In this document: positions 1-61,248 of the stretch, piece by piece
How positions within the stretch are numbered: the stretch's first letter is position 1
How the letters are laid out: every line of letters begins with the position of its first letter
Source: an uncultured Gammaproteobacteria bacterium
Lineage (GTDB): Bacteria > Patescibacteriota > Microgenomatia > CAZXEC01
Length of the DNA: 61,248 nucleotides
Direction: 5' to 3'
NCBI GenBank assembly: GCA_964639595.1
Contig: CAZXEC010000002.1
Location: 13,621-74,868 of the forward strand
Made by a program: the position numbers and the translations under genes
Notes under the pieces: model-generated
The model's input: the letters and a program-made list of their open reading frames with translations, nothing else
Databases searched by the model: none
What the model was told of the DNA's origin: nothing

Positions 1-347
1 CAGCAGAAGACACAGCGCCCGCCCTCGACGACGGCTCACCCGGCCACTACGGAACAGACCAGCGCCAAGTAAGCCTCACGACGACGGCCTACTACTGTTT
101 GTTGCCGTAGAAAAACCAGGTAATCTTCTTAGGGAACTGCCCCTCTCTAGGAAGATCAAAAACTATGGCCATCATTGCGTAAAAAGTTGTAAGAGAGTTG
201 TAGACACCGGGAAGGTAAAGGCAAGAAGAAAAAAGAACACAATTGTCGCAATCGCTGCGGCATATCAGGCTTTGCTTGATGCTTCTTTTTTCTCACTCCT
301 AAATTACCCCCGGTGTTTTTCTTAAGGTCATAATTAGGGGTCATAAT

Positions 348-364
348 TAGGGGTTGAACCCCTA
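348..364. repeat. 17-bp palindrome TAGGGGTTGAACCCCTA (family B)
   Basis: 8-bp arms around 1 nt; related copies at 17978-17994, 17996-18012 and 33994-34010. Confidence 0.85.
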
Positions 365-574
365 AAATAGGTTGGTTTGACAGTATTATTCAGCAAGAGA
401 ACCACAACCACAACCTACGAGGTAGGAAGCTAGCCTGCTTGAGTTTTCCGGAGACCGGCCATGCCTAATATTGTACACTATGGCTGTAAGTTGAGTTGCA
501 GCTTGCGAAGGTGATAAACTGGGAAATAATCACCAATGACAAATTCCCACCATCAAATGGCCAAATAATTAAAT

Positions 575-2203
575 ATGAACATTCTCAACCAGATCAAAAA
601 AGATCTAAATAGTGCTCTGGGGAAGTTAGGTTTAGAGAGTAATTTTTTAGATGTTAGCCGCCCCCAACTGGCCAAAAACGGCGACTACTCGACGAATATT
701 GCCTTCACTGCGTTTGAAAGGGGAAAGGGGAAAGGGGAAAGGGGAAAGGGAAGAAATCCATTAGACCTAGCTAAAGCAATTGCTAAACCCTTCACCCTTC
801 ACCCTTCACCGTATCTCAACCGCGTCGAGGTAGCCCCACCTGGTTTTATTAATTTTTTTGTCAAAAGCCAAGCCTGGCAGGAACAGGTAGCCCTGATACT
901 TAAAGCCCGGCATCAATATGGGTCAAGTAACTTGGGCCAGGGCAAACTGGCCAGGGTAGAGTTTGTGTCTGCCAATCCCACCGGGCCTTTGCATATCGGT
1001 AATGCCCGCGGCGGACCCTTGGGTGATGTATTGTGCAATATATTTGCCAAATCTGGCTGGCGGGTCATCAGAGAATATTTACACAATGATGTAGGCGGGC
1101 AAGTCAAGGCTCTTGGTAAGACCATCAAAGCCAGAATTGCCGGCACCGGCTCGACTGAAGACCAATACCAGGGTGAGTATGTTGCAGAACTGGCTCAAGC
1201 GCTCAAAGGTCAGGTGACAGGCAAAAGTGATGAGGAAGCAGGCAGGCTGGCGGTTGATGTGCTGTTTGGCCAGATTATATCAGACGTGTCTGACATGGGG
1301 ATTAGCTTTGATGAAATTTATGCCGAATCGGCGCTTAGGCAGGAAATACCGCGAGTTTTGGATAATTTGCAGCAAAAAGGGGTTGTCAAAAAGCAAGATG
1401 GAGCGTTGTGGTTTGCCCCGAGCGACGAATTTTTGCAAGACCGGGAAACTGTGGTGGTCAAATCTGACGGTGAATATACCTATTTTGCGGCGGATATTGT
1501 TTATCACCAAAAAAAATTTGCTTCAGGTGCCAGTTTGGTAGTTGATATCCTTGGGTCAAACCATAGCGGCCATGTGCCTCGTCTTCAGGCCGCTATCAAA
1601 GCTTTGGGCTATGATGTGTCTCAATTTCGAGTTATTTTGTATCAGTATGTTAGGGTAAAAAGGGGTTCTGATATAGTAAAGATGAGCAAAAGGGCCGGTA
1701 ATTTTATTACTGCCGGGGAGGTCTTAGCAGAAGTGGGACGGGACGCTTTTCGGTTTATGCTTTTATCCAGCGCTCCCGGCACCCATCTTGATTTTGATTT
1801 GGAGCTGGCTAAAAAACAATCGCAGGATAATCCGGTTTACTATGTGCAATACGCCCATGCCAGGATTTGCAGTATCCTGAAAAGAGCGGGAGAGCAGGAG
1901 AGCGGGAGAGCAAAGAGCAATCTAAGATTATTGTCGTATCCGGCGGAGTTGGCATTGATCAAAAAATTAACTGAATTTCCCGAACTGATTGAGGCGATTA
2001 CTGGCGACTTTATGGTCCATCATCTGACTACCTACGCCAGGGAACTGGCAGATTCATTTCATCACTTCTATGAAGCCTGCCAGGTTATAGATGAAGAGCA
2101 AAAAGAATTATCACAAGCCAGATTAAAGCTGGTTCTGGCGTGTCAAATTGTGCTGCAAGAAACTTTGAGGCTATTAGGAGTCTCTGCACCAGAAACAATG
2201 TAA
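575..2203 (+). CDS. argS: Arginine--tRNA ligase
   Basis: EFVSANPTGPLHIGNARG (HIGH-like), KMSKRAGN, YYVQYAHARICSIL; C-terminal GVSAPETM. Confidence 0.97.
   Translation: MNILNQIKKDLNSALGKLGLESNFLDVSRPQLAKNGDYSTNIAFTAFERGKGKGERGKGRNPLDLAKAIAKPFTLHPSPYLNRVEVAPPGFINFFVKSQAWQEQVALILKARHQYGSSNLGQGKLARVEFVSANPTGPLHIGNARGGPLGDVLCNIFAKSGWRVIREYLHNDVGGQVKALGKTIKARIAGTGSTEDQYQGEYVAELAQALKGQVTGKSDEEAGRLAVDVLFGQIISDVSDMGISFDEIYAESALRQEIPRVLDNLQQKGVVKKQDGALWFAPSDEFLQDRETVVVKSDGEYTYFAADIVYHQKKFASGASLVVDILGSNHSGHVPRLQAAIKALGYDVSQFRVILYQYVRVKRGSDIVKMSKRAGNFITAGEVLAEVGRDAFRFMLLSSAPGTHLDFDLELAKKQSQDNPVYYVQYAHARICSILKRAGEQESGRAKSNLRLLSYPAELALIKKLTEFPELIEAITGDFMVHHLTTYARELADSFHHFYEACQVIDEEQKELSQARLKLVLACQIVLQETLRLLGVSAPETM
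716..812. repeat. Paired heptamer tracts inside argS: (GAAAGGG)x5 and (TCACCCT)-like x4
   Basis: Five perfect units at 716-750; roughly complementary tract at 785-812; encode ERGKGKGERGKG and KPFTLHPSP. Confidence 0.9.
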
Positions 2204-2204
2204 T

Positions 2205-3251
2205 ATGGGCCGTCCGAGGAAATTCTCGATTAAGAAAAAAATTTTGAACCTGTTTTTATTGTTGGCACTGGTGGTGGCAGTGGTTTTTGGATATCTATAT
2301 TGGAAACATCCCCAACTGATCGTCCAGTTATCAACCCAGCCCAACCAAGTCTTACCCCAAATTCCCGGCTTGGTTAGCCAGGATTTGCAAGGAATCAAGG
2401 TTAGCGAGTTTGCTTTGAGCGGCTACACGGCCAGATTAACCGATTTGTTTTCCCGAGATCAAAGCCAGGCTAGCCAATCCGGCCTTGACCAAACCATGGG
2501 CTTGCAAACCAGCCAGCCAGCAGAGCCGAATGCCTCCGGTGGTTCACCATTGCTTTTTAAGTTTGCCTTGGTGGCTGATTCGCACTCGGAAAATGATTTG
2601 CTTGCTAAAGCCCTGAAGATGGCCAAAGCCGAGGCTGTCAGGTTCGTAATTGGCCTGGGAGATTATACTAAAACTGGCACAAAACAAGAACTGATCGACG
2701 CTAAACAAGTCTTTGATAAATCAAGCTTAAATTACTTTGTCATTCCAGGTGACCACGACTTATGGGACTCCCGCGATAAGGAACGACCAGATGCCACATA
2801 TAATTTTGAGACAGTATTTGGTAAGCCGTACCGGTCTTTTGCAGAAAAAGGAGTTAGGTTTATTATGCTTGATAACAGTGATAATTACTCTGGAGTATCA
2901 AATGAACAAATGGCGTGGCTAAAAAAAGAGCTGGAGAATCCTGCTCTCACCTTTGTTTTTACGCATGAACCACTGTATCATCCTGAATCAAAACATATCA
3001 TGGGGAGGGTTAACGAGGAATTATTGTCTCAAGCCAAGGAGTTGATGGAACTTTTTGGCAAAAACACCGTCAAAGAGGTCTTTTCCGGCGATATCCACTT
3101 TTTCGCCAGATTTACAGATCCTGTCTTTCATGTTAATATGACAACTATTGGGGCTGTTGCCTCACAAAGGAATATCCAGTCTTCCAGGTTTGCTTTGGTG
3201 TCAGTTTATGAGGACGGGACTCACCAGGTTGAAGATGTAGAGATAAAATAA
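2205..3251 (+). CDS. Membrane-anchored calcineurin-like metallophosphoesterase
   Basis: N-terminal TM; DSH, GDY, GDHD, HEP and GDIH metal-binding motifs. Confidence 0.88.
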   Translation: MGRPRKFSIKKKILNLFLLLALVVAVVFGYLYWKHPQLIVQLSTQPNQVLPQIPGLVSQDLQGIKVSEFALSGYTARLTDLFSRDQSQASQSGLDQTMGLQTSQPAEPNASGGSPLLFKFALVADSHSENDLLAKALKMAKAEAVRFVIGLGDYTKTGTKQELIDAKQVFDKSSLNYFVIPGDHDLWDSRDKERPDATYNFETVFGKPYRSFAEKGVRFIMLDNSDNYSGVSNEQMAWLKKELENPALTFVFTHEPLYHPESKHIMGRVNEELLSQAKELMELFGKNTVKEVFSGDIHFFARFTDPVFHVNMTTIGAVASQRNIQSSRFALVSVYEDGTHQVEDVEIK

Positions 3252-3369
3252 TGTAAAACTCAAATTCCAAAGCCCAAATGCCAAATGAAATCCAAAATCA
3301 AAAACGCACTAATTTGGTATTAAATCATTTGAACTTGATTTGGCATTGGGATTTTGACATTTATAATTT

Positions 3370-4653
3370 ATGTTCTCTTATAAAAAATCAGTACTTGACA
3401 ATGGCTTGAGAGTAATAACTGTGCCGCTGCCCAATAGTACCTCTACCACGGTGGGGATATTAGTGGGGGCAGGCTCGCGGTATGAAGAGCCAAGGATTAA
3501 CGGTTTATCGCATATCTTGGAGCATATGTTCTTCAAAGGCACCACCAAGCGCCCCACTGCCGCAGAAATTGCCAGGGAATCAGAGGGAATGGGGGCCATC
3601 CATAATGCCTGGACAGATGTGGAGGCAGTGGCTTACTGGATGAAGGTGCCGCCGCCCAATTTTGAGCACGGCTTGGAGATTTTATCAGACATGATAGCCG
3701 ACCCGCTGCTCAAAGCAGAAGAACTGGCCAAAGAACGGCACGTGGTGATTGAGGAATTCAACAGGGATGAGGATGACCATCCCAGGAAAGTGGCGGAGAT
3801 TTTCCAACAACTACTATGGCCAAACCAGGCCTTGGGACGGCCGATTATCGGTAATAAAAAGACTATTTTATCCGCCAGTCGGGATGATTTGATCAATTTT
3901 CGCCGTCAGCTTTATGTGGCTGGTAATATGGTGGTGGCAGTGGCTGGACCGGTTGAGCATGATCAGGTAGTTGAACAAGTAGAGAAAAATTTATCTGGTC
4001 TTACCACAAGCATGCCCCAATTAACTTGGGAAAGAGCTCAAGATAACCAAACAGGCCTCAAAGGATCCATCTTGGAGAAAAAATCAGAACAAGCCCATTT
4101 GATGTTAGGCTTAAAAACTTTTAGCTTTGATGATCACCGGCGACCGGTGTTGTCGGTCTTAAATTCTATTTTGGGGATAGGTATGAGCTCCAGATTATTT
4201 TTGTCAGTCAGGGAAAAAAAGCATTTGGCATATACCATCAGTTCTTCTGCCGATTATTTCCATGACACCGGAGCCTGGGGAGTTTATGCCGGTGTGACTT
4301 TAGACAGGCTGGCAGAAGCAGTGGGTGCTATTATGGAAGAGGTTAAGCTAATCAGCAAGGAGCTGGTTGGCAACAAAGAGCTGGCAGAAGCCAAAGAAAA
4401 GTTTAAAGGTCATTTCCTGTTTGGACTGGAAACCACCCACAGAATTATGGAATATTTTGGTAGGGAGGAGCTGCTGGAGGGTAAAATTAGTCTGCCTGAA
4501 GATAGATTGGCGCAAATTGAGCAGGTCACGGCCAACCAGGTCAGGCAACTGGCAAAGGAGATGTTTGTCAGAAAACAGCTCAATCTGGTAGTGCTGGGAC
4601 CATATCCTAGAAGTATGGCCAAGAAGCTAGACACCATCATAGAAATAGATTAG
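3370..4653 (+). CDS. M16 family zinc peptidase
   Basis: HILEHMFFKGT (HxxEH) and SSRLFLSVRE motifs. Confidence 0.93.
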   Translation: MFSYKKSVLDNGLRVITVPLPNSTSTTVGILVGAGSRYEEPRINGLSHILEHMFFKGTTKRPTAAEIARESEGMGAIHNAWTDVEAVAYWMKVPPPNFEHGLEILSDMIADPLLKAEELAKERHVVIEEFNRDEDDHPRKVAEIFQQLLWPNQALGRPIIGNKKTILSASRDDLINFRRQLYVAGNMVVAVAGPVEHDQVVEQVEKNLSGLTTSMPQLTWERAQDNQTGLKGSILEKKSEQAHLMLGLKTFSFDDHRRPVLSVLNSILGIGMSSRLFLSVREKKHLAYTISSSADYFHDTGAWGVYAGVTLDRLAEAVGAIMEEVKLISKELVGNKELAEAKEKFKGHFLFGLETTHRIMEYFGREELLEGKISLPEDRLAQIEQVTANQVRQLAKEMFVRKQLNLVVLGPYPRSMAKKLDTIIEID

Positions 4654-4668
4654 AATATCACCTAACGT

Positions 4669-5358
4669 ATGAATTTTTTAATCTTCGGGCCGCCTGGATC
4701 AGGCAAGGGGACTTATGCCTCGCGACTGGGGCCTCAACTAGGCATTGCCCATATTTCCACCGGTGATATTTTCCGTCAGATGGCCAAAGGTGGTAGCCCC
4801 CTAGCTGATGAGGTTAAAAGTTATCTGGATCGGGGAGCGCTGGTGCCGGATGAAGTAACAGTAAACATTGTCAGGGAGGTATTAAAAAAACCCGAAGCGC
4901 AAAAGGGATTTTTTTTGGACGGATTTCCCAGGACTATTAGCCAGGCGCAAGAATTGGATAAAATTGTCAAGATTGACGCTATTTTGTTGTTGATTATGCC
5001 CAAAGAAATACTGATGGAAAAGGCTCTGGCCCGCCGAATTTGCCGCAATTGCGGCAATATCTATAACATTGCCGATATTTCCCGGACCATTGATGGAGTT
5101 GATTATGTGTTGCCTCCCATGTTGCCCAAAGTTGAAGGTAAATGTGATAAATGCGGTGGAGAAATATACCATAGAACAGATGATAACAAAAAAGTGATCG
5201 GTGATAGGCTGGCTACTTATGAGAACCAATCCAAGCCAGTGCTGGCATATTACAAAGGCCAAGGTGCTAAATTTATAGAAATCCACGTTGCCCGGCCGCC
5301 AGAAGTGATGGTGGGGAAAATCATGGATCAGCTCATCCATTCGACAAGCTCAGGATGA
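4669..5358 (+). CDS. adk: Adenylate kinase with Zn-LID
   Basis: GPPGSGKGT, HISTGDIFR, LDGFPRT, CRNC...CDKC. Confidence 0.96.
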   Translation: MNFLIFGPPGSGKGTYASRLGPQLGIAHISTGDIFRQMAKGGSPLADEVKSYLDRGALVPDEVTVNIVREVLKKPEAQKGFFLDGFPRTISQAQELDKIVKIDAILLLIMPKEILMEKALARRICRNCGNIYNIADISRTIDGVDYVLPPMLPKVEGKCDKCGGEIYHRTDDNKKVIGDRLATYENQSKPVLAYYKGQGAKFIEIHVARPPEVMVGKIMDQLIHSTSSG

Positions 5359-5382
5359 TGCTGAGCAAAAAGCCGAAGCATC
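5338..5382. repeat. REP-like element TTCGACAAGCTCAGG...CTGAG (family C), supplies the adk stop codon
   Basis: Similar units at ~7418-7460, ~7679-7700 and ~10641-10710. Confidence 0.75.
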
Positions 5383-5423
5383 AAAGCCGAGGGCTTAGTT
5401 AAATGATTCCCAATAATTGTCAA

Positions 5424-5440
5424 GCGCGATTAAATCGGGG
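5424..5440. mobile_element. 17-bp palindrome, family A (degenerate left arm)
   Basis: tcaa|GCGCGATTAAATCGGGG|tcaa. Confidence 0.7.
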
Positions 5441-5522
5441 TCAATACCATGATCAGTATTTTGTATTTTGATATCTTAATTTATATTCTGATAGTCTTGA
5501 CATGTAGTGTAAAATATACACG

Positions 5523-6167
5523 TTATTTAGCCATCGCCTTAAGACTAATTAATCGATCCAGATGAGGCATGGTGTTGCCAATAATGACATGGTAAAAAAC
5601 CAAAGAGCCAAATCGGCTGCCTTTTTGGCGGAATTGGTCAGTGAAAAATGATTTGGCCAATTCGTCAGTCAGGTATAACATCAAACTTAAACCCCGTAAA
5701 TCTTCGGCAAATTTACTAATGACCATATTGTAATCAAAAAATCGACCGATAATTTCTGTTCGGCCTTGTTGATTAGTAAATGATGGTATAGTTCCTGCGA
5801 TATATGGTTTAAGGGCTGTGGCTAGTTGCTGTACATGATCATAACCGTCGGCAAAATTGGGATTTTCCAAAAAATTTTCCACAATCTGCCTGGTCAATGG
5901 TGAACTGTCCGGTTCTTCAGCGGGAATGAGGTTTTCCAACCGCAGCAGTTTTTGAAAATCCGATAAGGCTTTCTCTACCGCGTGGGCTTGAGCTGGATTA
6001 GGTGAACTATAGAGTTCTTTTTGCCCAAGAGCAATGTGATACGGTCTGATCGCCATCATGTCACATGATCTGGCACCAATTTCTCGATGCAGCTTGGATA
6101 ACTCTGTCGTGGTTTGGCTATTTGGTTGAGGCTGTTCCGGTCGTCCTTCTGGATGAACTGTGGTCAT
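5523..6167 (-). CDS. Hypothetical protein
   Basis: 214-aa ORF, no recognised motif. Confidence 0.7.
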   Translation of the reverse strand: MTTVHPEGRPEQPQPNSQTTTELSKLHREIGARSCDMMAIRPYHIALGQKELYSSPNPAQAHAVEKALSDFQKLLRLENLIPAEEPDSSPLTRQIVENFLENPNFADGYDHVQQLATALKPYIAGTIPSFTNQQGRTEIIGRFFDYNMVISKFAEDLRGLSLMLYLTDELAKSFFTDQFRQKGSRFGSLVFYHVIIGNTMPHLDRLISLKAMAK

Positions 6168-6212
6168 AGATTATTACATGCCATTGTAACATAGCAGTCA
6201 AATAATCAAAGT

Positions 6213-6299
6213 CGCAATTACTGAACGAAGCTTGCCGCGCCTCGCGCGGCAATCAGGAGTTTTGTTCAAAAAAGGTTCGAGCGGCGTTCAGTAATTGCG
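6213..6299. mobile_element. 87-bp element bounded by perfect 15-bp inverted repeats
   Basis: CGCAATTACTGAACG (6213-6227) and CGTTCAGTAATTGCG (6285-6299); internal hairpin TTGCCGCGC-CTC-GCGCGGCAA. Confidence 0.55.
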
Positions 6300-6516
6300 G
6301 GGAGCCGGGATTTGAACCCGGAACCTCTCGCACCCCGCCTGCCAACGCCTATTGTCGGAGATCGCGGACTCGAACCGCGGACCTCTCGCACCCGAAGCGA
6401 GCGCTCTTCCAACTGAGCTAATCTCCGGCGTTACTATTGGCGGGCAGGCCCGCCTGCCAAAGCCTAGCATGGCGGGCAAGGCCGAAGCAAGGGCGCTACC
6501 ATTGCGCCAGTCCCCG
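6297..6516 (-). pseudogene. Interrupted tRNA-Pro (outer), ~148-nt insertion in the anticodon loop
   Basis: 5' half CGGGGAC-TG-GCGC-AATGGTA-GCGC-C-CTTGC-TT-CG (6516-6483); 3' half GGT-GCGAG-AGGTT-CCGGG-TTCAAAT-CCCGG-CTCCCCG (6334-6298); C7:C66 mismatch and C73. Confidence 0.8.
6355..6427 (-). tRNA. tRNA-Pro(CGG), nested inside the interrupted tRNA-Pro
   Basis: Complete cloverleaf: CGGAGAT/ATCTCCG acceptor, CTCGC-TTCGGGT-GCGAG anticodon arm, TTCGAGT T-loop, A73. Confidence 0.95.
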
Positions 6517-6591
6517 AAAGTGCTTATATTGTACTCCTTTTAGTAAGTTATTCCACTTACCGTCAAATTTATGCTAAAATATGTGGTATCT

Positions 6592-6663
6592 GCCCTCGTA
6601 GCTCAATGGATAGAGCACAGGTTTCCTAAACCTGCGATAAAGGTTCGATTCCTTTCGAGGGTA
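6592..6663 (+). tRNA. tRNA-Arg(CCT)
   Basis: GCCCTCG/CGAGGGT acceptor; CAGGT-TTCCTAA-ACCTG; TTCGATT. Confidence 0.95.
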
Positions 6664-6680
6664 CTATAGATAAATTTCAA

Positions 6681-6697
6681 ATCCGATTAAATCGGAT
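6681..6697. mobile_element. 17-bp palindrome, family A
   Basis: tcaa|ATCCGATTAAATCGGAT|tcaa. Confidence 0.8.
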
Positions 6698-6750
6698 TCA
6701 AATTACAAAACTCAAATGTCAAATGGATGTAATTTGTCATTTTTAGATAG

Positions 6751-7392
6751 ATGTCAAACCTAAAAGTTATCAGCATTCGCACCATTGGTTATGGTTTGGT
6801 TTTAACCTCCTTATTGTGGCTGTTTTTTTCTTTATGGCCGGTTGCTAGCGCCGAGGTGATTTACCGTTTTGGCAGACTGGTTGGCACTAATTTTATATTA
6901 GCAGATGAGGCTCGCAGTTTTGGTCAGTTGACAATAAAGCCGCATGAAAAAATCATCACTCCAGTTGACCCAGATTTTTCTTTGGTGGTGGAGAAAATTG
7001 GCGCCAACGCTAGAATAATCGCCAATGTTAATGCGGGAAATGAGCGGGAATATAATGTTAAACTGGCCCAGGGTATAGCTCACGCCAAAGGGACGGTCTT
7101 TCCTGGCCAGGCAGGAAATTCTTTTCTGTTTGCCCATTCAGTCTTAAACCCGTGGGATATTCCCCGTTATAACGCGGTCTTTTATCTATTAAGGGAGCTG
7201 GAAACAGGGGATCGGGTGGTGGCTTTTTATGGGGGCAAACGCTATAACTACACTGTGTTTGAGAAGAAAGAAGTGGCTGCCAATGATGTATCGGATCTGA
7301 CGGCGGTTTATGATTATCCGGTTTTAACTCTGCAAACTTGCACACCCCCGGGAACGACCTGGAAAAGGTTAATTGTCAAAGCTAGACTATAA
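6751..7392 (+). CDS. Sortase family protein
   Basis: N-terminal TM; FAHS, LTLQTC and KRL catalytic His/Cys/Arg pattern. Confidence 0.88.
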   Translation: MSNLKVISIRTIGYGLVLTSLLWLFFSLWPVASAEVIYRFGRLVGTNFILADEARSFGQLTIKPHEKIITPVDPDFSLVVEKIGANARIIANVNAGNEREYNVKLAQGIAHAKGTVFPGQAGNSFLFAHSVLNPWDIPRYNAVFYLLRELETGDRVVAFYGGKRYNYTVFEKKEVAANDVSDLTAVYDYPVLTLQTCTPPGTTWKRLIVKARL

Positions 7393-7506
7393 AAAATGAT
7401 AAATTCCAAAACTCATCCATTCGGCAAGCTCAGGATGACCCTGAGTCTATCGAAGGGTCAAATGTCAAATGAATGCCAAAAGGCCAAATATTTTGACATT
7501 TGGATC

Positions 7507-8799
7507 TCATCTTAGGGAGATGGTGTAGAGATTTAGCGGTGTGCCGGCCGGTGCGTTGAAATTAGTTAAAATAATCAATCTTGACCCATTAGGCCAGGGG
7601 AAGGCCAGACTGGAAAACAGATTGCCTGAATAAATGGTAGTTTTGTTTTGTCCGTCTGCTTCAATGATGTCAATTTGTCCGTTCGACAAGCTCAGGACAG
7701 GTCCATTCGTCAAAACAGGTCCACTGCCTGCTTGCTGCGAGTCAATTAATATTAAATGATTGGAATCCGGTGATTCAGGCAGCCACCAAATATTTTTGGG
7801 CTTGATATTGAGAATATATTGTTTTTTCTCCTTTGTATCATAGATAACATAACCATCCCTGGTTTGATAAAAGAATTTATTTTCTCCCGGCGACCAGTGC
7901 AGGCCGTCTGGATAGTAAGATAGAGCGGGAGAGTCCCACTTCGCCGAGGCTTCGAGGGGCAGGCGGGAGAGCGGGAGTACTCCAGCTTTGGCAGAGGCAG
8001 TTGATTCAGGGGAAGTTTCCAGAGCCGCCAGAGCGGCTTTTTTGGAAGATTCATCAAGCCGGGAAGTTCTGGCTGATGCTTGCTGGATTAGTTCATCTTG
8101 CCACTCTTTGATAGTTTTGGATAATGTTAAGGTAGCGTCATTTGGCCTTTCATTGAGCCTGTCTGTGTCTAAGATATAATTCCTAACAAATTTTGATCCG
8201 GGCTGTTGATTTTCTTGTAGGGAAACCAATAAATTTTTTGAATCTGGCGCCCAGGTGATTTTAGCTTTAGAAAAGATGAGTGCTGGGGTATTTTTGATAA
8301 TTAGCTTGGGATCCGAAGGAGCAAGTAAGATTCTACCGTCTGATAGGTCTGCTACCCAGAGGCCGGCTTTCTCACCACTGTCTACTCCCCAGGCAATTTT
8401 AGTGCCACTAGGAGAAAGAACCGGGTTGATGGCTCCATTGAAAGTCATTGGTGATAAAGATGGGGCACGGGGGAAAAGCAGGGCCTCGACCTTGGTGACT
8501 AATTCTTTTTTGACTTCGATGGCCTTTTGATAATCAAAATAACCCTCTTTGGTTATTTTGACTGTGTAATTGCGTGGTTCCAGGTAGGATACAGTAGAAT
8601 CAGTGGCAGCTGTCAAATGCCCATCCAGCAAGACCGAGGCCCCATCGGGAATAGAGGAGACGACCAGTATACCTGTACCAGTGATGGCTCCAGTCTTTTG
8701 ACTGATAGTATAGCCTTTGGCAAGCAATATAGTGATAATTGCGCCAATCCCAATGATGGCCAAAGACAATAATGAAATAGCCACCCTGTATCTATTCAT
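7507..8799 (-). CDS. PEGA domain membrane-anchored protein with a beta-propeller-like C-terminus
   Basis: N-terminal TM; GILVVSSIPDGASVLLDG...YTVKITKEGY. Confidence 0.85.
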   Translation of the reverse strand: MNRYRVAISLLSLAIIGIGAIITILLAKGYTISQKTGAITGTGILVVSSIPDGASVLLDGHLTAATDSTVSYLEPRNYTVKITKEGYFDYQKAIEVKKELVTKVEALLFPRAPSLSPMTFNGAINPVLSPSGTKIAWGVDSGEKAGLWVADLSDGRILLAPSDPKLIIKNTPALIFSKAKITWAPDSKNLLVSLQENQQPGSKFVRNYILDTDRLNERPNDATLTLSKTIKEWQDELIQQASARTSRLDESSKKAALAALETSPESTASAKAGVLPLSRLPLEASAKWDSPALSYYPDGLHWSPGENKFFYQTRDGYVIYDTKEKKQYILNIKPKNIWWLPESPDSNHLILIDSQQAGSGPVLTNGPVLSLSNGQIDIIEADGQNKTTIYSGNLFSSLAFPWPNGSRLIILTNFNAPAGTPLNLYTISLR

Positions 8800-8950
8800 G
8801 GATGAAGAAATTGTAGCAAGTTTGGCTTACCTATGTCAAAATTGGGATCAACTCGCTCTTGCCACTGGTATAGTTTACTGCTAAAATCGCTACAAGTACA
8901 GCATATATTAAATCTATCAGAATACTACTTTAATATATCAATTAATAGCT

Positions 8951-9973
8951 ATGATCAATCTTAATTTTAATTTTGGCAAAAAAGTCGGTATTGATTTGGG
9001 AACTGCCAATTCCTTAGTTTATTTGGTGGGAGAGGGTATTGTTTTGAATGAACCAACGGTAGTGGCAGTGTCAAATGATGATAATCGAGTAGTGGCAGTA
9101 GGTTCAGAGGCCAGGGAAATGTTAGGCAGGACTCCCGGCAATATTATGGCCATGAGACCAATGCGGGATGGAGTAATTGCCGATTATGTTATAACCGAAG
9201 CTATGCTAAGTTATTTTATTGATAAGGTTTGCGGCAGGTCTAGGTTTTTTCGGCCGGAAGTGATGATTTGCGTGCCGGCAGGAGTCACATCAGTGGAAAG
9301 AAGGGCAGTGCTTGATGCCACCTTATCGGCCGGGGCCAAAACCGCATATTTGATCGACGAACCGCTGGCAGCGGCCATTGGCGCCAAGGTACCCATTGCC
9401 AACCCTTCGGGGAACATGATTGTTGATATTGGCGGCGGCTCAACCGAGGCGGCAGTAATTTCTTTAGGCGGAGTGGTGGTGCATAATTCAGTCAGAGTGG
9501 CTGGCAATAAAGTCGATGAAGCCATTGCCGCCTATGTCAAACGCAAACACAATTTGTTGATTGGTGATCGGATGGCCGAGGATATTAAAATTAAAATAGC
9601 ATCTGCTGTGCCGGTGGCGCAACAGAAGTCAATGGAAGTTCGCGGACGAGATAGCTTAACTAGCCTTCCCAAGACTGTGGAAATTTCTTCCAACGAAGTA
9701 ACCGAGGCCATACAAGCCCCCCTGCAGGCGATTATCGGTGCTGTTCGTGGAGTATTGGAGCAAACACCACCGGAGTTGGCGTCTGACATTATAGACAAGG
9801 GGATTGTGATGTCTGGAGGAACCTCTATGCTGTTAAACTTAGACAAATTGATGACCGAATCCACCGGTGTGCCTTGCCATGTCGCAGAAGACCCCTTGAT
9901 GTGCGTGGCTCTTGGCACTGGTATTGCCATGGAGAATATAGACTTGTATAAGCGTAGTCTTAGCAGGCGCTAA
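8951..9973 (+). CDS. mreB: Rod shape-determining protein MreB
   Basis: [35 protein letters not shown]. Confidence 0.97.
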
Positions 9974-10086
9974 AGTTAATTTCAAATGTCAAAGCTCAAA
10001 TATCAAATCAAATTCAAAGCACAAAACCTTAAAGAATTTTGTCATTTAATATTTATTTGGCATTTAGATTTTGGAATTTGAATTTT

Positions 10087-11388
10087 ATGACAATCGGCAT
10101 TGACGCTTCAAGGGCTTTTTCAAATCAAAGAACCGGAACCGAGAATTACTCCTATGCTATAACTCGCGCCTTGGCAAAATTAGACCAAACTAACAGCTAC
10201 ATTCTTTTCGTCCGGGGTGGAGCAGACATTGACAGCCCAGCCACGCAAGGCGTCCCCTTGCGTGGCTGGCCGAAGAATTTCCGTTTTGTGGAAATTGGCT
10301 GGCCTCTCTTGTGGACGCAGGTGGGGCTGGCTTCGCAAACATTTGTCGAAAAATTGGATGTGCTATTTATTCCTGCTCATACTTTGCCGGTTGTCAGAAA
10401 ACCAGGATTGAAGACTGTAGTGACGATTCATGATTTAGGCGCAGAATATCTGGCTCAATACCACCAATTCCCCCATAAGTATTATCTGAACTTGGCCACA
10501 GGATACGCAGCAGCACACGCAGATGCCTTAATTGCCGTATCACAGGCCACCAAAAATGATTTAATAGAAAAGCTCAAGGTTAATGAGAAAAGAATTCATG
10601 TAATTTATGAAGGTTATGATAAGGAAAAGTTCAAAGTTCATGCTTCGACTGGTTCGACTACTTCGACTTCGTTCAGTACGGGTTCGCTCACCACAAGTTC
10701 GCTCAGGACAAGAAGTTCAAAGTTCAAAACTGATGCACAAGTTAATACTTTGAAGCGTTTTGATATACAAAAGTCGTATTTATTGTTTGTGGGGACAGTT
10801 CAACCCAGAAAAAATTTAGTCAGACTGATTGAAGCCTTCTCACGAATGGTAAATTCTGATTCTTTAATCCTTAATCCTTCATCATTTATCATTCGCGATT
10901 TATCCTTAGTTATTGTTGGTTCAAAGGGTTGGTTGGCAGATGATATTTATCAGGCGCCAGCCAAATATGGGGTGGCCAGTCGTGTAAAATTTTTAGGGCA
11001 TGTGGATGACGTTTACTTACCGGCTTTGTATTCAGGAGCCAAAGCATTAGTTTTCCCGTCCCTGTATGAAGGCTTTGGCTTGCCAATATTGGAAGCTATG
11101 GCGGTAGGTTGTCCGGTTTTGACTTCTGGGATTTCATCTATGCCGGAAGTAGCAGAGGATGCGGCTTTGTATGTGAATCCTTACGATATAGAAAATATCA
11201 CAAGTGGACTGATTGATATATTAGATAGGAACAAGGGTCAAGAGTTAAGGGTGAAGGGACTGGAACAGGTGAAGAAATTTAGCTGGGAAAAAGCGGCTAG
11301 AGCAACACTGAAGGTACTTGAGGATGTATTTAAAAATCAAAATGCAGGTAAAAATTCAAAATTTCAACCTTTGAATTTTAAATTATGA
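10087..11388 (+). CDS. GT4 glycosyltransferase carrying several repeat-derived insertions
   Basis: LFVGTVQPRKN, VFPSLYEGFGLPILEAMA; inserts PATQGVPLRGW, ASTGSTTSTSFSTGSLTTSSLR, SLILNPSSFII. Confidence 0.92.
   Translation: MTIGIDASRAFSNQRTGTENYSYAITRALAKLDQTNSYILFVRGGADIDSPATQGVPLRGWPKNFRFVEIGWPLLWTQVGLASQTFVEKLDVLFIPAHTLPVVRKPGLKTVVTIHDLGAEYLAQYHQFPHKYYLNLATGYAAAHADALIAVSQATKNDLIEKLKVNEKRIHVIYEGYDKEKFKVHASTGSTTSTSFSTGSLTTSSLRTRSSKFKTDAQVNTLKRFDIQKSYLLFVGTVQPRKNLVRLIEAFSRMVNSDSLILNPSSFIIRDLSLVIVGSKGWLADDIYQAPAKYGVASRVKFLGHVDDVYLPALYSGAKALVFPSLYEGFGLPILEAMAVGCPVLTSGISSMPEVAEDAALYVNPYDIENITSGLIDILDRNKGQELRVKGLEQVKKFSWEKAARATLKVLEDVFKNQNAGKNSKFQPLNFKL
10237..10269. repeat. Palindrome CCAGCCACGCAAGG-CGTCC-CCTTGCGTGGCTGG (family D) inside the GT4 CDS
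   Basis: Near-identical copy at 22983-23011. Confidence 0.85.
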
Positions 11389-12236
11389 AAGTAGATATTT
11401 TAGGTATTAATATTGATAATCTCACCATGGATGAGACTATGGATCGGGTGGTTACCATGGTCAAAGACGGTCAAAAGCATTATGTAGTGACGCCTAACCC
11501 GGAAATAGTCATGGCTGCTCAAAAGGATCGCGAGCTAATGCGGATTATTAACCAAGCCAGTTTGGCAATTGCCGATGGAATAGGCCTGGTATGGGCCAGC
11601 AGAATACTTTATAAGGGTAAAGCGTTTAGGGACAAGGGACAAGCAAGACTGGATCATAATATTACTAAACCGCATACCCTTAACCCTTTACGCTTTCGAG
11701 TTACTGGCATTGATTTAATGGAAAAGTTGTGCGAGAAAGCCAGTGATCTGGGCTTTACAATAGGATTATTAGGTGGCGGTAGCAAAATAGCAGATAGATG
11801 TGCCCAAGTGCTAAAAAAAAGATACCCCAAACTCAAAATCAGCTTTGTTTATGATGGAAATGGTGGCAAAGAGGGTGATAAGGATATAATCAAGCGTTTA
11901 AGGGAAAGCGTTAAGGGAAAGGGTGCAAGCAGTCTTGACGCTTCACGCTTAACACTTCATCCTATTGATATTTTGTTTGTGGCTTTTGGTTTTCCTAAGC
12001 AGGAAAAATGGATGGCTAGGAATTTGGATCGCCTGCCGGTCAAGGTAGCCATGGGTGTAGGGGGAGCTTTTGATGTGATTGCCGGTAAAGTCAAAAGAGC
12101 GCCGCAAATTATTCAGAAGTTAGGCTTGGAATGGTTGTGGCGCCTGGTGCGCCAGCCATGGCGATGGAAGAGGCAATTGGCACTGCTCAAATTCATATCG
12201 GCAGTGTTAAAAAAGAGATCTTTGTTGCGGGCTTGA
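11385..12236 (+). CDS. WecB/TagA/CpsF family glycosyltransferase
   Basis: VVTPNPE, ADGIG, RVTGIDL, FVAFGFPKQEKW, MGVGGAFDV; heptamer-derived inserts. Confidence 0.93.
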   Translation: MKVDILGINIDNLTMDETMDRVVTMVKDGQKHYVVTPNPEIVMAAQKDRELMRIINQASLAIADGIGLVWASRILYKGKAFRDKGQARLDHNITKPHTLNPLRFRVTGIDLMEKLCEKASDLGFTIGLLGGGSKIADRCAQVLKKRYPKLKISFVYDGNGGKEGDKDIIKRLRESVKGKGASSLDASRLTLHPIDILFVAFGFPKQEKWMARNLDRLPVKVAMGVGGAFDVIAGKVKRAPQIIQKLGLEWLWRLVRQPWRWKRQLALLKFISAVLKKRSLLRA

Positions 12237-12417
12237 CACATTCGATGACAAGCCCCAATGTTTATCATTGGGGAATCAGAGTCGCAAGCCCGAAGGGCTT
12301 GTCGCTCAGTGTCTGCGGCCGGAATATAAATAAACAAGCTCCATGATTGGCATCGGAGCTACATTCGCCCTTGACAACAAGCAAACAGATGCTAGAATGT
12401 AACCAGTTGTAACCAAT

Positions 12418-13005
12418 ATGCCAAGTGTCGAGAAAATTGTATCGCAGCATCAAGCCTTTTTGCAAAGCGTGAGAGCAGACCACGAAGCGTATCAGGCTCT
12501 TAAAGAAGATGTTGATGGTGTACACCATCAACTGGCTATCCAATTACTGCAAGAGTTGAGCTTACCTAGAATCCCGGGCCTGTCAGATCAGCTGATTTGG
12601 CAAGCTGTTGATTATGCCGATGAGAAACAAGTGGATGTGAAAGAACTTTTGCGGGGGGTGGTCGAGGCAGCCTTGCTGTGTCACGAATATGATCCTGCCA
12701 GAGACGGAGTGCCGGAAGTAGCAGCTGACCTGGAAGATCCAACTCAATTGCGAGAAGCGGGATTGAAAATTTTTTGTGTCCAGGAGTGGAATTCCCTGGT
12801 ATTAGCCAAGTCGATAGCAGTTTTAGAAAACCGTGGCTTTAGGCGTGCCTTAACCGAACAAGAACGGCAAGAACTTGCTCTTAATTACTTTATATTTTCT
12901 CATGTGCCAGAGTTGCGTAGCCTACAAAAAGTCCGATCGCGGCAAACAGTAGAGCTTAATGTTAACTATCACTATCCCCATGGACCTAGTGGAATAACTG
13001 GTTAG
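12418..13005 (+). CDS. Hypothetical protein
   Basis: 195-aa ORF with TTGACA upstream. Confidence 0.7.
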   Translation: MPSVEKIVSQHQAFLQSVRADHEAYQALKEDVDGVHHQLAIQLLQELSLPRIPGLSDQLIWQAVDYADEKQVDVKELLRGVVEAALLCHEYDPARDGVPEVAADLEDPTQLREAGLKIFCVQEWNSLVLAKSIAVLENRGFRRALTEQERQELALNYFIFSHVPELRSLQKVRSRQTVELNVNYHYPHGPSGITG

Positions 13006-13679
13006 TATCCGGCAATGGCCACCCCAAAACCAGCTTGGGCATAGGTACAGCCCCAGACAAACTCCCCACCAGCCAGTAATTTGGCATGACCCAGGGTGTT
13101 GAGCCAGGCTTGGACCGCTTCTTGAACAGTGGGGTAACCCATGATTAAAAACTCTGCCACGTTGCCCGGCAGATCTCGGCTGTCTTTGAAACGGTCAACT
13201 ACCAGCGGGAAGCCTTTATGCTCATCAAGGGCACCCAGTTTCAGCAGCTCATTCAGCCTGATTGAGGCAATAGTGCACAGAATTTCTTTTTGAGATAAGA
13301 CTGGTACACCATGGTCAGTGCGGGCTTTATTGACCGCCTCCCACAATTCCGGGCCGGAGTAGTAGGTGGGGGGAGTGGGGGTGGGAGTTGGTATATTGAT
13401 GGTTATTTTAGGAGCTACAGTAACAGGTACATACCTGACTACTTCTTGCGGCACATAAATATTCCTGGTGACGTATTCGGTTTTGACTGTATTGTGAGGA
13501 TTCTGGAAAGCCACATAGGCGGCAGTAATTCGCCTGATCAGCGATTCTCTGAATACAGCTACGGTTTTGATTATTTGGTCAAATTGGGGATTTTTCCAGT
13601 AAGGTTGCCAGGCCAGGATCAGGATGGCGAAAGTGGCAATGCCAAGGCTAATAAAAAGTTTGCTTCTGTACCATTGCAT
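13002..13679 (-). CDS. CAP/SCP domain protein with a membrane anchor
   Basis: AVNKARTDHG...AEFLIMG...AVQAWLNTLGH; PT-rich linker. Confidence 0.8.
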   Translation of the reverse strand: MQWYRSKLFISLGIATFAILILAWQPYWKNPQFDQIIKTVAVFRESLIRRITAAYVAFQNPHNTVKTEYVTRNIYVPQEVVRYVPVTVAPKITINIPTPTPTPPTYYSGPELWEAVNKARTDHGVPVLSQKEILCTIASIRLNELLKLGALDEHKGFPLVVDRFKDSRDLPGNVAEFLIMGYPTVQEAVQAWLNTLGHAKLLAGGEFVWGCTYAQAGFGVAIAGY

Positions 13680-13762
13680 GCGCCCATTTTAACAGCTTCT
13701 CAACCTTAATATCAAAATTCATCTTGATTTGGAAGATAATATCAGCATATACTTATCAATAG

Positions 13763-13957
13763 ATGGCTATTATTGATTCGTCAATTTTTAAAGCTTACGA
13801 CATTCGTGGCATTTATCCTTCCCAAATCAATGAAGACAATGTTTATATTATTGTGCAGGCAATCATAAAATTTTCGCAACAAGATTTTAAGAATTTGTCA
13901 TCACAACAAGTAAATCATTTAGCATTAGCACTCAAATGTAACAGGCGCTTATCATAA
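13763..13957 (+). pseudogene. 5' remnant of a phosphomannomutase/phosphoglucomutase gene
   Basis: IFKAYDIRGIYP N-terminal signature, then degenerates and stops at 64 aa. Confidence 0.8.
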
Positions 13958-13971
13958 ATTGATTTCGAGAT

Positions 13972-15393
13972 ATGGCAAAAATAAATATTAACGATCATAT
14001 ATTTCGCGGATACGACCTTAGGGGAGTTTCAGGAACAGATTTAAGCGAAGAAATAATGGAGGTTTTAGGCAGGGCCTACGCCACTTTTCTTTATCAAAGA
14101 AGAATTTGGGAAGCAGTAGTCGGTCGTGATAACAGGACAACTAGTCAAGTCTATTCCCAGGCTTTTGTCAAAGGTTTATTAGAGGGCGGCATAGATGTAG
14201 TTGATATAGGCTTATCCCTTGCTCAAATTGTTTATTTCTCTCAGTATTATTTACGTTTCAAAGGAGCAGCCATGGTGACAGCTTCCCATAACCCGGTTCA
14301 GTTTAATGGATTAAAACTTGGTGTTGGGTTTTCCGATACCATGACAACTCCGGAGATTGAGCAACTTAAAAAAATCGCTCAAAGTGGACAATTTAAAAAA
14401 TTTAACCGCAAGGCAGAGTACAAGCAGATGGATGTTTTTCCGGAATATAAAAAGGATATCTTAAGAAGATCAGGCAAGATCGGCAGGTTTAAGATAGTTG
14501 TTGACACTATTTATGGTACGGCGGGGATGTTTTTGCCGGAAATATTACGGGAAGCCGGCTGTGAAGTTATAGAACAGCATACTGAGCTTGATGGGACTTT
14601 TCCTTTAGGGACAGCTGATCCTACTGAAAGGGAAGTACAGGAAAGGCTGGCAGAAAGAGTAGTTAAAGAAAAAGCAAATATGGGATTTTCTTATGATACT
14701 GATGGAGATAGGATGGGAGTTGTTGATAGTCAAGGGAGATTGATCTGGAATGATGTGCTGGTATCGATATTTGCCATGGATGTTTTGGATTTTATGCCTG
14801 GCGCCAAAATTGTTTTTAACACCCTTTGCTCTAAACAAACCAGAGATGTCATTGAGAGCCATGGAGGAGAACCAGTTATCTGGATGACGGGACATTCATT
14901 TATTAAAGCTAAAATGAAGGAAGAAAGGGCTCTTTTTGCCGGAGAGCTTTCCGGGCACATGTTCTTTGCCGATAATTTTTATGGTCATGATGATGAAGCG
15001 TATGCCACTTTGAGGCTATTGGCTTATTTGACCAGAGTCGGCAGCTCTCTGGATCAAGTGGTTGATCAATTACCAAAATACTATAGCAGTCCTGAAATTA
15101 AAGTGGCTTGTCCTGACGCTATCAAATTTCAACTGATTTCCGGTGCTATTACCAAAGATGTTAAAGACACTTTCCCGACAGCCAGTTATGTGGAGATCGA
15201 TGGCATCAGGTTTGACACCAAAGACGAAATGGGGGTAATTCGTGCTTCCCAGAACGGGCCTTATATTACTGTCAAATATGAGGCCAGAGAGACAGGTGAA
15301 TATGAAAAGATGAAAAAAATTATATCGGAAATTTTACATAAATATCCGGAAATAGATTTCAAAAATGGGGTTAATACTGACGCGCTGGATTAA
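13972..15393 (+). CDS. Phosphomannomutase/phosphoglucomutase
   Basis: FRGYDLRG, VTASHNP, DTDGDR, GELSGH. Confidence 0.95.
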   Translation: MAKININDHIFRGYDLRGVSGTDLSEEIMEVLGRAYATFLYQRRIWEAVVGRDNRTTSQVYSQAFVKGLLEGGIDVVDIGLSLAQIVYFSQYYLRFKGAAMVTASHNPVQFNGLKLGVGFSDTMTTPEIEQLKKIAQSGQFKKFNRKAEYKQMDVFPEYKKDILRRSGKIGRFKIVVDTIYGTAGMFLPEILREAGCEVIEQHTELDGTFPLGTADPTEREVQERLAERVVKEKANMGFSYDTDGDRMGVVDSQGRLIWNDVLVSIFAMDVLDFMPGAKIVFNTLCSKQTRDVIESHGGEPVIWMTGHSFIKAKMKEERALFAGELSGHMFFADNFYGHDDEAYATLRLLAYLTRVGSSLDQVVDQLPKYYSSPEIKVACPDAIKFQLISGAITKDVKDTFPTASYVEIDGIRFDTKDEMGVIRASQNGPYITVKYEARETGEYEKMKKIISEILHKYPEIDFKNGVNTDALD

Positions 15394-15414
15394 ACTCTGC
15401 CCAAAAAAGACAAG

Positions 15415-16191
15415 ATGAAACAATCAGATGAGCTGGCAATTAGCGTACAGGCAGCTCTGGCAGCCGGCAAAATTGTCAAAGATGGCTATCATAAATTACA
15501 TTCAGTCTCCAGAAAGAGGGACAAAAGTTTTGTTTCCGAGATTGATAAGGAAGCAGAAGAGGCCATATTATCAGTCTTATCCCAGAATTTTCCTGATCAC
15601 CGGTTTATTTCCGAAGAATCAGGCCAAAGCGGCCGGGAATCGGATTATCAGTGGTTTGTCGACCCTTTAGACGGCACTGGCAATTATTTGAATAAGATTC
15701 CAATTTTTTATACTGCCATTTGTTTGGTTTATCAAAATAGACCAATCCTGTCAGTGGCTTATAATGGCCTGCAGGAGGAGTTATTCACCGCTTCTTTGGG
15801 CCATGGCGCATTCTTGAATGGTGCCAGTATCCAGGTATCAAAAAACGATGACCTGACCCTGGCTTCCATGATTTTTGCCAGGGGCAGGACTCAAGAAAGC
15901 AAACAGCGCTTTGCCAATTTATTCATGAATATTGTGCCTCAAATCAGGACAGTCAGGGTGTTTGGTTCAGCTGTGGCCAATTTGATTTATCTGGCCCGCG
16001 GATCATCAGACGCTGTTGCCAATCAAGGTAACGAGCTGTGGGATTATATTGGCGGTGTGCTGTTGGTTCAGGAAGCAGGGGGGATGGTGACTGATTTTGC
16101 GGGTCGCCCCTGGAATATTAGCCAAAAGGAGATCTTGGCCACCAATGGCACCAGTCTTCATCAAAAACTGCTGGGAATTATTAAGATTTAG
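15415..16191 (+). CDS. suhB: Inositol monophosphatase family protein
   Basis: SEE, VDPLDGTGNY, WDYIGGVLLVQEAGG. Confidence 0.9.
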   Translation: MKQSDELAISVQAALAAGKIVKDGYHKLHSVSRKRDKSFVSEIDKEAEEAILSVLSQNFPDHRFISEESGQSGRESDYQWFVDPLDGTGNYLNKIPIFYTAICLVYQNRPILSVAYNGLQEELFTASLGHGAFLNGASIQVSKNDDLTLASMIFARGRTQESKQRFANLFMNIVPQIRTVRVFGSAVANLIYLARGSSDAVANQGNELWDYIGGVLLVQEAGGMVTDFAGRPWNISQKEILATNGTSLHQKLLGIIKI

Positions 16192-16221
16192 GTAGTTTTC
16201 TTTACACTTCGTGCTAAAATA

Positions 16222-16557
16222 TTGTCCATGGGGCAAGAAGACGGCAGAGATAAACATTCTTGGATGGAAGTTTGCCGGGTGGGGCATTTTGAAAAACTGC
16301 CGGCTTGGGTGGTTGATAGCGTAGAAGTAAACCAGGACATGGCTGATGGGATCGCTGACCGCCGGCTCAAAAAATGGTTTAAGCCTGATTTTTTAATTGA
16401 TCACGCGGCAGTTTTTGCGCTGGGCAGACAAGAAGGCGGGCTCAAGCGCCTGCAACCTCCTACTATGCATCGTGGAGTAGTCTTGCGGATGGACCTCCAT
16501 TTTTTGATGAGTATGGCACGGCCTATGGTGAAATTGGCGTTAAAGGCACTGGCTTGA
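16222..16557 (+). CDS. Hypothetical protein
   Basis: 111-aa ORF overlapping the next start by 4 nt. Confidence 0.45.
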   Translation: MSMGQEDGRDKHSWMEVCRVGHFEKLPAWVVDSVEVNQDMADGIADRRLKKWFKPDFLIDHAAVFALGRQEGGLKRLQPPTMHRGVVLRMDLHFLMSMARPMVKLALKALA

Positions 16558-17396
16558 GTGAATATGGGGTAGAGCATTTTATTGATGCACATGATCGGTC
16601 TTATTTGAAACCAGTTTCTGTTCAAACCCAAAGATCTCTGTTAATGTCCACCCGCGATCCCTTGGGCTTTTTTGGCTCCTATCACTCTCGACAAGAGCAG
16701 ACAGTCAGCGACTTGTTGGCCCAAGCCGGCGGCCGGAACGGACGGGTCATTGGTACAATAATTCTTAATCATAACCGATTTCGCCTGTGGTATGGAAAAC
16801 TTATTGGCGAAGATTCCATCTATCCGATAGGAGATATGCTCTCTCGAGTGGAAGCAAACGGCGACCAGGCGGCCTTATGCATCCGCTTAATGGGGACAGA
16901 AAGGTGTCAAGATTCTCGCATGGAGAATGGGCTTTATTATTTTGGCAGAATGCGGCAAAGGGCAGCCAGACTGCTTGATTGCGAAATACGGTATCGGGGG
17001 GTGCCGGATTTCTTAAGTCGTTATAATTTGCTAAATTTGCCATTTAATATTGATGGGGCAATAGATCTGACAACCCTAGTGTTTCTGCAACGATATTTTT
17101 ATTTACGAAACTTGGATATTTCATCCCGGTTATCAAGGCAACAATTTAACGACCAGCTGACTATACATATTTCCAGTCAGAATGTCGATCTGGCCGGCTT
17201 TATTTATGATTGGGAGCAATCATTACCCGGACCAGGTTACGTTAACTATAGTTGGCCAGAATCCCCTTCTTCTCTTTTTGGAATTTATAGCGAAGCTTCT
17301 TCTCTGATGGCTAAGCGTTTGCTTCGCTTGGCCATTAATCGTTTGCATGATCTTCCAGCGGAATGGCTCAAGCCGCCGGGTTGTCTATCTCTTTGA
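16554..17396 (+). CDS. Hypothetical protein
   Basis: 280-aa ORF, no recognised motif. Confidence 0.65.
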   Translation: MSEYGVEHFIDAHDRSYLKPVSVQTQRSLLMSTRDPLGFFGSYHSRQEQTVSDLLAQAGGRNGRVIGTIILNHNRFRLWYGKLIGEDSIYPIGDMLSRVEANGDQAALCIRLMGTERCQDSRMENGLYYFGRMRQRAARLLDCEIRYRGVPDFLSRYNLLNLPFNIDGAIDLTTLVFLQRYFYLRNLDISSRLSRQQFNDQLTIHISSQNVDLAGFIYDWEQSLPGPGYVNYSWPESPSSLFGIYSEASSLMAKRLLRLAINRLHDLPAEWLKPPGCLSL

Positions 17397-17445
17397 GGTT
17401 GATTCCCAGAAGATACATGACTGCTTCTTTCTTTATAAACGCAGT
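17396..17445 (-). pseudogene. 3' remnant of a paralogue of the neighbouring HTH gene
   Basis: Encodes FIKKEAVMYLLGI versus YKKEAVLYLLGI in the 17684-17908 product. Confidence 0.6.
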
Positions 17446-17480
17446 TTGCAAGAAAGAAGCGAAATCCCAGGTTATTTTTA

Positions 17481-17580
17481 TTTTTGAACCAGAATACCCC
17501 GTCAGCTTGCTGCGGGGATGAATGGTTCGAAAAGAACTTGCCCGAAGGGATACTCCGTAGCTTGCTACGGAGTAGTTCAT
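17481..17580. mobile_element. Non-autonomous IS200/IS605-like hairpin element
   Basis: Hairpins ACCCCGTCAG-CTTG-CTGCGGGGA and TACTCCGTAG-CTTG-CTACGGAGTA followed by GTTCAT; sister copy at 59539-59568. Confidence 0.55.
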
Positions 17581-17683
17581 TGAGTGACTACATTAATTTT
17601 GGGAGTTATACCCAGTAAGTAGAGTACAGCCTCTTTTTTTAGGAGTGAAACGACGCAAAAAAGAGGCGAGATTGGATTTTTAA

Positions 17684-17908
17684 TCACTGTGTTGCGATAG
17701 CAGCTTTTGGAGTAATACCTAACAAATAGAGCACAGCTTCTTTTTTATACCGCCTGTCTCCCCGGGAATTAATTCTAATGGCTGGCAGTTTGCCTCTTTT
17801 ACCCCAGCGTTTGATAGTCAAAGGGGAAACTCTTAAAACTTCTGCCACTTCTCTGACTGTTAATAAATCGGGCAAGTCTTCAATTTTAAGTATCTTTTTC
17901 CCTGCCAT
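17684..17908 (-). CDS. Excisionase-like (HTH_17/MerR-type) DNA-binding protein
   Basis: LLTVREVAEVLRVSPLTIKRWGKRGKLPAIRINSRGDRRY. Confidence 0.9.
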   Translation of the reverse strand: MAGKKILKIEDLPDLLTVREVAEVLRVSPLTIKRWGKRGKLPAIRINSRGDRRYKKEAVLYLLGITPKAAIATQ

Positions 17909-17977
17909 ACTAGCTAATTCTATAATGTAACGTATCACACGATGTCAAACGTGTCAAGAAGCAATCAAAAGAGATAA

Positions 17978-18012
17978 GAGGGGTTCAACCCCTATTAGGG
18001 GTTGAACCCCTA
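17978..18012. repeat. Doublet of the family B palindrome
   Basis: GAGGGGTTCAACCCCTA-T-TAGGGGTTGAACCCCTA. Confidence 0.85.
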
Positions 18013-18033
18013 AAAAATATGACTGATCATTTA

Positions 18034-18435
18034 TTATTTCAACTCAACTGTCGCTCCGGCGCCAGTCAGCTTGGTTTTGGCTTCTTCGGCAGTAGTTTTA
18101 TTAACTCCTGTCATTATTTCGCGGGGAGCGCCATCAACCAGGTCTTTGGCCTCTTTTAAGCCCAAGGTTGGGACCAGTTCCCGGATGGTTTTGATAACAC
18201 TAATTTTATTAGTACCGGCTTGAGATAGTATGACGTTGAAAGTAGTTTGCTCTTCTTTAGGCTCACCTTCGTCTGACGGGGCTGTACCGGCGCTGGCTTG
18301 AGCAGCAGCCATCACAGGAGCAGCAGTCACACCAAATTTTTCCTCCAGAGCTTTGACCAGATCAGCCAGATCAGAAACAGACATCTCTCCGATGGCTTCA
18401 ATTAAGTTTTCTTTGCTTAGTTTTTTGTCAATCAT
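18034..18435 (-). CDS. rplL: 50S ribosomal protein L7/L12
   Basis: [34 protein letters not shown]. Confidence 0.97.
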
Positions 18436-18511
18436 AATTCACCTCCTTTTCAAGGGGTAAGGGTAAAAGGGGTAAGGGTGAAGAAAATTAAAGTTCTTTA
18501 CCCTTAACGCT

Positions 18512-19045
18512 TCACGCTTTCCGCTTTGAGATTGCTTGTAAAGTTAATACTAATTGTCTTTGGTTCCATTGCAAGGCGGCAAGCAGTCTATATAGGGGAG
18601 CGGCCATAGTTTGGACAACTTGGGCTTGCAAAACTTCTCGGGAAGGCAGAAGAGCCAATTCTATAATTTTTTGAGCCCCGCGCAAGACTTGGTTGAAAAA
18701 TCCGCCTTTTATGATAGGAAGTCCGCTCACCTTGGCAAAATTAGCCAGCGCTTTCAAGGGAGTAATTTCATCTTGATAGGCCAAGAGAACAGCTGTTGGG
18801 CCTTCCAGGGAAAAAGGTAAATGTTCTTTACCCTTGACGCCCAACACCCTTGAAAGCGCTTTTTTCAGTAGAGTATTTTTGATAACGGTAAATTCGGCAT
18901 CCGTGTCTTTGAGCTTTTTTCTAAGCCCTGTTAACTGGACAGTATTTAAGCCTTTATAGTCGGCAAAAACTAAACTCTTGGCTCGGGAGAGTTTTGCTTC
19001 GATAGACTCTACTATCTGTTGTTTTTGAGCTTTAGTTCTTGGCAT
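18512..19045 (-). CDS. rplJ: 50S ribosomal protein L10
   Basis: DYKGL, VIKNTLLKKAL, LEGPTA; heptamer-derived insert RVLGVKGKE. Confidence 0.95.
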   Translation of the reverse strand: MPRTKAQKQQIVESIEAKLSRAKSLVFADYKGLNTVQLTGLRKKLKDTDAEFTVIKNTLLKKALSRVLGVKGKEHLPFSLEGPTAVLLAYQDEITPLKALANFAKVSGLPIIKGGFFNQVLRGAQKIIELALLPSREVLQAQVVQTMAAPLYRLLAALQWNQRQLVLTLQAISKRKA

Positions 19046-19147
19046 TTACAACTCCTTATACCAAGGAGTTATTAGGGGAAAGGGGAAAGCGACAAGGGTG
19101 AAGAAAACTAACCTGGCCCTTTTATGCTTTTCGCCAAACACTGCTAA

Positions 19148-19217
19148 AACGCCTCGGTAGGATATTTGAGCTCTCATCCTTTGCTTTCGCTTAGGACGGA
19201 ACACCTACTGTCTTAGG
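19148..19217 (-). promoter_or_regulatory. L10 leader (ribosomal protein autoregulatory RNA)
   Basis: Minus strand AAGACAGTAGG...CCTACCGAGG directly upstream of rplJ, matching the remembered L10-leader consensus. Confidence 0.8.
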
Positions 19218-19252
19218 AACAAAATCATTTTATACTAGTAACCAAACCCATG

Positions 19253-19474
19253 TCAAGGCGAAGACGTGGTTTTGCTAGCTTTCAAAAAAGCCGTTATTTG
19301 ATCTTTATGCTGCTCGATGGCTTGGATCAACCTGTCGACATCTTCTTCTCTAACGTAGAAATCATGAACACTGCTGATAGGATGGGCAAATGGGATATTG
19401 CCAAATATGGGCAGGACCTGCTCTTGCAAATATTTAGGCACATCCAGCCCTTGTTGCCTAAAACGAACACTCAC
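19253..19474 (-). CDS. Small hypothetical protein, possibly a frameshifted remnant
   Basis: 73-aa ORF with a GTG start. Confidence 0.35.
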   Translation of the reverse strand: MSVRFRQQGLDVPKYLQEQVLPIFGNIPFAHPISSVHDFYVREEDVDRLIQAIEQHKDQITAFLKASKTTSSP

Positions 19475-19839
19475 CAGGTGGAATCTTCTTTATATCTGGG
19501 AACAGGTAAATCGTGGTCATTCAGACGAAGTGTATTATATACTCATTTAACTCGATTTGGCAACAGTTGTCATGAAACGATTATGTAGCATAAAAACTTG
19601 AAAAGTTGTCAAGCGAGAGTGTTTTGGATATGGTCTATTTGGCCATTTGTAATTTGGCAGGTCAGAAGACTATACTTATCCCATAATTACCAACAGGAGG
19701 CTTTATTGAACGTCAACCAGTAGTTTCTCCAGAGAACAGGCATGCTCCAGGCTTTGATCCTACCCCCAGGCCGGCCTTAACAGCACCCGCTCAAGGCCAA
19801 ACTAGCTATGAAGGAGAAGGGATCAACACGCTATATGAG

Positions 19840-21018
19840 ATGATGCTTGCTAAAAGACATCCTTGGCCTGTCGAAGCATTTGGCCAAAATATCCATCGAT
19901 TGGTTGGTTTATACGAAGCTGGTCTGGCTCAATTTACCAGTGAGCCGGATATGGCAGCTTTAGGCGAATCTATTGCCCAAGGCAGGCTGGGATTAAGTTT
20001 GCTGGAGGAGGGCTACCGGCAAAACCTGGGTGAACTTGAACAACAAAAAAGACCGGTGGTGGAGGCTCTGCAACAACTGGAGCAAGAGGGGCATGATTGG
20101 CAAATCAGGATTGAGTCAATTGGCCGTAGCACTTCCATTAAAACAGGCGATGCGGGCTTGCTCCTTGACAGATTGCGAGTTGAACTTTATCGCTTAAAAC
20201 AAAAACAGCAGTTGTCTTGGTTGGGTCAGGTGCTGACTAGACTAATTGGAACCAAGCCGGTTCACCCCAAGCTGGCTGCCTTGAGCGCGATGCAGGCAGA
20301 TCAAGAACAACTCAAAACAGCTCTGGATGACAGGCAGAAACAGTTGGCAGATAAATTTGTGGTCGACAGGATAGAAAAAAGGCGATTTTTGGATCAAAGG
20401 GAAGGCAAATTTTGGCAGCAACTTCACCAGTGGAGCATACAGGATCCAGAACGGTTGGTGGTTCATTTGGCTTTCTACAGGCAACCTGCGATTGAGATTT
20501 TTTGGAGAGCCAATGCCGCAAATGCAGCTGCCAGAAGTCAATTTCTAGAGTTGGCCCTGTCCTGCAGAGTCATTTCTGCTGGCGAATACCAGAAATGGCT
20601 GCAATCTACAGAACATGTTCGAGAAAATACGGCAAAAGCCAGAGAAATGCTTGCCCAAGAAATTGCCAGGGTAGAGGGTGAGCTAGAATTGCCCATGCCG
20701 GTGATAGTTGGAGTTGATACAATGACCACCCGAGGTCAATTGACAGCTAGCATTAAACATCTCAAAAAAGATCTATCTGGGGAAAATGTCAAAAGATTAA
20801 CTGATAAGATATATCATGCTTTGTCTGCTCTGGCGCTTGATTTACCATATCGTGATTTAACTCGATTATTTGCCCAAGACATGATTGACAGATTGGGCGG
20901 GAATTACAGGTTAAGAGTCGGAACTTTGAGAGTAATATTAAACCGGGTTAGTTATGATGGTAAACAGGCAATTGAAATCATCAGTGTATTAAATAGGAAT
21001 AATCCCAACTATTATTAA
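19840..21018 (+). CDS. Coiled-coil protein with a C-terminal RelE/ParE-like domain
   Basis: Long Q/E/L-rich helices; C-terminal NYRLRVGTLRVIL...IEIISVLNR; start uncertain. Confidence 0.65.
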   Translation: MMLAKRHPWPVEAFGQNIHRLVGLYEAGLAQFTSEPDMAALGESIAQGRLGLSLLEEGYRQNLGELEQQKRPVVEALQQLEQEGHDWQIRIESIGRSTSIKTGDAGLLLDRLRVELYRLKQKQQLSWLGQVLTRLIGTKPVHPKLAALSAMQADQEQLKTALDDRQKQLADKFVVDRIEKRRFLDQREGKFWQQLHQWSIQDPERLVVHLAFYRQPAIEIFWRANAANAAARSQFLELALSCRVISAGEYQKWLQSTEHVRENTAKAREMLAQEIARVEGELELPMPVIVGVDTMTTRGQLTASIKHLKKDLSGENVKRLTDKIYHALSALALDLPYRDLTRLFAQDMIDRLGGNYRLRVGTLRVILNRVSYDGKQAIEIISVLNRNNPNYY

Positions 21019-21082
21019 CAAAGCGAGGCTTTTCTTGGTTTTTACTGGAACGCATCAATAATAACTGCAGTTCCCCCATTGG

Positions 21083-21859
21083 CTATCGTTGTGCTGTTCC
21101 TATTTTTTTTGCCAGCCAGCTTTGGTTGACTGCCATAACCCGAATCAAATAAGGCAACTGGCCGGTTTGAAATTGATGTTTATATTGGGAAAATAAAGTG
21201 TTGAGTTGTTCTGAAGCAGAGTTACTGGTAAGCATTAGAATAGTTGGCTCAACACCGTATATGGCTGTCAATTCCAGAGTTGCCGCCACCGAAGCTGACA
21301 AGTAAGCTGACATGCTAGAATACAGCTCTTCTTTAGTGGAACCACTGGCGTGATTGATCCAGCCGCTTTCTAAGTCTATCCACCAGTTGCCAGCTCCCTG
21401 CACACCTCGATTGCCAATTTGCGGATCAATGAAGATAAATGCCATAGTTTGCTGGGGCTTGCCGTTTTTAGCCAGCCATTCTACCAAGGCTGGTTGGTTG
21501 ACCAATAGGCGCATTTGGTCTGACGGTTGATAAAAAAAGATGTTTTCTATAATCCGTAATCGGTTGAAATTATCTGTGATAATGTCGGAATTGGCCTCAA
21601 ATACCGGATTGGGCTGGGTAGCAGGAGCTGAAGCAGATTCTCTGGCTTGAGCGGTGTTGAGGAATTGGTATAGGCGGGTACCACCAATACCAATCAAGCC
21701 GAGCAAGAGAGTCAATTCACCAGCTCTTAGCATGGTCTTGAGCCTAGCGTTGGGTGGCGAAGCCGGTTTTTGCTCAAGCTGCCTCGACAGGTCCAGTAGT
21801 ATTCTGACTACTGCCTGCTCCAAAAAACTAGCATCAGTTGTAGGGCTTTCTTTCAACAT
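21083..21859 (-). CDS. Hypothetical single-TM protein
   Basis: TM segment LTLLLGLIGIGG; 258 aa. Confidence 0.65.
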   Translation of the reverse strand: MLKESPTTDASFLEQAVVRILLDLSRQLEQKPASPPNARLKTMLRAGELTLLLGLIGIGGTRLYQFLNTAQARESASAPATQPNPVFEANSDIITDNFNRLRIIENIFFYQPSDQMRLLVNQPALVEWLAKNGKPQQTMAFIFIDPQIGNRGVQGAGNWWIDLESGWINHASGSTKEELYSSMSAYLSASVAATLELTAIYGVEPTILMLTSNSASEQLNTLFSQYKHQFQTGQLPYLIRVMAVNQSWLAKKIGTAQR

Positions 21860-21894
21860 GCTCCTCCTTGCCTGTGATGATTCAACTTGGGGTT

Positions 21895-22827
21895 TTAGGC
21901 TCGAATATCAACTTTAATGCCTGGCCCCATGGTGCAGTTGACAACTAGTTTCCTGATCGAGCTGGGACCTAAGGCCCTGATCAAAGCTTTCAGATTGTCT
22001 GATAAATTAGCTTCAGGTGAAGATACCCGGCCAATAATGGTATGGACCAGCGGGGCTTTTTCTTCTGTTTTGATCTCCATTTGACCGGCAGCAAAATCAG
22101 CCAGGGTTTTATCTAGGTTGGTGGTGACTGTGCCAGATTTAGGGTTGGGCATCAATCCTTTTGGTCCCAGGATTTTGGCAACTTTAGCCAGTTTTGGCAT
22201 CCATTCTGGAGTGGCAATAACTACCTGGAAGTCTTTTTGCGGTTGCAGTTGGCCACTGATGATGTTTTCAAGAGTTTGATCAGTACCGACGATCAATTGC
22301 TGACCGTTAGCTTGTGGCTGCCCTTTGATGTGAGAGCTCAAGGTGGCAGACTGACTGTCAGGGAAGATCAGTATTTTTCTTACCTTTCCGGTGGGGTGGG
22401 GGAGAACGAGAGTTGCCCTAAAACCAGAGTTAGCGACAACCGCGTGTACTTCAATAGTCCCGTCAAATTTAACAAAAGCAGTCTCGCAAGCCAGCGTAAT
22501 TGCTTCATCTATAGGATATAATTTCTCTCGATCTACTTTAGATATCGAGTTTTGGTAATTTTTGCCACGGACGTGCTCTTTTTGAAACTTTTTTTTACTC
22601 TTCTTTTCTTTTTTATGGCTTTCTTGAGCAGTTTTTTGCTCACCAGTTTTTTCTAGTTTTTTTGGTTTTTTACTAATTTTTTGATCTTTTGCCGATTCAA
22701 CAGGCGTAGTTTCCTGTTTTACTACAGGTTTCTCCTTACTGTCTATTCTGGTTCTTTTCTTGGAGACTTTTTTGACAGTAGATGCTACCGTTGAGTCGTC
22801 AATTATTTTAACTCGTGGTCTTCCCAT
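21895..22827 (-). CDS. rplA: 50S ribosomal protein L1 with a Lys-rich N-terminal extension
   Basis: LGPKGLMPNPKSGTVT, HTIIGRVS, CTMGPGIKVD. Confidence 0.96.
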   Translation of the reverse strand: MGRPRVKIIDDSTVASTVKKVSKKRTRIDSKEKPVVKQETTPVESAKDQKISKKPKKLEKTGEQKTAQESHKKEKKSKKKFQKEHVRGKNYQNSISKVDREKLYPIDEAITLACETAFVKFDGTIEVHAVVANSGFRATLVLPHPTGKVRKILIFPDSQSATLSSHIKGQPQANGQQLIVGTDQTLENIISGQLQPQKDFQVVIATPEWMPKLAKVAKILGPKGLMPNPKSGTVTTNLDKTLADFAAGQMEIKTEEKAPLVHTIIGRVSSPEANLSDNLKALIRALGPSSIRKLVVNCTMGPGIKVDIRA

Positions 22828-22957
22828 AAATATGTGGTATTGGCGTCTTTTATGACTCCCACGTCAGATATATTACAATATTGGGCAATGGAAAATCAAG
22901 TAAGTGTATTAAAGACATTGCCATTGCCTCGCAAGGCAGGCCTTACGAGGCTAAATA

Positions 22958-23025
22958 ACCACACAAGGTAGCCACACAAGGTAGCCACACAAGGCGTCCC
23001 CTTGCGTGGCTAACCTTGCGTAGCA
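22958..23025. repeat. Tandem 13-mers (CCACACAAGGTAG) merging into a family D palindrome
   Basis: Read directly from the sequence. Confidence 0.8.
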
Positions 23026-23175
23026 ACATCTTTAAACATCTTGGACGGACTAAGATTAAAAACACCTGACAATTTTTAGAAGAACTGTTGGATTTTTAAG
23101 GAAGTATACCAGGAAGTATACCGTGATGGGAAAATAAAAAAAGTTGACCCTTTAACCTATAGTGGGTATAATGAT

Positions 23176-24471
23176 TTGGTTATGACAGAAAAAGAAGACC
23201 GATATCAACGGAAAAACTGGACAGAAGTAAAGGTTGATAATTTGGGCTCAAGATTTGTCAGGATGGGGGGTTTAGAAAAAGACAGATTTGAACTTTCCAC
23301 TCCTGTTACTAGATTTTTAACCAAAGCTTTGGAGCTTGGAGTGCATCTTAAGACTCCCCAGGTAAAGCAATTAACTCCATCGGTTTGGGAAAGGATGGTG
23401 GATATGGTGGTTTTATACGCTTTTGGAAAAAATGATCGACAAAATGAGCCCTTGGAAAGAAAGTTCAGTATGGCAGAGATAGGGAAAATTCTGCCCGCTA
23501 GAGAAGGTTACTTAACCCGTGAACGCGTTAACCAGTTGATCAAAAAGGGGCTGATTTATTTATACCAAAATTCTCCAGATGACCTAAAGCAACAATACCC
23601 GGATTTATTAGATCAAGTGGAGAGAGAACATGATTTTATGGTAAGGCCAAGAGGGGCAACCAGGGCTGTTGCAGGAGTAGTTTTGACAGGAACAACCCAT
23701 CAGAATCTTATCAGTCGGGGGTTTTCTGGACAATATCTGGAAATTGCTCGCAAAATCCTGGCGGAGTATGATTTATCTGTGCCGTACAAGGAAGGAACGA
23801 ACAAATATAAAAAGCTGGTTGAAGACCTTAAAGCTTTGACGGGTCAGGAAGAAAAAGAGCAGATTAAGCAAATTTTGGACAGCATAAATCGTTACTTTTA
23901 TCAAAGGTATAGAGAGGAATTTGAAACCTATTGTCTAACTATTGCAGATCTTTGCCAAAAAGCAGGATTACATCGTAGTTTGAAAAAAGGCCACCATGGT
24001 CTGGTACTGGCGGTTTTAGATGATTTAGGTATTGCTTACGGTGAGATAGCGATTAGAATGAAATCACGTAAACAAAAAGGATCAGGTCGTATCAACTTTA
24101 TACTGGCTGTTTGTGAGCAACAGGCCATAGCCCGATTAACAGAGGATGAAAGATTGAAACCTTTGATGGAAAGCCCAATCAGCCAAATTAGCGGTCAAAA
24201 GCGAGACCAGCTTCCCACTACCGAGCAATTAGAAGGTAAAAAAGGATATGAGAGTGTGGGAGTATTCTTAAAAGAGTTGGGTCTGCCGGCAATTGGAGGA
24301 AGAAACAGAATAACAGCTCAACAGTGGTTGGATGGTTGTCCTGTAGCTGTTTTTATTAGAAGAAGTGGTAGGAATAGGAACCACTATTATCCTACAGATC
24401 AAAAGGGGCAGCTTGAATCTTTTTTCAAGAGCAGATATCAACAATTAAGAGGTGACCTTAACCCCCATTGA
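23176..24471 (+). CDS. Hypothetical protein with a sigma70-r4-like HTH
   Basis: [10 protein letters not shown]...[13 protein letters not shown]; converges on and overlaps the rplK 3' end. Confidence 0.65.
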
Positions 24472-24873
24472 TCTGGCTGTACCTTCCACAATCTTCATGG
24501 CAGCTTCAACATTTTGGGTATTGAAATCCGGCAGTTTGCGCTCGGCAATTTGACGAACCTGATTTTGAGTGAGCGTTCCGACACTTTCCCGGCCAGCCTT
24601 GCCAGATCCTTTGTCGATGCCTAGAGTTTTTTTAATTAGCTCTGCCACCGGCGGCTGTTTAACAATAAAAGAAAAAGTCCGATCTTCATAAGCCGTGATC
24701 ACCACCGGCAGAATAATGCCTTTTTGGTCAGTGGTTTTATCGTTGAAAGCCCGCACAAAATCCATAATGGGCAAGCCGTGCTGTCCCAGGGCCGGGCCAA
24801 CCGGCGGAGCTGGAGTAGCCTCGCCTGCCGGCACATTCAGTTTTATTATTGTTTTTACCTTCTTAATTGCCAT
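24445..24873 (-). CDS. rplK: 50S ribosomal protein L11
   Basis: [25 protein letters not shown]; start reassigned to MAIKK. Confidence 0.97.
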
Positions 24874-24955
24874 AAAATAAATAGAAAACAATCCATATCA
24901 TCAACCTACCTTAAATTTTTAAATTTAATTATAATAGATATGGTTTTCTTAAAAA

Positions 24956-25696
24956 TTATAATTTTGTCACTTGCAAAAAATCCAGCTCTACCGGTGTCTC
25001 GCGCCCAAAAATTGATACCAATACTACCACTTTACCGCGTTCATCGTTAATTTTATCAATGGTGCCCAAAAAATCGGCAAACGGCCCATCAGCGATTTTG
25101 ACTGCTTCGCCAACAGAAAAGGAAGTTTTATATCGGGGAGCTTCCATATTCATAAATTTCTGGATGGCAACCACTTCGCGCTCTTCCAGGGGGGTGGGCT
25201 TGTTTCCGGCGCCGACAAACGAGGTTACCCCTTGGGTGGAACGGACCGTGAGCCAGGTGGTATCATCCAGGATCATCTTGACCAGGATGTAACCGGGGAA
25301 AATTTTTTCTTTGACAGTGGCTTTTTTACCTTCTCTGATCTCAATTTTATCTTGGGTGGGAACTAAAATCTCGACAATTTTATTTTCCAGTCCGGCAGAA
25401 GCTGCTCTTTGCTTGAGAGTTTGGGCTACTTTGGCCTCATGTCCGGAGTAGGTGTGGACTACATACCATTTGGCGCCAGTGCTATCATCCCCGACTAGCC
25501 GGCGCTTTGGCTTATCTGGTGTCTCATCTGATGTCGGTTGGCCGCCTTCATTGCTTGTTTCTGATTGGATTTCGCTTGGAACATCTGTCTGGCTGGACTG
25601 TCTGACAACAACATCAGCCGCAGGCTGGCTATCAGTCTGGTTCGTTGATTGCTGATTTTGATTTGTCAGATCGCTGGTTTGGTCATCCATAGCCAT
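24956..25696 (-). CDS. nusG: Transcription termination/antitermination factor NusG
   Basis: WYVVHTYSGHE, IFPGYILV, SIFGRETPVEL; acidic N-terminal extension. Confidence 0.96.
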   Translation of the reverse strand: MAMDDQTSDLTNQNQQSTNQTDSQPAADVVVRQSSQTDVPSEIQSETSNEGGQPTSDETPDKPKRRLVGDDSTGAKWYVVHTYSGHEAKVAQTLKQRAASAGLENKIVEILVPTQDKIEIREGKKATVKEKIFPGYILVKMILDDTTWLTVRSTQGVTSFVGAGNKPTPLEEREVVAIQKFMNMEAPRYKTSFSVGEAVKIADGPFADFLGTIDKINDERGKVVVLVSIFGRETPVELDFLQVTKL

Positions 25697-25697
25697 C

Positions 25698-25928
25698 TCA
25701 CTTCCTGATGATTACTTCTAATATTTTGGTCAACCCAAAGTCAAGAATGCCAATAAAAAAGCCTAATAATAGGCTTACAGATATGACAAGCATTGTCAAA
25801 TTGATGGCTGTTTGGCGGTTGGGCCAGACAACCTTGGATAATTCTACGCTAACTTCCTTCAAAAAATCAAGTGGACTTGCCATAAACTTACTTTTTGGCT
25901 CAAAAGATGTCTTTACTTGCTCTTGCAA
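25698..25928 (-). CDS. secE: Preprotein translocase subunit SecE
   Basis: FLKEVSVELSKVVWP plus TM; directly upstream of nusG. Confidence 0.93.
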   Translation of the reverse strand: MQEQVKTSFEPKSKFMASPLDFLKEVSVELSKVVWPNRQTAINLTMLVISVSLLLGFFIGILDFGLTKILEVIIRK

Positions 25929-26016
25929 GTGGTGTTATCATAACATACAGCAGGCACACAAGACAAGAAAGCCAAACCTTGTCTTTAGTGCCTTTAATTG
26001 GGGTTTTAACCAGTTT

Positions 26017-26892
26017 ATGAGTAGAATTAGAAAAGCTGTTATTCTAGCTGCAGGATATGGCACGCGCTTTTTGCCAGCCACTAAAGCCATGCCCAAAGAA
26101 ATGCTGCCGATTGTTGATAAGCCGGCTATCCAATATGTGGTGGAGGAGGCGGTAGCGGCAGGATGTGGCGATATTATTATTGTGACCGGCTGGCACAAAA
26201 GAGCTATTGAAGACCACTTTGACTATCCATATGAATTGGAACATCGCCTCCTGCAATCCGGCAAAAAGGGCGAATTTGAGCTAATGCGGAAAATCTCTGA
26301 CATGGCTAATTTTATCTATGTCAGGCAAAAAGAAACCTTGGGAGATGGCCATGCAGTGCTATCGGCTGCCCACCTGGTGGCAGGAGAGCCGTTTTTAGTT
26401 TTAGCAGCAGATGAGCTGTTTGACAATCCAGTTTTACCAGCACAACAACTAGTGGAGACATTTAATAAGTTCAAAGAACCGGTAGTAGGAGTTTTTCAGG
26501 TAGATAAGCAGAATATTTCCCGATATGGTGTGGTTGATGGCAAACCGATTGGCGATAGGATGTATAGTGTTTCTTCAATGGTAGAAAAACCGCCGGCAGA
26601 CCAGGCGCCTTCCAATCTGGCAGTGCTACTCAAATACATTGTGACGCCAAAAATGATGGACAGCCTCAAAAAGGCCAAGCCATCAATAGGTGGAGAAATT
26701 AGGCTGATTGACGGAGCAATTGATTATCTGTTGTCGGGAGGTAGAATTTACGCCAGGGAAGTGGAGGGCACATTTTATGACATCGGATCAAAATTAGGCT
26801 TCTTGAAAGCAACTATTAATTTTGGCTTAAAACACGAAGAGCTGGCTGATGATTTTAGGCGGTATTTGAAAGAAAAAAGCACTGAACTGTAG
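26017..26892 (+). CDS. galU: UTP--glucose-1-phosphate uridylyltransferase
   Basis: AVILAAGYGTRFLPATKAMPKEMLP, VEKP; start reassigned to ATG 26017. Confidence 0.95.
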   Translation: MSRIRKAVILAAGYGTRFLPATKAMPKEMLPIVDKPAIQYVVEEAVAAGCGDIIIVTGWHKRAIEDHFDYPYELEHRLLQSGKKGEFELMRKISDMANFIYVRQKETLGDGHAVLSAAHLVAGEPFLVLAADELFDNPVLPAQQLVETFNKFKEPVVGVFQVDKQNISRYGVVDGKPIGDRMYSVSSMVEKPPADQAPSNLAVLLKYIVTPKMMDSLKKAKPSIGGEIRLIDGAIDYLLSGGRIYAREVEGTFYDIGSKLGFLKATINFGLKHEELADDFRRYLKEKSTEL

Positions 26893-26952
26893 CTGTTTGT
26901 CTGCCCCGTTCGTTTTATCCTTGATTACTCATCATTAATTTTTTAAGAAGAC

Positions 26953-27357
26953 ATGGTTTCTAAAAAATTCAAAAGACATCTGGCTATTTTTACCGGCGAT
27001 ACCATTGATAAAATCTTATCCGGACAAAAAACTATTGAATCCCGCTTCTCCAGGCAAAAGATCGCCCCTTTTGGACAAGTTGCCAAGGGCGATTTGATTT
27101 TAATGAAACAATCTGGTGGAAAATTAAGAGGACAATTTTTGGTTGATAAGACAATCTTTTTTGATCATCCTAGCACTCAAGATGTACAATTGATAAAGAA
27201 TAAATATGCCCAGGAAATTGCCGTTGACGAAAAATTTTGGCTGCGTCATGAGGGAGCTTGTTACATAACTTTGATATTTATTACCCACCCCACAGCTTTT
27301 TTGGTTGAGCCTTTTAAAATCCCCAAAAAAGACCTGCGGGGTTGGGTGGTGTTATAA
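26953..27357 (+). CDS. ASCH/PUA-like domain protein
   Basis: DKILSGQKTIESR...GDLI. Confidence 0.8.
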   Translation: MVSKKFKRHLAIFTGDTIDKILSGQKTIESRFSRQKIAPFGQVAKGDLILMKQSGGKLRGQFLVDKTIFFDHPSTQDVQLIKNKYAQEIAVDEKFWLRHEGACYITLIFITHPTAFLVEPFKIPKKDLRGWVVL

Positions 27358-27381
27358 GTTTGAAGAAGTTGACGCTGGCCT

Positions 27382-29274
27382 TTAATTTTTCTTTCTGGTT
27401 GCGGCATAGGCTATTCCAATAACCATCCAAAAGGTGACGGAATAGTCATTCTTAAAATACAAAGTATCAATAGTGGAATGAACCATAAAAGCAATTAGGG
27501 CGGCAGCTAAAACTAAGCTGACTGCTGACCCCGATTTGATCCCGATTGAATCGGGATTGATCGGGGCTGACTGCTGACTGCTGACTGCTTTTTGCCAGAA
27601 TATCAATAAGATCAACAGAAATCCCACGAAGCCTAAAATACCCAACTGCAGCCACCAGTCCAGATAGGTGTTATGCGACAATAGGGGAGTTTGCTCCGGC
27701 ACCCAGTCCGGTACATACTGCCCATAAACCGGGGTGAAATTAGCCAAGCCGACACCAAAAAACGGCTGGTCGCGGATTACATTTATGGCAGTTTGATACA
27801 TGCCAATCCTGGTTACCAAGGAGCTATGTTGTGATACCAAGTTGGCAAAACGTGGTCCTTGCCAAAACAGGATGGCGCTGGCAGCAAGGCCAATTATTAC
27901 AAAAGCGGATGTTAGCAGTCTTGTTGGCGGATTGATGATCTTAATCAGTAAGAATAATGCTGCGGCAGCCAAGCCCAACAGGGTGCCTAAGGATGAAGTT
28001 AGAATGATAGTGAGCATTAGGGCGCTAAACGAGCCAAACAGTAAAGCGTAAAGCGTAAAGCGTAAAGCGTAATTATCTTGACGCTTGAAAATTAAGTAAC
28101 ATAGCAGGCCGGCACAGAAGATTAAGCCGTATTGCAAATAGGAAGCCAAATAATTAGGGTTGCCGAAAAAAGACGGGGACAGAGTCAAAGTAAAGTCAAC
28201 AAAGCCGTCACCGCCCAGGTATTGCCACAGAGACCAAATGGCAATTACGGTGGCGGATATGGTGTATGTGGCTAGCATTCTCCAGACCATTTTTGTTTTG
28301 TCTTGAACTTGATCGGAAGCTAGCAGCAGGGCGGCATAAAATAAAATGGGATCGATGACAAAAGCCTTGGCCCAACCCAGGGCTTCGGTTTTGTTAGGAC
28401 TAGTCGATATTCCTATTATCGTTCCAGCTAAAATTAAAAAAATAGACAAATTCATGATCTTGTGTTGAAAGATACGGAAGCTGGAGAAATTAGTAGAAAT
28501 TGACCGCCAGAAGACCAGGAGGATGGCTACTTCCAATAGGGTAGAAGGAATGCCAACAACATAAAATCGAACCAGAAAAGTGGGCAAAAAGAGTGGAATT
28601 AAAATGATGCTCCAAGTAAGATTGGTCAAACTAAGGTAGAAAAAGATGGCAATTAGTGTGGCCAAAATGGCCAGTTGGGCTGTGTCAAAGACATATTGTT
28701 GCGGCAGATAATTGGCAAATTGGGCAATCGGCACAATGCCGGAAACTTCCTGCTCATGGTCAGAAAACTGTTGGGTTCTGACCTGTCCCGGAGCAACTGT
28801 CAATTGGTGTTTTTCCAGCTCTGTCAACTGTTCTTGAGATAGATAGCCTTTCTTGCCCAAATTTTGCTTGTCCCAAAACAGTGTAGCGGGAATGTGGTAT
28901 TTTTTAATAATAGGCAGGGCGCCAGTCGCGATTTCTTCGTAGCCGTCCCTAAAAGTAACAAGAACTGCACGGGCAGGGGCAGGTGATTCTCCAGCAGTAA
29001 TTTTTTGATATGTTGCTATATCTATAATCTCATATTGATTGCTTTTGAGATAGTTAATTTGTTGGTCAAAATGAGCCGGCGCTACATGGCGATAACGGGT
29101 AGAAAAATCAGCATTTTGGTCAACGTCCCGGATCAATCCATAGGATAAGATTGTAATTTGACTGACATGGCGGACGTTCAATAGTTTTTTAATCGGCGGC
29201 AGTTGATTGGCCCAGCCTGATAATAGAAAAAAAAGTAATCCCACCAGGCCAGATAGAGCCAGCTTTTTTATCAC
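27382..29274 (-). CDS. Fusion of a degenerate polysaccharide-deacetylase-like domain and an O-antigen ligase-like (Wzy_C) domain
   Basis: VLVTFRDGY and PATLF, then ~11 TM, FGNPNYLA, R-x3-Y, PFFGVGLANF, HNTYL. Confidence 0.82.
   Translation of the reverse strand: MIKKLALSGLVGLLFFLLSGWANQLPPIKKLLNVRHVSQITILSYGLIRDVDQNADFSTRYRHVAPAHFDQQINYLKSNQYEIIDIATYQKITAGESPAPARAVLVTFRDGYEEIATGALPIIKKYHIPATLFWDKQNLGKKGYLSQEQLTELEKHQLTVAPGQVRTQQFSDHEQEVSGIVPIAQFANYLPQQYVFDTAQLAILATLIAIFFYLSLTNLTWSIILIPLFLPTFLVRFYVVGIPSTLLEVAILLVFWRSISTNFSSFRIFQHKIMNLSIFLILAGTIIGISTSPNKTEALGWAKAFVIDPILFYAALLLASDQVQDKTKMVWRMLATYTISATVIAIWSLWQYLGGDGFVDFTLTLSPSFFGNPNYLASYLQYGLIFCAGLLCYLIFKRQDNYALRFTLYALLFGSFSALMLTIILTSSLGTLLGLAAAALFLLIKIINPPTRLLTSAFVIIGLAASAILFWQGPRFANLVSQHSSLVTRIGMYQTAINVIRDQPFFGVGLANFTPVYGQYVPDWVPEQTPLLSHNTYLDWWLQLGILGFVGFLLILLIFWQKAVSSQQSAPINPDSIGIKSGSAVSLVLAAALIAFMVHSTIDTLYFKNDYSVTFWMVIGIAYAATRKKN
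27529..27566. mobile_element. Nested double family A palindrome inside the CDS (42 bp, in frame)
   Basis: ctga|CCCCGAT ttga|TCCCGATTGAATCGGGA|ttga TCGGGG|ctga. Confidence 0.9.
28042..28069. repeat. (TAAAGCG)x4 heptamer tract inside the CDS
   Basis: Four perfect units; encodes YALRFTLYAL. Confidence 0.9.
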
Positions 29275-29378
29275 TCACATATCATACAATTTAAATGTCA
29301 AATTTCAAAATCCATTGGTAGTTTTTTCGGTTTTGCCTCTTGTTATCTGCTGGGATCATGTTATATAAATTTTAACAA

Positions 29379-30665
29379 ATGACACAAAAAGAAAATGGCA
29401 GGTCGCCCAGAAGTGCTCGGGGTATTGATAACGTAGCGTATGTTTTAGGCTATCAAGAAAATGACTCTACCAATTATATGGGCGCCAGAATCCCTCTGGA
29501 AGCAATTAATATTTTTCCCCAAGTCAGACAAACTTTTGAAGAGATTGAGGATCTGGCAGAAAATATTGCCGACCATGGTTTGTTTAACCCCTTGACAGTG
29601 GCCAAATTTGACCGGGAATCTTGCCAGCATTACATAGCCGTCATTAATTGGTTGTGGGGTAGAGATTTCAGTCTTGATCAAACAGTCTCTTGCGAAGAAG
29701 ACGGACAGGAAGTTTTTTATGTACTCTTGGCCGGGGAGAGACGCCATCGGGCCTGTATGTATCTAAAAACCGCAGGTTGTCCATCCTGCCAACAGCAATT
29801 TGGTGCCGGCCCATGTCACACTCGCCACCCTGCCTCTGCCGACGGACAGGTTGATGTCAGGTTGTGTGTGAATATTTCACCGCTGGAGGCGCTATTCAGG
29901 CAGATTGCGGAAAATGTCCATATGAGAGTACCGGCTCATGAAGAAGCTAAAGTTTTTTATGAGCTGTATAGCTTGGTCAAGCAAGCTGATCCTAAATATA
30001 GTTTGGCCCAGTTTAGCCGCGATGTGTCCCGCGGTCCGGATACTATTAAGAATGCCATCCGTTTTTGCGAGCTGCCGGCAGAAATTCAGGGTTTTGTTAA
30101 AAATCGGGTCTTTAGCTATGGTATTGCCTGCGAAATATCCCGGCTGCATGAGGCCGGATTTAGTGAAGATGACCTGTCATGGTGGGCCAGACAAGCGGCA
30201 GTTTCTTCTCCTAAAGTTGATGAATTCAGGGAAACTATCAGCAAGGTTATAACTGATAGGAATAATGGCCAGACCATGCTGGATTTGTTTACCCAGGAAC
30301 AGGAAAGCGAAATGAGACGGCTGGCGCACAGGCGGGTAGTGGCCAGGGAACTGATTCAAATTCTCTGGAGAGATCAGTATTATCTGAAGAAAGTACAAGA
30401 GTTGCTTAAGGATGGTAAATTAGGCAGAGATGATTCGCCGTTTTCGATTTTATCACCGGTGAGATATTTTAGGGCGTCAATAGCACTGCGCCAAGAGCTC
30501 CTGCCACTCTTAAAAGATCATCTACCGAAAGCATTTCTAGCTGAAGCAGAACAAATATTGTCAGACAACGAACAGGTGCTGGCAGTTTTGGAGGTGGGGT
30601 TGGCCCCGACTGAATCGGGGTTGGCAGATGATCCTTTTGTTCAAGACGGATCACTGATCCGTTAG
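29379..30665 (+). CDS. ParB/RepB/Spo0J-like protein
   Basis: LAENIADHGLFNPLTV, LLAGERRHRA, AENVH; Cys-rich insert CPSC...CH. Confidence 0.8.
   Translation: MTQKENGRSPRSARGIDNVAYVLGYQENDSTNYMGARIPLEAINIFPQVRQTFEEIEDLAENIADHGLFNPLTVAKFDRESCQHYIAVINWLWGRDFSLDQTVSCEEDGQEVFYVLLAGERRHRACMYLKTAGCPSCQQQFGAGPCHTRHPASADGQVDVRLCVNISPLEALFRQIAENVHMRVPAHEEAKVFYELYSLVKQADPKYSLAQFSRDVSRGPDTIKNAIRFCELPAEIQGFVKNRVFSYGIACEISRLHEAGFSEDDLSWWARQAAVSSPKVDEFRETISKVITDRNNGQTMLDLFTQEQESEMRRLAHRRVVARELIQILWRDQYYLKKVQELLKDGKLGRDDSPFSILSPVRYFRASIALRQELLPLLKDHLPKAFLAEAEQILSDNEQVLAVLEVGLAPTESGLADDPFVQDGSLIR
30604..30620. mobile_element. 17-bp palindrome, family A, in CDS
   Basis: ttgg|CCCCGACTGAATCGGGG|ttgg; peptide GL-APTES-GL. 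Confidence 0.9.
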
Positions 30666-30680
30666 TTTACCATCTCCTAG

Positions 30681-30701
30681 ATTCCACCTTCGAGGTGGAA
30701 T
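30681..30701. repeat. REP flanking the RAYT gene (downstream)
   Basis: ATTCCACCTTCGAGGTGGAAT, identical to 31437-31457. Confidence 0.9.
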
Positions 30702-30724
30702 ACGTTTACACCTACACTTTTTAC

Positions 30725-31396
30725 TTACTCTAAGATTAGATGTTTAATCTGTTCAAGCTTCCTGGCATGATCTACTTGATCCAAAACAAACTGTTTGTAC
30801 TTCTCCTTAGAAGGAAGTAAATCTAATACCAGCTTGGGACTTGCGATGTTTTTATTGGATGATCCCATATATTCAGGAAATGATGACCACTGATAGCTTT
30901 CAAGTTCGTCCGGTTCAATTAAAAGTGAAGATACTGGATTTAAGTGGATATATCTGGAGACATGGATAAGCTGTTCGTCTGATTCAATAAGGACGGCTTT
31001 AAATAATCCTTGAAATAATGGCCCAATTCGCTCATGCCTGGTATTAAAATACCGGGTGTAACTATTTGTAAAATTTGCAACAAATGTAGAGATGCCCCCT
31101 TCTAGTTTTTGTTTAAGCAGCAAATGAAAATGGTTGGGCATTAAACAATAACAGATTATTTCAACTAATTTTTCAAAAGTATTTAAGTCCTGCCTGAATT
31201 TAGCTCTTTCAGCTTCTGCTAAATTTAAAAATCTGGACAATTTAAGTGGTAACTTTGCAAGTCTATAAAAGTCAAGGGTTATAAGACCCCTGCCTAACTC
31301 TCTTTTATCTGTAAATGTGGGTCTTTTTTCAACTCCACGGTTAAAGACATGGTAAATCTCATCATTTGCAAAAATAACCTTTCTATTAGTAGGCAT
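30725..31396 (-). CDS. REP-associated tyrosine transposase (RAYT, Y1 HUH family)
   Basis: YHVFNRG, YCLMPNHFHLL (HUH), LFQG, YIHLNPV. Confidence 0.92.
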   Translation of the reverse strand: MPTNRKVIFANDEIYHVFNRGVEKRPTFTDKRELGRGLITLDFYRLAKLPLKLSRFLNLAEAERAKFRQDLNTFEKLVEIICYCLMPNHFHLLLKQKLEGGISTFVANFTNSYTRYFNTRHERIGPLFQGLFKAVLIESDEQLIHVSRYIHLNPVSSLLIEPDELESYQWSSFPEYMGSSNKNIASPKLVLDLLPSKEKYKQFVLDQVDHARKLEQIKHLILE

Positions 31397-31436
31397 ACAC
31401 TAATAAAATAATCTAAAAAAGAAGATGTGTCAAGCT

Positions 31437-31457
31437 ATTCCACCTTCGAGGTGGAAT
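31437..31457. repeat. REP flanking the RAYT gene (upstream)
   Basis: ATTCCACCTTCGAGGTGGAAT. Confidence 0.9.
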
Positions 31458-31482
31458 GCTGGGGGGCATGTAGCTATAAATT

Positions 31483-32325
31483 TTACAAGGATGTGGTTAG
31501 TTTGGTTGAAGATAGCTGATGCAGGCGCCTCTGACGTACCATAAAATCATCATTTCGAACAGAACCAAACTGGGCCAGTTCTTCTCCCAGCAATCTCAAC
31601 CATCCCAAAGCCTGTCTCTCTCTTATCCCGAATGCGTCGTTCAATTCCAAGTTCATCTTTCTCACAATAGGCTCATCTTGCTGTACAACTCTGGTTAATA
31701 ATTCGAAAACCTCACGTACAAATTTTTTTCGCCACTCCATATCTCCTCTTGGATCTTCTGGCCAATTTTTACCCCACCCCTCCCATATTAAACCTGTATC
31801 CGGGTCAAATCCGACCAGCTCCCATCTTAGCTTATCCGGATAGAAATCTTTGCCTTCCCCTAGAATAACCAGATTAGATGGATGGGTGTGCCTATCATAC
31901 GTCTGCTCGGGCAACTCCCGAATTACCAAGATTGGTTGCATTATCTCATGAGGTAAGAGCGGGTGGGGTAATGCAACTATTCCGAGTTTAAAAGAAACGT
32001 CGGCATCCCTATCTGGATTAATTGAAAGGATGGCTGTGAAACTATCTCCTCTGACGCGATTTATTAAATTGAAAAAGACTTTCTGTTCTGTATTTTTTGC
32101 CCCAACGCCATTCCTGTGTCTTTCAGAGAAGCAAAATGGAATATAAATCGAATTCCTAGAGTTTGGTTTTTTGTCAGGAGAGACAAGACGCCACAACGTT
32201 AACGCATCATCATAGAGAGAAAGAGGCGATTCTTCCTTAGGCTGGTTTTCTGGTTCTTGCAGTTTTTTCCCTAATTGTTCTAATCTCGCTCCTAATTGTT
32301 CTCTAAGTTCCGCAATAGCAGGCAT
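31483..32325 (-). CDS. Hypothetical protein
   Basis: 280-aa ORF. Confidence 0.7.
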   Translation of the reverse strand: MPAIAELREQLGARLEQLGKKLQEPENQPKEESPLSLYDDALTLWRLVSPDKKPNSRNSIYIPFCFSERHRNGVGAKNTEQKVFFNLINRVRGDSFTAILSINPDRDADVSFKLGIVALPHPLLPHEIMQPILVIRELPEQTYDRHTHPSNLVILGEGKDFYPDKLRWELVGFDPDTGLIWEGWGKNWPEDPRGDMEWRKKFVREVFELLTRVVQQDEPIVRKMNLELNDAFGIRERQALGWLRLLGEELAQFGSVRNDDFMVRQRRLHQLSSTKLTTSL

Positions 32326-32499
32326 ATAACCAGCAGATTAAAGCACTTCATAGTTACTTGTCAATAAGACCGGTATCTGTCATTGCAAATGTGACGAATA
32401 CTGTATATGGTTTTTTGTAGTAGTATATGCAGGTCCTTAGTGAACCACAATCATGTTAATTGATTTGTGACTTTGCAGACCAGGAGTGCAGGTTCAGGT

Positions 32500-32589
32500 T
32501 GGAACTTACTTTTGATGGATAAAAACTTAGAATTTAGCTTCAAAAAGCCCTTCGATATACTGCTTCAACCCGAAGCCCGTTCTGATTTG
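32500..32589 (+). pseudogene. Possible C-terminal remnant of a recombinase gene pointing into the tRNA-Trp 3' end
   Basis: WNLLLMDKNLEFSFKKPFDILL resembles remembered tails of CPR tRNA-targeting serine recombinases. Confidence 0.35.
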
Positions 32590-32662
32590 CACGGGCGCCA
32601 GGACTTGAACCTGGAACCTGCGGTTTTGGAGACCGCTGCTCTACCAGTTGAGCTACGCCCGT
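32590..32662 (-). tRNA. tRNA-Trp(CCA)
   Basis: ACGGGCG/CGCCCGT; GCGGT-CTCCAAA-ACCGC; TTCAAGT. Confidence 0.96.
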
Positions 32663-32684
32663 ATGTAATCAGCAAGGCAGGCGG

Positions 32685-32719
32685 GGAGACCCGTGGTTTG
32701 CCAATTAACCGACACCCCT
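32685..32719 (-). pseudogene. Orphan 5' half of a different tRNA-Trp, broken after nt 35
   Basis: AGGGGTG-TC-GGTT-AATTGGCA-AACC-A-CGGGT-CT-CC then CCGCCTGCC. Confidence 0.8.
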
Positions 32720-32806
32720 AAGAAAGCTAGCAAATACATTATAAATCGCCTCCAACTCCTTTACAACTTGAGTGTCTGTAAGTAGGCAATTACTGATAAC
32801 TGTAAT

Positions 32807-32974
32807 CTAATTACTTTTTGTTTCCTTGTGCTCGGTTTGCTTTCTGCATTTTGAGCAGAATTTTTTCAAGGTTATTTTATCCTTAGTATTAGTTGGATTT
32901 TTGCTGGTCACGTAATTGCGCGACTTGCATACTGTACATTCTAAATTAATTATTACTCTGGCTGATTTAGCCAT
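32807..32974 (-). CDS. rpmG: 50S ribosomal protein L33 (absent from the ORF track, 55 aa)
   Basis: [26 protein letters not shown]...[15 protein letters not shown]; AGGAGG RBS. Confidence 0.95.
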
Positions 32975-33003
32975 AATCTCCTCCTTTTCTTAAAGTCTCT
33001 CGG

Positions 33004-33075
33004 AGCCTGGGGCGGGGATCGAACCCGCGCTCTAGCCCTTACCAAGGGCTTGTTTTACCACTAAACTACCCAGGC
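33004..33075 (-). tRNA. tRNA-Thr(GGT)
   Basis: GCCTGGG/CCCAGGC; AGCCC-TTGGTAA-GGGCT. Confidence 0.94.
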
Positions 33076-33123
33076 GCTTTGGCTGTGCGTTGCCAAAGGC
33101 TATGCCGGCGGCACGCGGGCAGG

Positions 33124-33176
33124 CCAAGAATGTGCTCGGACTTTATCCGCCTTTGGCGGAACTGAGCTACTTCGGC
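33124..33176 (-). pseudogene. Orphan 5' half of a different tRNA (TT-GG, probably Thr GGT), with a palindrome in its D-loop
   Basis: GCCGAAG-TA-GCTC-AGT[TCCGCCAAAGGCGGA]TAAAGTCC-GAGC-A-CATTC-TT-GG then CCTGCCCGC. Confidence 0.75.
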
Positions 33177-33204
33177 GCGTTTAATACTAGGGCACCGTTG
33201 AGCG

Positions 33205-33291
33205 TGGTGCTAGGGGAGGGATTCGAACCCCCGAAGGCATAAAGCCGCCTGGTTTACAGCCAGGTGCGTTTGGCCACTTCGCTACCCTAGC
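33205..33291 (-). tRNA. tRNA-Tyr(GTA) with encoded CCA
   Basis: GCTAGGG/CCCTAGC; CCTGG-CTGTAAA-CCAGG; long variable arm. Confidence 0.96.
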
Positions 33292-33893
33292 TCAATGAAT
33301 CTTATAACTAATTTCTCAATGTCGCTTCTTATTAGTGTCAGTAGTTTTTTATCATTATATCTAATATGAATAAGCCCATGGGGCATTTTGTTTTTCTTTT
33401 CCTCCAAAAAGTCTTGTCGTACGTAGGGTTTACTGAATTGTTTTTGAGAAATTCCAGTGATTTTAACCCAATAACTTATTAATCTTTGAACATTCTGATT
33501 AGCATAGCAATAAAGCAGGACTCTTAATCGTTCTTCACTAATGTTATAGATTTCTCTCAACATCTTTACAAACAGCTTAATTATCAAAGGATTGCTATTG
33601 GCAAGATCAACAGTGTACTGGCCAGTTTTAGCTCCTTCACCCCAATAAAGCATCAACCCCGCTATTTGTAATTTTTCTTCCTTGTTTGTTAAGGCGCTTT
33701 TTAGGTTAAAAGATGGTTTTTGTCTAAGAAATTTAAGTAAATTGCTTTCTTCAGATTTTCTCCTGGCCAGGCCATTTTTTTCCATAAACCTGATGACCTG
33801 CCGAACTGAAGCATCAAGCATTTCGCCAACTTCTCTTGTACTTAAACCCTTCTTGTAATATAAATTACTGACTTTTCCTATAGGTAGATTCAT
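33282..33893 (-). CDS. HTH plus LAGLIDADG-like (YWGEG-type) nuclease-like protein
   Basis: GLSTREVGEML HTH; IAGLMLYWGEGAK, LANSNP, YW..ITGI; stop codon lies inside tRNA-Tyr; start reassigned to MNLP. Confidence 0.75.
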   Translation of the reverse strand: MNLPIGKVSNLYYKKGLSTREVGEMLDASVRQVIRFMEKNGLARRKSEESNLLKFLRQKPSFNLKSALTNKEEKLQIAGLMLYWGEGAKTGQYTVDLANSNPLIIKLFVKMLREIYNISEERLRVLLYCYANQNVQRLISYWVKITGISQKQFSKPYVRQDFLEEKKNKMPHGLIHIRYNDKKLLTLIRSDIEKLVIRFIELG

Positions 33894-33898
33894 ATTTG

Positions 33899-33971
33899 AG
33901 CCGATGGTCGGACTCGAACCGACAGCCTTCACTTTACAAAAGTGTTGCTCCACCAATTGAGCTACATCGGC
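33899..33971 (-). tRNA. tRNA-Thr(TGT)
   Basis: GCCGATG/CATCGGC; CACT-TTTGTAA-AGTG; TTCGAGT. Confidence 0.94.
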
Positions 33972-33993
33972 GCATGCCTTAACTAAACTCATT

Positions 33994-34010
33994 TAGGGGT
34001 TCAACCCCTA
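33994..34010. repeat. Family B palindrome
   Basis: TAGGGGTTCAACCCCTA. Confidence 0.85.
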
Positions 34011-34131
34011 AAATTTACCAAATCAGCTTTTGGCCGTGAGCTGTCAGCCATAAGCCGTTTACTTACGATAAATTATACCATAAAATTTGACATAGTAGGC
34101 AAAGGCTAGCTGTTTTGCTATCATAGTATTA

Positions 34132-34965
34132 ATGCCCATCCGGCTATGGCTAGTTTTAACAATAGTGATTTTGGCTTTGGCTTACGTTGCCGGCCAACTA
34201 ATTTACTCCAATGTTCAACTGCAAAACTCCAAACTAAAAGATATTATCAACCAGCCGCAGGTCAGGTCTTCATCAGTACAACCCTATAAATGGCTGCGGG
34301 TGCCGATATTAAACTATCACCATATATCGCCAAATCCCGCGCCGGATGTGAACACTGCTCAAATTACCACTTTACTGGCTGATTTTGAAAAACAAATGCA
34401 ATATTTGGCTGAAAATAATTACACCACCATCACCCTGGGTCAATTAAAAAACTCGCTGGATGGAAAAAATAATTTGCCCGCCAGGCCGATTATATTGACT
34501 TTTGACGACGGTTATGTTGATTTCTATACTGATGCCTATCCCATCTTGCAGAAGTACCAGCACAAGGCTTATATGGCTCTCATCTCTGATTTTGTCGGTA
34601 AGACTGCCAACTATCTAACATGGGACCAAGTTAGGCAAATGAAGGCTTCCGGCCTGGTGGATTTTATGGCGCATTCCCGACATCACAAAAAACTAACAGA
34701 GCTATCACCAGGGGAGATGGATTATGAAATTGCCGGCTCCAAACAAGTGATTGAATCACAGCTATCTGGGCAGGTTGATTGGTTTGTTTATCCATATGGC
34801 AGTTTAAACAATCAAACCATAGACTTGGTTAAAAAAGCCGGTTTTGTGGGAGCTTTAGGAACAAATCACAGCAATTGGCAATCAATGGGGATTGTGTATA
34901 ATCTTCGTAGAGTCCATGTGGGGGATAGAGGTTGGGAAGAATTCACAGCATTACTTACTAGATAA
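34132..34965 (+). CDS. Polysaccharide deacetylase (CE4)
   Basis: PILNYH, LTFDDGY, AHSRHH, FVYPYG. Confidence 0.92.
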   Translation: MPIRLWLVLTIVILALAYVAGQLIYSNVQLQNSKLKDIINQPQVRSSSVQPYKWLRVPILNYHHISPNPAPDVNTAQITTLLADFEKQMQYLAENNYTTITLGQLKNSLDGKNNLPARPIILTFDDGYVDFYTDAYPILQKYQHKAYMALISDFVGKTANYLTWDQVRQMKASGLVDFMAHSRHHKKLTELSPGEMDYEIAGSKQVIESQLSGQVDWFVYPYGSLNNQTIDLVKKAGFVGALGTNHSNWQSMGIVYNLRRVHVGDRGWEEFTALLTR

Positions 34966-34974
34966 CCCCACTTC

Positions 34975-34991
34975 CCCCGATTTAATCGGGG
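34975..34991. mobile_element. 17-bp palindrome, family A (3-bp flanking repeat)
   Basis: ttc|CCCCGATTTAATCGGGG|ttc. Confidence 0.8.
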
Positions 34992-35285
34992 TTCGCGGGG
35001 TTATCAGTCAACAGACTGATAATAATTCCACCCTGTTGTGCCGTCTTTTGGAAGGAACTTTCCCCGGAATATCCAGGTGGGATGTCGGTTGCCAAAACCA
35101 CGGTCTTGGCAAACCCGTGCTTCCCGTATTGTCCGCAACATTGAGGAGGAAAATAATCCTTACCCAAGTCGCACACACCAGGGTTTTGCAAGTTGGTCAC
35201 TTGAAAGAAGTAACCTCCTTACCAGCCCAAACTTTTTATAAAAAAGCCTGGAGCCAATAATAGTTTAGCACTCTGGGAATTGTTG

Positions 35286-35795
35286 TCAAGGGCTAGGGTG
35301 TAATTCTTGTTTCCATCTGGCAGCCCATGCCTCAAATTGGTCTGGTGTTAAATTAAATTTTGTCGGATCATCACTGGTGCCTTTTGCGATTAGCATATTA
35401 ATTGCCAATTGTAATGTACGAGTTTTTTGACGGTCTGCAGGGTAAGGATAGTTAGTTTGAATAAATTGAGCAGTTTCTTCTTCCACTGTAGCAAATAGCT
35501 GCTGGTGCTCTTCGGCCATCGATTCAAGCCGACGTATCAAATAGCCAATGATGTGGACTTTAACTGATGCTTGCACTTCTGGATTTGATAATATTGCTGA
35601 ATCGCTGTAGATACTGCCTTTTAAGAGCCCCCTCATTAGATATAGTAATATTAACTGTCGTTCTTGAGGGTCAATATCCAAACTTTCGCACACTTGGTAT
35701 TTTCGCTCCAGGAATTCAGCTTGCAGCAGAAATGCCACATAACTCTTCCCTTTTTCTCTTAATACCAAGATGTGAGATTTTATGGCTTCTAGCAT
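35286..35795 (-). CDS. Hypothetical protein
   Basis: 169-aa helical ORF. Confidence 0.6.
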   Translation of the reverse strand: MLEAIKSHILVLREKGKSYVAFLLQAEFLERKYQVCESLDIDPQERQLILLYLMRGLLKGSIYSDSAILSNPEVQASVKVHIIGYLIRRLESMAEEHQQLFATVEEETAQFIQTNYPYPADRQKTRTLQLAINMLIAKGTSDDPTKFNLTPDQFEAWAARWKQELHPSP

Positions 35796-35883
35796 GGGGT
35801 AATTATAGCAAATAGTAGCAGTTTACGCCGGAAGGAAACTTAATTAGAACTTAGAGTCGAGGAGCCAATCTTTTCTTATATTG

Positions 35884-36639
35884 CTAAACATATGCAACTT
35901 TTCTTCTTTCAAAGATACGATTCAATATTAATGCAAGTTCAAACATAATTATAATAGGTAAAGCGAGTAAGAAGTCGGTTAGGATTGAATCCGCTGGAAG
36001 GAGGATGGTAAAGAATAAGGAACCCAAATAAACCCACATACGGTACTTACTTAAGCTGCTGGGCTTGATAATTCCTAGGCGTGTAATAAGAAATAAGATT
36101 ACCGGGAATTGGAAGGCAATCCCCATCAGCACAGAAACCATCAGTACTGTGCTCATAAGGTGGCTAATATCTAGGATGTTACCTATACCAAGCGATTCAG
36201 ACTTGGTCAAAAATAATTCAATTTGCCATTTCATAATCAGAACTCCAAATGAAAATCCGCTTAAAAAAAGAATTATGGAAAATGGCAAAAACCCAACTAA
36301 CTTCTTGAATTCATTTTGTCTTAAGGCCGGTCTTAAAAAAGACAAAATTTGATAAATCAAGAGAGGAAAGGTAAACACCAGTCCGGTAGCGACGCCACAA
36401 CTAATTGCGAGATTGATGAACTGGAAGGGTGAAGTAAAGACGATATTAATTCCGCGAAGAGCAAGAATGTCAATCAGGAATTTGATTATTCTTTCATAAA
36501 AAACAAAGCCAGAAAGAGACGCAACCGCGAAAACAGATATCGTAAAGAGAATTCTTTTTCTAATCTCGGCCAAGTATGGAGAGTATTTGTTTATCAATTC
36601 ATTCAGTCCAGAAGTTTCGGAAGACTTGATATTTTCCAC
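35884..36639 (-). CDS. tatC: Twin-arginine translocase subunit TatC
   Basis: YLAEIRKR, FTSPF, 6 TM, GIAFQFP, LPADSIL, LPIIIMFEL. Confidence 0.9.
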   Translation of the reverse strand: MENIKSSETSGLNELINKYSPYLAEIRKRILFTISVFAVASLSGFVFYERIIKFLIDILALRGINIVFTSPFQFINLAISCGVATGLVFTFPLLIYQILSFLRPALRQNEFKKLVGFLPFSIILFLSGFSFGVLIMKWQIELFLTKSESLGIGNILDISHLMSTVLMVSVLMGIAFQFPVILFLITRLGIIKPSSLSKYRMWVYLGSLFFTILLPADSILTDFLLALPIIIMFELALILNRIFERRKVAYV

Positions 36640-36667
36640 AGCAGCAATATAAGAGTATGCCTAATTT

Positions 36668-36826
36668 TTACCCCTCCTTTTGCTCAGAGTCGCGAGAAGC
36701 CTTCTTAAATTCTCTAATGGCTTCACCTAAGCCTTTGAAAAGTTCCGGGATTTTCTTGCCTCCGAAAAGCAAAATTACTATTAAGGCAATGATCAGCCCT
36801 TCAGTTAACCCAATTGATTGAAACAT
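36668..36826 (-). CDS. tatA: TatA/E subunit (52 aa, absent from the ORF track)
   Basis: [43 protein letters not shown]. Confidence 0.93.
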
Positions 36827-36878
36827 ATTTTATTGCGCAAGCATCAAACTTGCTTATTTTAACACCCCCTTCCATTAG

Positions 36879-36915
36879 TCCCGACTTTACCCCGATTGGA
36901 TCGGGGTTATCGGGA
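36879..36915. mobile_element. Nested double family A palindrome
   Basis: ttag|TCCCGACT tta|CCCCGATTGGATCGGGG|tta TCGGGA|ttag. Confidence 0.85.
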
Positions 36916-37113
36916 TTAGTTTTTGCTAGGTTCGTTATCACCATCTTCCATGGCTTTGGTAAATTCCTTTTTGATTTTTTTGATCTCTTTGACAGTTTCT
37001 CCGCTGGTTTTAGCCAGCCGCCCCGCAATTGCTTTGCCGCCGAAAAGAACTATTAAAATTAAAACTATAATAATCAGCTCTGTCGGACTGATATTTTTTA
37101 TGAAATCAAACAT
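36916..37113 (-). CDS. tatA: TatA/B family subunit
   Basis: ISPTELIIIVLILIVLFGGK...GETVKEIKK. Confidence 0.85.
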   Translation of the reverse strand: MFDFIKNISPTELIIIVLILIVLFGGKAIAGRLAKTSGETVKEIKKIKKEFTKAMEDGDNEPSKN

Positions 37114-37189
37114 TTTGGTTTATATTATCACTATATAACTCAAATCATCAAAAAACAAGAGGCAAAAAGCCAAAAAGCCAAAGCTAATT

Positions 37190-40100
37190 TTAGCTCAAGG
37201 GTGCTGCCAACCAGACAGATCCATTCCAATATTCCAAATTCTTTGTTTCAGAGTTAAAACCAAACGTTCCCTTCTTGGCTTTTTTGGGTCTGCCGGCGGT
37301 GTTCCAGGAGGGGATCCTTTGATGGCTGGCCATGCCAGAGATATCTGGCCCAGTTGTAGTTGATGTAAAGAGCAAGGAATTTCTAGATATCACAGGGACT
37401 TCTTTAACCGGTGTTAACTGCGCAGCCGACCCCGATTCAATCGGGGCCGAAGGGCTTGGTGAGGCAGATACTGATGCTGAAACACTTGCTTTGGCTGATG
37501 GGGAAGGTGATGCCGAAGGTGATGCCGAAGGGCCACTTGCACCGGCCGAAGGACTGGGTGAAGCCGAAGGCGACAGTGATGGTGACAAACTTTCACTCGC
37601 CGAAGGACTGGGTGAAGCCGAAGGCGACAGTGATGGTGATGCTGAAGGGCCACTTGCACCGGCCGAAGGACTGGGTGAAGCCGAAGGCGACAGTGAAACT
37701 GATGCGCTTGGTGACACCGAAGGTGACAGTGAAATCGAGGCGGAAGGGCTTGGACTTGCGCTCGGACTCAAACTAACGGAGGCACTTGGTGACACCGACG
37801 GACTCAAACTAATAGATGCGCTCGGACTGGGTGAAGCCGAAGGAGAGGCTGATTCAGAAACTGATGGAGAAACTGATGGCGACGCGGACACCGAAACTGA
37901 TGGCGACGCGGATATAGATACCGAAGGTGATACTGACGGGGAAGCGGACACTGATATAGACGGGGAGGCTGATATTGAAACAGATGGTGACACTGAAGGA
38001 GAGGCAGAGATTGATACAGAAGGCGATGCTGATATAGAGGCTGATTCAGATACTGAAGGTGAAGCAGATATTGATGCTGATACCGAGACTGAAGGTGAAG
38101 CTGAAGGCGAAGGAGAGGCGGATGGTGAAGCAGATATTGATGCACTGGGAGAAATACTCGGAGAAGCTGACACCGAAACCGAGGGAGATGCCGAAATTGA
38201 CGCTGATTCAGACACTGAAGGAGAAGCAGAAACTGATACAGATGGTGACACTGAAGGAGAAGCAGAAACTGAAACCGATGGGGATGCCGAGATGGAGGCA
38301 GAAGGTGATACAGATGGTGAAGCTGATACCGAGACTGATGGTGAAGCACTTACCGAAGCACTAGGAGAGACGGAAGGTGAGGCTGATACCGAAACAGAAG
38401 GTGATACAGATGGTGAAGCTGACACCGAAACTGAGGGAGATGCCGAAATTGACGCTGATTCAGACACCGACGGCGATGCACTTAGCGATACCGAAGGACT
38501 TGCACTGGGAGAGACCGACGGCGATGCACTCGGAGACGGTGAGGCTGATGGTGATGCTGAAACAGAGACACTGGGAGATATCGACGGTGATGCGCTTATC
38601 GATACTGACGGTGATGCAGATACTGAAACTGAAGGTGATACTGATGGAGAGGCCGATTCAGAGACAGACGGAGAAGCGGAAACAGAAGCAGAGGGTGACA
38701 CCGAAGGAGAGGCTGATTCAGAAACTGATGGTGAAACCGAAGGAGAGGCCGATTCAGAGACGGAAGGCGATGCGGAGACAGAAGCTGACGGTGAGATAGA
38801 AGGTGACGCTGATATAGATACAGAAGGAGAAGCAGATATAGATGCCGAAGGTGAGATAGATGGCGATGCGGAGACTGAAGCCGAAGGCGATACCGAAGGC
38901 GAGGCGGAGACGGAAACTGATGGTGAGGCGGATATCGAGGCTGATTCCGAGACCGAAGGACTCGCGCTTATCGATACACTGGGAGAAACACTCGGAGACG
39001 CGCTTACGGAAACCGAGGGAGAAGCAGAAACTGATACGCTTGGTGAGACCGAAGGTGAAGCAGAAATCGAAACCGAGGGAGAGACCGACGGCGAAGCGGA
39101 GACGGAAACTGACGGAGAAGCCGAGACTGAAACTGAAGGTGAAGCAGAAATCGAAACCGAGGGTGAGGCTGATATCGAGGCAGACTCTGATACGGACGGA
39201 GAAGCCGAGATTGAAACTGAAGGTGAGACGCTTGGTGATGCACTTACACTAACCGAAGGTGAGGCGGATATCGAGGCCGATTCAGATATTGAAGGACTCG
39301 CGCTTATCGATACACTGGGAGAAACACTCGGAGACGCGCTTACGGAAACCGAAGGTGATGCGGAGACAGAGACTGATGGCGAAACCGAGGGAGAGGCGGA
39401 GATGGAAACTGAAGGGGATACCGACGGTGATGCAGAGACGGAAACCGAAGGTGAGGCGGATATCGAGGCCGATTCAGAGACAGACGGCGAAGCAGACACG
39501 GAAGCGGACGGTGATATAGATGGTGATGCTGATACCGAAACCGATGGTGAGGCTGATATAGAAGCTGAAGGAGAAACGGATGGAGAAGCCGAGACAGAAA
39601 CTGACGGTGATACTGAAGGAGAGGCTGACACAGAAACAGATGGTGAGACAGAAGGAGAAGCCGAGACAGAAACTGACGGTGATATAGACGGAGAAGCGGA
39701 TATTGATACAGACGGAGATGCTGATATTGAGGCAGATGGTGAAACCGAGGGAGAGGCTGACACAGAAACAGATGGTGAGACAGAAGGAGAGGCAGAGGCA
39801 GAGGCCACAGCAAGACCCTGCACGACCCACTTGCAAGACCCGGTTTCGGCAGCCGAGATAGTGCCCGTCACCTGCAGAGTGACTGTGGCGCCAGTTGTGA
39901 CCAGGCGATGCCCGAGATCGCCAGACATATCATTCCCAGTTGTGGAGTTGAAATGTGTCGCCGGGCTCTCAACATAGTTGCCATTCCAGGTAATAGTGGC
40001 CTCTGAATCGCTGATAGCCGTAGTGGGACGAGTCATTGTGGTCGAGTCGTCTCTGATGCCGACGAGGGCCATAACCACACTATTACTTGGGACAACAGTT

Positions 40101-40516
40101 GTAGTGTCATCCGAGGTTGTCGTTGAAGAGGTGCCCCATGACAATCCCACCGTGGCATCTACCGGCGTTCCCCAGGTATCTCCACCCGCCTTCGTCCAGA
40201 GCATGACAACGGCATGGCCTTCCGTCGGCGCGGCAGACCAGTCAACGGACGGGTCGCTGTCGCCCGACTGCCAGTCGCGATACCACGCCATGACCTTGAC
40301 GGAACCGGTGCCATTGCCAGCGGCCGTCGTACCATCGGCGAATTCCGTGCCGATGGGCGTCCAGCCGCTCGGGTTTGCAACCGTAATCGAGTATGTCTTC
40401 CATGACACAAACAGGAACATGCGGTCGCCGGCTGCCGGAGTGCCGGGGATGGTAACGCTGCTGGGGTCAGTGACTATGCGAGCCCAAGTTCCTGCTGTTT
40501 TTAATGAAATTGCCAT
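37190..40516 (-). CDS. Serine/proline-rich repeat surface-protein-like polypeptide (1108 aa)
   Basis: ~235-aa beta-rich N-terminal domain; ~800 aa of SPSVS(V/I/P/E)SA repeats; short W-rich C-terminal domain; AAGGAGG RBS. Confidence 0.9.
37430..37446. mobile_element. 17-bp palindrome, family A, in CDS
   Basis: ccga|CCCCGATTCAATCGGGG|ccga; peptide SA-PIESG-SA. Confidence 0.9.
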
Positions 40517-40862
40517 ATTAGGCTGCCCCCTCCTTCCTGAGATGAGAATCCGTGGTGTGAGATTTGGAAAATCCTACTGCCAAGTTTAAATCGGTAGAGT
40601 GGGCAAGAACGCCCTTAACCTTCTTCAAAGAGTCAGTTGAATAGTCTATGGAAAAATCTATATCAGCGACAGAAGCGTTGTCGCTCTTTTTGGCTACACA
40701 GCAGTATCTTTTTGTGGGCATTGTATTGCAGCACATACTAGCCGTAATGAATTATGGACACATAGTTATCTTACCTTAACTGAAAATCTTGCTCAAATCA
40801 ACTTTGGTTTGTTGGATTGGCCGCCCGATAATGGTGGTTAAAAAAGAGAGCGTCAAGAAGGT

Positions 40863-41597
40863 TTAATTAAATTTCTCTACCCAGACTTTTGTTTTTCCCC
40901 ATCCCGGGATTTCGTCATCTGATTCAACCCATCCTTTAGTGTCCTCTTGGTTTCTAAATTCTTCTTTTTTCCATCTGTTAGGCGAGAAATTGCTATCGTA
41001 TCGTATCTCTATGTTTGGAAAATCGGATTTCCACCCAACGGATACCGAATCGTCGACTCTTTCGCGTCTGTGATGAGTTCCAGGCTCATAACCCATCCCG
41101 CTGCTAAATCCGTTTTTTTCTACCATCGCAACTCTCTTTTGGTAATGTTTAATTGCAGTTTTTCGCCAGACCGCTATTCCGCTTACCTGTCTGCAGTCAT
41201 AGTGAAGTGCGTGTCCCGACCTGGCATCCAACTTCCAAACATTTTCGTTATAGTACCAGACTTTCTTTTTAGGAGGGGTAAAATCGAAATGTGAGGGGTG
41301 ATAAAGAACATTTGCCTCGCAGAAGTAAACAATATCGGCGTCACTATTCTCAAGCGCTGCTAAAATTCGCTTGAACGTCGAGAGTGCTCCTTCTTTGATT
41401 GGCACTTGGACATTTTTGCCAAAATCCATGGGTTTATATGAGGCGCTCACTATTGGAAGACCAATTTTTGCCAGCTGTCTTTGTACTCTAACACCGATTT
41501 TGAGTTTTAATTGGTTGTCTGTATAGTAAACAATGCCTTTCATAAGTCTCGCCTTGGTAGATTTTTCCTTGACTGGTTCGCTTTTTGCGGTTCTCAT
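40863..41597 (-). CDS. GT-A fold glycosyltransferase-like protein
   Basis: Paralogous to the C-half of 41820-43607 (YTDNQLKLKI, KPMDFGKN, LYHPSHFDF). Confidence 0.75.
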   Translation of the reverse strand: MRTAKSEPVKEKSTKARLMKGIVYYTDNQLKLKIGVRVQRQLAKIGLPIVSASYKPMDFGKNVQVPIKEGALSTFKRILAALENSDADIVYFCEANVLYHPSHFDFTPPKKKVWYYNENVWKLDARSGHALHYDCRQVSGIAVWRKTAIKHYQKRVAMVEKNGFSSGMGYEPGTHHRRERVDDSVSVGWKSDFPNIEIRYDSNFSPNRWKKEEFRNQEDTKGWVESDDEIPGWGKTKVWVEKFN

Positions 41598-41624
41598 ACT
41601 TGCTATTCTATCATAAAATTCAAA

Positions 41625-41815
41625 TTTGTCCCCCTTCGCGGAAAACCGCGAGCGTAAGCTTGCGAATGAACGCTAAGAATTTTCCGCTTCGGAGGGATTT
41701 CTCTCCCGACGAAGCGTGGGGAGAAGATACCCCGACCGTGAGGTCGGAGGAGATTCATCTATTGCCTAGTTCCCAAGAGGCCACACCGCTTGCAAGGTCT
41801 CTCCTCTAAAGAGCT
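41625..41815. mobile_element. Structured IS200/IS605-like remnant
   Basis: TTTTCCGCTT shared with 59523; hairpin CCCCGACC-GTGA-GGTCGGAG followed by GAGATTCA. Confidence 0.4.
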
Positions 41816-41819
41816 TCCC

Positions 41820-43607
41820 TTACAGCCCCCCAATTAAGTTTTTTGTTTTTCCCCAATCGGGAATTTCGTCATCTGTTTCAATCCAGTTTATTAGGAGGTT
41901 TTGATTTCTAAATTGATCCTTTCGCCATCTTTGACCGGTAGAATTTTTTTCGTGGCGGATATCTATATTCGGATGTTCAGACTTCCATGTTCCCAGCTTA
42001 AATATATTTTTCCATTTGATTCTCCCATGAGTCATTGGCTCAAAGCCCATTTTTGTGCTATAGCCATCCTTTTCAACCAATTCGCACCTTTCTCTAAAAT
42101 GTGTAAGTAGGGCGTCGCGGCACCCGCAAAGTCCTGACAGCTGATTAACATCATAATGGAGGGCGTGGCCGTCAGTTGATCTCAAAAACCAGACATTTTG
42201 GTTGTAATAGAAAGTATTTTTATCAGGCGGCACAAAGTCAAAGTGTGATGGGTGATATAAAACATCATGTTCACAGAAGAAGATAATGTCAGCATCGCTT
42301 GCCTCAAGCCCGGCCAGTATTTGTTTAAACATGGTCAAATAACCTCTTTTTAGGGGCAGGTAAATATTTTTACCAAAATCCATGGGTTTGAGTGAAACTG
42401 AAACAACTGGAACATTTTTTCTCTTACTTGTTTTTCTAAGCTGATTTTGAACTTTGTGGGCAATTTTTAACTTGAGTTGGTTGTCGGTATAAAAGAGAAT
42501 TCCTTTTGTCCCGATTAAATCGGGATTTGTCGGCCCGTTCCCGGGGGGTTGAACAGATGTGCCGCTTTGGTAAATGATACCACTTTTCGGCAGTTCACCC
42601 GCCGCGGCGGGTTCATCCTCCAAAGGTTCACTTTCCGCGGGTTTGGTATCTGAACTCCAGTCTCTAAACTTAAATTTGTTTGCTTTCAGCCTCATTAAGT
42701 CTTCTTGACTCCAGCCCTTAACCGGCCAAAATTTCTCTACCAGCCAGCCGAGGGGGTGGATTTGTTTATCCCATTTGTTATTAAAAAAAAGATCTCGGGC
42801 AAAGTCTTTGGCTTTTTTCTGATCACTGACGGAGATGGGGTAGGGGAAACCAAAATCTCCACCCTGGGTTCTAAACATATGGGCATACCAGGTTTTTTTA
42901 TTTACCATTACGCGGCCTCCTGATAGCCAAGTTTTTACAGCAACTTCAATTCCTTGAGAACCCCAACTGCCAAAGTTCTCGTCACAGACCCCGAGCTCCC
43001 AGTATTTCTGCCTAGTCATCATCCAACATGAGCCCTGGAGAGACATGGTTTCGGTGACGTCTCCCTTACCCTCGGGGCGCTTGGCGTATTCACCGAAATA
43101 TTGGAAGTGGGGAGTTGAATCAAAACAGTATGAAACACTGTTGGGACTTGATTTGGCATGCCATAAAATGTCTCTTACTGTTTCTTTTCCACACTCCTGG
43201 CATGGCCCGCTTGGTCCCTGATACCTCCTGTGTCCATCCGGACAAACCCAATCGAATGCATGCAGATTTTTCATTAGGGGGGCCATTGTCCAATCATCAT
43301 GCATCTCTTTCATCATTTTTATATCAAACCCTTTATCAAATGCACAATGTGCATCACATTTCATAATATATTTGGCATTGGAAATCTTTGCCGCTTCATT
43401 GGTTGCTGCCCGCTGCCCGATACTTTCGTTATGGTAGACAACAGTTACCCGTTCATGTTGAGGAATTGAAGGTTCTGCCCAAGCCCCATCTAAAACGGTA
43501 ATTACCTCTGTGTTTCCCTCGATGTTTTTCAAAATATCATCAACCGTCTGTTTCAAAAACATTTCATTGCGAGCCGGAATGAGTATACTCAAATCATATG
43601 TAGTCAT
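41820..43607 (-). CDS. Two-domain glycosyltransferase (GT2-like plus a second GT-A-like domain)
   Basis: SILIPARNE, KCDAHC, WGSQGIE; second domain CEHDVLY. Confidence 0.88.
   Translation of the reverse strand: MTTYDLSILIPARNEMFLKQTVDDILKNIEGNTEVITVLDGAWAEPSIPQHERVTVVYHNESIGQRAATNEAAKISNAKYIMKCDAHCAFDKGFDIKMMKEMHDDWTMAPLMKNLHAFDWVCPDGHRRYQGPSGPCQECGKETVRDILWHAKSSPNSVSYCFDSTPHFQYFGEYAKRPEGKGDVTETMSLQGSCWMMTRQKYWELGVCDENFGSWGSQGIEVAVKTWLSGGRVMVNKKTWYAHMFRTQGGDFGFPYPISVSDQKKAKDFARDLFFNNKWDKQIHPLGWLVEKFWPVKGWSQEDLMRLKANKFKFRDWSSDTKPAESEPLEDEPAAAGELPKSGIIYQSGTSVQPPGNGPTNPDLIGTKGILFYTDNQLKLKIAHKVQNQLRKTSKRKNVPVVSVSLKPMDFGKNIYLPLKRGYLTMFKQILAGLEASDADIIFFCEHDVLYHPSHFDFVPPDKNTFYYNQNVWFLRSTDGHALHYDVNQLSGLCGCRDALLTHFRERCELVEKDGYSTKMGFEPMTHGRIKWKNIFKLGTWKSEHPNIDIRHEKNSTGQRWRKDQFRNQNLLINWIETDDEIPDWGKTKNLIGGL
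42509..42525. mobile_element. 17-bp palindrome, family A, in CDS
   Basis: tttg|TCCCGATTAAATCGGGA|tttg; peptide T-NPDLIG-T. Confidence 0.9.
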
Positions 43608-44509
43608 AGCATTGTTTTTATACCTTCTTCAAAACTAACTTTGGGTTTCCAACCCAGAAGTTTTTTGGCTTTAGCATTTGATGCCAATGTAGTTCTTGGC
43701 TCAACAACTGCTGGGCCGTGAATTGGTTTAATGTTTTTCCCCAAGAGCTTATTAAGTGACCTGACAACTTTATTTACGGATATATTTTCCCCATACCCGA
43801 TGTTAAATATTTCCCCTGAAAGGCGTGACTCGGCGGCTAATAAGTTGGCTTCAACGATATCTGAAACAAAAGTAAAGTCACGGGATTGTTTACCGTCCCC
43901 ATTAATGACTGGGGTTTTATCTTGGGAGATTAGTTTAATAAATTTGGGAAGCAGCAAGGCATAGGGGCTGTTGGGATTCATTCCCGGTCCATAGACACTG
44001 AAATATCTTAAGATAATTGTTTCCAATCCCCAAAGTTTAGAGAACATCTGGCAATACCCTTCAGCTGTAACTTTTTGTAGGGAATAGGGGACCAAGGGAT
44101 CAGGTTTCATGCTCTCGCAAAAGGGAGTTTTATTTTTATTGCCATAGACAGATGAGCTTGAAGAGAAAATAAACTTTTTGATTTTATGTTTTTTTGCAGC
44201 GAGGAGAAGATTTAGAGTACCATCAACATTCACTCTATGCGTTTGCCAGGGATCATCGAGTGATCTTTTGAGGCGGGGGAGAGCAGCCAAGTGAAATATT
44301 ATATCCTTTCCTTTTACGAGATTGCCTACGTCGTCGAGAATTGAACCCTCGTGTTTTATCAGATTCGGATGTTTCGGCAAATTTTCCCACCTGCCTTCGG
44401 AAAGGTCATCGATAACAGTCACCCGGCTTCCTTCTTTGAGAAGTCTCTCGGTAAGGTGAGAACCAATAAACCCCGCACCACCTGTTACAACCACGTTTTT
44501 TATTTTCAT
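43604..44509 (-). CDS. NAD-dependent epimerase/dehydratase
   Basis: VTGGAGFIGSHL, SSSSVYG, YSLQK, LRYFSVYGP, RDFTFV. Confidence 0.94.
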   Translation of the reverse strand: MKIKNVVVTGGAGFIGSHLTERLLKEGSRVTVIDDLSEGRWENLPKHPNLIKHEGSILDDVGNLVKGKDIIFHLAALPRLKRSLDDPWQTHRVNVDGTLNLLLAAKKHKIKKFIFSSSSSVYGNKNKTPFCESMKPDPLVPYSLQKVTAEGYCQMFSKLWGLETIILRYFSVYGPGMNPNSPYALLLPKFIKLISQDKTPVINGDGKQSRDFTFVSDIVEANLLAAESRLSGEIFNIGYGENISVNKVVRSLNKLLGKNIKPIHGPAVVEPRTTLASNAKAKKLLGWKPKVSFEEGIKTML

Positions 44510-44510
44510 A

Positions 44511-45056
44511 TCATTGTATTTTTCTGCAAATCCTCGTGCCGCGTCCCGAATAACGAAATTCATCGAAGGTGTAAATTTCCTCCGATGGATACTTAAAGTG
44601 TTCCATTCCGAACCCCAGATAGTTGTCTATAACCAGCCAACCGTTTAATTTGATTTTGGGTACGGCTTCATTTGCCAACAACAGTCTACGCGCGTGTTTA
44701 GGGTAGGAATCAACCAAAACTACATCATAATAGTTATCGGGTTCTTTTTTTATTGCATCCAGAATTCCTGTTTCATTGGCAAGATTAATTTCTACATTTT
44801 TGTATCCTTTTGTTCTTCTTACAACCTTCTCAAACCACTTAGGGTCCGTTTCAAAAGATTTAACATTTTTACATCTTTCTGCCCAAAAAACGGTGGACCC
44901 GCCGCTGCCAAACTCCAGTACTTTATAATCTTTGTTGACAATACTTTCAAGGGCGATGATTGATCCAAAGGAAAGCCAGGGATAGCCTACTTCAAGCGCT
45001 CCCTTTCCTTTGACAAAGGCTTCGCGACTTGGAATAGTAGTAACTATAGTTTTCAT
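44511..45056 (-). CDS. SAM-dependent methyltransferase-like protein
   Basis: VLEFGSGGST, YDVVLVD, GWLVIDN. Confidence 0.8.
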   Translation of the reverse strand: MKTIVTTIPSREAFVKGKGALEVGYPWLSFGSIIALESIVNKDYKVLEFGSGGSTVFWAERCKNVKSFETDPKWFEKVVRRTKGYKNVEINLANETGILDAIKKEPDNYYDVVLVDSYPKHARRLLLANEAVPKIKLNGWLVIDNYLGFGMEHFKYPSEEIYTFDEFRYSGRGTRICRKIQ

Positions 45057-45727
45057 GCCTTGTGCAAAATTGAAACTACCATATCGTCAGTTTCATAATC
45101 TAATTCCTTTTTCTTAACAGTGTTAAATCCTTGAAAGTGGTCAGAAAGTAAAAATCTTTCATTTTGATTCCATATAACACAATCTTTGCCCCCACTCTTA
45201 TCAATGTTCCACATATGCAAGCCCGAATATTTCTCGTTTTCTCCTACATTAACAAAATGACGAAGGTAAATATAGCCTCCGGGTTTTACTATCCGGTACA
45301 TCTCGCAAATTGCTTTTAGTGGATTGGTTGTATGGTCCAGAGCATTACAGCAGTGTACTATGTCGAAAAAGTTGTCTGGATAGGTTAAGTTTTCCATATC
45401 TTGTTTCTCAACTGGTATCAGCGGTGTAACGTTATTATCTTCTAGTATTTTATTGAATTTATCGGCTAAGGCGTCTGACGGATAAACTTTGACTTTGGCC
45501 GTCTTCCACAAGGAGCCTATTGTGCAAAACATACCCGAACCTATTTCGGCTATTGTGACTTCTTTTTTGTCACCTATCATCTGGCCAAAATAATCGGGCA
45601 AAGTTAGTTCACGGTTAAATTGCTTCGCTTTCCACGGTAATTTTGCCCTATAAAAACGAAGAGTGTTGTTCGTACCTTGTGCCCATTTAGCCTTTAGTAA
45701 ATCGTTCAGGTTTGTATCCATAACCAA
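45053..45727 (-). CDS. Class I SAM-dependent methyltransferase
   Basis: IAEIGSG, FFDIVHCCNALDH, RIVKPGG. Confidence 0.85.
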   Translation of the reverse strand: MVMDTNLNDLLKAKWAQGTNNTLRFYRAKLPWKAKQFNRELTLPDYFGQMIGDKKEVTIAEIGSGMFCTIGSLWKTAKVKVYPSDALADKFNKILEDNNVTPLIPVEKQDMENLTYPDNFFDIVHCCNALDHTTNPLKAICEMYRIVKPGGYIYLRHFVNVGENEKYSGLHMWNIDKSGGKDCVIWNQNERFLLSDHFQGFNTVKKKELDYETDDMVVSILHKA

Positions 45728-46290
45728 AAAGTATACTTGTCTATAGGCTCTATTTTCAATAATCTAAACCCTATCTTTTTATATACCATCCCGATTGCTT
45801 CTTGACTATATTCAACACCACTCCACCAGCGATTCATGTCTTTTTGTTTGTCCGACCGTAGTAGGACCTTGAATATCCCTTTTTGTTTAAGAACCCTGCA
45901 GATCTCTTTATAGGAAAAAACCAAATCGACAGATGCATCTAGCAGTTGAACTCTTTTTCCGTCGGTTTCCAGGAATTCAACATTTTCCAATTCTTTAAGT
46001 CTTTGCCTTCCTGCAGCAATCATTGCCGCAGATATATCCACCCCGATTACTTTTTTAAAATCGCGAGCCATAAATTCGGTAAGTCTGCCTATCCCGCAGC
46101 CATAATCCAAAATAGTTTGTTTACCCCATATTAGCTTGTCGTTCGCAATATGCCGCTTATAGGTACTTTCGCTGCTTTCTCTGAACTCTTGTTCCGTAAT
46201 TCCACGTCCCTTATCTGAGTTTATGTAGTATCTGGGGTTCTCTTTAGCCAGCTTCTCCCAAAGTGTTTTTTGGTTAATCATACTTTTCAT
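45706..46290 (-). CDS. Class I SAM-dependent methyltransferase
   Basis: ILDYGCGIGRL, VIGVDIS, RVLKQKG. Confidence 0.87.
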   Translation of the reverse strand: MKSMINQKTLWEKLAKENPRYYINSDKGRGITEQEFRESSESTYKRHIANDKLIWGKQTILDYGCGIGRLTEFMARDFKKVIGVDISAAMIAAGRQRLKELENVEFLETDGKRVQLLDASVDLVFSYKEICRVLKQKGIFKVLLRSDKQKDMNRWWSGVEYSQEAIGMVYKKIGFRLLKIEPIDKYTFWLWIQT

Positions 46291-46805
46291 TCGAACTCCT
46301 TTAAATCATGGAAATTACTAACAACACTAGTGTTCGGATTTAATTTAGTATAATCATAGCGATACTTGAATAAACCCCATATTTTTTCGTAGCCGTATTG
46401 CTTTACCCACGAAAGATTGCTATCATGGATAACAATATATTCTGCCCAATTTGCTAATCTTTTAATCTCAATCCATCTTCTTTCATCCGGGGAGTGATCG
46501 ACGAGTGCCATTCCCCAATGTCTTTCAATTTTTGCTTCACTCCAATCACCACTAATCTTAATTAGCTTATGAAACGGAACCGGTTTTTCGACTGCTTTTT
46601 GATGCCAATAATTGCTTGATTCATAAGAATAAAGAGTTCTTCTTGCCATCTGACAAAGCCACCTTAAAAGTGTAGTAGAAAAATAACCTGTTCCTAATTC
46701 AAGCACATCTCCGCGAGATGCTTCAAAAGTTTTAACTAGCATTGGTATATGGGTTGCCTGTTTTACTCTGTTATCTACTAATTGACTCATGTTTTTATCC
46801 ACCAA
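46287..46805 (-). CDS. Methyltransferase-like protein
   Basis: VLELGTGYFST, ALVDH, VIHDS. Confidence 0.72.
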   Translation of the reverse strand: MVDKNMSQLVDNRVKQATHIPMLVKTFEASRGDVLELGTGYFSTTLLRWLCQMARRTLYSYESSNYWHQKAVEKPVPFHKLIKISGDWSEAKIERHWGMALVDHSPDERRWIEIKRLANWAEYIVIHDSNLSWVKQYGYEKIWGLFKYRYDYTKLNPNTSVVSNFHDLKEFE

Positions 46806-47338
46806 TATGTTGGCTGTTCCCGACTCCCCCTATCCATAACCTTATCCGAATACGGATCTGTTAGATTAAACTTAATTTCGTGGGCTTTGGTGTAGGCATC
46901 AACGGCTTCAATTACCCCTGCTTTTCTGAAATGATAATAATCGTCTCCGGAAACAATGCCCCCGGCTCTGACTCTTTTGGACCACTCGATCAAATCCTGC
47001 ATTACATAATCAAAAGAGTGATTTGCATCAATATATACAAAGTCCAATGAATCGTTTTTAAATCTTTTAACTGCATCCATGCTCATTTCCCGGATGATGG
47101 TTGCATTGTATTTGGCCAATCTTTTGGAAGCAACCTCGACATGGTGAACATTCCGTTCCACGCTTCCTGACCAGATATTTCCTCTATACGGCTTCCAAAT
47201 ATCAATGCAATAAAGTTTTAAGTTTGGAATTGCCCGAAACAGTGCTTCTGAAAAATAACCTTCTGCAACCCCAATTTCGGCACCTTTGGTAAATCCCAAC
47301 TCCCCAAAATATTTAATTAAATCATATTTACTTTTCAT
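46787..47338 (-). CDS. Methyltransf_24-like methyltransferase
   Basis: GAEIGVAEG, LDFVYIDANH, VRAGGIVSGDDY. Confidence 0.87.
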   Translation of the reverse strand: MKSKYDLIKYFGELGFTKGAEIGVAEGYFSEALFRAIPNLKLYCIDIWKPYRGNIWSGSVERNVHHVEVASKRLAKYNATIIREMSMDAVKRFKNDSLDFVYIDANHSFDYVMQDLIEWSKRVRAGGIVSGDDYYHFRKAGVIEAVDAYTKAHEIKFNLTDPYSDKVMDRGSREQPTYWWIKT

Positions 47339-48080
47339 ACAACTTTAAAATATCTTCCGCCCTGCCCCAATAGGGAATTTCAATTGCTCTGATATCCCCG
47401 AGTCTCTTGCGGGTTCCGCGGCTTAAGTATCCAAAAGCCTCGGGGTGGCTAAATACAATGTTTGTTTCGGTGGTGTAAAACTCCTCAGTTTCCCGGACCG
47501 TTACGCCCAGGTGATTTTCATACCTTCCCGGGTCTCCCCAGTAGTGAATCGGAACTTTTTCGTCTGGCACTCCTTTAAATTTATTAAATCGTTCCTCTAG
47601 GGCCTCTACCAGCATATCCCTTTTGGCTATCAGGCTATTTACCACCTTTCTTTTGTTCCTAAACGAGAATATGGGAGGCTTTATCCAGCTAAATATCGAC
47701 CATTTAGCCATATTGTAGGCAAACCTGTCTTTTTCGGGAAGAAAGTAATGAAAATGCTCGTGGGAATATAAAATGTCATCCTCGGCCATGGCTACATACT
47801 TGGTTTTGGCGGCTTTGGCTCCTATTAGGATCTGCCTGTAGACATTTAAATGGGATCTGCCGATTTCTCCCACGCAAATGTTGGTGCCAAAGACTATTGG
47901 CTTTTGCGAAACGCTAATAAGTGGCAAGTCTCCGATGGCCGTTAGAAGCTGTTTTTTGGTATTCTCCAAAAAGTAGGGATTATGTGTATCAAGATAGTTA
48001 GCTGTATAGTAGACAACTGTTAAGTCATTTTTGGTTATTTTGGCCATAATTCCTCCTCCAGTTTGCTGGCCGCGCCCCAA
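47328..48080 (-). CDS. GT-A-like glycosyltransferase
   Basis: VVYYTAN, LISVSQKP, AEDDILY. Confidence 0.72.
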   Translation of the reverse strand: MGRGQQTGGGIMAKITKNDLTVVYYTANYLDTHNPYFLENTKKQLLTAIGDLPLISVSQKPIVFGTNICVGEIGRSHLNVYRQILIGAKAAKTKYVAMAEDDILYSHEHFHYFLPEKDRFAYNMAKWSIFSWIKPPIFSFRNKRKVVNSLIAKRDMLVEALEERFNKFKGVPDEKVPIHYWGDPGRYENHLGVTVRETEEFYTTETNIVFSHPEAFGYLSRGTRKRLGDIRAIEIPYWGRAEDILKLYEK

Positions 48081-48688
48081 TATGGCAATTCTTCCGTTTC
48101 CCCGCCTTCTGTTCCGGTAAACCAGCGCATTCCGTTCCTGGTTTTTATATTAATAACCGCTAGATCATTCTTAAAAGGTGTCCAACCCTGGTATTTATGG
48201 AAAAGCGGGTGAGGCTTACGGGTGCTCCATTGGGGAAGTTTTCCGAGAACTCTATACAAACGTGATAATAAATATTCTCGGTTTGAGAATAGAGCACATA
48301 AAGAAAAGGCCTTCTTTCTGAAAATGTTCGATCCCTCGTATAATACCCATACATTCGTGTAGTGATAAGCCGCATTCTCATCTGGAGGATTATAATCGAA
48401 ATACCCCGTTGGGGGATATAAGCAGTCAGCTTCTGCGGTACAAACAAATTTTGTCGTTGCCTTTAGGCATCCGGTTTGAAGCTGGCGGTATATATTATGG
48501 TCTGATATACCCACGTCCCCGACGCAGATATTTGTACCAAAATCGATTGGTTTTTGGGAAACAGAAATAAGGGGAGTATCCCCAATAGTTTTAAGGAGTT
48601 TGTCTTTGATCTTATTCTCAAAGTCTCCTTCTTCTCTATTTGAGGTGTAGTATATTACGGTAATGTCTTTTGCCTTTATGGTGCCCAT
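48035..48688 (-). CDS. GT-A-like glycosyltransferase
   Basis: VIYYTSN, LISVSQKP, AEADCLY. Confidence 0.7.
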   Translation of the reverse strand: MGTIKAKDITVIYYTSNREEGDFENKIKDKLLKTIGDTPLISVSQKPIDFGTNICVGDVGISDHNIYRQLQTGCLKATTKFVCTAEADCLYPPTGYFDYNPPDENAAYHYTNVWVLYEGSNIFRKKAFSLCALFSNREYLLSRLYRVLGKLPQWSTRKPHPLFHKYQGWTPFKNDLAVINIKTRNGMRWFTGTEGGETEELPYWGAASKLEEELWPK

Positions 48689-49542
48689 AGGCTTCTATCC
48701 TCCGGCCAGTCTGGAACCGGCCAGAACTTTTCAATGAGCCAGGAAAAGGGAAGTGTCTGTTTATGCCAGGCGGTGTTAGTTAGCCACCTGTTCGTATAAG
48801 CGGTTCCTTTTTCAAGTTGTTTACCGTCTAAGGTGTATCCTCTTCCCATCTGTTTATTTTTATGAAGATGAGCATACCAGGTTTTTTTATTAGTTACCAC
48901 GCGCCCCCCCGACAACCAGCATTTAAGCCCTATCTCCTGAAACTCGTGGTTAAAAGTCCCATAATTTTCTTCATCCTCGAGTTCCAGCTCATGGAAGTAA
49001 TCTTTATGCATAAACCAGCATGAACCCTGCGCAGACATATTGTCATCAACTAAAATTTTTGCCCGATCGCGTGCCCTGTCGTCCCAGACCCTGCCGTGCA
49101 ACCCGCTTTCCCAGTTGCCATTTTTGCCCGGATAGGACAAATATTCATAATCAACATCGGGTTTGCCTACATCCTGTATGCGCCAGTTTGATGCGTCGAG
49201 TCTTTTGCGGCGGGGGACTACTACCCAATCGGGTTTGCAGTCGGAAGTGAGCTTCAAATCGAATCCCTCGTCAAATAGACAATGGGCATCGCTCTTCAAA
49301 ATATATTTGCCTTTGGCTATGGCAACTCCGGAATTAATTGCGTTACGCATACCCCCCGGCCGACCCCGGTGAAGATAGATCACTTTTGGGTCGCTAATTG
49401 GGGTGTCTACCCAATATCCGTCTAAGACTGCGATAATTTCAATATCTCCTCTTGCCTTGAGCATTATATCGTCAATGGTTTTTTGAAGAAATTCCTCGTT
49501 TCGAGAGGGAATGATTACAGATACAGTAGGTGCAATCTTCAT
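48676..49542 (-). CDS. GT2 glycosyltransferase
   Basis: SVIIPSRNE, KSDAHC, QGSCW; paralogous to the N-half of 41820-43607. Confidence 0.88.
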   Translation of the reverse strand: MKIAPTVSVIIPSRNEEFLQKTIDDIMLKARGDIEIIAVLDGYWVDTPISDPKVIYLHRGRPGGMRNAINSGVAIAKGKYILKSDAHCLFDEGFDLKLTSDCKPDWVVVPRRKRLDASNWRIQDVGKPDVDYEYLSYPGKNGNWESGLHGRVWDDRARDRAKILVDDNMSAQGSCWFMHKDYFHELELEDEENYGTFNHEFQEIGLKCWLSGGRVVTNKKTWYAHLHKNKQMGRGYTLDGKQLEKGTAYTNRWLTNTAWHKQTLPFSWLIEKFWPVPDWPEDRSLWAP

Positions 49543-49679
49543 GATCGTAGTTTTACACCTTAGCCGTAAAAAATCAAGATACGGCGTCATTGACAAGAGA
49601 CATGTTTAACTTTATGTTGTTTAATAAGGTATGTTTTGGCGGACGCTGCCGACTAACTATTTTACAAGCTAAGAGTTGA

Positions 49680-49696
49680 TCCCGATTAAATCGGGA
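49680..49696. mobile_element. 17-bp palindrome, family A
   Basis: ttga|TCCCGATTAAATCGGGA|ttga. Confidence 0.9.
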
Positions 49697-49731
49697 TTGA
49701 TAGAAAGAGGTAGATCTGGTTTAATATTGTT

Positions 49732-50733
49732 ATGGGTATTTTCCGCAAAATATTGTTATCCGGGATATTCTGGTATAGCCTGTTTTCCGCAGTTTTGATA
49801 GGCGCTGCCTTTTATTTGGTTTTGGGTCCGCCAGCTGGCGGAGGGATTGAAGCTACAGTTACCCAGCAACTGTTGGACCGCAAACGCATCATTGCCAGGG
49901 CTGAAGTGGCTAACATCACCACCTTCTTTGAAAAATTTGGTAATTCAGTCGCATTTCTAGCACAGCTAAGAAGTATAGAAGCCCGTGATGTGGATACTAC
50001 TTATGATTTGGATACGTTTGTAGAGCAACGGCGCGAGGCTGGCCTTATTGGAGGAGTTGTCTTAACAGATAAAAATGGAGTAGTCCGGTTTAATTCTAAT
50101 GTGATGGGAACCAGGGATCTGGGAGCGTCTTTAGCTGACCGGGCCTATTTTGTCTGGGCTAAGAATCAGGGGGAGAGGGGTAAGTATTTCATCAGTCAGC
50201 CGGTTATGAGCCGGCTGGGAGCCACTAAAGGACAAACTATAGTGGTGGTGGCTTCTCCGGTATATCAAAATAATAAATTTAGCGGTGTGGTAGCCTCCTC
50301 GGTGAAACTGGAGCCCTTAGCAGAGCGTTTTTTGGGGTTAATGAAAATATCAGCTATGACAGAAGTTTATCTGGTTGATGGCAATGGAGACCTGCTATAT
50401 AGTAACTCTGCCTCGGATGCGGTTGGCCCCGATTCAATCGGGGTTGGATCAAATATTTCCGAACTCTTTTCAGGCGATTCAGCTTTAAGCGATAAGATTA
50501 AAAATGCGCTGGGCGCAACTGTGGGAGACCAATTCCGAACCGAGAAGCACCTGATAGCTTATTCCCCGGTCATGTTGGGAACTCAAAGCTGGTTGTTGAT
50601 CATCTCCTCTCCCATGCAGCAGGTAGTCAATCTCGCTATGCCTCTCTATATTCGGCAAGCAGCGATACTCATACTGACAGCAACCACTATTTTAGTATTA
50701 GGAGTAATAGCTAGCAGAAAAAATCAGGCTTAA
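49732..50733 (+). CDS. Cache-domain membrane sensor with no cytoplasmic output domain
   Basis: TM; DRAYF, YFISQP, IVVVASPVY, GVV, YLVDGNG; TM; ends 6 aa later. Confidence 0.85.
   Translation: MGIFRKILLSGIFWYSLFSAVLIGAAFYLVLGPPAGGGIEATVTQQLLDRKRIIARAEVANITTFFEKFGNSVAFLAQLRSIEARDVDTTYDLDTFVEQRREAGLIGGVVLTDKNGVVRFNSNVMGTRDLGASLADRAYFVWAKNQGERGKYFISQPVMSRLGATKGQTIVVVASPVYQNNKFSGVVASSVKLEPLAERFLGLMKISAMTEVYLVDGNGDLLYSNSASDAVGPDSIGVGSNISELFSGDSALSDKIKNALGATVGDQFRTEKHLIAYSPVMLGTQSWLLIISSPMQQVVNLAMPLYIRQAAILILTATTILVLGVIASRKNQA
50427..50443. mobile_element. 17-bp palindrome, family A, in CDS
   Basis: ttgg|CCCCGATTCAATCGGGG|ttgg; peptide VG-PDSIG-VG. Confidence 0.9.
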
Positions 50734-51353
50734 GGGAAAACCTGGTGGAAGTAATCATAGTCGAGATTTTGGCGTTTTTTCCAAGTTTCAGGAAAGTTTG
50801 ATCTACCCCTGACGTAACGGAAGGATCCATTGTTTGTGTCTCCTTTCATAATAAACCAGGCGCCTTCTTTATTGATAAATCCGTAATAAGCGATTATGTC
50901 GTCATCCACTTCAGATATATGATATCCGTCTGTGGTTGAAGCTGTGGCAGCGCTAGTTTTGTCCGCTGAAGGATTTCCGGTTAAAGCTCCTGTTTGTGCA
51001 AGGTTTTGGCGGCCAAAAAGCCAAGACTCGACATTGCGACCGAAAATCGATATCAGGAAGAATGAAATTCCGCTGGCCCCTATCAGCTTTAAGAAGGTCC
51101 GTTTGTCAATATCAGCAATCCCCCTGCTGTCTGTTTGGGTCTCTATTTTCTCAGCCACACTCTGAATAGGGATTGTAGTTGTCTGGCTTACCTGCTTTTT
51201 GCCCAGAAAGATCTGATATGCGAAAAAGGCCAGTAGGGGATAGAGTAAAACAGCTACGCCTAGCTGGGTGTAGGTGGTGGAGGTGATAAATACCACTGCC
51301 AGCAGCACGAAGGCAATCATAAAGCTGGGATATATCAGTAAAGTTCTATTCAT
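50730..51353 (-). CDS. Membrane protein with 2 TM and an internal Tat-like signal anchor (DKRTFLK)
   Basis: Two N-terminal hydrophobic helices, polar loop, KRTFLK followed by LIGASGISFFLISIFG. Confidence 0.7.
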   Translation of the reverse strand: MNRTLLIYPSFMIAFVLLAVVFITSTTYTQLGVAVLLYPLLAFFAYQIFLGKKQVSQTTTIPIQSVAEKIETQTDSRGIADIDKRTFLKLIGASGISFFLISIFGRNVESWLFGRQNLAQTGALTGNPSADKTSAATASTTDGYHISEVDDDIIAYYGFINKEGAWFIMKGDTNNGSFRYVRGRSNFPETWKKRQNLDYDYFHQVFP

Positions 51354-52260
51354 AGTTTTCCTTCATAACATATTTGGCTGATATAAAACCGGTTGACCCC
51401 GACTCAGTCGGGGTTGACCCCGTATCCAATTTGACCTCAAACCAGTCTGAATCATAAGATAAAAATTCAAAGCTCTCGCCATCTTTAGCCTGGCCGATCT
51501 TAGTTGATTTAGTAGTTGGTTTTTGGCGGATGTTGACGGTTGATGACGAATCTTCAGCTTTGACTTTTACCAAACTTTTGGGTTTTGCTGCTGCTGTTGC
51601 CTCGGATTCGGCTGCGGGTAAAATTTCGGATTTCACTACATCAGCAGGAGCTGTGTCCTCTTTCACCGCTGAAAGGACTTCAGAGGAAGTAGGTAGAGAT
51701 TGGGCTTTGAACTCGGCAGCCCAGATGTTTCTTATTCCCAGGGTAATAAGCAGAGCAAAGGTGATAGTAGATACTGTCATAAATTCATTTATCCTTAGAA
51801 CGCGGGGCCGGGGTTTTAAATTAATGAGGTGGATTGCAGGTTCTCTACTTTTAGGATGTTCAGCTTCATTCTCAAGGGTAGTGCTGTCATTAAGTTCATG
51901 AATTTGTTCTTTTTTGAGGAAGTAGCCGCTATTTAGAAAGTTTTTTAGCAAATCTTCATCATAAACTCGCTCTCCCGCATTGTTCCGTTTTGGTTTGATT
52001 AAACCTCTTGCTTCTAATCTGCGTAAAGTGGTAGCGGAGATACCCAGTTTCCTGGCTACTTCCGATATTGGTAGCGGTTGACTAAGTTTATGCTTCTCAA
52101 GTTCATTTAGAGAGAAATAGCGGTTTTTACCATCCGGCCTCTCTGAATGTAATACGCCTGATTTATCCCATCTTCTGACTGTATCAATGGAAACACCGAG
52201 GACTTTGGCAGCTTCGGAGATTGGAATTAATTTTTTTTGATTGGGCAGACTATCATTCAT
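51346..52260 (-). CDS. Tandem MerR-type HTH, TM and SH3b domain protein
   Basis: ISEAAKVLGVSIDTVRRWD and ISEVARKLGISATTLRRLE; TM; VNIRQKPT...WFEV...GFIS. Confidence 0.85.
   Translation of the reverse strand: MNDSLPNQKKLIPISEAAKVLGVSIDTVRRWDKSGVLHSERPDGKNRYFSLNELEKHKLSQPLPISEVARKLGISATTLRRLEARGLIKPKRNNAGERVYDEDLLKNFLNSGYFLKKEQIHELNDSTTLENEAEHPKSREPAIHLINLKPRPRVLRINEFMTVSTITFALLITLGIRNIWAAEFKAQSLPTSSEVLSAVKEDTAPADVVKSEILPAAESEATAAAKPKSLVKVKAEDSSSTVNIRQKPTTKSTKIGQAKDGESFEFLSYDSDWFEVKLDTGSTPTESGSTGFISAKYVMKENYE
51397..51413. mobile_element. 17-bp palindrome, family A, in CDS
   Basis: ttga|CCCCGACTCAGTCGGGG|ttga; peptide ST-PTESG-ST. Confidence 0.9.
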
Positions 52261-52357
52261 ATTGTCCTATGCATTGTCTATCCTCTGCTTAGGTAAGCCT
52301 TTTCCTTTTCCCGTCTCCATAATCAGTTTCCCTGTTCTATTATATAGTTGTCAACCG

Positions 52358-52386
52358 TTGACAAATCGTGTTATATAATGTATATT
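52358..52386 (+). promoter_or_regulatory. Sigma70-type promoter with an overlapping dyad
   Basis: TTGACA-17 nt-TATATT; dyad TTGTCAAC-C-GTTGACAA. Confidence 0.55.
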
Positions 52387-52487
52387 ATTGTATATAATTA
52401 CATAATAGTTATGGGTTCATTGTTGGTGGTTGATAGACCAGAAAAAATTACCATGAACCATCAACTCACAACTAATAACCTAATAAG

Positions 52488-52877
52488 ATGTCTAATTTTA
52501 GTTTCGGAAAATTAGAGGTTTATCAGAAAGCAGTACTATTCACTAATAGAGTCTACTCTATTTCTAAAACCTGGCCTCGAGAGTATTTATTTGATCTTAC
52601 TAACCAGATAAGGAGAGCTTCACTTTCAATCTCACTCAATATAGCAGAAGGAACCAGTAGAAGTAGTAAGGATTTCAGTGGGTTTATTGATATGGCTCGT
52701 GGATCTTGTTTAGAGTGCGTAGCACTCATCGAAATAGCCTCAAAACAGAATCTTGTATCGGAAAATACAAAGAATATTTTAATTCAAGAGTTAATTTCGC
52801 TATCAAAGATGCTCAGTGGCCTCAAAAGAACTCTTACTACGAACCACGAACTACCAGCGAAGCGTACTACCAACTAA
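52488..52877 (+). CDS. Four-helix-bundle protein (23S rRNA IVP-like family)
   Basis: FGKLEVYQKA, LTNQIRRASLSISLNIAEG, ARGSCLE. Confidence 0.92.
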   Translation: MSNFSFGKLEVYQKAVLFTNRVYSISKTWPREYLFDLTNQIRRASLSISLNIAEGTSRSSKDFSGFIDMARGSCLECVALIEIASKQNLVSENTKNILIQELISLSKMLSGLKRTLTTNHELPAKRTTN

Positions 52878-52879
52878 AA

Positions 52880-53161
52880 ATGGAAGAATTTTACACAGTC
52901 AATCAAGCAGCCATAGTCCTAAAAGTCCATCCGCTCACAATCAGGAGACACATCAAGGAAGGTAAATTGAAAGCTTTCCGCGTAGGAGGTAGTATTCGTA
53001 TTGCTTTACCAGATTTAAAAGCTTTTACTCAAAGTTTTGTTCCTCGAACCACGAGTTTTGAAGAGCCTCATCCCTCAACTGAAGCTAGTTTCTCTTTAGA
53101 CGATCCTTTTTTTAGACTTAAGGCAAGAGGGTTAAGCATGAGCAGATTAAAACAAAAGTAG
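52880..53161 (+). CDS. Excisionase-like HTH_17 DNA-binding protein
   Basis: FYTVNQAAIVLKVHPLTIRRHIKEGKLKAFRVGGSIRI; start reassigned. Confidence 0.88.
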   Translation: MEEFYTVNQAAIVLKVHPLTIRRHIKEGKLKAFRVGGSIRIALPDLKAFTQSFVPRTTSFEEPHPSTEASFSLDDPFFRLKARGLSMSRLKQK

Positions 53162-53165
53162 GAAT

Positions 53166-53594
53166 ATGGCTACAACAAGTAGAAAAATATTTATAGATTT
53201 CTCAATCTTTATAGCTTTCATTGATAGGGGTGCTCCTAATCACCCAGTAGCCTCAAAAGCAATAGAGGATTTGGCCAGAATAGGATACCGTCTTTATACC
53301 AGCTCGTCAGCTGTAACAGATTCATACGCTCTACTCTCCCGTGAGGTTGGGGATACAATTGCATTAGAATTTCTTCAAACTATGCTTCAATCCGGTATTG
53401 AGATATTATTTCCTCAAAAAGCAGATTTAATTACTGCCCACAGAATACTTAGAGTCAACAGGGGCAGACAAATAACTTTAAGTGAAGCTCTGGATGCGAC
53501 CTTAATGCAAAAAAGAGGTGTTGTTCAAATATTAACGTTCACGCATTGGCATAATCTATTCGGAACGTTTGTTAGCAATCTGACAGCAGTTTAG
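53166..53594 (+). CDS. PIN-domain (VapC-like) protein with a degenerate active site
   Basis: IFIDFSIFIA, VTDSY, ITLSEA, ILTFT. Confidence 0.75.
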   Translation: MATTSRKIFIDFSIFIAFIDRGAPNHPVASKAIEDLARIGYRLYTSSSAVTDSYALLSREVGDTIALEFLQTMLQSGIEILFPQKADLITAHRILRVNRGRQITLSEALDATLMQKRGVVQILTFTHWHNLFGTFVSNLTAV

Positions 53595-54291
53595 GGATAT
53601 ATACGCATATGTGATTAATCAATGCATAGGTGGTTAAGTAATGCATAGGTAATATAAGAACATCCGCCTGCGGCGGATAACCTTGAACCTAAAATCTTGA
53701 TTAAATATTACAAATTGTAGTATTTTAGGTTTAAAATCCCGAAGGTGAGCCTGTCAGTCAATAGGGAAAGTAATTTTAGTCCAAAAATTCATTTTTTCAC
53801 CCTTTTTTAACCCCTTTTTTCTTATAATCGTTTACGATTACATCGTAAACTTCTTGAACGTTTACGTTATAGGTTCCCTATTAAATAAATAGCAGTTATA
53901 AATTTTTGAGTACTTCTTTGAGTCTCTAAATCAGATGATTAATAAAAGTACTCAAAAAAAACCTATTGCAACAGCCTAATCGATAAGAATCTCATATTGA
54001 TAAATTTTTGTAATTATTATCCAACTGTTGAGAAACTTTTTATTATCTCTATATATAGGTTATTTTGACTCTATATTTTTTAATACAAATTATTTTACAG
54101 TTAAAAATTATCTTTCATGTAGGATTAAATTAAATAAACTTTAAATAATCATCTACATTTAATTTATGAAATTAAGTAGCAGTTTTTTGATATTATCACA
54201 TTAATAAAAAGTCGGGAATTAAATGGGGATCAGATCCGGTAATGTGTAATGATTTCCGGCTTTTTTTAAAAAAAATTATTTTTTTTGGCCC

Positions 54292-54320
54292 TTGACAACA
54301 TTAATATCAATTTATACACT
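54292..54320 (+). promoter_or_regulatory. Sigma70-type promoter
   Basis: TTGACA-17 nt-TACACT upstream of the ATG at 54344. Confidence 0.6.
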
Positions 54321-54343
54321 AATTTTATTACACAAATCCTACC

Positions 54344-54649
54344 ATGGGCGTAAATGAACCAATTTTAACAATTTCAGTAGCAGCAAAACTTTTGAATATC
54401 CACCCCAGGACAATAATGCTCTACGAGAGGGCAAAACTGTTTACTCCCTACAGGACCAATACCCAAAGAAGGATGTTTTCTGGTAAAGATCTTGAAGATT
54501 TACAGTTTATCAGGTTTCTGACTCAACAGAGAAGAATAAACCTATCTGGGGTTAAGGTAGTATTGGAAGCTATATCTGCAGCAGAAAAAGGCGGGGTTAA
54601 CCTTAAATCTCTGCTTTTCCCCGATTTCAAAGCTGAGAAATTGTTTTGA
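54344..54649 (+). CDS. MerR family (HspR-like) regulator
   Basis: TISVAAKLLNIHPRTIMLYE...RRMFS..DL. Confidence 0.88.
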   Translation: MGVNEPILTISVAAKLLNIHPRTIMLYERAKLFTPYRTNTQRRMFSGKDLEDLQFIRFLTQQRRINLSGVKVVLEAISAAEKGGVNLKSLLFPDFKAEKLF

Positions 54650-54666
54650 TCAGGCATGAAGTACCC

Positions 54667-54732
54667 ATGCATTGCCTAATCAAGGTATCTAGGCAATGCC
54701 TAATCAAAGTATATGCATTGCCTAATCAGTGT
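54667..54732. repeat. Three direct repeats with core TGCCTAATCA, spaced 24 and 22 bp
   Basis: Cores at 54673, 54697 and 54719. Confidence 0.85.
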
Positions 54733-54903
54733 GCCTGCGCATCAGATGAAGTCTATAAATACCCCAAATATCAGAATTAGCCGGGCAGAGAACCCATTTC
54801 TTCTTAAGGTCTGAATAATTAATCTTGGTTTTGTTCTAGTGACACAAGTATGGTGTATTAAACTGCCATTATCTCGATCCTGGATCATACTTGGGCAGAA
54901 TCC

Positions 54904-55521
54904 TTAAAAAGAGAAACCAAAAAGCAAAAGTTGGATGGTTTGAGCCAGCGGAATAATGGTGGAATAGAGCAGGCTGGGAAAAAGAAAAACCAGGGCCAGC
55001 AGGATGATAAATCCGTACTGTTCCATGGCGTCAATGACCGGAGCCAATCCCGGAAACACCCCGGCAAAGAATTTTGATCCGTCCAGCGGGGGAATGGGGA
55101 TCAGGTTAAAAACCGCCAGGTTGATGTTAATAAGAGCTACGATAAACAAGGGAGTAAGCGGTAAGGGGAAAGGGGCAAGAGGAGCGGCCAGTCTCAATAA
55201 GACGGCAATAAGGGCTGCCGTGACTAGGTTGGCAGCTGGTCCGGCTATGGAAATCAGCGCCGAATCTTTTTGCGGTTCCCGCAGGTTATAGGGGTCAAAC
55301 TGGACCGGCTTGCCCCAACCAAAGCGGGCCACCACAATCATCAGTGTACCAATCGGGTCAAGATGGGACAGCGGGTTTAAGGTCAGCCTGCCTTGCAAGC
55401 GGGGAGTGGGATCACCCAAGCGGTCGGCAACGAAAGCATGAGCGGCTTCATGAACAGTGATGGCCACCACTAAACCCAAGGCCAGAGCCAATATTTCTTC
55501 AATGCTGGAAAAAGGGAACAT
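54904..55521 (-). CDS. Site-2 protease (M50 family)
   Basis: HEAAH, AGPAAN, FNLIPIPPLDG. Confidence 0.94.
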   Translation of the reverse strand: MFPFSSIEEILALALGLVVAITVHEAAHAFVADRLGDPTPRLQGRLTLNPLSHLDPIGTLMIVVARFGWGKPVQFDPYNLREPQKDSALISIAGPAANLVTAALIAVLLRLAAPLAPFPLPLTPLFIVALININLAVFNLIPIPPLDGSKFFAGVFPGLAPVIDAMEQYGFIILLALVFLFPSLLYSTIIPLAQTIQLLLFGFSF

Positions 55522-55638
55522 ACGATAAAAATGTCAAATTTCAAAATCCGAATATTAAATCCAATTAGAAATTATTTATGGCCAGTGCCTAAAATTTACC
55601 AATGACAAGACTATATCATTATGTTATAATATCACAAT

Positions 55639-55911
55639 ATGCAAAAGTGTGACAGATGCGGCAAGGGTGTGACTATTGGCAAATCCGGTGCTCACCGTTA
55701 TGGTGGAGGCTGGGCTATGCGCGCCCCCAAAAAAAGCCGGATCTGGAAACCCAACTTACATAATTTTAGAGTGGGGGATAGCGGCAGGTCTAAAGTAATG
55801 AAGTTCTGCACCAAGTGCTTGCGGAAAGTGAAAGAAGAAACCAAAAAGCTGCTAGCTAAGAAAACTGCCAGACCATCTGGTGGTGTGACAGTTGGTATTT
55901 CTGCCCAGTAG
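55639..55911 (+). CDS. rpmB: 50S ribosomal protein L28
   Basis: CDRCGK...KSRIWKPNL...CTKCLR. Confidence 0.92.
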   Translation: MQKCDRCGKGVTIGKSGAHRYGGGWAMRAPKKSRIWKPNLHNFRVGDSGRSKVMKFCTKCLRKVKEETKKLLAKKTARPSGGVTVGISAQ

Positions 55912-55923
55912 GGTTCCAGTGAT

Positions 55924-57366
55924 ATGCCCACCAAAGAAGGGCTCTTTTCCGAACATTTGCCACAGAGTTTTATAGAAAGGCTCTTTTCGAGACGGTTTGA
56001 TACTGTTTTAATCTCTGAATATCTGTCTATTCCCCAAGTGGTGGCTGGTTTTATTTACCAAAAGGTGGGGATCTTAACCAAAGACTGTTATTTAGTGCCT
56101 CGTCAAGATCGGCAAGCTTCTTTAGACTTAAAACAAAGAAGTTTGCCTCTTATTCACCCTGATTATTTAAACCCACGACTCTTGGAGCAAGTCATAGACC
56201 ACAGCCGGTTAAATGTTCACCAAAAAGGCAATTTGCGCCGGTTGGCCCTGTTTATCGAAGCATATCGGCCTTTTCCCGCCAAAGAATGGTGGAAAGCAGG
56301 AGAAATCCAACAAGACACCAAAAAAATTGCCCGAAAATCGCTGCATCAGTATTTGGCTACTATACTTTTGGCGGGGATAGGTGACCCTTTTTACGCTTAT
56401 AAAACTTGTTTAAAGGCTCTGGACAGGTTAGTAGCCCAAAAAGGAAGTCGCTTTTCTCCTTTGGCTTTGGCCAAATCGTATAGATTAAGCCAGCAGGCGA
56501 TCCGGTTGGCTCGGGAGAACTTGAGGCAAAAACCTCCATTGGCCACAGGCGAGGCGGATATTTGTCCTATAACCTTGACAGTGCCTTTTTTGAAAAGCGC
56601 TTATTACGAGCCAGATCGCATCGAATACGGCCAGGTGCAATTTGACTATGGCCGTCTCCGTTTATTAAAAGATCAGCATTGGGCTATTGCCGTGGGTGGG
56701 TCACCCCAAAGTGGTAAAAGCACCCTGTCTGTATCTTTGTGTCAAGCCATGGAGCACTTAGTTGGCGACTGTGTAGAGAGAGGGATTATTGACAAGGGGC
56801 AGGTGAGAATTGGTTTATGTGATTTGGACGTGTGGGCGCCGACTGCTTCCTATTTGGCCTCTGGCCAAGAGGTGCAAAGAGCAGACAGGGCCGAACGCCA
56901 AGCTCACGCCCTTTCCTTAATGGTTGGCTCAAACAAAGATTTTAGAGCCAGGAAAAAGCATGATAATGTGATTGTTGCTGATTTACCAGGAGGTAAACCC
57001 GATATATGGACGCAGTTTTTGGCTAATCCTTGCGATTTTTCCGTGATAGTGGACAAGGATTGGCAGCAGTCGGCCAAGGGGTGGCAAGATTTCTTATTAG
57101 GGTTTTATTTACCTCGACCAGTAGTGGGAATTCATACCAGATTCGGTGAAGAAGGTCGACAGAGCGGCATCCGTTTTTACCAGCACAGATCTCACAGTGG
57201 TAATTTTGTCCAAGGCCGGGTGGTCAATTTGGCAAGACAACCGGTGCCGGATGATCCGGTAGTTAATTTTGTGGCCCATGTTTTATTATTTGATTATCTG
57301 CCCCAAATGGTGACTGGCAAAGAGGTTTATCGTTATCAACTGGCCCAATCATTGGGATTGATCTAA
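55924..57366 (+). CDS. Hypothetical P-loop NTPase
   Basis: AVGGSPQSGKST (Walker A); GLCDLD and IVADLPG. Confidence 0.7.
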   Translation: MPTKEGLFSEHLPQSFIERLFSRRFDTVLISEYLSIPQVVAGFIYQKVGILTKDCYLVPRQDRQASLDLKQRSLPLIHPDYLNPRLLEQVIDHSRLNVHQKGNLRRLALFIEAYRPFPAKEWWKAGEIQQDTKKIARKSLHQYLATILLAGIGDPFYAYKTCLKALDRLVAQKGSRFSPLALAKSYRLSQQAIRLARENLRQKPPLATGEADICPITLTVPFLKSAYYEPDRIEYGQVQFDYGRLRLLKDQHWAIAVGGSPQSGKSTLSVSLCQAMEHLVGDCVERGIIDKGQVRIGLCDLDVWAPTASYLASGQEVQRADRAERQAHALSLMVGSNKDFRARKKHDNVIVADLPGGKPDIWTQFLANPCDFSVIVDKDWQQSAKGWQDFLLGFYLPRPVVGIHTRFGEEGRQSGIRFYQHRSHSGNFVQGRVVNLARQPVPDDPVVNFVAHVLLFDYLPQMVTGKEVYRYQLAQSLGLI

Positions 57367-57369
57367 TTT

Positions 57370-57858
57370 ATGATGGAAAGTTTTGGCAGAGATGCCCTTT
57401 TGGGTTTAGTGCCCTTGCCGGAAAAAGGAAAGCGGGACTATCTGATAGTGTCAGCCACTTTTGGTTTTGACGATCTAATCAGCAACCCCAAAATAGTGAA
57501 ACTGCGCAGTTTGATGTGGGAGCATTTACGCCTCAAAGGCGAATCAAGACCAATGGGTCAGGGGGCCATGCTGGTTTTTTATGACCGCCAGACTAAAAAA
57601 CTATTACATGTGTGTTTGGGCCGCGCCATCGGCGAGGATGACACTGGGCACCGGGCTTGGTTGGGTTTGCGCTACAGTCCGAAAGACAGCCCTTTGGTGC
57701 AGGTTGACTCTTGGCCAGTGGCTTATTCTGTGGTGAAAGAGCAAATTCCCGCTGATCATTTAGTGACTGGCCGGCCGGTGATGGCTGACGGACAAGAGTT
57801 CCTTCAGCAAATTCGCGAGCTGTTTCAGATTACTGATCAGTTGTTGGCGGGTGAGTAG
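57370..57858 (+). CDS. Hypothetical protein
   Basis: 162-aa ORF directly after the P-loop gene. Confidence 0.6.
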   Translation: MMESFGRDALLGLVPLPEKGKRDYLIVSATFGFDDLISNPKIVKLRSLMWEHLRLKGESRPMGQGAMLVFYDRQTKKLLHVCLGRAIGEDDTGHRAWLGLRYSPKDSPLVQVDSWPVAYSVVKEQIPADHLVTGRPVMADGQEFLQQIRELFQITDQLLAGE

Positions 57859-58256
57859 AAGTTGACAAATAATTTACCAATCACTGCTGCCAAACGAGGA
57901 TAGCCGTTGATCAATGCCCTATAATCCATCGGCTTTTTCCCTTCAATCTGGATCATTTTACCCGGCAAAAATTTAATAATTTTGCTGACAGCTTGCGGCT
58001 GACTGCTGACGGCTATTTTACTCCAAACTCCTGGCCAGGGATAATATGCCCGAATCATTCGCTCAAATCTATCCGATGATGGCAGATTAGCTAAATCAAC
58101 AAAACCATCTTCGCGCGTCAGAATTTTTGTAAAAGTTGCTTGCTGGTGGTCTTGTTCATGGGGAGGCAAGAAAAGCTTAATGCTGACCCCGATTTGATCC
58201 CGATTCAATCGGGATTGATCGGGGCTGACCGCTAACTGCCGTTTGCCGTGAGCCAT
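57837..58256 (-). CDS. fmt: Methionyl-tRNA formyltransferase, C-terminal part (separate frame)
   Basis: QDHQQATFTKILTREDG, IRAYYPWPGVW, IQIEGKKPM. Confidence 0.85.
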   Translation of the reverse strand: MAHGKRQLAVSPDQSRLNRDQIGVSIKLFLPPHEQDHQQATFTKILTREDGFVDLANLPSSDRFERMIRAYYPWPGVWSKIAVSSQPQAVSKIIKFLPGKMIQIEGKKPMDYRALINGYPRLAAVIGKLFVNFYSPANN

Positions 58257-58887
58257 TTTTTGCCCATTTGATATATTTTGGTATTGTTTGAACTAGTAAA
58301 TCTGTACCTAACTTGGCCATTTTTTGCGATAGTGATAAAAAAGTATCGTTAGGATCAATCGGTAGAGTAGCTTGAGAGAGTATTTGTCCATGGTCCATCT
58401 CCGCATCCATCAGCATAATAGTAACACCGGTTTCTTTTTCACCTTCCAATATGGCAGATTGGATAGGCGAGGCGCCGCGATACTTGGGCAAGAGCGACCC
58501 ATGGACATTAATATTACCTAACTTGGGGATGTCCAAAATCACTTGGGGAATAATTTTGCCATAAGAAGCAACAACTGAAAGGGTAAAGGGTAAAGCGGAA
58601 AGTGTAGAAACAAACTCCGGGTCCTTTAATTTTGATGGCTTAAGTAGTGTTATGTTATATTTTGATGCTGTTCTGGCAACAGCTGATGGTTGGGGAAGAG
58701 AATTTTTGCCGATTGGTTTATCAGGTCTGGTGACAACTAGTTGGGGAGCGTCGCCGGCTTTGATCAAGCCTTCTAGGATTGTTGCTCCAAACTCGGGAGT
58801 GCCAAAAAAGACGATATTTAAGTCATTAGCTAGTTGGTCATTTGTCACCGATTGTTTATTTGAATCCGATTTAATCTGATTTGACAT
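58177..58887 (-). CDS. fmt: Methionyl-tRNA formyltransferase, N-terminal part
   Basis: FFGTPEF, VVTRPDKP, NVHGSLLPKYRGASPIQ, MDAEMDHG. Confidence 0.93.
   Translation of the reverse strand: MSNQIKSDSNKQSVTNDQLANDLNIVFFGTPEFGATILEGLIKAGDAPQLVVTRPDKPIGKNSLPQPSAVARTASKYNITLLKPSKLKDPEFVSTLSALPFTLSVVASYGKIIPQVILDIPKLGNINVHGSLLPKYRGASPIQSAILEGEKETGVTIMLMDAEMDHGQILSQATLPIDPNDTFLSLSQKMAKLGTDLLVQTIPKYIKWAKNGSRQTAVSGQPRSIPIESGSNRGQH
58187..58224. mobile_element. Nested double family A palindrome in the fmt linker
   Basis: ctga|CCCCGAT ttga|TCCCGATTCAATCGGGA|ttga TCGGGG|ctga. Confidence 0.9.
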
Positions 58888-58933
58888 TTTGATTTTGGAT
58901 TTAATTTAATATTAGGATTTTGACATTTGAAAT

Positions 58934-59467
58934 TTATATTACAGGGTATTCAACTTTGGCCAGCTTATCTTTGCCGTCTTTGTCACGGCCAACAACTTTT
59001 AATAACTCTCCTTTTTGCTCAATCACCCTGTCCACAAACAGCTTAGCGTTAATATGATCAAGCTCATGTTGGAAAATACGAGCAGCCAAGCCTTTATAAG
59101 TCCTTTTAATAGTTTTCCCATGCCTGTTCTGGGCTCTGATGGAGACTTGGGCAGGGCGGGCCACCTGTCCATACATTGATGGTACTGACAAGCATCCTTC
59201 ATAGGCGACTGCTAATTTATCTGAAGATGAAGTAATTTCCGGATTGACAAAGGCAGTCAGATGTTGGCCGAACTTAAGCAGAAAAATCCGATCGGTCTGG
59301 CCAATTTGGTTGGAAGCAATGCCGACACCGGGCACTTTGGATGTCTTGAGAGCCTTTTCCAAATCAACAATTTTTGCCAGGGTCTGCTGGTTAATTTTGC
59401 CAACCGGTTTAGCTACAGTGCGAATTGCCGGATGATGAAAGTCAACAATAGAAACTTTTTTGGCCAT
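58934..59467 (-). CDS. def: Peptide deformylase
   Basis: GVGIASNQIG, EGCLSVP, QHELDH; start reassigned to MAKK. Confidence 0.95.
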   Translation of the reverse strand: MAKKVSIVDFHHPAIRTVAKPVGKINQQTLAKIVDLEKALKTSKVPGVGIASNQIGQTDRIFLLKFGQHLTAFVNPEITSSSDKLAVAYEGCLSVPSMYGQVARPAQVSIRAQNRHGKTIKRTYKGLAARIFQHELDHINAKLFVDRVIEQKGELLKVVGRDKDGKDKLAKVEYPVI

Positions 59468-59484
59468 AGCTATTTCGAGCTGTA

Positions 59485-59568
59485 ATATCCCGCTTCTGCG
59501 GGAATGCAAGCGAGAATCAAACTTTTCCGCTTGCGGAATACCTCGTAGCTTGCTACGAGGTAGTTTAT
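59485..59568. mobile_element. IS200/IS605-like hairpin element
   Basis: TACCTCGTAG-CTTG-CTACGAGGTA followed by GTTTAT; sister of 17549-17580. Confidence 0.55.
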
Positions 59569-60341
59569 TTGGCAATTATGACTCTTCCTTTCTCCAGTTT
59601 GATTTTTTTATGACCCAGGAGATTTAAGACTTCCGCGCCTAATTGGTCTTCCAACCGGTTCATTTTGGCCCGCAGGCTGTCCACGGTTTCTGCTGGTGCA
59701 ATTTTAACCCATTGCCTGGTAATGACCGGCCCGATATCATAGCCATCGGCAGTAATAAAATGAATGGTGGCTCCAGTGTGAGAAACCCCGCTGGATAGAA
59801 TTTCCGCAGCAATCTGGTCCCAGGCGCCGCGAAACACCGGTGATTTAGTGCCATCGGGGAGAGTGAGTTGGTTTTGGTCTTCATCCATATCTGGCAGATA
59901 AGCCGGGTGGACGTTGATAACCTGGCTGGGGAAAAATTGCAGGAACTCGCGGTGCAATACCAAATCCCAGCCGGTCATAAAGATAAAATCCGGATTGTAT
60001 GTTTCCTGCTTCAGAAAAGACCCCAGAGCCAATTCCCAGTCTTTTTTATACTGTTCTTCATCCAAATTAGGTGAGGTTAGTTTGACTTGCTTGACCATTT
60101 GTACCCGGTTCCAATAAATAGCGCCAAAACCTAACTTTTTAGCAAGCTCCACGCCGACCACGTCAATTTTGCCTTCCGGCGGTTTGCGGTGGGAAACAAC
60201 TAGCTTTAGATCTAAGTTAGAAGCACGGGCAGTGACGGCTTTGTACAGGGCCGGTGTACGTGAGCCGCGGCCAATTAGCAGTACCAGGCTGACTTTGCCA
60301 ATTCCCCCCTTTTCTACTTTAGCATGTTTTGTTTCGGTCAT
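59565..60341 (-). CDS. PurN-like formyltransferase
   Basis: LIGRGSR, LVVSH, TGWDLVL, INVHPAYLP, GATIHF, DIGPVI. Confidence 0.8.
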   Translation of the reverse strand: MTETKHAKVEKGGIGKVSLVLLIGRGSRTPALYKAVTARASNLDLKLVVSHRKPPEGKIDVVGVELAKKLGFGAIYWNRVQMVKQVKLTSPNLDEEQYKKDWELALGSFLKQETYNPDFIFMTGWDLVLHREFLQFFPSQVINVHPAYLPDMDEDQNQLTLPDGTKSPVFRGAWDQIAAEILSSGVSHTGATIHFITADGYDIGPVITRQWVKIAPAETVDSLRAKMNRLEDQLGAEVLNLLGHKKIKLEKGRVIIAK

Positions 60342-60402
60342 GCTTCAAATTGTAGCAAAAAATAAAATTGATGGCAATTGGAGAATTTTGGTAGTCCAAA
60401 GA

Positions 60403-61194
60403 TTATTTCGACCAGGCAGCCAGCTTTTCCCGAGCTAATTGGTCATTAGTATCAATATATGTCAAAATATATCGTAATTGATCAAGAGCGGCTGGGGTTT
60501 GGTCGGTTTCATACAAGTGGTCAGCCAGGCCCAGGCGGGCATCGCGCCAGTTAGGTTTTAAGGCTACAGTTTTTTTAAACAAGTCAATTGACTGTACTTT
60601 TTCTCCGGTAGTCCACAAGAATCGGGCATAGTTATAGTAAGTTTTAGCATCAGTCGGCGCCAGTTGGATGGTCTTTTTGTAGACTTGTCCGGCTTCTTGT
60701 AAATAAGCCGGATCAAGGTCTGACAAGTTGATATAGACGTTGATCAGATTTTTTTGATAGTTGAGGCTGTTAGGGCTGGTAGTGGTGGCTTTGTTTGCTT
60801 CTGATAAAGCCAAAATTTCCAGTTGCGCCGACAGAGAAGATTCTTTGACTTCGGAAGCTAAGGCCGAGGCAGTGTATGCCAGTTCCGAATGATAGAAAGG
60901 CTCCAGGGGATTGAGCTGGACTGCTTCCAGAAGATGCTCAAAACTTTTAGTTAAATCTCCCGCGCGGGAGGAGCTATAGCCGGTATTAAAGTTATTATCT
61001 GCCCACCATGCCCGCCATAAGGCGAAAAAAGATAAGAGATAAAAGATAAGGACAAGTAAGATAGCTGCTATCTGCCGGTAGCTTAAGGGTGAAGGGTCAA
61101 GGGTGAAGGATAAGGCATTTTTTTCCTGCCTTTCCCCTTGCTTGTCCCGCGAAGCCTTAGCGTAGTAGGAACCCTTACCGCTGACCCCGATCAA
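60403..61194 (-). CDS. TM plus TPR C-terminal part of a membrane protein (5' part outside the window or disrupted)
   Basis: TM, then TPR-like EAVQLNP, IQLAPTD, ALKPNW. Confidence 0.75.
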   Translation of the reverse strand: MIGVSGKGSYYAKASRDKQGERQEKNALSFTLDPSPLSYRQIAAILLVLIFYLLSFFALWRAWWADNNFNTGYSSSRAGDLTKSFEHLLEAVQLNPLEPFYHSELAYTASALASEVKESSLSAQLEILALSEANKATTTSPNSLNYQKNLINVYINLSDLDPAYLQEAGQVYKKTIQLAPTDAKTYYNYARFLWTTGEKVQSIDLFKKTVALKPNWRDARLGLADHLYETDQTPAALDQLRYILTYIDTNDQLAREKLAAWSK

Positions 61195-61221
61195 TCCCGA
61201 CTCAATCGGGATTGATCAGGG
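61185..61221. mobile_element. Symmetrised nested family A palindrome
   Basis: ctga|CCCCGA tcaa TCCCGACTCAATCGGGA ttga TCAGGG|ctga. Confidence 0.85.
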
Positions 61222-61248
61222 CTGACCGCCAACTCCCGCCTCCCGCAA

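Follow-up and report, generated by a model that had tools for sequence, protein, structure and literature searches.

Heptanucleotide tracts in a Microgenomates genome as probable members of a dispersed population of very short repeats that form hairpins

The window, a 61,248-nt stretch from a groundwater CPR/Microgenomates bacterium (Daviesbacteria-like; not a cyanobacterium), carries argS, wecG, rplL, rplJ, rplA, fmt and genes for a GT4 glycosyltransferase, an O-antigen ligase and a TPR protein, and short repeats with a seven-nucleotide period lie within many of these genes and in the spacers (Table 1). We called tandem tracts with TRF, took chance levels from dinucleotide shuffles, and used 1.21 Mb of diverse bacterial loci as a baseline. 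Exact period-7 tracts of at least two copies number 19 against 3.4 in shuffles, and those of at least three copies four against none, with no excess of exact tracts of at least two copies at periods 8 and 9 (2 vs. 0.7 and 1 vs. 0.15). Per 100 kb, period-7 tracts of two or more copies number 31 in the window and 8.6 in the bacterial baseline; at 2.5 or more copies the figures are 8.2 and 0.74 (~11-fold), and every other period is at baseline level. An earlier note on this DNA had proposed a period-7 process acting inside genes; the excess is found at 7 over 6, 8 and 9, and orthologue alignments show the tract-encoded peptides to be derived rather than ancestral, so both points on which that proposal could have failed went in its favor. 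TRF recovered its tracts in argS, wecG, the O-antigen ligase gene, fmt and the TPR region, and its intergenic inverted pairs were found at the features starting at 3243, 7457, 9975 and 58845. Other entries needed correction: the "ligase" (27382-29274, minus strand) does not join DNA but is a membrane protein of the O-antigen ligase/Wzy_C type that also has a deacetylase domain; rplA near 22300 has no tandem tract by TRF, only a stretch that is GTCAGC-like and degenerate, and by Pfam its L1 domain has gained no net insertion; and the supposed rplJ tract (18825-18860) is not tandem but forms one side of a long-range hairpin.

The period is common to at least four unrelated unit families (NAAGSGN, NCAAATN, NGTCAGC, and AAAGTTC). 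The remark that units differ in sequence finds no support in most coding tracts, which belong to a single degenerate family with a conserved AAGGG or AAGCG core. This family A, NAAG(G/C)GN, has five conserved and two variable positions per unit (22 matches at ~11 loci vs. 0.18 expected) and usually forms pairs of inverted arms that enclose a short resident segment, the G-rich arm coming first on the plus strand (~11 loci, one window). Family A arrays have neither a palindrome core nor a target duplication, so that their spread can be explained only by inference. Family B, the AT-rich NCAAATN, nearly fills the intergenic spacers that it occupies, and (NGTCAGC)n arrays flank a 15-nt palindrome, CCCGATT-N-AATCGGG. 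Inverted arms are only ~70-80% complementary. Folding z-scores are -5 to -8 for cores, for the hairpin in rplJ, and for the spacer between rplL and rplJ; the AT-rich intergenic pairs and the argS pair fold no better than shuffles.

Table 1. Repeat features of the window.
Feature	Position	Strand	Context
(GAAAGGG)x5, family A array	716..750	+	argS N-terminal domain, variable loop; encodes ERGKGKGERGKG
(ACCCTTC)x3.4	787..810	+	argS; encodes PFTLHPSP
8-mer array AGAGCRGG x3.8	1883..1912	+	variable argS loop
Family B hairpin (NCAAATN/NATTTGN arms)	3243..3381		intergenic
Palindrome TCCGATTAAATCGGA	6676..6745		intergenic; TTCAAA direct flanks; adjoins CAAATGT heptamers
Family B hairpin	7457..7510		intergenic, between convergent genes
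Family B hairpin	9975..10090		intergenic, upstream of GT4 gene
87-nt insertion (29 aa, S/T-rich)	10626..10728	+	GT4 glycosyltransferase; window-specific
Family A array (CAAGGGT-like x3.9)	11232..11258	+	GT4; common to window and relative
WecG element 1	11612..11700	+	family A arms round resident 20-nt center; TRF tract 11628-11696
WecG element 2	11888..11965	+	family A hairpin; TRF tract 11892-11959
Family A hairpin	18448..18520		fills rplL-rplJ spacer; z -5.3
Long-range hairpin	18747..18860	-	inside rplJ; dG -30.6, z -6.8
Solo family A array	19073..19100	+	upstream of rplJ
Composite, in frame	27525..27589	-	O-antigen ligase: (GCAGTCA)n, nested palindrome CCCCGATCAATCCCGATTCAATCGGGATCAAATCGGGG, then GTCAGCAGTCAGC
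(GTAAAGC)x4.6	28041..28072	-	O-antigen ligase; AAGCG variant of family A
Palindrome copy	30605..30619		GTTGGC direct flanks 6/6; inside ORF 29379-30665
Other palindrome copies	starts 5425, 34976, 36891, 37431, 42510, 49681, 50428, 51398		
Solo family A array	55150..55181	+	within ORF 54904-55521 (minus)
(NGTCAGC)x4 array	57984..58014	-	Fmt C-terminal domain
Composite (degenerate heptamers + nested palindrome)	58177..58262	-	Fmt inter-domain linker; frame break
Family A array (AAAGGGT x4.1)	58578..58606	-	Fmt catalytic domain
fmt 5' end + def-fmt spacer	58845..58945		palindrome AATCCGATTTAATCTGATT + family B heptamers
Family A hairpin	61083..61160		TPR gene 5' end or N-terminal tail; TRF tract 61085-61109
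Nested palindrome variant	61176..61230		GCTGAC flanks both sides

The second argS tract, located 36 nt downstream of the first on the far side of a conserved helix, approximates its complement. Both members of this pair had been noted as complementary and both are present, but just five of seven positions per unit match, and the folding z is -1.4 relative to shuffles. Neither tract occurs in the one close relative available for comparison (~27 kb, ~80% identical; a pairwise comparison, in which gains and losses are unpolarized), which has a single AAAGGGT in place of the five; a compact form, (GAAAGGG)n-TA-(CCCTTCA)n, is seen on other metagenome contigs. Where the window has the AGAGCRGG array, the argS loop of the relative carries a palindrome insertion, and the AGAGCRGG unit itself appears in the relative, not in the window, as a 51-nt in-frame palindrome in a metallophosphatase gene, grown from a local quasi-palindrome.

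In the envelope genes, the GT4 insertion is bracketed by a direct repeat of two heptamers, AAGTTCAAAGTTCA. WecG element 1 is a 22-aa insertion relative to TagA whose arms are found only in the window, around a center homologous in the relative, and its right arm replaces resident sequence without changing length; element 2 adds 17 aa relative to TagA and is also present in the relative. Both are predicted to be disordered and map to coil in the AlphaFold model (pLDDT <53; whole-model figure 88); the earlier note had expected such inserts in surface loops. Inserts generally lie in variable loops or linkers predicted to be disordered (TagA alignment, L10, the Fmt linker, and orthologue alignments; AlphaFold for WecG). 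In the O-antigen ligase gene, TRF places (GCTGACT)x3.4 at 27566-27589. That tracts expand their host genes is too strong a reading: against the 22 and 17 aa in WecG, net gains are 12 and 6 nt in argS, 4 aa in L10, and zero at fmt 58578. As had been pointed out, 7k nt stays in frame only when k is a multiple of three; insert sizes seen inside genes are 21, 51, 66, 72, and 87 nt, and all genic inserts but one have in-frame lengths.

Within the rplJ hairpin, the loop arm AGCGCTTTCAAGGG pairs perfectly with the conserved-region arm CCCTTGAAAGCGCT, in which synonymous sites match the loop arm; this perfect 14-nt complement of the window is degenerate in the relative. The neighboring rplL-rplJ spacer holds family A in the window vs. 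family B in the relative. The right arm of the family B hairpin at 3243 includes a promoter-like TTGGCA-16-TATAAT.

The 15-nt palindrome, nested in the tracts and missed by the earlier note, occurs in 13 copies in the window (~0.2 expected), seven of them within ORFs. It often sits inside (NGTCAGC)n arrays, and it nests within another copy of itself to form a "36-nt core." Direct repeats of 5-6 nt bracket it, their sequence varying by site; at 16 of 23 copies these target-site-like repeats match at 5/6 positions or better (null 0.010, p=3e-27). Palindrome plus direct repeat gives a gain of 21 nt per insertion, and by its sequence pattern the palindrome appears to behave as a minute mobile element. 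Genes that are RAYT-like (HUH/Y1) with cognate flanking hairpins are present in the window and in the relative. No transposase could be linked to the palindrome: the window's RAYT-like gene exists as a single copy, and the hairpin on its flanks is another one, itself low in copy number. Enzymes of the Y1/IS200 type are not known to duplicate their targets.

The exception to frame maintenance is fmt. The tracts reported in this gene (57984-58014 and 58578-58606) are present, but the gene is also split into two overlapping ORFs by a net +37 nt in the inter-domain linker, measured against the intact gene of the relative and decomposing as 49-12 or 42-5; all relatives compared have a single full-length Fmt. 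The relative carries a 21-nt palindrome insertion at the site of the 57984 array, the 58578 array replaces resident sequence, and the 5' end and def-fmt spacer include a 21-nt indel specific to the window. In total, palindrome presence/absence differs at three fmt sites between window and relative.

Many elements differ in presence between the two genomes, the commonest indel of at least 6 nt is 21 nt, and by our own count ~17 of 27 long indels fall in repeats. In this unpolarized comparison of sequences, the repeats seem to come and go quickly. Tract 31-mers are multi-copy in metagenomes, their depth being raised by up to 10-20 fold: word depths are 182-397 vs. 17-30 for the fmt core and, for the tracts in argS, as high as 545 vs. 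20-38. The same strings occur on other contigs, and near-identical tract strings recur across different genes and genomes. Multi-copy words and recurring strings indicate a role for sequence-specific copying or mobility no smaller than that of purely period-specific slippage, so that the proposal of a purely period-specific generator is borne out in the uniqueness of period 7 and falls short in its exclusivity. No within-population variation in tract length or in filled vs. empty sites was seen in assembled contigs, which hide minor variants.

In our view the tracts probably represent the visible part of a population of dispersed repeats, very short and able to form hairpins, that is specific to this lineage and selfish or neutral. 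Such a population would have three components: family A inverted arrays, family B intergenic arrays, and the 15-nt mobile palindrome. Arrays would lengthen in 7-nt steps via replication slippage, and the complementary arm may be written by intrastrand template switching, which overwrites resident sequence while keeping its length and would thereby explain inverted pairs flanking conserved codons. Palindromes may spread by single-strand hairpin transposition or copying, RAYT-like HUH/Y1 genes being present in the lineage. Selection would merely filter outcomes (frame, stop codons, and loop tolerance), and the elements would not be adaptive. Replacement without length change, as in the right arm of WecG element 1 and at fmt 58578, points to templated copying; slippage alone is insufficient. 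Template switching between inverted-repeat arms is known to homogenize and expand the arms and to alter coding sequence (PMC13100816, PMC8604942, PMC8794818), and quasi-palindrome mutagenesis of this kind creates or perfects inverted repeats and makes length-neutral multinucleotide replacements, including in coding sequence (PMC8604942, PMC13100816, PMC8794818, PMC7202029). The patterns in L10, WecG element 1, and fmt 58578 match it. It is, however, a general mutational mechanism and not an element family, and alone gives neither a 7-nt period nor dispersal of identical strings.

Pure simple-sequence slippage, by a polymerase with a preferred 7-nt step acting on any local seed, with pairs and dispersal incidental, seems to us unlikely. 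The restriction of the excess to period 7 across several unrelated units, the single AAAGGGT of the relative where argS has five, and the relative's 8-mer palindrome, composed of copies of its own flanks, all fit it, and an excess of heptamer SSRs is known in many prokaryotes and has been attributed to the polymerase footprint (PMC4692102, citing Mrazek 2007). It leaves unexplained, however, the zero-length-change replacements, the concerted appearance of complementary arms on both sides of resident sequence, the predominance of a single degenerate unit, the identical strings of at least 31 nt at many loci, and the palindrome with target-duplication-like flanks; also, no length polymorphism was seen among assembled contigs of five runs, in which minor variants are hidden.

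Less plausible still is that the repeats are selected structural or regulatory elements, i.e., terminators, mRNA stabilizers, promoters, G-quadruplexes, or protein-binding arrays. The spacers almost filled by hairpins, several of them very stable, the strong promoter-like site in one family B arm, and consistent strand polarity (~11 loci, one window) would agree with this, and (GAAAGGG)5 fits the quadruplex pattern G3+N1-7, similar G-rich heptamers forming G4 in vitro (PMC4692102). Yet two close relatives have unrelated families in the same rplL-rplJ spacer, coding-loop copies vary in presence between relatives, the AT-rich pairs lack folding beyond shuffles, and the window has no terminator-like excess (24 vs. 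21) and no match to an Rfam family. Contingency loci, in which 7-nt gain or loss would phase-switch surface-polysaccharide genes (GT4, WecG, O-antigen ligase, TPR), are highly improbable: a 7-nt unit does shift frame, apart from argS it is the O-antigen ligase gene that holds the longest perfect tracts, several other hosts are cell-envelope glycosyltransferases, and heptanucleotide phase variation has a precedent in Haemophilus (PMC2651432, PMC8262952), but the same repeats occur in argS, rplJ, fmt, and intergenic spacers, most arrays are imperfect, their place is in internal loops and not at 5' ends, assembled contigs of five runs from two studies show one sequence, and the sole frame-shifted gene, fmt, is not a surface gene. 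Mis-assembly or binning of repeats in a metagenome-assembled genome as the source of tracts and fmt break is already largely ruled out, for although k-mer assembly contigs break at tracts and those exceeding k-mer length are not sizeable from unitigs, unitigs from four runs and two studies show 0 differences to the window over the fmt core with its flanks, almost every gene keeps its elements in frame, and the same element kinds occur at other sites in a related genome obtained from another run.

Among known systems, the earlier note had invoked the heptamer STRR of cyanobacteria, whose consensus units in heterocystous species reportedly come from Mazel et al. 1990. The canonical units are absent from the window, and with a CPR host the parallel is an analogy only. 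STRR and the G-rich heptamers of Nostoc (GGGGAYT) and Xanthomonas (GGGAATC) are tandem, at many loci, and of several families per genome; some STRR-type heptamers form inverted pairs capable of stem-loops and change quickly in length and sequence between close relatives (PMC4692102). The window tracts share tandem heptamers, multiple loci and families, inverted pairs, and rapid turnover, but are mostly coding (including argS, rplJ, and fmt) where STRR/G-rich heptamers are predominantly intergenic, and differ in their CPR/Microgenomates host, degenerate arrays (five conserved plus two variable positions), and associated mobile palindrome. Rickettsia palindromic elements (RPE) are ~100-150 bp long, with conserved peptide families. 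They are selfish, inserted in frame in unrelated genes, essential ones included, and encode peptides compatible with folding and function (PMC10969869, citing Ogata 2000 and 2002), and to that extent the window's palindromic in-frame inserts in essential genes, in surface or disordered loops, resemble them. Units of 15-95 nt, heptamer periodicity, the 21-nt insertion quantum, target-duplication-like flanks, and another phylum set the window apart. REPs are extragenic by definition. Dense short imperfect palindromes, doublets or nesting, and RAYT-like genes with their own hairpins recall REP/REPIN-RAYT systems, whereas more than half of the window's palindrome copies lie inside ORFs, a GTAG/CGTC tag is absent, and the RAYT-like genes are flanked by hairpins other than the abundant palindrome. 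Small dispersed repeats (SDR) of Nostoc punctiforme, reportedly described by Elhai et al. 2008 (Genome Res 18:1484), are said to be 21-27 nt long and apparently mobile; some form hairpins, they nest within other repeats, and their genomes abound in heptamer tracts. SDR are cyanobacterial and unrelated in sequence to the window's palindrome, but the two are alike in their extremely small size (~21 nt), dispersal, apparent mobility, hairpin formation, and nesting.

Heptanucleotide tandem tracts are dispersed along the window, and they are in excess at period 7 specifically, as the earlier note had proposed. Tandem Repeats Finder recovered most of the tracts listed there, including those in argS, wecG, fmt, the TPR gene and the gene named as a ligase, together with an 8-mer array and four intergenic sites (see the table). 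The exceptions were rplA, where no tandem tract was found near 22300, and rplJ, where the presumed tract is one arm of a hairpin; in addition, the ligase is identified by Pfam as an O-antigen ligase (Wzy_C) with a deacetylase domain and not as a DNA ligase. The window has 19 exact period-7 tracts with two or more copies versus 3.4 in dinucleotide-preserving shuffles, and 4 versus 0 with three or more, while the corresponding exact-tract figures are 2 versus 0.7 for period 8 and 1 versus 0.15 for period 9. The excess is also evident against a baseline of 1.21 Mb of loci from diverse bacteria, taken from an ArgS-alignment scan of genome contigs: period-7 densities are 31 versus 8.6 per 100 kb at two or more copies and 8.2 versus 0.74 at 2.5 or more, and all other periods are at baseline level. 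The word AAGGG was not singled out by global k-mer enrichment in the window; the signal lies in the 7-nt spacing rather than in word frequency. About 16 of the 21 period-7 tracts lie within ORFs. Most non-heptamer rows of the tandem-repeat table come from an 881-aa repeat ORF (37332-39977, plus strand) that is extremely acidic, rich in E, T, G and D, built on nested periods of 12, 18, 24, 36 and 96 nt and without a Pfam match; an equally long antisense frame is open opposite it (37190-40516, minus strand).

Repeat tracts and related features of the window. Fold z compares each element, folded as single-stranded DNA, with shuffles.
Feature	Position	Strand	Detail	Fold z
argS pair	716-750; 787-810		(GAAAGGG)x5; (ACCCTTC)x3.4	-1.4 (not significant)
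8-mer array	1883-1912		x3.8	
Intergenic sites	near 3261, 7457, 10055, 58858			
AT-rich intergenic pairs				-0.25 and -1.2 (not significant)
WecG element 1	11612-11700		period-7 rows 11628-11696	
WecG element 2	11888-11965		period-7 rows 11934-11959	-3.35
rplL-rplJ spacer				-5.3
Long-range hairpin inside rplJ			dG -30.6	-6.8
O-antigen ligase tracts	27566-27589; 28041-28072		(GCTGACT)x3.4; (GTAAAGC)x4.6	
Left hairpin of RAYT-like gene	30681-30701			
RAYT-like HUH/Y1 gene	30725-31396	minus	motifs PNHFHLLL, YIHLNP	
Right hairpin of RAYT-like gene	31437-31457			
Split fmt	57837-58887	minus	236-aa catalytic domain; 139-aa C-terminal domain with its own ATG at 58256	
fmt tract	57984-58014			
fmt linker composite	58177-58262			
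fmt family-A array	58578-58606			
TPR gene tract	61085-61109			
Palindrome cores				-5.0 to -8.2

Pfam matches in the window include ArgS, a GT4 glycosyltransferase, WecG/TagA, L7/L12, L10, L1, Fmt and the TPR protein. ArgS, WecG and Fmt have their best homologues in Candidatus Daviesbacteria, Microgenomates and Patescibacteria, and the window sequence is present in five groundwater metagenome runs from two studies, indicating that the host is a CPR bacterium and not a cyanobacterium. A relative that is syntenic with the window is represented by three contigs of another single run (L001, L082 and L103), and its proteins are about 75-92% identical to those of the window; the comparison covers 61 kb of the host genome and ~27 kb of this relative. 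The phosphoglucomutase/phosphomannomutases that occupy one syntenic slot (window 13972-15393; L082 3551-4951) share only 30% identity, versus 76-92% for the neighbouring genes, which looks like a non-orthologous gene replacement.

The heptamer units had been regarded as differing in sequence from site to site, but a site-by-site reading shows that they are not unrelated and belong mainly to three families. The dominant unit, family A, is the degenerate heptamer NAAG(G/C)GN with its complement, and (GTAAAGC)n represents a variant of it with AAGCG; when up to 2 mismatches are allowed, AAGGGNNAAGGGNNAAGGG has 22 matches at about 11 loci versus 0.18 expected. Family B (NCAAATN/NATTTGN) is the material of the intergenic hairpins, and family C (NGTCAGC) flanks a 15-nt palindrome, CCCGATT-N-AATCGGG. 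Paired arms of family A form 5-bp helices with 2-nt mismatches between them. Folded as single-stranded DNA, several elements are far more stable than their shuffles, the argS pair and the AT-rich intergenic pairs excepted (see the table). Solo family-A arrays are all G-rich on the plus strand, and within pairs the G-rich arm always comes first on that strand regardless of gene orientation, so the polarity is tied to the chromosome rather than to transcription. The elements contain no long conserved ORF and encode only short recurrent peptides (KGK/GKG, FTLxP and APIxSG), and Rfam and terminator scans of the window returned nothing relevant. A strong sigma-70-like site (TTGGCA-16-TATAAT, 11/12) at 3340-3367 is located in the right arm of a family-B hairpin just upstream of an M16 peptidase gene, and TTGACA often occurs within family-B arms. 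Another short repeat, GCTCAGGATGACCCTGAGTCTATCGAAGGGTC-like, is found in different intergenic spacers of the window (7420-7455) and the relative (L082, ~7900-7935).

The palindrome (CCCGATTNAATCGGG) is present at 13 loci in 61 kb versus 0.21 expected, and seven of these copies are inside ORFs. In 10 of the 13, the hexamer on the left is directly repeated on the right at 5/6 identity or better, and the same holds for 16 of 23 copies when those of the relative and of two metagenome contigs are included (null probability 0.010, binomial p ~3e-27). The repeated flanks vary by site (GTTGGC, GTTGAC, TTCAAA, GCCGAC, TTGAT, TCAGC) and are thus target-duplication-like, with a putative duplicated target of ~5 nt; palindrome plus duplication amounts to 21 nt. 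At three sites, in the O-antigen ligase gene, in fmt and near the TPR gene, a core of 36-38 nt resolves as a nested insertion, CCCCGATTTGAT / CCCGATTNAATCGGG / ATTGAT / CGGGG, in which one copy of the palindrome sits in the loop of another. The exact nested composite with GCTGAC flanks was absent from the metagenome scan, where the small palindrome appeared in other contexts only, and no IS with terminal inverted repeats matching the palindrome was found in the 61-kb window. In two contigs of one JGI sample, L097 (Ga0315288_10000063) and L089 (Ga0315288_10000654), the palindrome lies within (GATTTTT)n heptamer tracts, and period-7 counts there are raised (7 in 14.7 kb and 4 in 13.6 kb, respectively).

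Within genes, the elements occupy loops and linkers. Alignment to the solved structures of TagA shows a clean insertion of 22 aa at WecG element 1 and a gain of ~17 aa at element 2; orthologues have a connector of 5-8 aa at the first site and a hypervariable loop at the second, and the AlphaFold model (mean pLDDT 88) falls below 53 and turns to coil, lacking secondary structure, precisely where the two inserts lie. The ArgS tracts take the place of two variable loops that flank a conserved helix; L10 gains 4 aa in a loop; and the Fmt composite lies in the inter-domain linker. The inserts are also filtered by frame, as all are multiples of 3 nt (21, 51, 66, 72 and 87) with the sole exception of the Fmt linker. 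In-frame palindromic inserts are found in wecG (66 and 51 nt), the O-antigen ligase gene (72 nt), a metallophosphatase gene of the relative (L001, 51 nt) and, at two sites of 21 nt each, the relative's fmt. A palindrome of 15 nt whose flanks resemble target duplications and whose footprint is fixed at 21 nt, or seven codons, would rank among the smallest mobile elements described, and being automatically frame-preserving would explain its survival in coding sequence.

In fmt, the linker shows a net gain of 37 nt over the intact gene of the relative, decomposable as 49-12 or 42-5, and the gene is consequently split into two overlapping ORFs. The first corresponds to Fmt residues 3-187, and residues 31-90 of the second match E. 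coli Fmt 192-247. Fmt is a full-length single protein in all relatives, and four runs belonging to two studies contain the break without a single difference. The split fmt may be a pseudogene, a tolerated split gene or a gene that depends on frameshifting. Immediately upstream of def-fmt lies a second Formyl_trans_N protein (258 aa, 59565-60341, minus strand), conserved in the relative. This paralogue might compensate for the broken fmt, or it might have another substrate.

The comparison with the relative reveals rapid gain and loss of these elements, as well as replacement without change of length. Identity is 85-90% in the flanks of the argS tract sites, but the sites themselves are fully diverged; one AAAGGGT unit stands there in the relative, and the net gains of the window are only 12 and 6 nt. 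Conversely, the metallophosphatase palindrome of the relative, made of 8-mers, is missing from the window, where the empty site is a short quasi-palindrome whose flanks are copied in the arms of the filled one. WecG element 1 shares its central 20 nt between the two genomes, but its heptamer arms are present in the window only, the left one adding 21 nt and the right one being a gap-free overwrite. The family-A array in fmt likewise aligns without a gap to unrelated sequence of the relative, and the repeats of the rplL-rplJ spacer belong to unrelated families in window and relative. Both filled and empty palindrome sites are seen in fmt: the relative's two 21-nt insertions are absent from the window, and the nested core of the window is absent from the relative. 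In the L10 gene of the window, a variable loop is perfectly complementary over 14 nt to a conserved segment at a distance of 80 nt; the differences between this conserved arm and its counterpart in the relative are all synonymous, and at these positions the window matches the loop arm. Overall, 46 indels were counted over 13.9 kb aligned, of which 27 are 6 nt or longer; among the latter, 21 nt is the commonest length (five cases), one is 35 nt, and ~17 lie within repeat families by our own count. WecG element 2, the L10 hairpin and a GT4 array at 11232 are common to both genomes, and this mix of shared and unshared elements indicates that turnover spans the divergence time of the two.

The tracts are also break points of independently assembled contigs from the runs, and such elements break metagenome assemblies at predictable places. 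Word depth reaches 182-397 at the fmt core versus 17-30, and up to 545 at the argS tracts versus 20-38, and tract strings of argS and fmt also occur on other contigs of similar depth, including a compact (GAAAGGG)n-TA-(CCCTTCA)n. Variants in unit number, which would be expected within a population at a phase-variable contingency locus, were not seen in the 5 runs at the level of Logan contigs, which drop minor variants and break at tracts. Two clustered-hairpin insertions are specific to the window, one of 138 nt in the intergenic region after wecG (12232-12370) and one of 95 nt between the Formyl_trans_N paralogue and def (59475-59570). The latter makes the def ORF appear 36 aa longer, and its depth spike (256 versus 30) points to a multi-copy repeat of another family.

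How might these elements arise? Arrays may lengthen by slippage in 7-nt steps, and the complementary arm may then be made by intrastrand template switching, which would explain the inverted pairs flanking conserved codons, the gap-free overwrites and the synonymous-site pattern in L10. In support of this, template switching between imperfect inverted-repeat arms is reported to homogenise and expand the arms, alter coding sequence and create hairpins (PMC13100816; PMC8604942; PMC8794818). The palindrome, in turn, may spread by copying or transposition that depends on its hairpin. The RAYT-like ORF of the window represents a candidate enzyme class; it matches Pfam Y1_Tnp (E 1.4e-8) and the NCBIfam model ‘REP-associated tyrosine transposase’ at 45.7 bits, under its cutoff of 80, and is bracketed by two identical, perfect 21-nt hairpins (ATTCCACCTCGAAGGTGGAAT). 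The gene is single-copy by depth, and its HUH-motif region is common to many related genes of the community. A 46%-identical paralogue occupies a non-orthologous site in the relative (L103 1153-1725), flanked by CACCCC(A/T)GGGGTG. Together these genes place the enzyme class in the lineage and show it to be mobile there. However, neither of the two is flanked by the abundant palindrome, and target duplications are not known from Y1 enzymes. We rejected the window's RAYT-like gene as a demonstrated driver of the dispersed repeats, as its flanking hairpin has two copies in the window and low depth.

As to the period itself, a polymerase footprint has been put forward as a possible cause (PMC4692102, citing Mrazek 2007). 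A bolder proposal, which we regard as unlikely, is that the heptamer arrays are products of the hairpin element's own transposition cycle. In each array family, a pentamer is conserved and two further bases vary (AAGGG+NN, CAAAT+NN, TCAGC+NG). If the element inserted again and again at a hot-spot pentamer and was excised imprecisely, leaving a 5-nt duplication and, speculatively, a 2-nt footprint, period-7 tandem arrays would be generated independently of sequence. If true, this cycle would provide a mechanistic account of the so far unexplained STRR-type heptamer excess in cyanobacteria, Xanthomonas and other bacteria, and the hairpin would represent the smallest class of mobile DNA known (15-16 nt) that can inhabit essential genes.

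The repeats described here behave like a blend of four kinds of known system, but lack defining features of each family. Like the short tandemly repeated repetitive (STRR) heptamers, they are tandem heptanucleotides at many loci. The STRR consensus units are CCCCA(A/G)T (STRR1), TT(G/T)GTCA (STRR2) and CAACAGT (STRR3), but neither these nor the heptamers of Nostoc and Xanthomonas occur in tandem in the window, except for one STRR2-like doublet at 58834. In addition, STRRs belong to filamentous heterocystous cyanobacteria and are predominantly intergenic, whereas here the host is a CPR bacterium and the tracts are mostly in ORFs. The likeness to Rickettsia palindromic elements (RPEs) lies in palindromic repeats inserted in frame within ORFs of unrelated function, with the added peptide at the protein surface, here the low-pLDDT coil of WecG, the Fmt linker and the variable loops of ArgS and L10. 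However, RPEs are ~100-150 bp long with conserved peptide families, and the present elements measure 15-95 nt. RPEs have been described as in-frame selfish palindromes in essential genes (PMC10969869). REP/REPIN-RAYT systems offer a high-copy, imperfect palindrome of 20-40 nt, comparable to the 15-nt palindrome and its 38-nt nested form, but REPs are extragenic and their RAYT gene is flanked by the cognate REP, whereas here 7 of 13 palindrome copies are in ORFs and other hairpins flank the RAYT-like genes. REPs also carry, on one side, a conserved tetranucleotide, GTAG or CGTC (PMC3733652), in place of which the palindrome has variable direct repeats of 5-6 nt. Target-site duplications that differ among copies are reminiscent of MITE-type elements, and the small dispersed repeats of Nostoc, 21-27 nt in length, are a further component of the blend.

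CPR bacteria have tiny, streamlined genomes thought to leave little room for selfish DNA, and we found no reports of such repeats from them in the literature. In the window, short repeats nevertheless reach genes for an aminoacyl-tRNA synthetase, ribosomal proteins and initiator formylation, and have split fmt. By adding disordered loops to conserved enzymes, they supply raw material for protein innovation. To our knowledge, the preference for a 7-nt repeat period in prokaryotes has been a question without an answer since STRRs and the 2007 SSR surveys, and heptamer arrays, inverted arm pairs and nested palindromes outside cyanobacteria provide an independent system in which to address it.

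Several other features of the window are worth noting. A probably spurious ORF of 236 aa (33282-33992, minus strand) overlaps the genes for tRNA-Tyr and tRNA-Thr. The region 43604-49596 (minus strand) contains nine small, tightly packed or overlapping ORFs (172-319 aa) with negative GC skew and no family-A arrays. Three unrelated genes separate rplK-rplA from rplJ-rplL. NusG (24956-25696, minus strand) has an N-terminal extension of ~75 aa, and L1 (21895-22827, minus strand) has a lysine-rich one of ~110 aa, with the L1 domain starting at residue 120; L1 is long in the relative too.

What the first reader, a model, noticed from the sequence alone, without database searches (positions are those of the whole stretch)
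6297..6516. A tRNA inside a tRNA: intact tRNA-Pro(CGG) nested in the anticodon loop of another tRNA-Pro
Seen: both halves of an outer tRNA-Pro (6516-6483 and 6334-6298) are separated by about 148 nt. The insert has two REP-like hairpins (CCYGCCYGCCA...TTGGCAGGCGGG). The second holds a complete, different tRNA-Pro(CGG) (6427-6355) in its loop, flanked by a 6-bp direct repeat (CAATAG; plus strand 6349-6354 and 6434-6439) and by pairing arms AACGC/GCGTT. The breakpoint is ambiguous: after nt 34-36 rejoining gives anticodon CGG, after U33 it gives GGG, a second isoacceptor. The outer gene has a C7:C66 mismatch and C73, which suggests decay. From memory, to be verified: group I introns at position 35/36 are reported in Patescibacteria tRNAs. 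Inference: either a tRNA-carrying cassette that destroys and replaces a host tRNA, or a processed nested transcript yielding two Pro tRNAs.
Basis: partly seen in the sequence, partly recalled or inferred. Interest (0 to 1): 0.92.

Follow-up and report, generated by a model that had tools for sequence, protein, structure and literature searches.

The report
tRNA gene nested inside tRNA gene
A working proline tRNA gene, carried on a tiny hairpin-ended DNA cassette, sits exactly in the anticodon loop of an older proline tRNA gene that it has broken and replaced, and relatives of this bacterium show the same thing up to three layers deep, which points to an undescribed way in which tRNA genes are turned over between genomes.

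Summary
On the minus strand, two halves of a tRNA-Pro (6516-6482 and 6333-6298) flank a 148-nt insert. The insert holds an empty 33-nt hairpin and a second hairpin with an intact tRNA-Pro(CGG) (6427-6355) in its loop. An independent assembly has the same nesting without the empty hairpin, so this is not a misassembly.

It is not a one-off. In Microgenomates (Patescibacteria) relatives, the syntenic tRNA-Pro/tRNA-Arg locus holds the same cassette in other, unrelated outer tRNA-Pro genes. The cassette has the form TTCGG|CCTGCCCGCCAATAGYAACGC-[tRNA-Pro]-CARATAGGCGTTGGCAGGCGGG|G37. One locus is nested three deep, and tRNA-Arg(CCT) is nested too. The window also has 5'-half scars next to tRNA-Thr(GGT) and tRNA-Trp.

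Outer copies decay. In the window the outer has C73, against A73 in 56/56 relatives, and a C7:C66 mismatch. No group I core or bulge-helix-bulge motif is present.

Best reading: a promoter-less, hairpin-ended cassette inserts without target duplication into the anticodon loop. It kills the resident gene and supplies its own tRNA, transcribed from the resident promoter. Empty copies of the hairpin insert precisely into other hairpin loops in phage contigs.

The mobilising enzyme is unknown. One candidate class is the conserved RAYT-like HUH transposase at 30725-31396. The two-tRNA (spliced) reading is unlikely.

The parts
6482..6516 (-). Outer tRNA-Pro, 5' half (nt 1-36, ends ..CTTGCTTCGG)
   Evidence: Half-tRNA HMM hit, E 3e-5. 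Cloverleaf after joining.
6449..6481 (-). HP1: empty 33-nt HP-A hairpin (CCTTGCCCGCCATGCTAGGCTTTGGCAGGCGGG). Polymorphic.
   Evidence: Sequence. Folds as a hairpin. Precisely absent from Logan contig SRR4343435_17141, whose flanks are 100% identical.
6428..6448 (-). Cassette 5' framework CCTGCCCGCCAATAGTAACGC (5' arm of HP2)
   Evidence: Framework 87-95% identical to those in L198, L201 and L208.
6355..6427 (-). Inner (cargo) tRNA-Pro(CGG), intact, A73
   Evidence: ARAGORN. Rfam RF00005, 63 bits.
6334..6354 (-). Cassette 3' framework CAATAGGCGTTGGCAGGCGGG (3' arm of HP2)
   Evidence: Pairs with the 5' framework in the MFE fold.
6297..6333 (-). Outer tRNA-Pro, 3' half (nt 37-72) plus discriminator C73 at 6297
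   Evidence: Half-tRNA HMM hit, E 1.4e-6. C7:C66 mismatch and C73. All 56 relatives have A73.
6528..6533 (-). TACAAT box 11 nt upstream of the outer 5' end. Inferred resident promoter that would drive the promoter-less cassette.
   Evidence: Sequence. Similar TATAAT/TACAAT boxes lie about 10 nt upstream of the outer genes in L198 and L201. Inference only.
6213..6299 (.). 87-nt inverted-repeat element (20-nt arms, 90% complementary) abutting the outer 3' end, with a second hairpin (TTGCCGCGC/GCGCGGCAA) in its loop
   Evidence: the repeat finder I2 and I6.
33124..33176 (-). Scar: 5' half of an older tRNA-Thr, broken after TTGG in the anticodon loop, with a 15-nt HP-B hairpin (TCCGCCAAAGGCGGA, 33146-33160) in its D-loop
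   Evidence: 28/35 aligned positions identical to the tRNA-Thr(TGT) 5' half (binomial 1.4e-9).
33076..33123 (-). Decayed HP-A-like hairpin (CCTGCCCGCG..TAGCCTTTGGCAACGC) between the Thr scar and the intact tRNA-Thr(GGT) at 33075-33002
   Evidence: Same junction motif as the Pro locus (loop|CCTGCCCGC).
32676..32719 (-). Scar: 5' half of an older tRNA-Trp (32719-32685, ends CTCC), followed by the HP-A arm CCGCCTGCC. The intact tRNA-Trp is at 32662-32589.
   Evidence: Gapless 24/35 identity to the inner tRNA-Trp 5' half and an intact D-stem (binomial 2.9e-6). Exact arm 10-mer.
30681..31457 (-). RAYT-like HUH Y1 transposase gene (30725-31396), bracketed by identical hairpins ATTCCACCTCGAAGGTGGAAT (30681-30701 and 31437-31457). 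Candidate class of hairpin-mobilising enzyme.
   Evidence: Pfam Y1_Tnp, 35 bits. NCBIfam REP-associated tyrosine transposase, 46 bits, below its cut-off. HFH and YIHLNP motifs present. Flanking hairpins. Gene and hairpins are conserved together in relatives.

Best explanation
The locus is a resident tRNA-Pro(CGG) gene invaded in its anticodon loop by a small, promoter-less cassette with hairpin ends.

**What is there**
- The insertion lies after G36 and has no target-site duplication.
- The termini belong to a family I call HP-A: CCTGCCCGCCAATAG...ATAGGCGTTGGCAGGCGGG.
- The cassette carries a complete tRNA-Pro(CGG) in the loop of the hairpin.
- A second, empty 33-nt HP-A copy (HP1) lies next to it and is polymorphic in the population.

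**How it most likely works**
- The insertion splits the outer gene and inactivates it.
- The cargo tRNA is transcribed from the outer gene's promoter as part of a chimeric precursor.
- The arms clamp into a helix, the inner cloverleaf folds on its own, and ordinary end-processing (RNase P and 3' trimming) releases the tRNA. Decoding is kept while the old gene decays ('break and replace').
- Only insertions into the gene of the same isoacceptor, in the same orientation, are harmless and expressed. That would explain why inner and outer always match.
- The process repeats, giving Russian-doll genes and fast horizontal turnover of tRNA genes in this clade.

**Shown**
- The anatomy of the locus.
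- Recurrence of the cassette in different outer genes and hosts.
- Precise empty and filled sites.
- Decay of outer copies.

**Inferred**
- Transcription from the outer promoter and the processing route.
- The selection filter for matching isoacceptors.
- Movement as folded single-stranded DNA into hairpin loops, catalysed in trans by an HUH/Y1 (RAYT- or IS200-like) enzyme. This is the weakest step (about 0.35).
For: **Anatomy**
-.
- An independent assembly shows the same nest, with HP1 as a clean 33-nt indel.

**Same cassette elsewhere**
- The cassette sits at the same loop position in L198, L201 and L208, inside different outer tRNA-Pro types.
- Framework flanks are 80-95% identical, while outer genes are 67-78% identical.
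- The L201 cargo is 73/73 identical to the L208 middle tRNA, although the hosts differ (sortase 53%, PEGA protein 50%, MreB 79%).
- L208 is nested three deep. L211 and L153 are nested with other arms. L198 has a nested tRNA-Arg. After peeling, ARAGORN recognises 5 of 6 outer genes.

**Outer copies decay**
- Window: C73 against A73 in 56/56 relatives, plus the C7:C66 mismatch.
- L198: three stem mismatches. L208 outermost and L211: truncated.

**Promoter dependence**
- The short arms abut the tRNA directly. The only internal promoter-like match needs HP1, which one allele lacks.
- -10 boxes lie upstream of the outer genes.
- In every nested case examined here, cargo and outer gene have the same orientation and anticodon.
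- 5' halves survive more often than 3' halves: window Thr and Trp, L166, L143, L155, L197, L204.

**The hairpin is mobile on its own**
- A 27-nt HP-A is inserted precisely into the loop of another HP-A (L096) compared with the empty site (L123).
- A roughly 40-nt HP-A copy lies in a glycosyltransferase ORF in L165, which stays open, and is absent from L171.
- The arms are strongly enriched near tRNAs.

**Turnover**
- tRNA identity at this locus is almost uncorrelated with host relatedness (Spearman rho 0.17 for Pro, 0.11 for Arg).

**Enzyme class**
- An intact RAYT-like gene with cognate flanking hairpins lies in the window and is conserved across Microgenomates.
- Its hairpin resembles the HP-B hairpins found in tRNA D-loops.
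Against: - No expression data, so the processing route and the death of the outer gene are inferred. The outer gene in L201 and the middle gene in L208 are still perfect cloverleaves.
- No transposase or recombinase lies next to any nested locus.
- The RAYT-like gene's own hairpins (TTCCACC..GGTGGAA) do not resemble HP-A, and no HP-A lies near the RAYT loci. The enzyme for HP-A is therefore unknown.
- I cannot explain how a tRNA comes to lie in the hairpin loop. I also cannot explain why frameworks are more alike than their cargo (95% against 77% for window versus L201).
- Only a handful of HP-A copies occur in 531 kb, far fewer than typical REP families.
- No cargo-bearing copy was found in viral contigs.
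Confidence: 0.65

Rival explanations
1. Gene replacement by recombination rather than by transposition of a cassette. Foreign tRNA genes taken up from relatives are patched into the resident gene after double-strand breaks in tRNA loops. Free-standing nucleases could make those breaks. The GC-rich hairpins would be recombination hot spots or by-products, not the mobile unit.
For: - The Pro-Arg gap of relatives is a hot spot for selfish-looking ORFs: a PD-(D/E)XK nuclease, a PaaX/Cas2-like protein, a 23S-IVS protein, and an HTH protein. A homologue of the HTH protein sits in the window's Thr/Tyr cluster.
- In L166, a tRNA-Arg 5' half is followed directly by that HTH ORF and then an intact, different tRNA-Arg, with no GC arms.
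- Many scars are one-sided, as expected from illegitimate joins anchored by homology on one side.
- tRNA identity is decoupled from host relatedness.
Against: - This does not explain base-precise insertion with both halves kept.
- It does not explain identical termini at the same loop position in unrelated outer genes.
- It does not explain the precise 27- and 33-nt empty hairpin insertions.
- Outer anticodon stems differ between loci, so there is no co-conversion from a common donor.
- The HTH ORF is not shown to be a nuclease. Pfam and PDB matches cover only the HTH, and the structure model had pLDDT 38.
Confidence: 0.17
2. Site-specific recombination of a circular cassette, integron-like or integrase-like. 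The abutted cassette ends (TTGGCAGGCGGG|CCTGCCCGCCAA) would form a near-palindromic core site that recombines with the symmetric anticodon stem-loop.
For: - The abutted ends, as seen at the HP1|HP2 junction, are palindromic at 20 of 24 positions (my count).
- The Pro junctions are compatible with a shared GG crossover.
- Anticodon loops are a classic integrase target, and promoter-less cassettes expressed from a resident promoter recall integrons (established knowledge).
Against: - No integrase lies near any nested locus.
- 27-33-nt empty copies are too small for double-stranded circles.
- The Arg junction (GTCCTA|CC..GG|AGGG) shares no crossover dinucleotide with its target.
- Empty copies sit in unrelated targets that share no core sequence.
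Confidence: 0.08
3. Intron-like nested gene. The insert is removed from the outer precursor and the halves are ligated, so the locus yields two tRNA-Pro species (CGG, plus CGG or GGG).
For: - Joining the halves gives an ARAGORN-valid tRNA-Pro with either anticodon.
- The outer genes of the window, L201 and the middle gene of L208 are intact or nearly so.
- Functional RNAs inside tRNA introns are known in archaea (box C/D RNA in the tRNA-Trp intron; my own knowledge).
Against: - No Rfam intron family matches at E<=10, and 148 nt is below known group I sizes.
- There is no 3-4-3 bulge-helix-bulge. The junction folds as a near-continuous helix.
- The insertion position varies between 34/35-36/37 (Pro), 37/38 (Arg) and the D-loop.
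- The outer gene has C73 where 56/56 relatives have A73.
- Outer copies decay or are truncated in L198, L208 and L211, and in the window's Thr and Trp scars.
Confidence: 0.07
4. Assembly artefact that joins two tRNA-Pro loci.
For: - tRNA repeats can break or mis-join short-read assemblies.
- Several contigs end in or next to these tRNAs.
Against: - The same nest appears in an independent Logan assembly.
- It also appears in four unrelated JGI contigs, with different tRNAs but the same arms.
Confidence: 0.01

Closest known systems
REP / REPIN elements and their RAYT (HUH Y1) transposases; PATEs of the IS200/IS605 family
   Same: - Short GC-rich imperfect palindromes with no coding capacity.
- Precise insertion without target duplication.
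- A single-copy, conserved Y1 transposase gene bracketed by its own hairpins is present in the window and in relatives.
- Nesting of hairpins within hairpins.
   Different: - HP-A carries a passenger gene (a whole tRNA) in its loop.
- Copy number is very low.
- Insertions lie inside hairpin loops of structural RNA genes and even inside ORFs.
- HP-A does not resemble the hairpins that flank the RAYT-like gene.
- No GTAG-type motif was seen.
Integrative elements that target tRNA genes (tyrosine-integrase islands and prophages; anticodon-loop sublocation)
   Same: - They use a tRNA gene, often the anticodon loop, as target.
- They compensate for the damage by bringing tRNA sequence.
- They leave displaced tRNA fragments.
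   Different: - Those elements are kilobases long, encode an integrase, and restore only the 3' part of the tRNA to make a hybrid gene.
- Here a 115-148-nt element with no gene for an enzyme brings a complete, different tRNA, and both halves of the old gene remain.
Integron gene cassettes
   Same: - Promoter-less cargo bounded by an imperfect palindrome.
- Expression from a resident promoter.
- Serial accumulation at one site.
   Different: - The palindrome is split to both ends of the cargo.
- There is no attI or IntI.
- The GTTRRRY core is not matched.
- The target is the loop of a tRNA gene.
tRNA introns (bacterial group I introns in anticodon loops; archaeal bulge-helix-bulge introns, some carrying box C/D RNAs) and split or permuted tRNA genes
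   Same: - An intervening sequence in the anticodon loop.
- An extended helix at the junction.
- A functional RNA inside the insert.
   Different: - No ribozyme core.
- No BHB.
- Outer exons decay.
- The insert holds a complete isoacceptor tRNA that makes splicing unnecessary.
23S rRNA intervening sequences (IVS)
   Same: - Stem-loop elements that replace the tip of a helix in a structural RNA gene.
- Sporadic distribution.
- IVS-protein homologues lie in the Pro-Arg gap of relatives.
   Different: - IVS excision without ligation leaves a working fragmented rRNA.
- A tRNA cut in its anticodon loop would not work. Here the function passes to the cargo.

Membership tests
Group I intron in a bacterial tRNA | Conserved catalytic core (P3-P9), detectable with Rfam Intron_gpI; length about 200 nt or more | tested here: not met
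   cmscan of 6150-6700 at E<=10 finds only tRNAs and chance-level matches, with no intron family. The insert is 148 nt, or 115 nt in the other allele.
Group I intron in a bacterial tRNA | Exons stay under selection as a functional tRNA | tested here: not met
   C73 against A73 in 56/56 relatives, plus the C7:C66 mismatch. Outer copies are decayed in L198, L208 and L211.
Archaeal-type (BHB) tRNA intron | Bulge-helix-bulge (3-4-3) at the two exon-intron junctions | tested here: not met
   Junction constructs of the window, L201 and L198-Arg fold as a near-continuous extension of the anticodon stem, with 1-2-nt irregularities.
Archaeal-type (BHB) tRNA intron | Splicing endonuclease and RNA ligase encoded in the genome | not testable with these tools
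   Only a 61-kb window of the genome is available, and its ORFs were not all screened.
REP / RAYT system | Single-copy HUH Y1 transposase with HUH and Tyr motifs, flanked by its cognate palindromes | tested here: met
   Gene 30725-31396: Pfam Y1_Tnp at 35 bits (cut-off 23), HFH and YIHLNP motifs, identical 21-nt hairpins on both sides. The arrangement is conserved in relatives. The NCBIfam RAYT model scores 46 bits, below its cut-off of 80.
REP / RAYT system | The repeated palindromes (here HP-A) match the palindromes that flank the RAYT gene | tested here: not met
   The RAYT flanks are TTCCACC..GGTGGAA and HP-A is CCTGCCCGCC..GGCAGGCGGG. No HP-A lies at the RAYT loci. The second hairpin family, HP-B (TCCGCC..GGCGGA), does resemble the RAYT flanks.
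REP / RAYT system | Tens to hundreds of extragenic copies per genome | tested here: inconclusive
   The window holds only a few recognisable HP-A copies or arm remnants. There are 16 exact arm 10-mers in 531 kb of window plus relatives. No whole genome is available.
tRNA-targeting integrative element | Integrase gene and a kilobase-scale element between direct repeats of the tRNA 3' part | tested here: not met
   The insert is 115-148 nt with no ORF. No recombinase lies in the neighbourhood of four nested loci. The inner tRNA is complete and is not a hybrid.
Integron cassette | An attC with RYYYAAC/GTTRRRY cores at one end of the cassette; IntI and attI | tested here: not met
   By inspection of the sequence, the palindrome is split over both ends and GTTGGCA does not fit GTTRRRY. 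No integrase was seen.
MITE-like non-autonomous element (works-like comparison) | Conserved terminal inverted repeats, empty and filled sites, same element in different contexts | tested here: met
   Termini are conserved at 80-95%. Empty and filled sites: window against Logan, L123 against L096, L171 against L165. The same cassette lies in four different outer tRNAs. There is no target-site duplication, unlike DDE-type MITEs.

The most novel reading that the evidence does not exclude
These are 'selfish tRNA genes'. On this reading, a family of promoter-less tRNA cassettes with hairpin ends spreads between Patescibacteria (possibly through phages or DNA uptake). Each cassette inserts into the anticodon loop (sometimes the D-loop) of the gene for its own isoacceptor, takes over that gene's promoter and makes the old copy redundant. 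That would produce Russian-doll tRNA genes and largely uncouple tRNA gene phylogeny from genome phylogeny. This kind of mobile element and this mode of tRNA gene turnover have not been described.
Probability: 0.45. Interest if true: 0.9.

Novelty: new variant of a known kind. Interest (0 to 1): 0.85.

Why it matters
- **tRNA genes as mobile passengers.** tRNA genes are usually treated as stable, vertically inherited markers and as passive landing pads for mobile elements. Here the tRNA itself is the passenger, and the target is its own homologue.
- **Rapid turnover.** This gives a simple route by which tRNA genes can be replaced horizontally without any loss of decoding. It would explain why tRNA sequences at a conserved locus in Microgenomates barely track host relatedness (rho 0.1-0.2).
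- **Annotation.** tRNA finders report only the inner gene, so halves and scars go unseen.
- **Hairpin elements.** It offers a natural system for studying how very small hairpin elements (27-33 nt) are moved into the loops of other hairpins.
- **Engineering.** The principle, a minimal cis element that delivers an RNA gene into a transcribed, structured target, could be of use for engineering.
- **CPR biology.** Together with the many insertions known in rRNA genes of the Candidate Phyla Radiation (CPR, Patescibacteria), it suggests that structural-RNA genes in these reduced genomes are a main arena for selfish DNA.

Tried and rejected
- **ARAGORN intron mode** (0-400 nt) does not call the outer gene. 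I used explicit joining and half-tRNA HMMs instead.
- **Rfam.** At the gathering and E<=10 thresholds there is no intron, ribozyme or known hairpin family in the locus. At E<=1 there is none in six of the phage contigs that carry HP-A.
- **Genome-contig scan with adenylate kinase** returned only distant hits (<=52%), mostly archaeal. The Adk looks archaeal-like and no close genome is in that collection, so the scan was wasted for synteny.
- **First metagenome scan** with the single sortase protein found nothing. The alignment-based rescan worked.
- **The 214-aa ORF next to the locus** is an ORFan with no family match, so it gave no handle on mobility.
- **Viral-contig scans.**
  - Empty HP-A hairpins were found.
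  - No cargo-bearing hairpins.
  - No outer tRNA 5' half.
  - No cassette 3' framework.
  - No RAYT relative.
- **Logan contig ends.** I suspected that ends at 6289/6299 and 6109 marked alternative alleles. The 6109 case is a Nextera adapter tail, and the others are uninformative.
- **The HTH ORF 33282-33890 as a LAGLIDADG homing endonuclease.** The motif LYWGEGAK looks right by eye. However, Pfam, PHROGs, NCBIfam and PDB profile searches match only the HTH, and the single-sequence structure model is unusable at pLDDT 38. The idea is left open.
- **Serine-recombinase 'GG crossover' idea.** It fits the Pro and Thr junctions but not the Arg junction.
- **Literature searches.** Searches for the arm sequences, for nested or interrupted tRNA genes, for RAYT plus tRNA, and for CPR plus palindromic insertions found nothing that describes this.
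Full report

Yes. On the minus strand, ARAGORN and Rfam find an intact tRNA-Pro(CGG) at 6427-6355 (63 bits). Two flanking segments are the halves of a second, different tRNA-Pro:
- 6516-6482: CGGGGACTGGCGCAATGGTAGCGCCCTTGCTTCGG
- 6333-6298: GTGCGAGAGGTTCCGGGTTCAAATCCCGGCTCCCCG, followed by C at 6297

HMMs of the 5' and 3' halves of tRNA-Pro, built from 56 relatives, hit these segments at E 3e-5 and 1.4e-6. When the halves are joined, ARAGORN calls a 71-nt tRNA-Pro. The anticodon is CGG if three or more loop nucleotides come from the 5' side (three to five restore the loop TTCGGGT), and GGG if fewer do. The C7:C66 mismatch and the C73 discriminator are there.

The insert is 148 nt and has two parts:
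- An empty hairpin, HP1, at 6481-6449.
- A second hairpin, HP2. Its arms (CCTGCCCGCCA / TGGCAGGCGGG), an inner AACGC/GCGTT helix and CAATAG repeats enclose the inner tRNA.

In the minimum-energy fold, the arms pair and the inner cloverleaf forms on its own.

An independent Logan assembly of run SRR4343435 is 100% identical over 5.7 kb. It has the same nest but lacks exactly the 33-nt HP1. So the nest is not an assembly artefact, and HP1 is a recent, clean insertion or deletion.

**2. Organism and locus**

Sortase homologues and the names attached to them place the window in Patescibacteria, among Microgenomates-like lineages (Curtiss-, Davies- and Levybacteria at about 50% identity).

The order [adk]-tRNA-Pro(CGG)-tRNA-Arg(CCT)-sortase-PEGA protein-MreB is conserved:
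- One NCBI relative (L131) has a single uninterrupted tRNA-Pro at this place.
- An alignment-based scan of JGI metagenomes gave 80 more loci. Together with the look-up loci, 56 of the 84 carry an annotated tRNA-Pro(CGG), and most also have tRNA-Arg(CCT) just upstream of the sortase gene.
- All 56 intact tRNA-Pro genes have A73. The C73 of the window's outer gene is therefore aberrant.

**3. The nest recurs with the same ends**

Searching all loci with the half-tRNA HMMs uncovered orphan halves that flank intact genes.

| Locus | Arrangement |
|---|---|
| L198 | ..CGCTTCGG \| CCTGCCCGCCAATAGCAACA [tRNA-Pro] CAGAGATAGGCGTTGGCAGGCGGG \| GTACGAG.. |
| L201 | ..GCGTTCGG \| CCTGCCCGCCAATAGCAACGC [tRNA-Pro] CAGATAGGCGTTGGCAGGCGGG \| GACGCAG.. 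|
| L208 | Three levels: a decayed outermost gene holds the same cassette. That cassette's tRNA is itself split by another cassette, whose arms are the reverse-complement form (CCCGCCTGC..GGCGGGCAGG). |
| L211 | A truncated outer gene with a cassette bounded by a different hairpin (TCCGCC..GGGCGGA; 'HP-B'). |

After the insert is removed, ARAGORN recognises five of six outer genes.

The outer genes belong to different sequence types (67-78% identical) and so do the cargo tRNAs (77-100%). The non-coding framework flanks are 80-95% identical. The types replace each other in all orders:

| Locus | Nesting order (outer ⊃ inner) |
|---|---|
| Window | B ⊃ A |
| L198 | C′ ⊃ C |
| L201 | D ⊃ C |
| L208 | B ⊃ C ⊃ D |
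| L211 | C ⊃ B |

The cargo of L201 and the middle tRNA of L208 are identical at 73/73 positions. Yet their hosts differ (sortase 53%, PEGA protein 50%, MreB 79%), as do their tRNA-Arg genes. This is what a horizontally moving cassette predicts. It is not what a single ancient, vertically inherited nest predicts.

**4. Not only tRNA-Pro**

- **tRNA-Arg(CCT).**
  - It is fully nested in L198 (site 37/38; arms CCGCGCCTGC..CGGCGGGCAGG).
  - In L153 it is nested in the D-loop, with other arms.
  - L166 has an Arg 5' half, then an ORF, then an intact Arg.
  - L204 has tandem 5' fragments, each with an HP-B hairpin in the D-loop.
- **tRNA-Thr in the window.** Upstream of tRNA-Thr(GGT) lies the 5' half of an older tRNA-Thr (33176-33124). 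It matches the tRNA-Thr(TGT) 5' half at 28 of 35 aligned positions and carries an HP-B hairpin in its D-loop. It is broken after TTGG and followed by CCTGCCCGCG.., a decayed HP-A.
- **tRNA-Trp in the window.** Upstream of tRNA-Trp lies a gapless 24/35 match to its own 5' half (32719-32685). It is broken after CTCC and followed by the arm CCGCCTGCC.
- **Tally.** Three of the six tRNA genes in the window carry such marks.
- **Arm enrichment.** The exact arm 10-mers occur 16 times in 531 kb against 0.43 expected, and most lie within about 70 nt of an annotated tRNA.

**5. The hairpin moves on its own**

- Exact-arm searches in IMG/VR found 27-33-nt HP-A copies in intergenic regions of tailed-phage contigs, several per contig.
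- In L123 an HP-A reads CCTGCCCGCCGAACA^AATTCTTTGGCAGGCGGG. In the homologous place of L096/L118, a 27-nt HP-A is inserted exactly at ^, with no duplication.
- In L165 a roughly 40-nt HP-A copy lies in a glycosyltransferase ORF, which stays open. L171 lacks it.
- HP1 in the window is a third empty/filled pair.
- Rfam has no family for the hairpin.

**6. What it is not**

- **Not a group I intron.** No family matches at E<=10, and the insert is too short.
- **Not a bulge-helix-bulge intron.** Junction constructs fold as a near-continuous extension of the anticodon stem. The insertion position also differs between cases.
- **Not an integrase island.** There is no ORF in the insert and no recombinase near four nested loci.
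- **Not an integron cassette.** The palindrome is split over both ends and there are no GTTRRRY cores.
- **Outer copies are not maintained.** The window has C73 and C7:C66. L198 has three stem mismatches and has lost the D-loop GG. The outermost gene of L208 and the outer gene of L211 are truncated. Many loci keep only a 5' fragment.

**7. How it most likely works**

The cassette has no promoter of its own. The arms abut the tRNA, and a -10-like box lies about 10 nt upstream of the outer 5' end in the window, L198 and L201. In every nested case examined here, the cargo has the orientation and the anticodon of the gene it splits. Among the scars, 5' fragments, which keep the promoter, survive more often than 3' halves.

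I therefore read the element as 'break and replace':
- Insertion kills the resident gene.
- The cargo is co-transcribed from the resident promoter.
- The GC-rich arms clamp, so that the inner cloverleaf folds independently of the similar outer halves.
- RNase P and 3' processing release the tRNA.

Matching of inner and outer identity is most simply a survival filter. Insertion into any other single-copy tRNA gene would be harmful. Targeting by the cargo cannot be excluded.

Across 52 loci, tRNA identity hardly tracks host relatedness (Spearman rho 0.17 for Pro and 0.11 for Arg). tRNA-Pro genes 97-100% identical occur in hosts whose sortases are 41-53% identical. This fits frequent replacement.

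**8. Which enzyme moves it?**

This is unknown. The features point to a mechanism that acts on folded single-stranded DNA:
- Very small palindromes.
- Precise insertion without duplication.
- Either orientation of the arms.
- A preference for the loops of other hairpins, and for highly transcribed, structured genes.

HUH enzymes work this way.

The window encodes such an enzyme at 30725-31396:
- It matches Pfam Y1_Tnp at 35 bits.
- Its best NCBIfam match is 'REP-associated tyrosine transposase', below that model's cut-off.
- It has HFH and YIHLNP motifs.
- It is bracketed by identical hairpins ATTCCACCTCGAAGGTGGAAT.

Homologues at 60-88% identity occur as apparently single-copy genes across Microgenomates, with the flanking hairpins conserved through compensatory changes. 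These hairpins resemble HP-B, the hairpin found in tRNA D-loops, but not HP-A. No HP-A lies at the RAYT loci. So the HUH step is an inference (about 0.35), and the enzyme for HP-A may lie elsewhere in the genome or in phages.

**9. Rivals**

- **Recombination after breaks made by free-standing nucleases.**
  - It is favoured by the selfish-looking ORFs in the Pro-Arg gap of relatives: a PD-(D/E)XK nuclease, a PaaX/Cas2-like protein, a 23S-IVS protein, and an HTH protein with a homologue in the window's Thr/Tyr cluster. One-sided scars such as L166 also favour it.
  - It cannot explain the precise nests with conserved ends.
  - It probably acts alongside the cassette mechanism.
- **A site-specific recombinase acting on the near-palindromic abutted ends.** This is possible but has no enzyme, and it fails at the Arg junction.
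- **The spliced, two-tRNA reading.** It is unlikely, but only RNA data can close the question for the still-intact outer genes.

**10. What remains unexplained**

- How a tRNA comes to lie in the loop of the hairpin.
- Why frameworks are more alike than their cargo (95% against 77% for window versus L201). It looks as if cargo is exchanged exactly at the tRNA borders.
- The meaning of the (A)ATAG repeat on both sides of the cargo.
- Whether HP1 next to HP2, which creates TTGGCA-16 nt-AATAGT just upstream of the inner tRNA, provides a private promoter.

**11. Novelty**

Full-text searches found no description of a tRNA gene nested in a tRNA gene, nor of hairpin cassettes carrying tRNAs. The searches covered the arm sequences, nested and interrupted tRNA genes, RAYT/REPIN with tRNA, and CPR with palindromic insertions. 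The one relevant preprint concerns group I introns only.

I file the element as a new variant of the non-autonomous hairpin elements (REP, PATE and MITE-like). Its cargo (a tRNA) and its target (the loop of the homologous gene) are new. The stronger reading, a distinct class of self-propagating tRNA genes, is not excluded.

Noticed in passing
window 33076-33176 (minus strand): Between tRNA-Tyr and tRNA-Thr(GGT) lies the 5' half of an older tRNA-Thr. It has a 15-nt hairpin in its D-loop, is broken in the anticodon loop, and is followed by a decayed CCTGCCCGC.. hairpin. No 3' half follows the intact gene.
   Followed up: partly
window 32676-32719 (minus strand): The 5' half of an older tRNA-Trp (24/35 identical to the intact gene's 5' half) plus the arm CCGCCTGCC lie directly upstream of tRNA-Trp. 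The leader CTGATT and the trailer AATCAG pair around the intact gene.
   Followed up: partly
window 30681-31457: A RAYT-like HUH Y1 transposase gene is bracketed by two identical 21-nt hairpins. The gene is highly conserved (60-88% identity) and apparently single-copy across Microgenomates, with the hairpins co-conserved.
   Followed up: yes
window 33282-33890 (minus strand); L159 3244-3936, L166 2999-3667, L201 2299-2961: An ORF of about 200 aa has an N-terminal resolvase-type HTH and an unassigned C-terminal domain (motif LYWGEGxK). It always lies between tRNA genes and often runs into the next tRNA. It may be a homing endonuclease, but no search or model could show that.
   Followed up: partly
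L148, L155, L161, L170, L177, L190, L193, L206, L207 (gap between tRNA-Pro and tRNA-Arg): The gap varies from about 0 to 850 nt. It holds different small ORFs in different relatives: a PaaX/Cas2-like protein, a 23S rRNA IVS protein and a PD-(D/E)XK endonuclease. The locus is a hot spot for selfish-looking genes.
   Followed up: partly
window 4669-5358: The best matches of the adenylate kinase in the species-representative genomes are mostly archaeal MAGs (about 50% identity), which suggests an archaeal-type adk acquired by transfer.
   Followed up: no
window 5523-6167 (minus strand): A 214-aa ORF between adk and the tRNA-Pro locus has no homologue outside this species in 5.8 billion proteins and no family match. 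It is absent from the syntenic place in L131.
   Followed up: partly
window 6213-6299: An 87-nt inverted-repeat element (20-nt arms) abuts and overlaps the last 3 nt of the outer tRNA-Pro. A second perfect 9-bp hairpin lies in its loop, so this is another hairpin within a hairpin.
   Followed up: no
window 6433-6460 (minus strand): The junction of HP1 and HP2 creates a sigma-70-like match (TTGGCA, 16 nt, AATAGT) ending 6 nt before the inner tRNA. The allele without HP1 lacks the -35 part. This is a consensus match only.
   Followed up: no
L165 7009-7050; window 7958-7967: A hairpin copy lies in a protein-coding gene (a glycosyltransferase in L165, which stays open; absent in L171). An exact arm 10-mer also lies inside the window's PEGA-domain gene.
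   Followed up: partly
L096/L118 vs L123; L090, L095, L115 (IMG/VR contigs): Tailed-phage contigs carry several copies of the same hairpin in intergenic regions, including hairpins nested in hairpins and repeated modules of hairpin plus flanks.
   Followed up: partly
L003 4463-4481: This Logan contig ends in a Nextera adapter sequence (CTGTCTCTTATACACATCT), which is an assembly artefact and not an allele.
   Followed up: yes
L133, L142, L154, L157, L158, L163, L196 (contig ends): Many metagenome contigs of relatives end inside tRNA-Pro or tRNA-Arg. This would be expected if repeated or nested tRNA sequence breaks short-read assemblies, so nests are probably under-counted.
   Followed up: no

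Follow-up and report, generated by a model that had tools for sequence, protein, structure and literature searches.

A RelE-fold domain tethered to a predicted helical hairpin and paired with a convergent gene in translation-gene clusters of Microgenomatia

Nucleases of the RelE fold are textbook parts of two-gene toxin-antitoxin (TA) systems, and the recognition of single-chain, regulated forms such as Cami1 and the fused TA proteins as immune effectors is recent. In E. coli RelE, cleavage is lowered by the substitutions R61A, R81A and Y87A and is almost abolished in the R81A/Y87F double mutant, while K52A and K54A have little effect (Neubauer et al. 2009; PMC2807027). According to PMC12620021, some RelE homologues cut rRNA instead of mRNA. 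Gyrase poisons of the ParE kind reportedly do without the catalytic residues of the RNases, and the Pfam family PF05016 mixes the ParE and RelE kinds, E. coli RelE included (PMC11980606).

Two bodies of work come closest to the locus described here. Cami1, a CARF-RelE effector of type III CRISPR systems (8phb; Mogila et al. 2023, as cited in PMC11229360 and PMC12179292), joins an N-terminal regulatory domain to a C-terminal RelE domain and has no protein antitoxin. A membrane protein, Cam3, is encoded as an obligate neighbour of some Cami1 genes, and Cami1 itself is reportedly captured by the L12 stalk of the ribosome. As presented in PMC11229360, it offers a precedent for A-site action by a protein that combines an N-terminal regulatory domain with a RelE domain at its C-terminus. 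The survey of Gerdes 2025 (PMC11980606) describes RelE/ParE domains within larger proteins, including fused TA genes, PtuZ and the membrane systems ToxM/ToxR, some with possible membrane association. None of the architectures in it has a coiled-coil N domain, and the word 'coiled' is absent from the paper; multidomain BECR proteins without an identifiable antitoxin, or with few members, were set aside (PMC11980606).

The window analysed here is the whole stretch of 61,248 nt (GCA_964639595.1 CAZXEC010000002.1:13621-74868), from a genome (G000) of 848 kb in 10 contigs that is 99.6% complete. This genome shares its class with a 'Candidatus Daviesbacteria' MAG, which places it in the CPR/Patescibacteria, of Microgenomatia type; its owner is an ultra-small groundwater bacterium. 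An earlier reading of the window (hereafter the sequence-only reading) had drawn attention to an open reading frame, here gene X, between rplJ and rplA and on the strand opposite to theirs, and the frame is present exactly as claimed, with both flanks confirmed by Pfam (Table 1). The same reading described X as inserted into the ribosomal protein operon. X does sit amid ribosomal protein genes, but its rplJ/rplA placement is old and not a recent insertion, because it recurs in homologues that are 40% and ~27% identical. In E. coli, the rplKA operon ends and the rplJL operon begins at the rplA-rplJ junction. Another plus-strand ORFan lies between rplA and rplK/nusG. At the X locus we found no meaningful flanking direct or inverted repeats that could mark the boundaries of a mobile element, no GC anomaly and no PADLOC match to a defence system, and Rfam reported neither an L10 leader nor any other RNA family near it.

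Table 1. Coordinates of the features discussed, counted from the first nucleotide of the window
Feature	Position	Strand	Remarks
rplL	18034-18435	-	Pfam
rplJ (uL10)	18512-19045	-	divergent from X; Pfam
Candidate true start of X	19695..19707	+	AGGAGG (19695-19700), 4-nt spacer, in-frame ATT 19705; would give 437 aa
Gene X (P0001)	19840..21018	+	392 aa from the first canonical start; predicted coiled-coil N domain and RelE-fold C domain
N-terminal helical domain, residues 1-280	19840..20679	+	predicted long antiparallel hairpin, then linker
RelE/ParE (BECR) fold domain, residues 281-392	20680..21015	+	model, structure matches, profile match
X-Y spacer	21019..21082		64 nt between convergent stops
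Gene Y (P0002)	21083..21859	-	258 aa; ATG 3 nt after AGGAGG, 35 nt downstream of rplA
rplA (uL1, Lys-rich N-terminal extension)	21895-22827	-	co-directional with Y and directly upstream of it; Pfam
rplK	24445-24891		beyond rplA, as is nusG

Both by the fold of its model and by profile comparison, the C domain of X belongs to the RelE/ParE superfamily. When the last 112 residues were modelled alone, the prediction was confident (pLDDT 94.3, pTM 0.85), and in the full-length model a beta-hairpin comes first in residues 283-385, followed by two helices, then a short strand and helix, and lastly a three-stranded sheet. Nearly every Foldseek match in the PDB was a RelE, YoeB, HigB, ParE, YafQ or PrpT (probability up to 1.00), the best TM of 0.71 being reached with both T. 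thermophilus RelE and M. tuberculosis RelBE2. VIA-align, run against 48,161 chains, returned RelE, YoeB, HigB, ParE, YafQ or Cami1 for all of its best 23 matches, among them T. thermophilus RelE (Z 8.3, rmsd 3.1 over 88 residues), M. tuberculosis RelE1 (Z 7.9) and Cami1 (Z 5.6); below rank 23 the Z falls to 4.9, and unrelated folds are mixed with distant RNases. The closest ESM Atlas clusters to the C domain are PF05016 families (TM 0.79). With hhalign, the C-domain alignment matched E. coli RelE together with seven stand-alone CPR toxins at a probability of 97.7% (E 1.3e-12), so that the C-terminal RelE motif quoted in the sequence-only reading is real and far beyond chance. [quoted passage not shown]

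Searches with family thresholds returned far less. Only 4 of the 14 family members touched PF05016 (best E 9e-4), which had no match anywhere in G000, and X, its C-terminal part and Y were all without a match above threshold in Pfam, NCBIfam and PADLOC. PHROGs gave only a weak RelE-like match (E 0.016). Among PDB sequences, phmmer and the family profile found nothing significant (RelE 2khe had E 0.78, and the others were designed helical repeats), a word-index search with the isolated C domain gave no match, and an ESM Atlas feature search gave no usable match for X or Y. The profile of the X family does detect stand-alone RelE/ParE toxins of 83-95 aa in sister genomes (E ~1e-4 per genome).

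The residues of E. coli RelE were mapped onto X by profile alignment, not by superposed coordinates, and their conservation was counted in 14 members. The equivalent of R61 (R364) is kept in 14/14 and that of Y87 (Y391) in 13/14, while that of R81 (R386) is arginine in 11 and histidine in 3. K54 corresponds to R357 (12 R, 2 H), R56 to R359 (10 R, 1 K) and K52 to N355, which is not conserved. The C domains are basic across the family, with pI values of 8.2-10.2, resembling stand-alone RelEs. Because the Arg/Arg/Tyr set is kept across members at 18-30% identity, catalysis is favoured, and the tip of X is probably an active RelE-type RNase, which would depend on the ribosome. Possession of the RNase residues also argues against a ParE-type function.

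In common with the RelEs of E. coli, archaea and Thermus (2khe, 1wmi, 3bpq, 2kc8), X has the fold (Z 6.4-8.3), the motif pattern YRxRVG..R(I/V)I ... R...Y, the equivalents of R61, R81 and Y87, and a basic domain. In X, however, ~280 residues of helical extension precede the domain, which starts with an extra beta-hairpin and has a longer alpha2-beta2 insert, and X is without a RelB-like antitoxin, a bicistronic operon or the C-terminal alpha3 and falls below Pfam thresholds. Nor does it resemble type II TA systems such as relBE and parDE, since a small antitoxin transcribed together with it is missing and its toxin is more than a single domain; in other members the gene upstream of X is rpmB, and the sole conserved neighbour is the convergent gene Y. 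The stand-alone RelE/ParE toxins of CPR genomes (L008-L015) share YR.RVG.YRII...HRKD.Y with X, but are monodomain proteins of 83-95 aa. The plan of a RelE/ParE domain within a larger protein, and a possible membrane association of the X-Y pair, recall the systems in Gerdes 2025 (PMC11980606); unlike the fusions described there, X has no recognised antitoxin domain (RHH, Phd/YefM, HTH or ParD), and its partner is convergent, not co-transcribed. With Cami1, X shares the order of an N-terminal region and a C-terminal RelE domain and the lack of a protein antitoxin, and Y recalls Cam3. X also adjoins the stalk genes rplJ-rplL, a link to the L12 capture of Cami1 that is one of gene adjacency only. 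Unlike in Cami1, the N domain of X is a predicted helical hairpin, not a CARF domain, and cyclic-nucleotide control is not indicated. The X family is an architecture within the RelE/ParE superfamily that matches none of those in Gerdes 2025, and it is neither Cami1 nor a canonical type II TA system.

The full-length structure of X was modelled with AF2 on the 14-sequence family alignment (mean pLDDT 85.5, pTM 0.53). The ~300 aa of helix or coiled coil announced in the sequence-only reading reappear in this model, which is helical over residues 18-276, including two 58-residue helices (36-93 and 143-200) that form the long hairpin. Conservation within the N-terminal region is highest at the hairpin tip (94-142), which carries the motifs GIGR (G95) and VHP, the latter with H142 invariant and P143 in 13/14 members. 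Residues 259-280 are a flexible tether in the model, with pLDDT <50. Because of this linker and the pTM of 0.53, the N and C domains are not confidently docked, and the full-length model offers no structural support for cis-inhibition of the RelE domain, although a docked state is possible.

Within residues 1-280 of X, Pfam and NCBIfam recognised no domain, and hence no antitoxin or sensor family; an antitoxin domain of a novel type in this region is possible. The all-helical N domain is without the Rossmann-like CARF core, and there was no CARF match in Pfam. In a fold search with the whole X model, the N domain resembled only generic long helical hairpins. The matches to ESCRT-III, PspA/Vipp1, prefoldin, SMC, colicin Ia and designed bundles were discarded, since a Z of 9-11 does not rise above noise for helical proteins. 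Most N domains have an acidic to neutral pI (9/14 members), that of X itself being basic (pI 8.6). X has no signal peptide and no hydrophobic segment (maximum Kyte-Doolittle value 0.84).

Between X and rplA lies a second gene, Y, which is absent from the sequence-only reading. All contigs checked that reach past the X 3' end carry a gene of 250-293 aa in convergent orientation to X, and Y stands beside X in all 10 distinct informative contigs or genomes, spanning two genomic contexts (G000; L001; L002-L004; G385/L016; L019; L021; L022; L023; the P0005 contig; the P0016 contig). Eight Y proteins can be aligned, with 7 invariant residues, a conserved motif in the N-terminal helix (FLE..AV..LL.LE..LE.KP) and a conserved domain of ~190 aa. 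The one hydrophobic segment of Y (residues 49-67), with a Kyte-Doolittle value that is marginal here (1.37) and ranges over 1.2-2.2 across the family, is likely, though not certain, to be a transmembrane helix.

In 8/10 loci the distance between the stops of X and Y ranges from a 10-nt gap to a 19-nt overlap; in L001 the gap is 76 nt. No terminator-like fold was found in the X-Y spacer of the window (z -0.37). With convergent stops that are close or overlapping, and no terminator-like fold, the X and Y transcripts should therefore collide. Y is probably co-transcribed with rplA, given its close start behind an AGGAGG. Since the X-Y pair is found in two unrelated neighbourhoods, it moves and persists as a unit. 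In a single run, the predicted complex of X and Y scored 0.27 against a mark of 0.32, which counts neither for nor against an interaction. The statement of the sequence-only reading that X has no obvious antitoxin holds, as no conserved small ORF lies upstream, the one 73-aa minus-strand ORF in the rplJ-X interval having no counterpart in L001; yet X is not alone, Y being always present. Y itself matches no antitoxin family in Pfam, NCBIfam or PADLOC. As the always-present partner, it is a more obvious candidate for a regulator than the sensor or self-inhibition proposed earlier.

The pair occupies two kinds of genomic context. The first, seen here, in L001 (40% identity) and on the P0016 contig (the most divergent, ~27%), has rplL-rplJ on one side of the convergent X and Y genes and rplA-rplK on the other. 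In the second (G385/L016, L019, L023 and the P0005 contig), an M50 peptidase gene is followed by a small gene and X, and on the opposite strand def and fmt lead into Y. The small gene is rpmB (bL28), which either overlaps X or precedes it by 3-22 nt; its orthologue in G000 reaches 40.7 bits with PF00830 (cut-off 27) and is 55-68% identical to the others. In L023, Y overlaps fmt by 11 nt. X-type genes recur in translation-gene clusters, namely rplJ/rplA, rpmB/def-fmt and, for a relative without the RelE domain, secE-nusG. This placement may reflect function, for example co-expression with ribosomes; alternatively, the junctions of CPR ribosomal operons may collect inserts. No cas genes were seen beside X in the loci examined.

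An exhaustive phmmer search of 1.84 billion representatives recovered 14 clusters, one of which is a 66-aa fragment of X itself; the remaining 13 are full-length proteins of 407-462 aa with a two-domain plan identical to that of X. X and its closest relative, P0003, are 65% identical in the C domain and 25% in the N domain. Full-length matches were present in 2 of the 401 genomes sampled from the class, G000 itself counted, and in none of 40 further relatives searched; the family of G385 (96 genomes) had one full-length and one partial match. A word-index search found one homologue of X, and with Y it found Y alone. The X family is rare and patchy within Microgenomatia.

One genome, G406, encodes a 276-aa homologue of the N domain in which the RelE part is missing (E 2.3e-8 with HMMER, 87.6% with hhalign). 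Its gene adjoins secE-nusG and is overlapped by that of a convergent protein with a hydrophobic, TM-like segment. Homology between this neighbour and Y was not detectable (hhalign probability 1.3%), and its likeness to Y is taken as architectural only. The existence of the RelE-less homologue shows that the helical domain serves a function by itself, so that the RelE domain may be an add-on.

The start of X given by the first canonical codon may not be the true one, and the pattern of codons and ribosome-binding sites tilts us slightly towards an upstream, non-canonical start. The frame upstream of 19840 is open for 51 codons, among which ATG, GTG and TTG are absent, and the peptide encoded there in frame (…IERQPVVSPE…INTLYE-MMLAKRHPWP) aligns with the N-termini of the family, e.g. 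MVTEQ..SP. The ATG at 19840 has no well-spaced SD and splits the family motif YL...L..KR...P in half. The AGGAGG hexamer that precedes the candidate ATT also precedes the starts of rplL (by 6 nt) and Y (by 3 nt), and promoter-like sites are found at 19606-19676, just 5' of that ATT. An ATC at 19822 is likewise preceded by AAGGAG, and one family member, P0007, is almost as short as the ATG-initiated X. The gene infC has a non-canonical start with IF3 sensitivity. If X does start at the ATT, its expression would be low and, more speculatively and by analogy with infC, IF3-sensitive.

On balance, we give somewhat better than even weight to the reading that X is an RNase effector of the RelE type that acts on ribosomes within an accessory two-gene module, its control lying with the helical domain and/or Y. 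A flexible linker would join a BECR-fold ribonuclease domain of the RelE type to the hairpin domain of ~280 residues, and X would act as a module with the convergent, probably membrane-anchored Y. The basic C domain would enter the ribosomal A site and cut ribosome-bound RNA, which would be mRNA or possibly rRNA, with R364, R386 and Y391 used as E. coli RelE uses R61, R81 and Y87. The N domain and/or Y, instead of a RelB-like antitoxin, would hold X inactive or off the ribosomes until a trigger arrives, and an AUU start, together with antisense read-through from Y, might keep expression of X low. Because the distribution is patchy, an accessory module for stress, defence or conflict would be the likeliest role. 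Several observations weigh against this reading. The embedding in translation operons could mean a housekeeping role and not one in conflict. The K52 equivalent is lost, X lies below the thresholds of Pfam, NCBIfam and PADLOC, and the hydrophobic segment of Y is marginal in this genome. The RelE-less homologue in G406 and the lack of a confident interdomain contact in the full-length model also count against it.

It is also conceivable, though unlikely, that X is a cis-autoinhibited fused toxin-antitoxin, in line with the self-inhibition proposed in the sequence-only reading; the N domain would mask the RelE site until a trigger led to its displacement or degradation, with Y a bystander or a secondary factor. 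No conserved separate antitoxin lies upstream of X, the pairing of an acidic-neutral N domain (in 9/14 members) with a basic C domain is like that of antitoxin-toxin pairs, and 195 fused BECR toxin-antitoxin genes are known (PMC11980606). However, the N domain matches no antitoxin family and in X is itself basic, no docked state was predicted (the linker being of low confidence and the pTM low), and the strict conservation of Y suggests that Y matters; moreover, in G406 the N-domain homologue occurs with no toxin to inhibit. That homologue, with its convergent membrane protein beside secE-nusG, would fit with a non-catalytic role, in which a structural or regulatory complex of X and Y, part coiled coil and part membrane protein, is linked to translation and the RelE fold only binds the ribosome or RNA, for example to tether or sample ribosomes at the membrane. 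The two translation-operon contexts, with X directly after rpmB and Y overlapping fmt in one and Y shortly after rplA in the other, point the same way. We consider this quite improbable, as retention of the Arg/Arg/Tyr set at such low identity is hard to explain without catalysis, and the family is sporadic even among close kin, unlike housekeeping translation factors.

The toxin readings that place the target elsewhere fare worse. CPR bacteria live attached to other cells, and X could be an exported, colicin-like or polymorphic toxin, whose hairpin delivers the protein or binds a receptor and whose RelE tip kills a host or competitor cell; Y would then be an immunity or release factor, convergent as in the loci of pore-forming colicins. 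A long antiparallel hairpin with a C-terminal BECR nuclease does recall the nuclease colicins, and colicin Ia and CdiA-CT toxins are among the weak structural matches, but all of the helical matches are at noise level, X has neither a signal peptide nor a hydrophobic segment, no secretion-system genes lie beside it in any locus, and the tip shows no polymorphism, all full-length members carrying the same domain. This is very unlikely. Still less credible, and barely to be entertained, is a coiled-coil fusion with a DNA gyrase poison of the ParE kind. The fold is shared, ParDE1 and ParE2 are among the structural matches (Z 6-7.3), and the sole Pfam family touched is named ParE_toxin; yet that family, PF05016, also includes E. 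coli RelE, the best matches are RelEs, and X keeps the equivalents of R61, R81 and Y87 that are reportedly missing from ParE toxins (PMC11980606).

Instead of a selfish toxin, the X-Y pair might, finally, be a device by which some Microgenomatia control translation in a lineage-specific way, which, with all of its parts included, we hold to be decidedly improbable. X would be transcribed with ribosomal genes, either after rpmB or divergently from rplJ-rplL, from an IF3-sensitive AUU start; it would be recruited to ribosomes, perhaps via the L10/L12 stalk encoded next to it, as Cami1 reportedly is; and the membrane protein Y would couple it to the status of the envelope or of host contact. If this were so, loss of the host, or an attack on the episymbiont, would lead to reduced translation.

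Under the favoured reading of X as an RNase effector in an accessory module, the family adds to the single-chain RelE proteins an architecture that Pfam, NCBIfam and PADLOC do not detect: a helical hairpin, a tether and a RelE domain that keeps the catalytic residues, while a convergent, often overlapping partner gene takes the place of an antitoxin. The family shows that a RelE module can be added to a pre-existing pair of a coiled-coil protein and its partner. The CPR genomes that host it, at ~0.85 Mb, carry little non-essential DNA, and the recurrent placement in translation clusters leads to a testable hypothesis as to how ultra-small symbionts may throttle translation or defend themselves.

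Outside the source genome, the gene for X, the protein with a helical N-terminal domain and a C-terminal RelE-fold domain, is found in other Microgenomatia directly downstream of rpmB, beside an M50 peptidase. The source genome has an rpmB gene whose product carries a CxxC zinc-ribbon as its C-terminal tail, but the slot after it is filled by a different ORF of 480 aa (window 55924-57366). On L019, a relative's contig with the X homologue in an rpmB/def-fmt context, a classical RHH-PIN (VapBC-type) pair (482-1100) lies ~1.5 kb away from the homologue; ordinary TA modules therefore coexist near the X locus in relatives.

The helical domain also occurs by itself. Genome G406 encodes a 276-aa homologue of it without any RelE domain, convergent, with a 9-nt overlap, with a gene for a 277-aa protein that carries a hydrophobic TM-like segment. 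The pair is directly adjoined by secE and a nusG-like gene.

Features around X and at related loci
Feature	Location	Strand	Remarks
Perfect palindrome, 15-bp stem, AGGGGTTCAACCCCT-AAT-AGGGGTTGAACCCCT	window 17979-18011		just downstream of rplL
Candidate ORF, 73 aa	window 19253-19474	-	rplJ-X intergenic region
rplA (uL1), 310 aa	window 21895-22827	-	
ORFan, 431 aa	window 23176-24471	+	separates rplA from rplK (24445-24891)
rpmB (bL28)	window 55645-55833	+	PF00830, 40.7 bits
Extra ORF, 291 aa	L001 9169-10044	-	between Y and rplA; no known family
Homologue of X helical domain and convergent neighbour	L027 1300-2955 (G406)		

Among the neighboring ribosomal protein genes, rplA encodes a Lys-rich N-terminal extension of ~115 residues ahead of the Pfam L1 domain (residues 120-302), and this extension is kept at L001, the locus of the closest relative, where uL1 has 298 aa. 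The 3' ends of the ORFan and rplK overlap by 27 nt, making them a convergent gene pair. The ORFan matched no Pfam family and gave only faint signs of an HTH/Cox-like or AbiTi-like relationship, at E values of ~0.01-0.04; a strong promoter-like site, TTGACC-17-TATAAT, is located near it (window 23144-23172). The palindrome may be a terminator or a REP-like hairpin.

The intergenic gaps around X and its convergent partner gene, Y, differ between the two loci. Near-consensus promoter-like sites accompany the candidate 73-aa ORF (TTGCCA-18-TATAAT at window 19563-19534), of which no counterpart was found at L001, where two unrelated small ORFs take its position. Conversely, the 291-aa ORF of L001 is missing from the source genome, and it can therefore be deduced that the Y-rplA gap repeatedly gains or loses genes.
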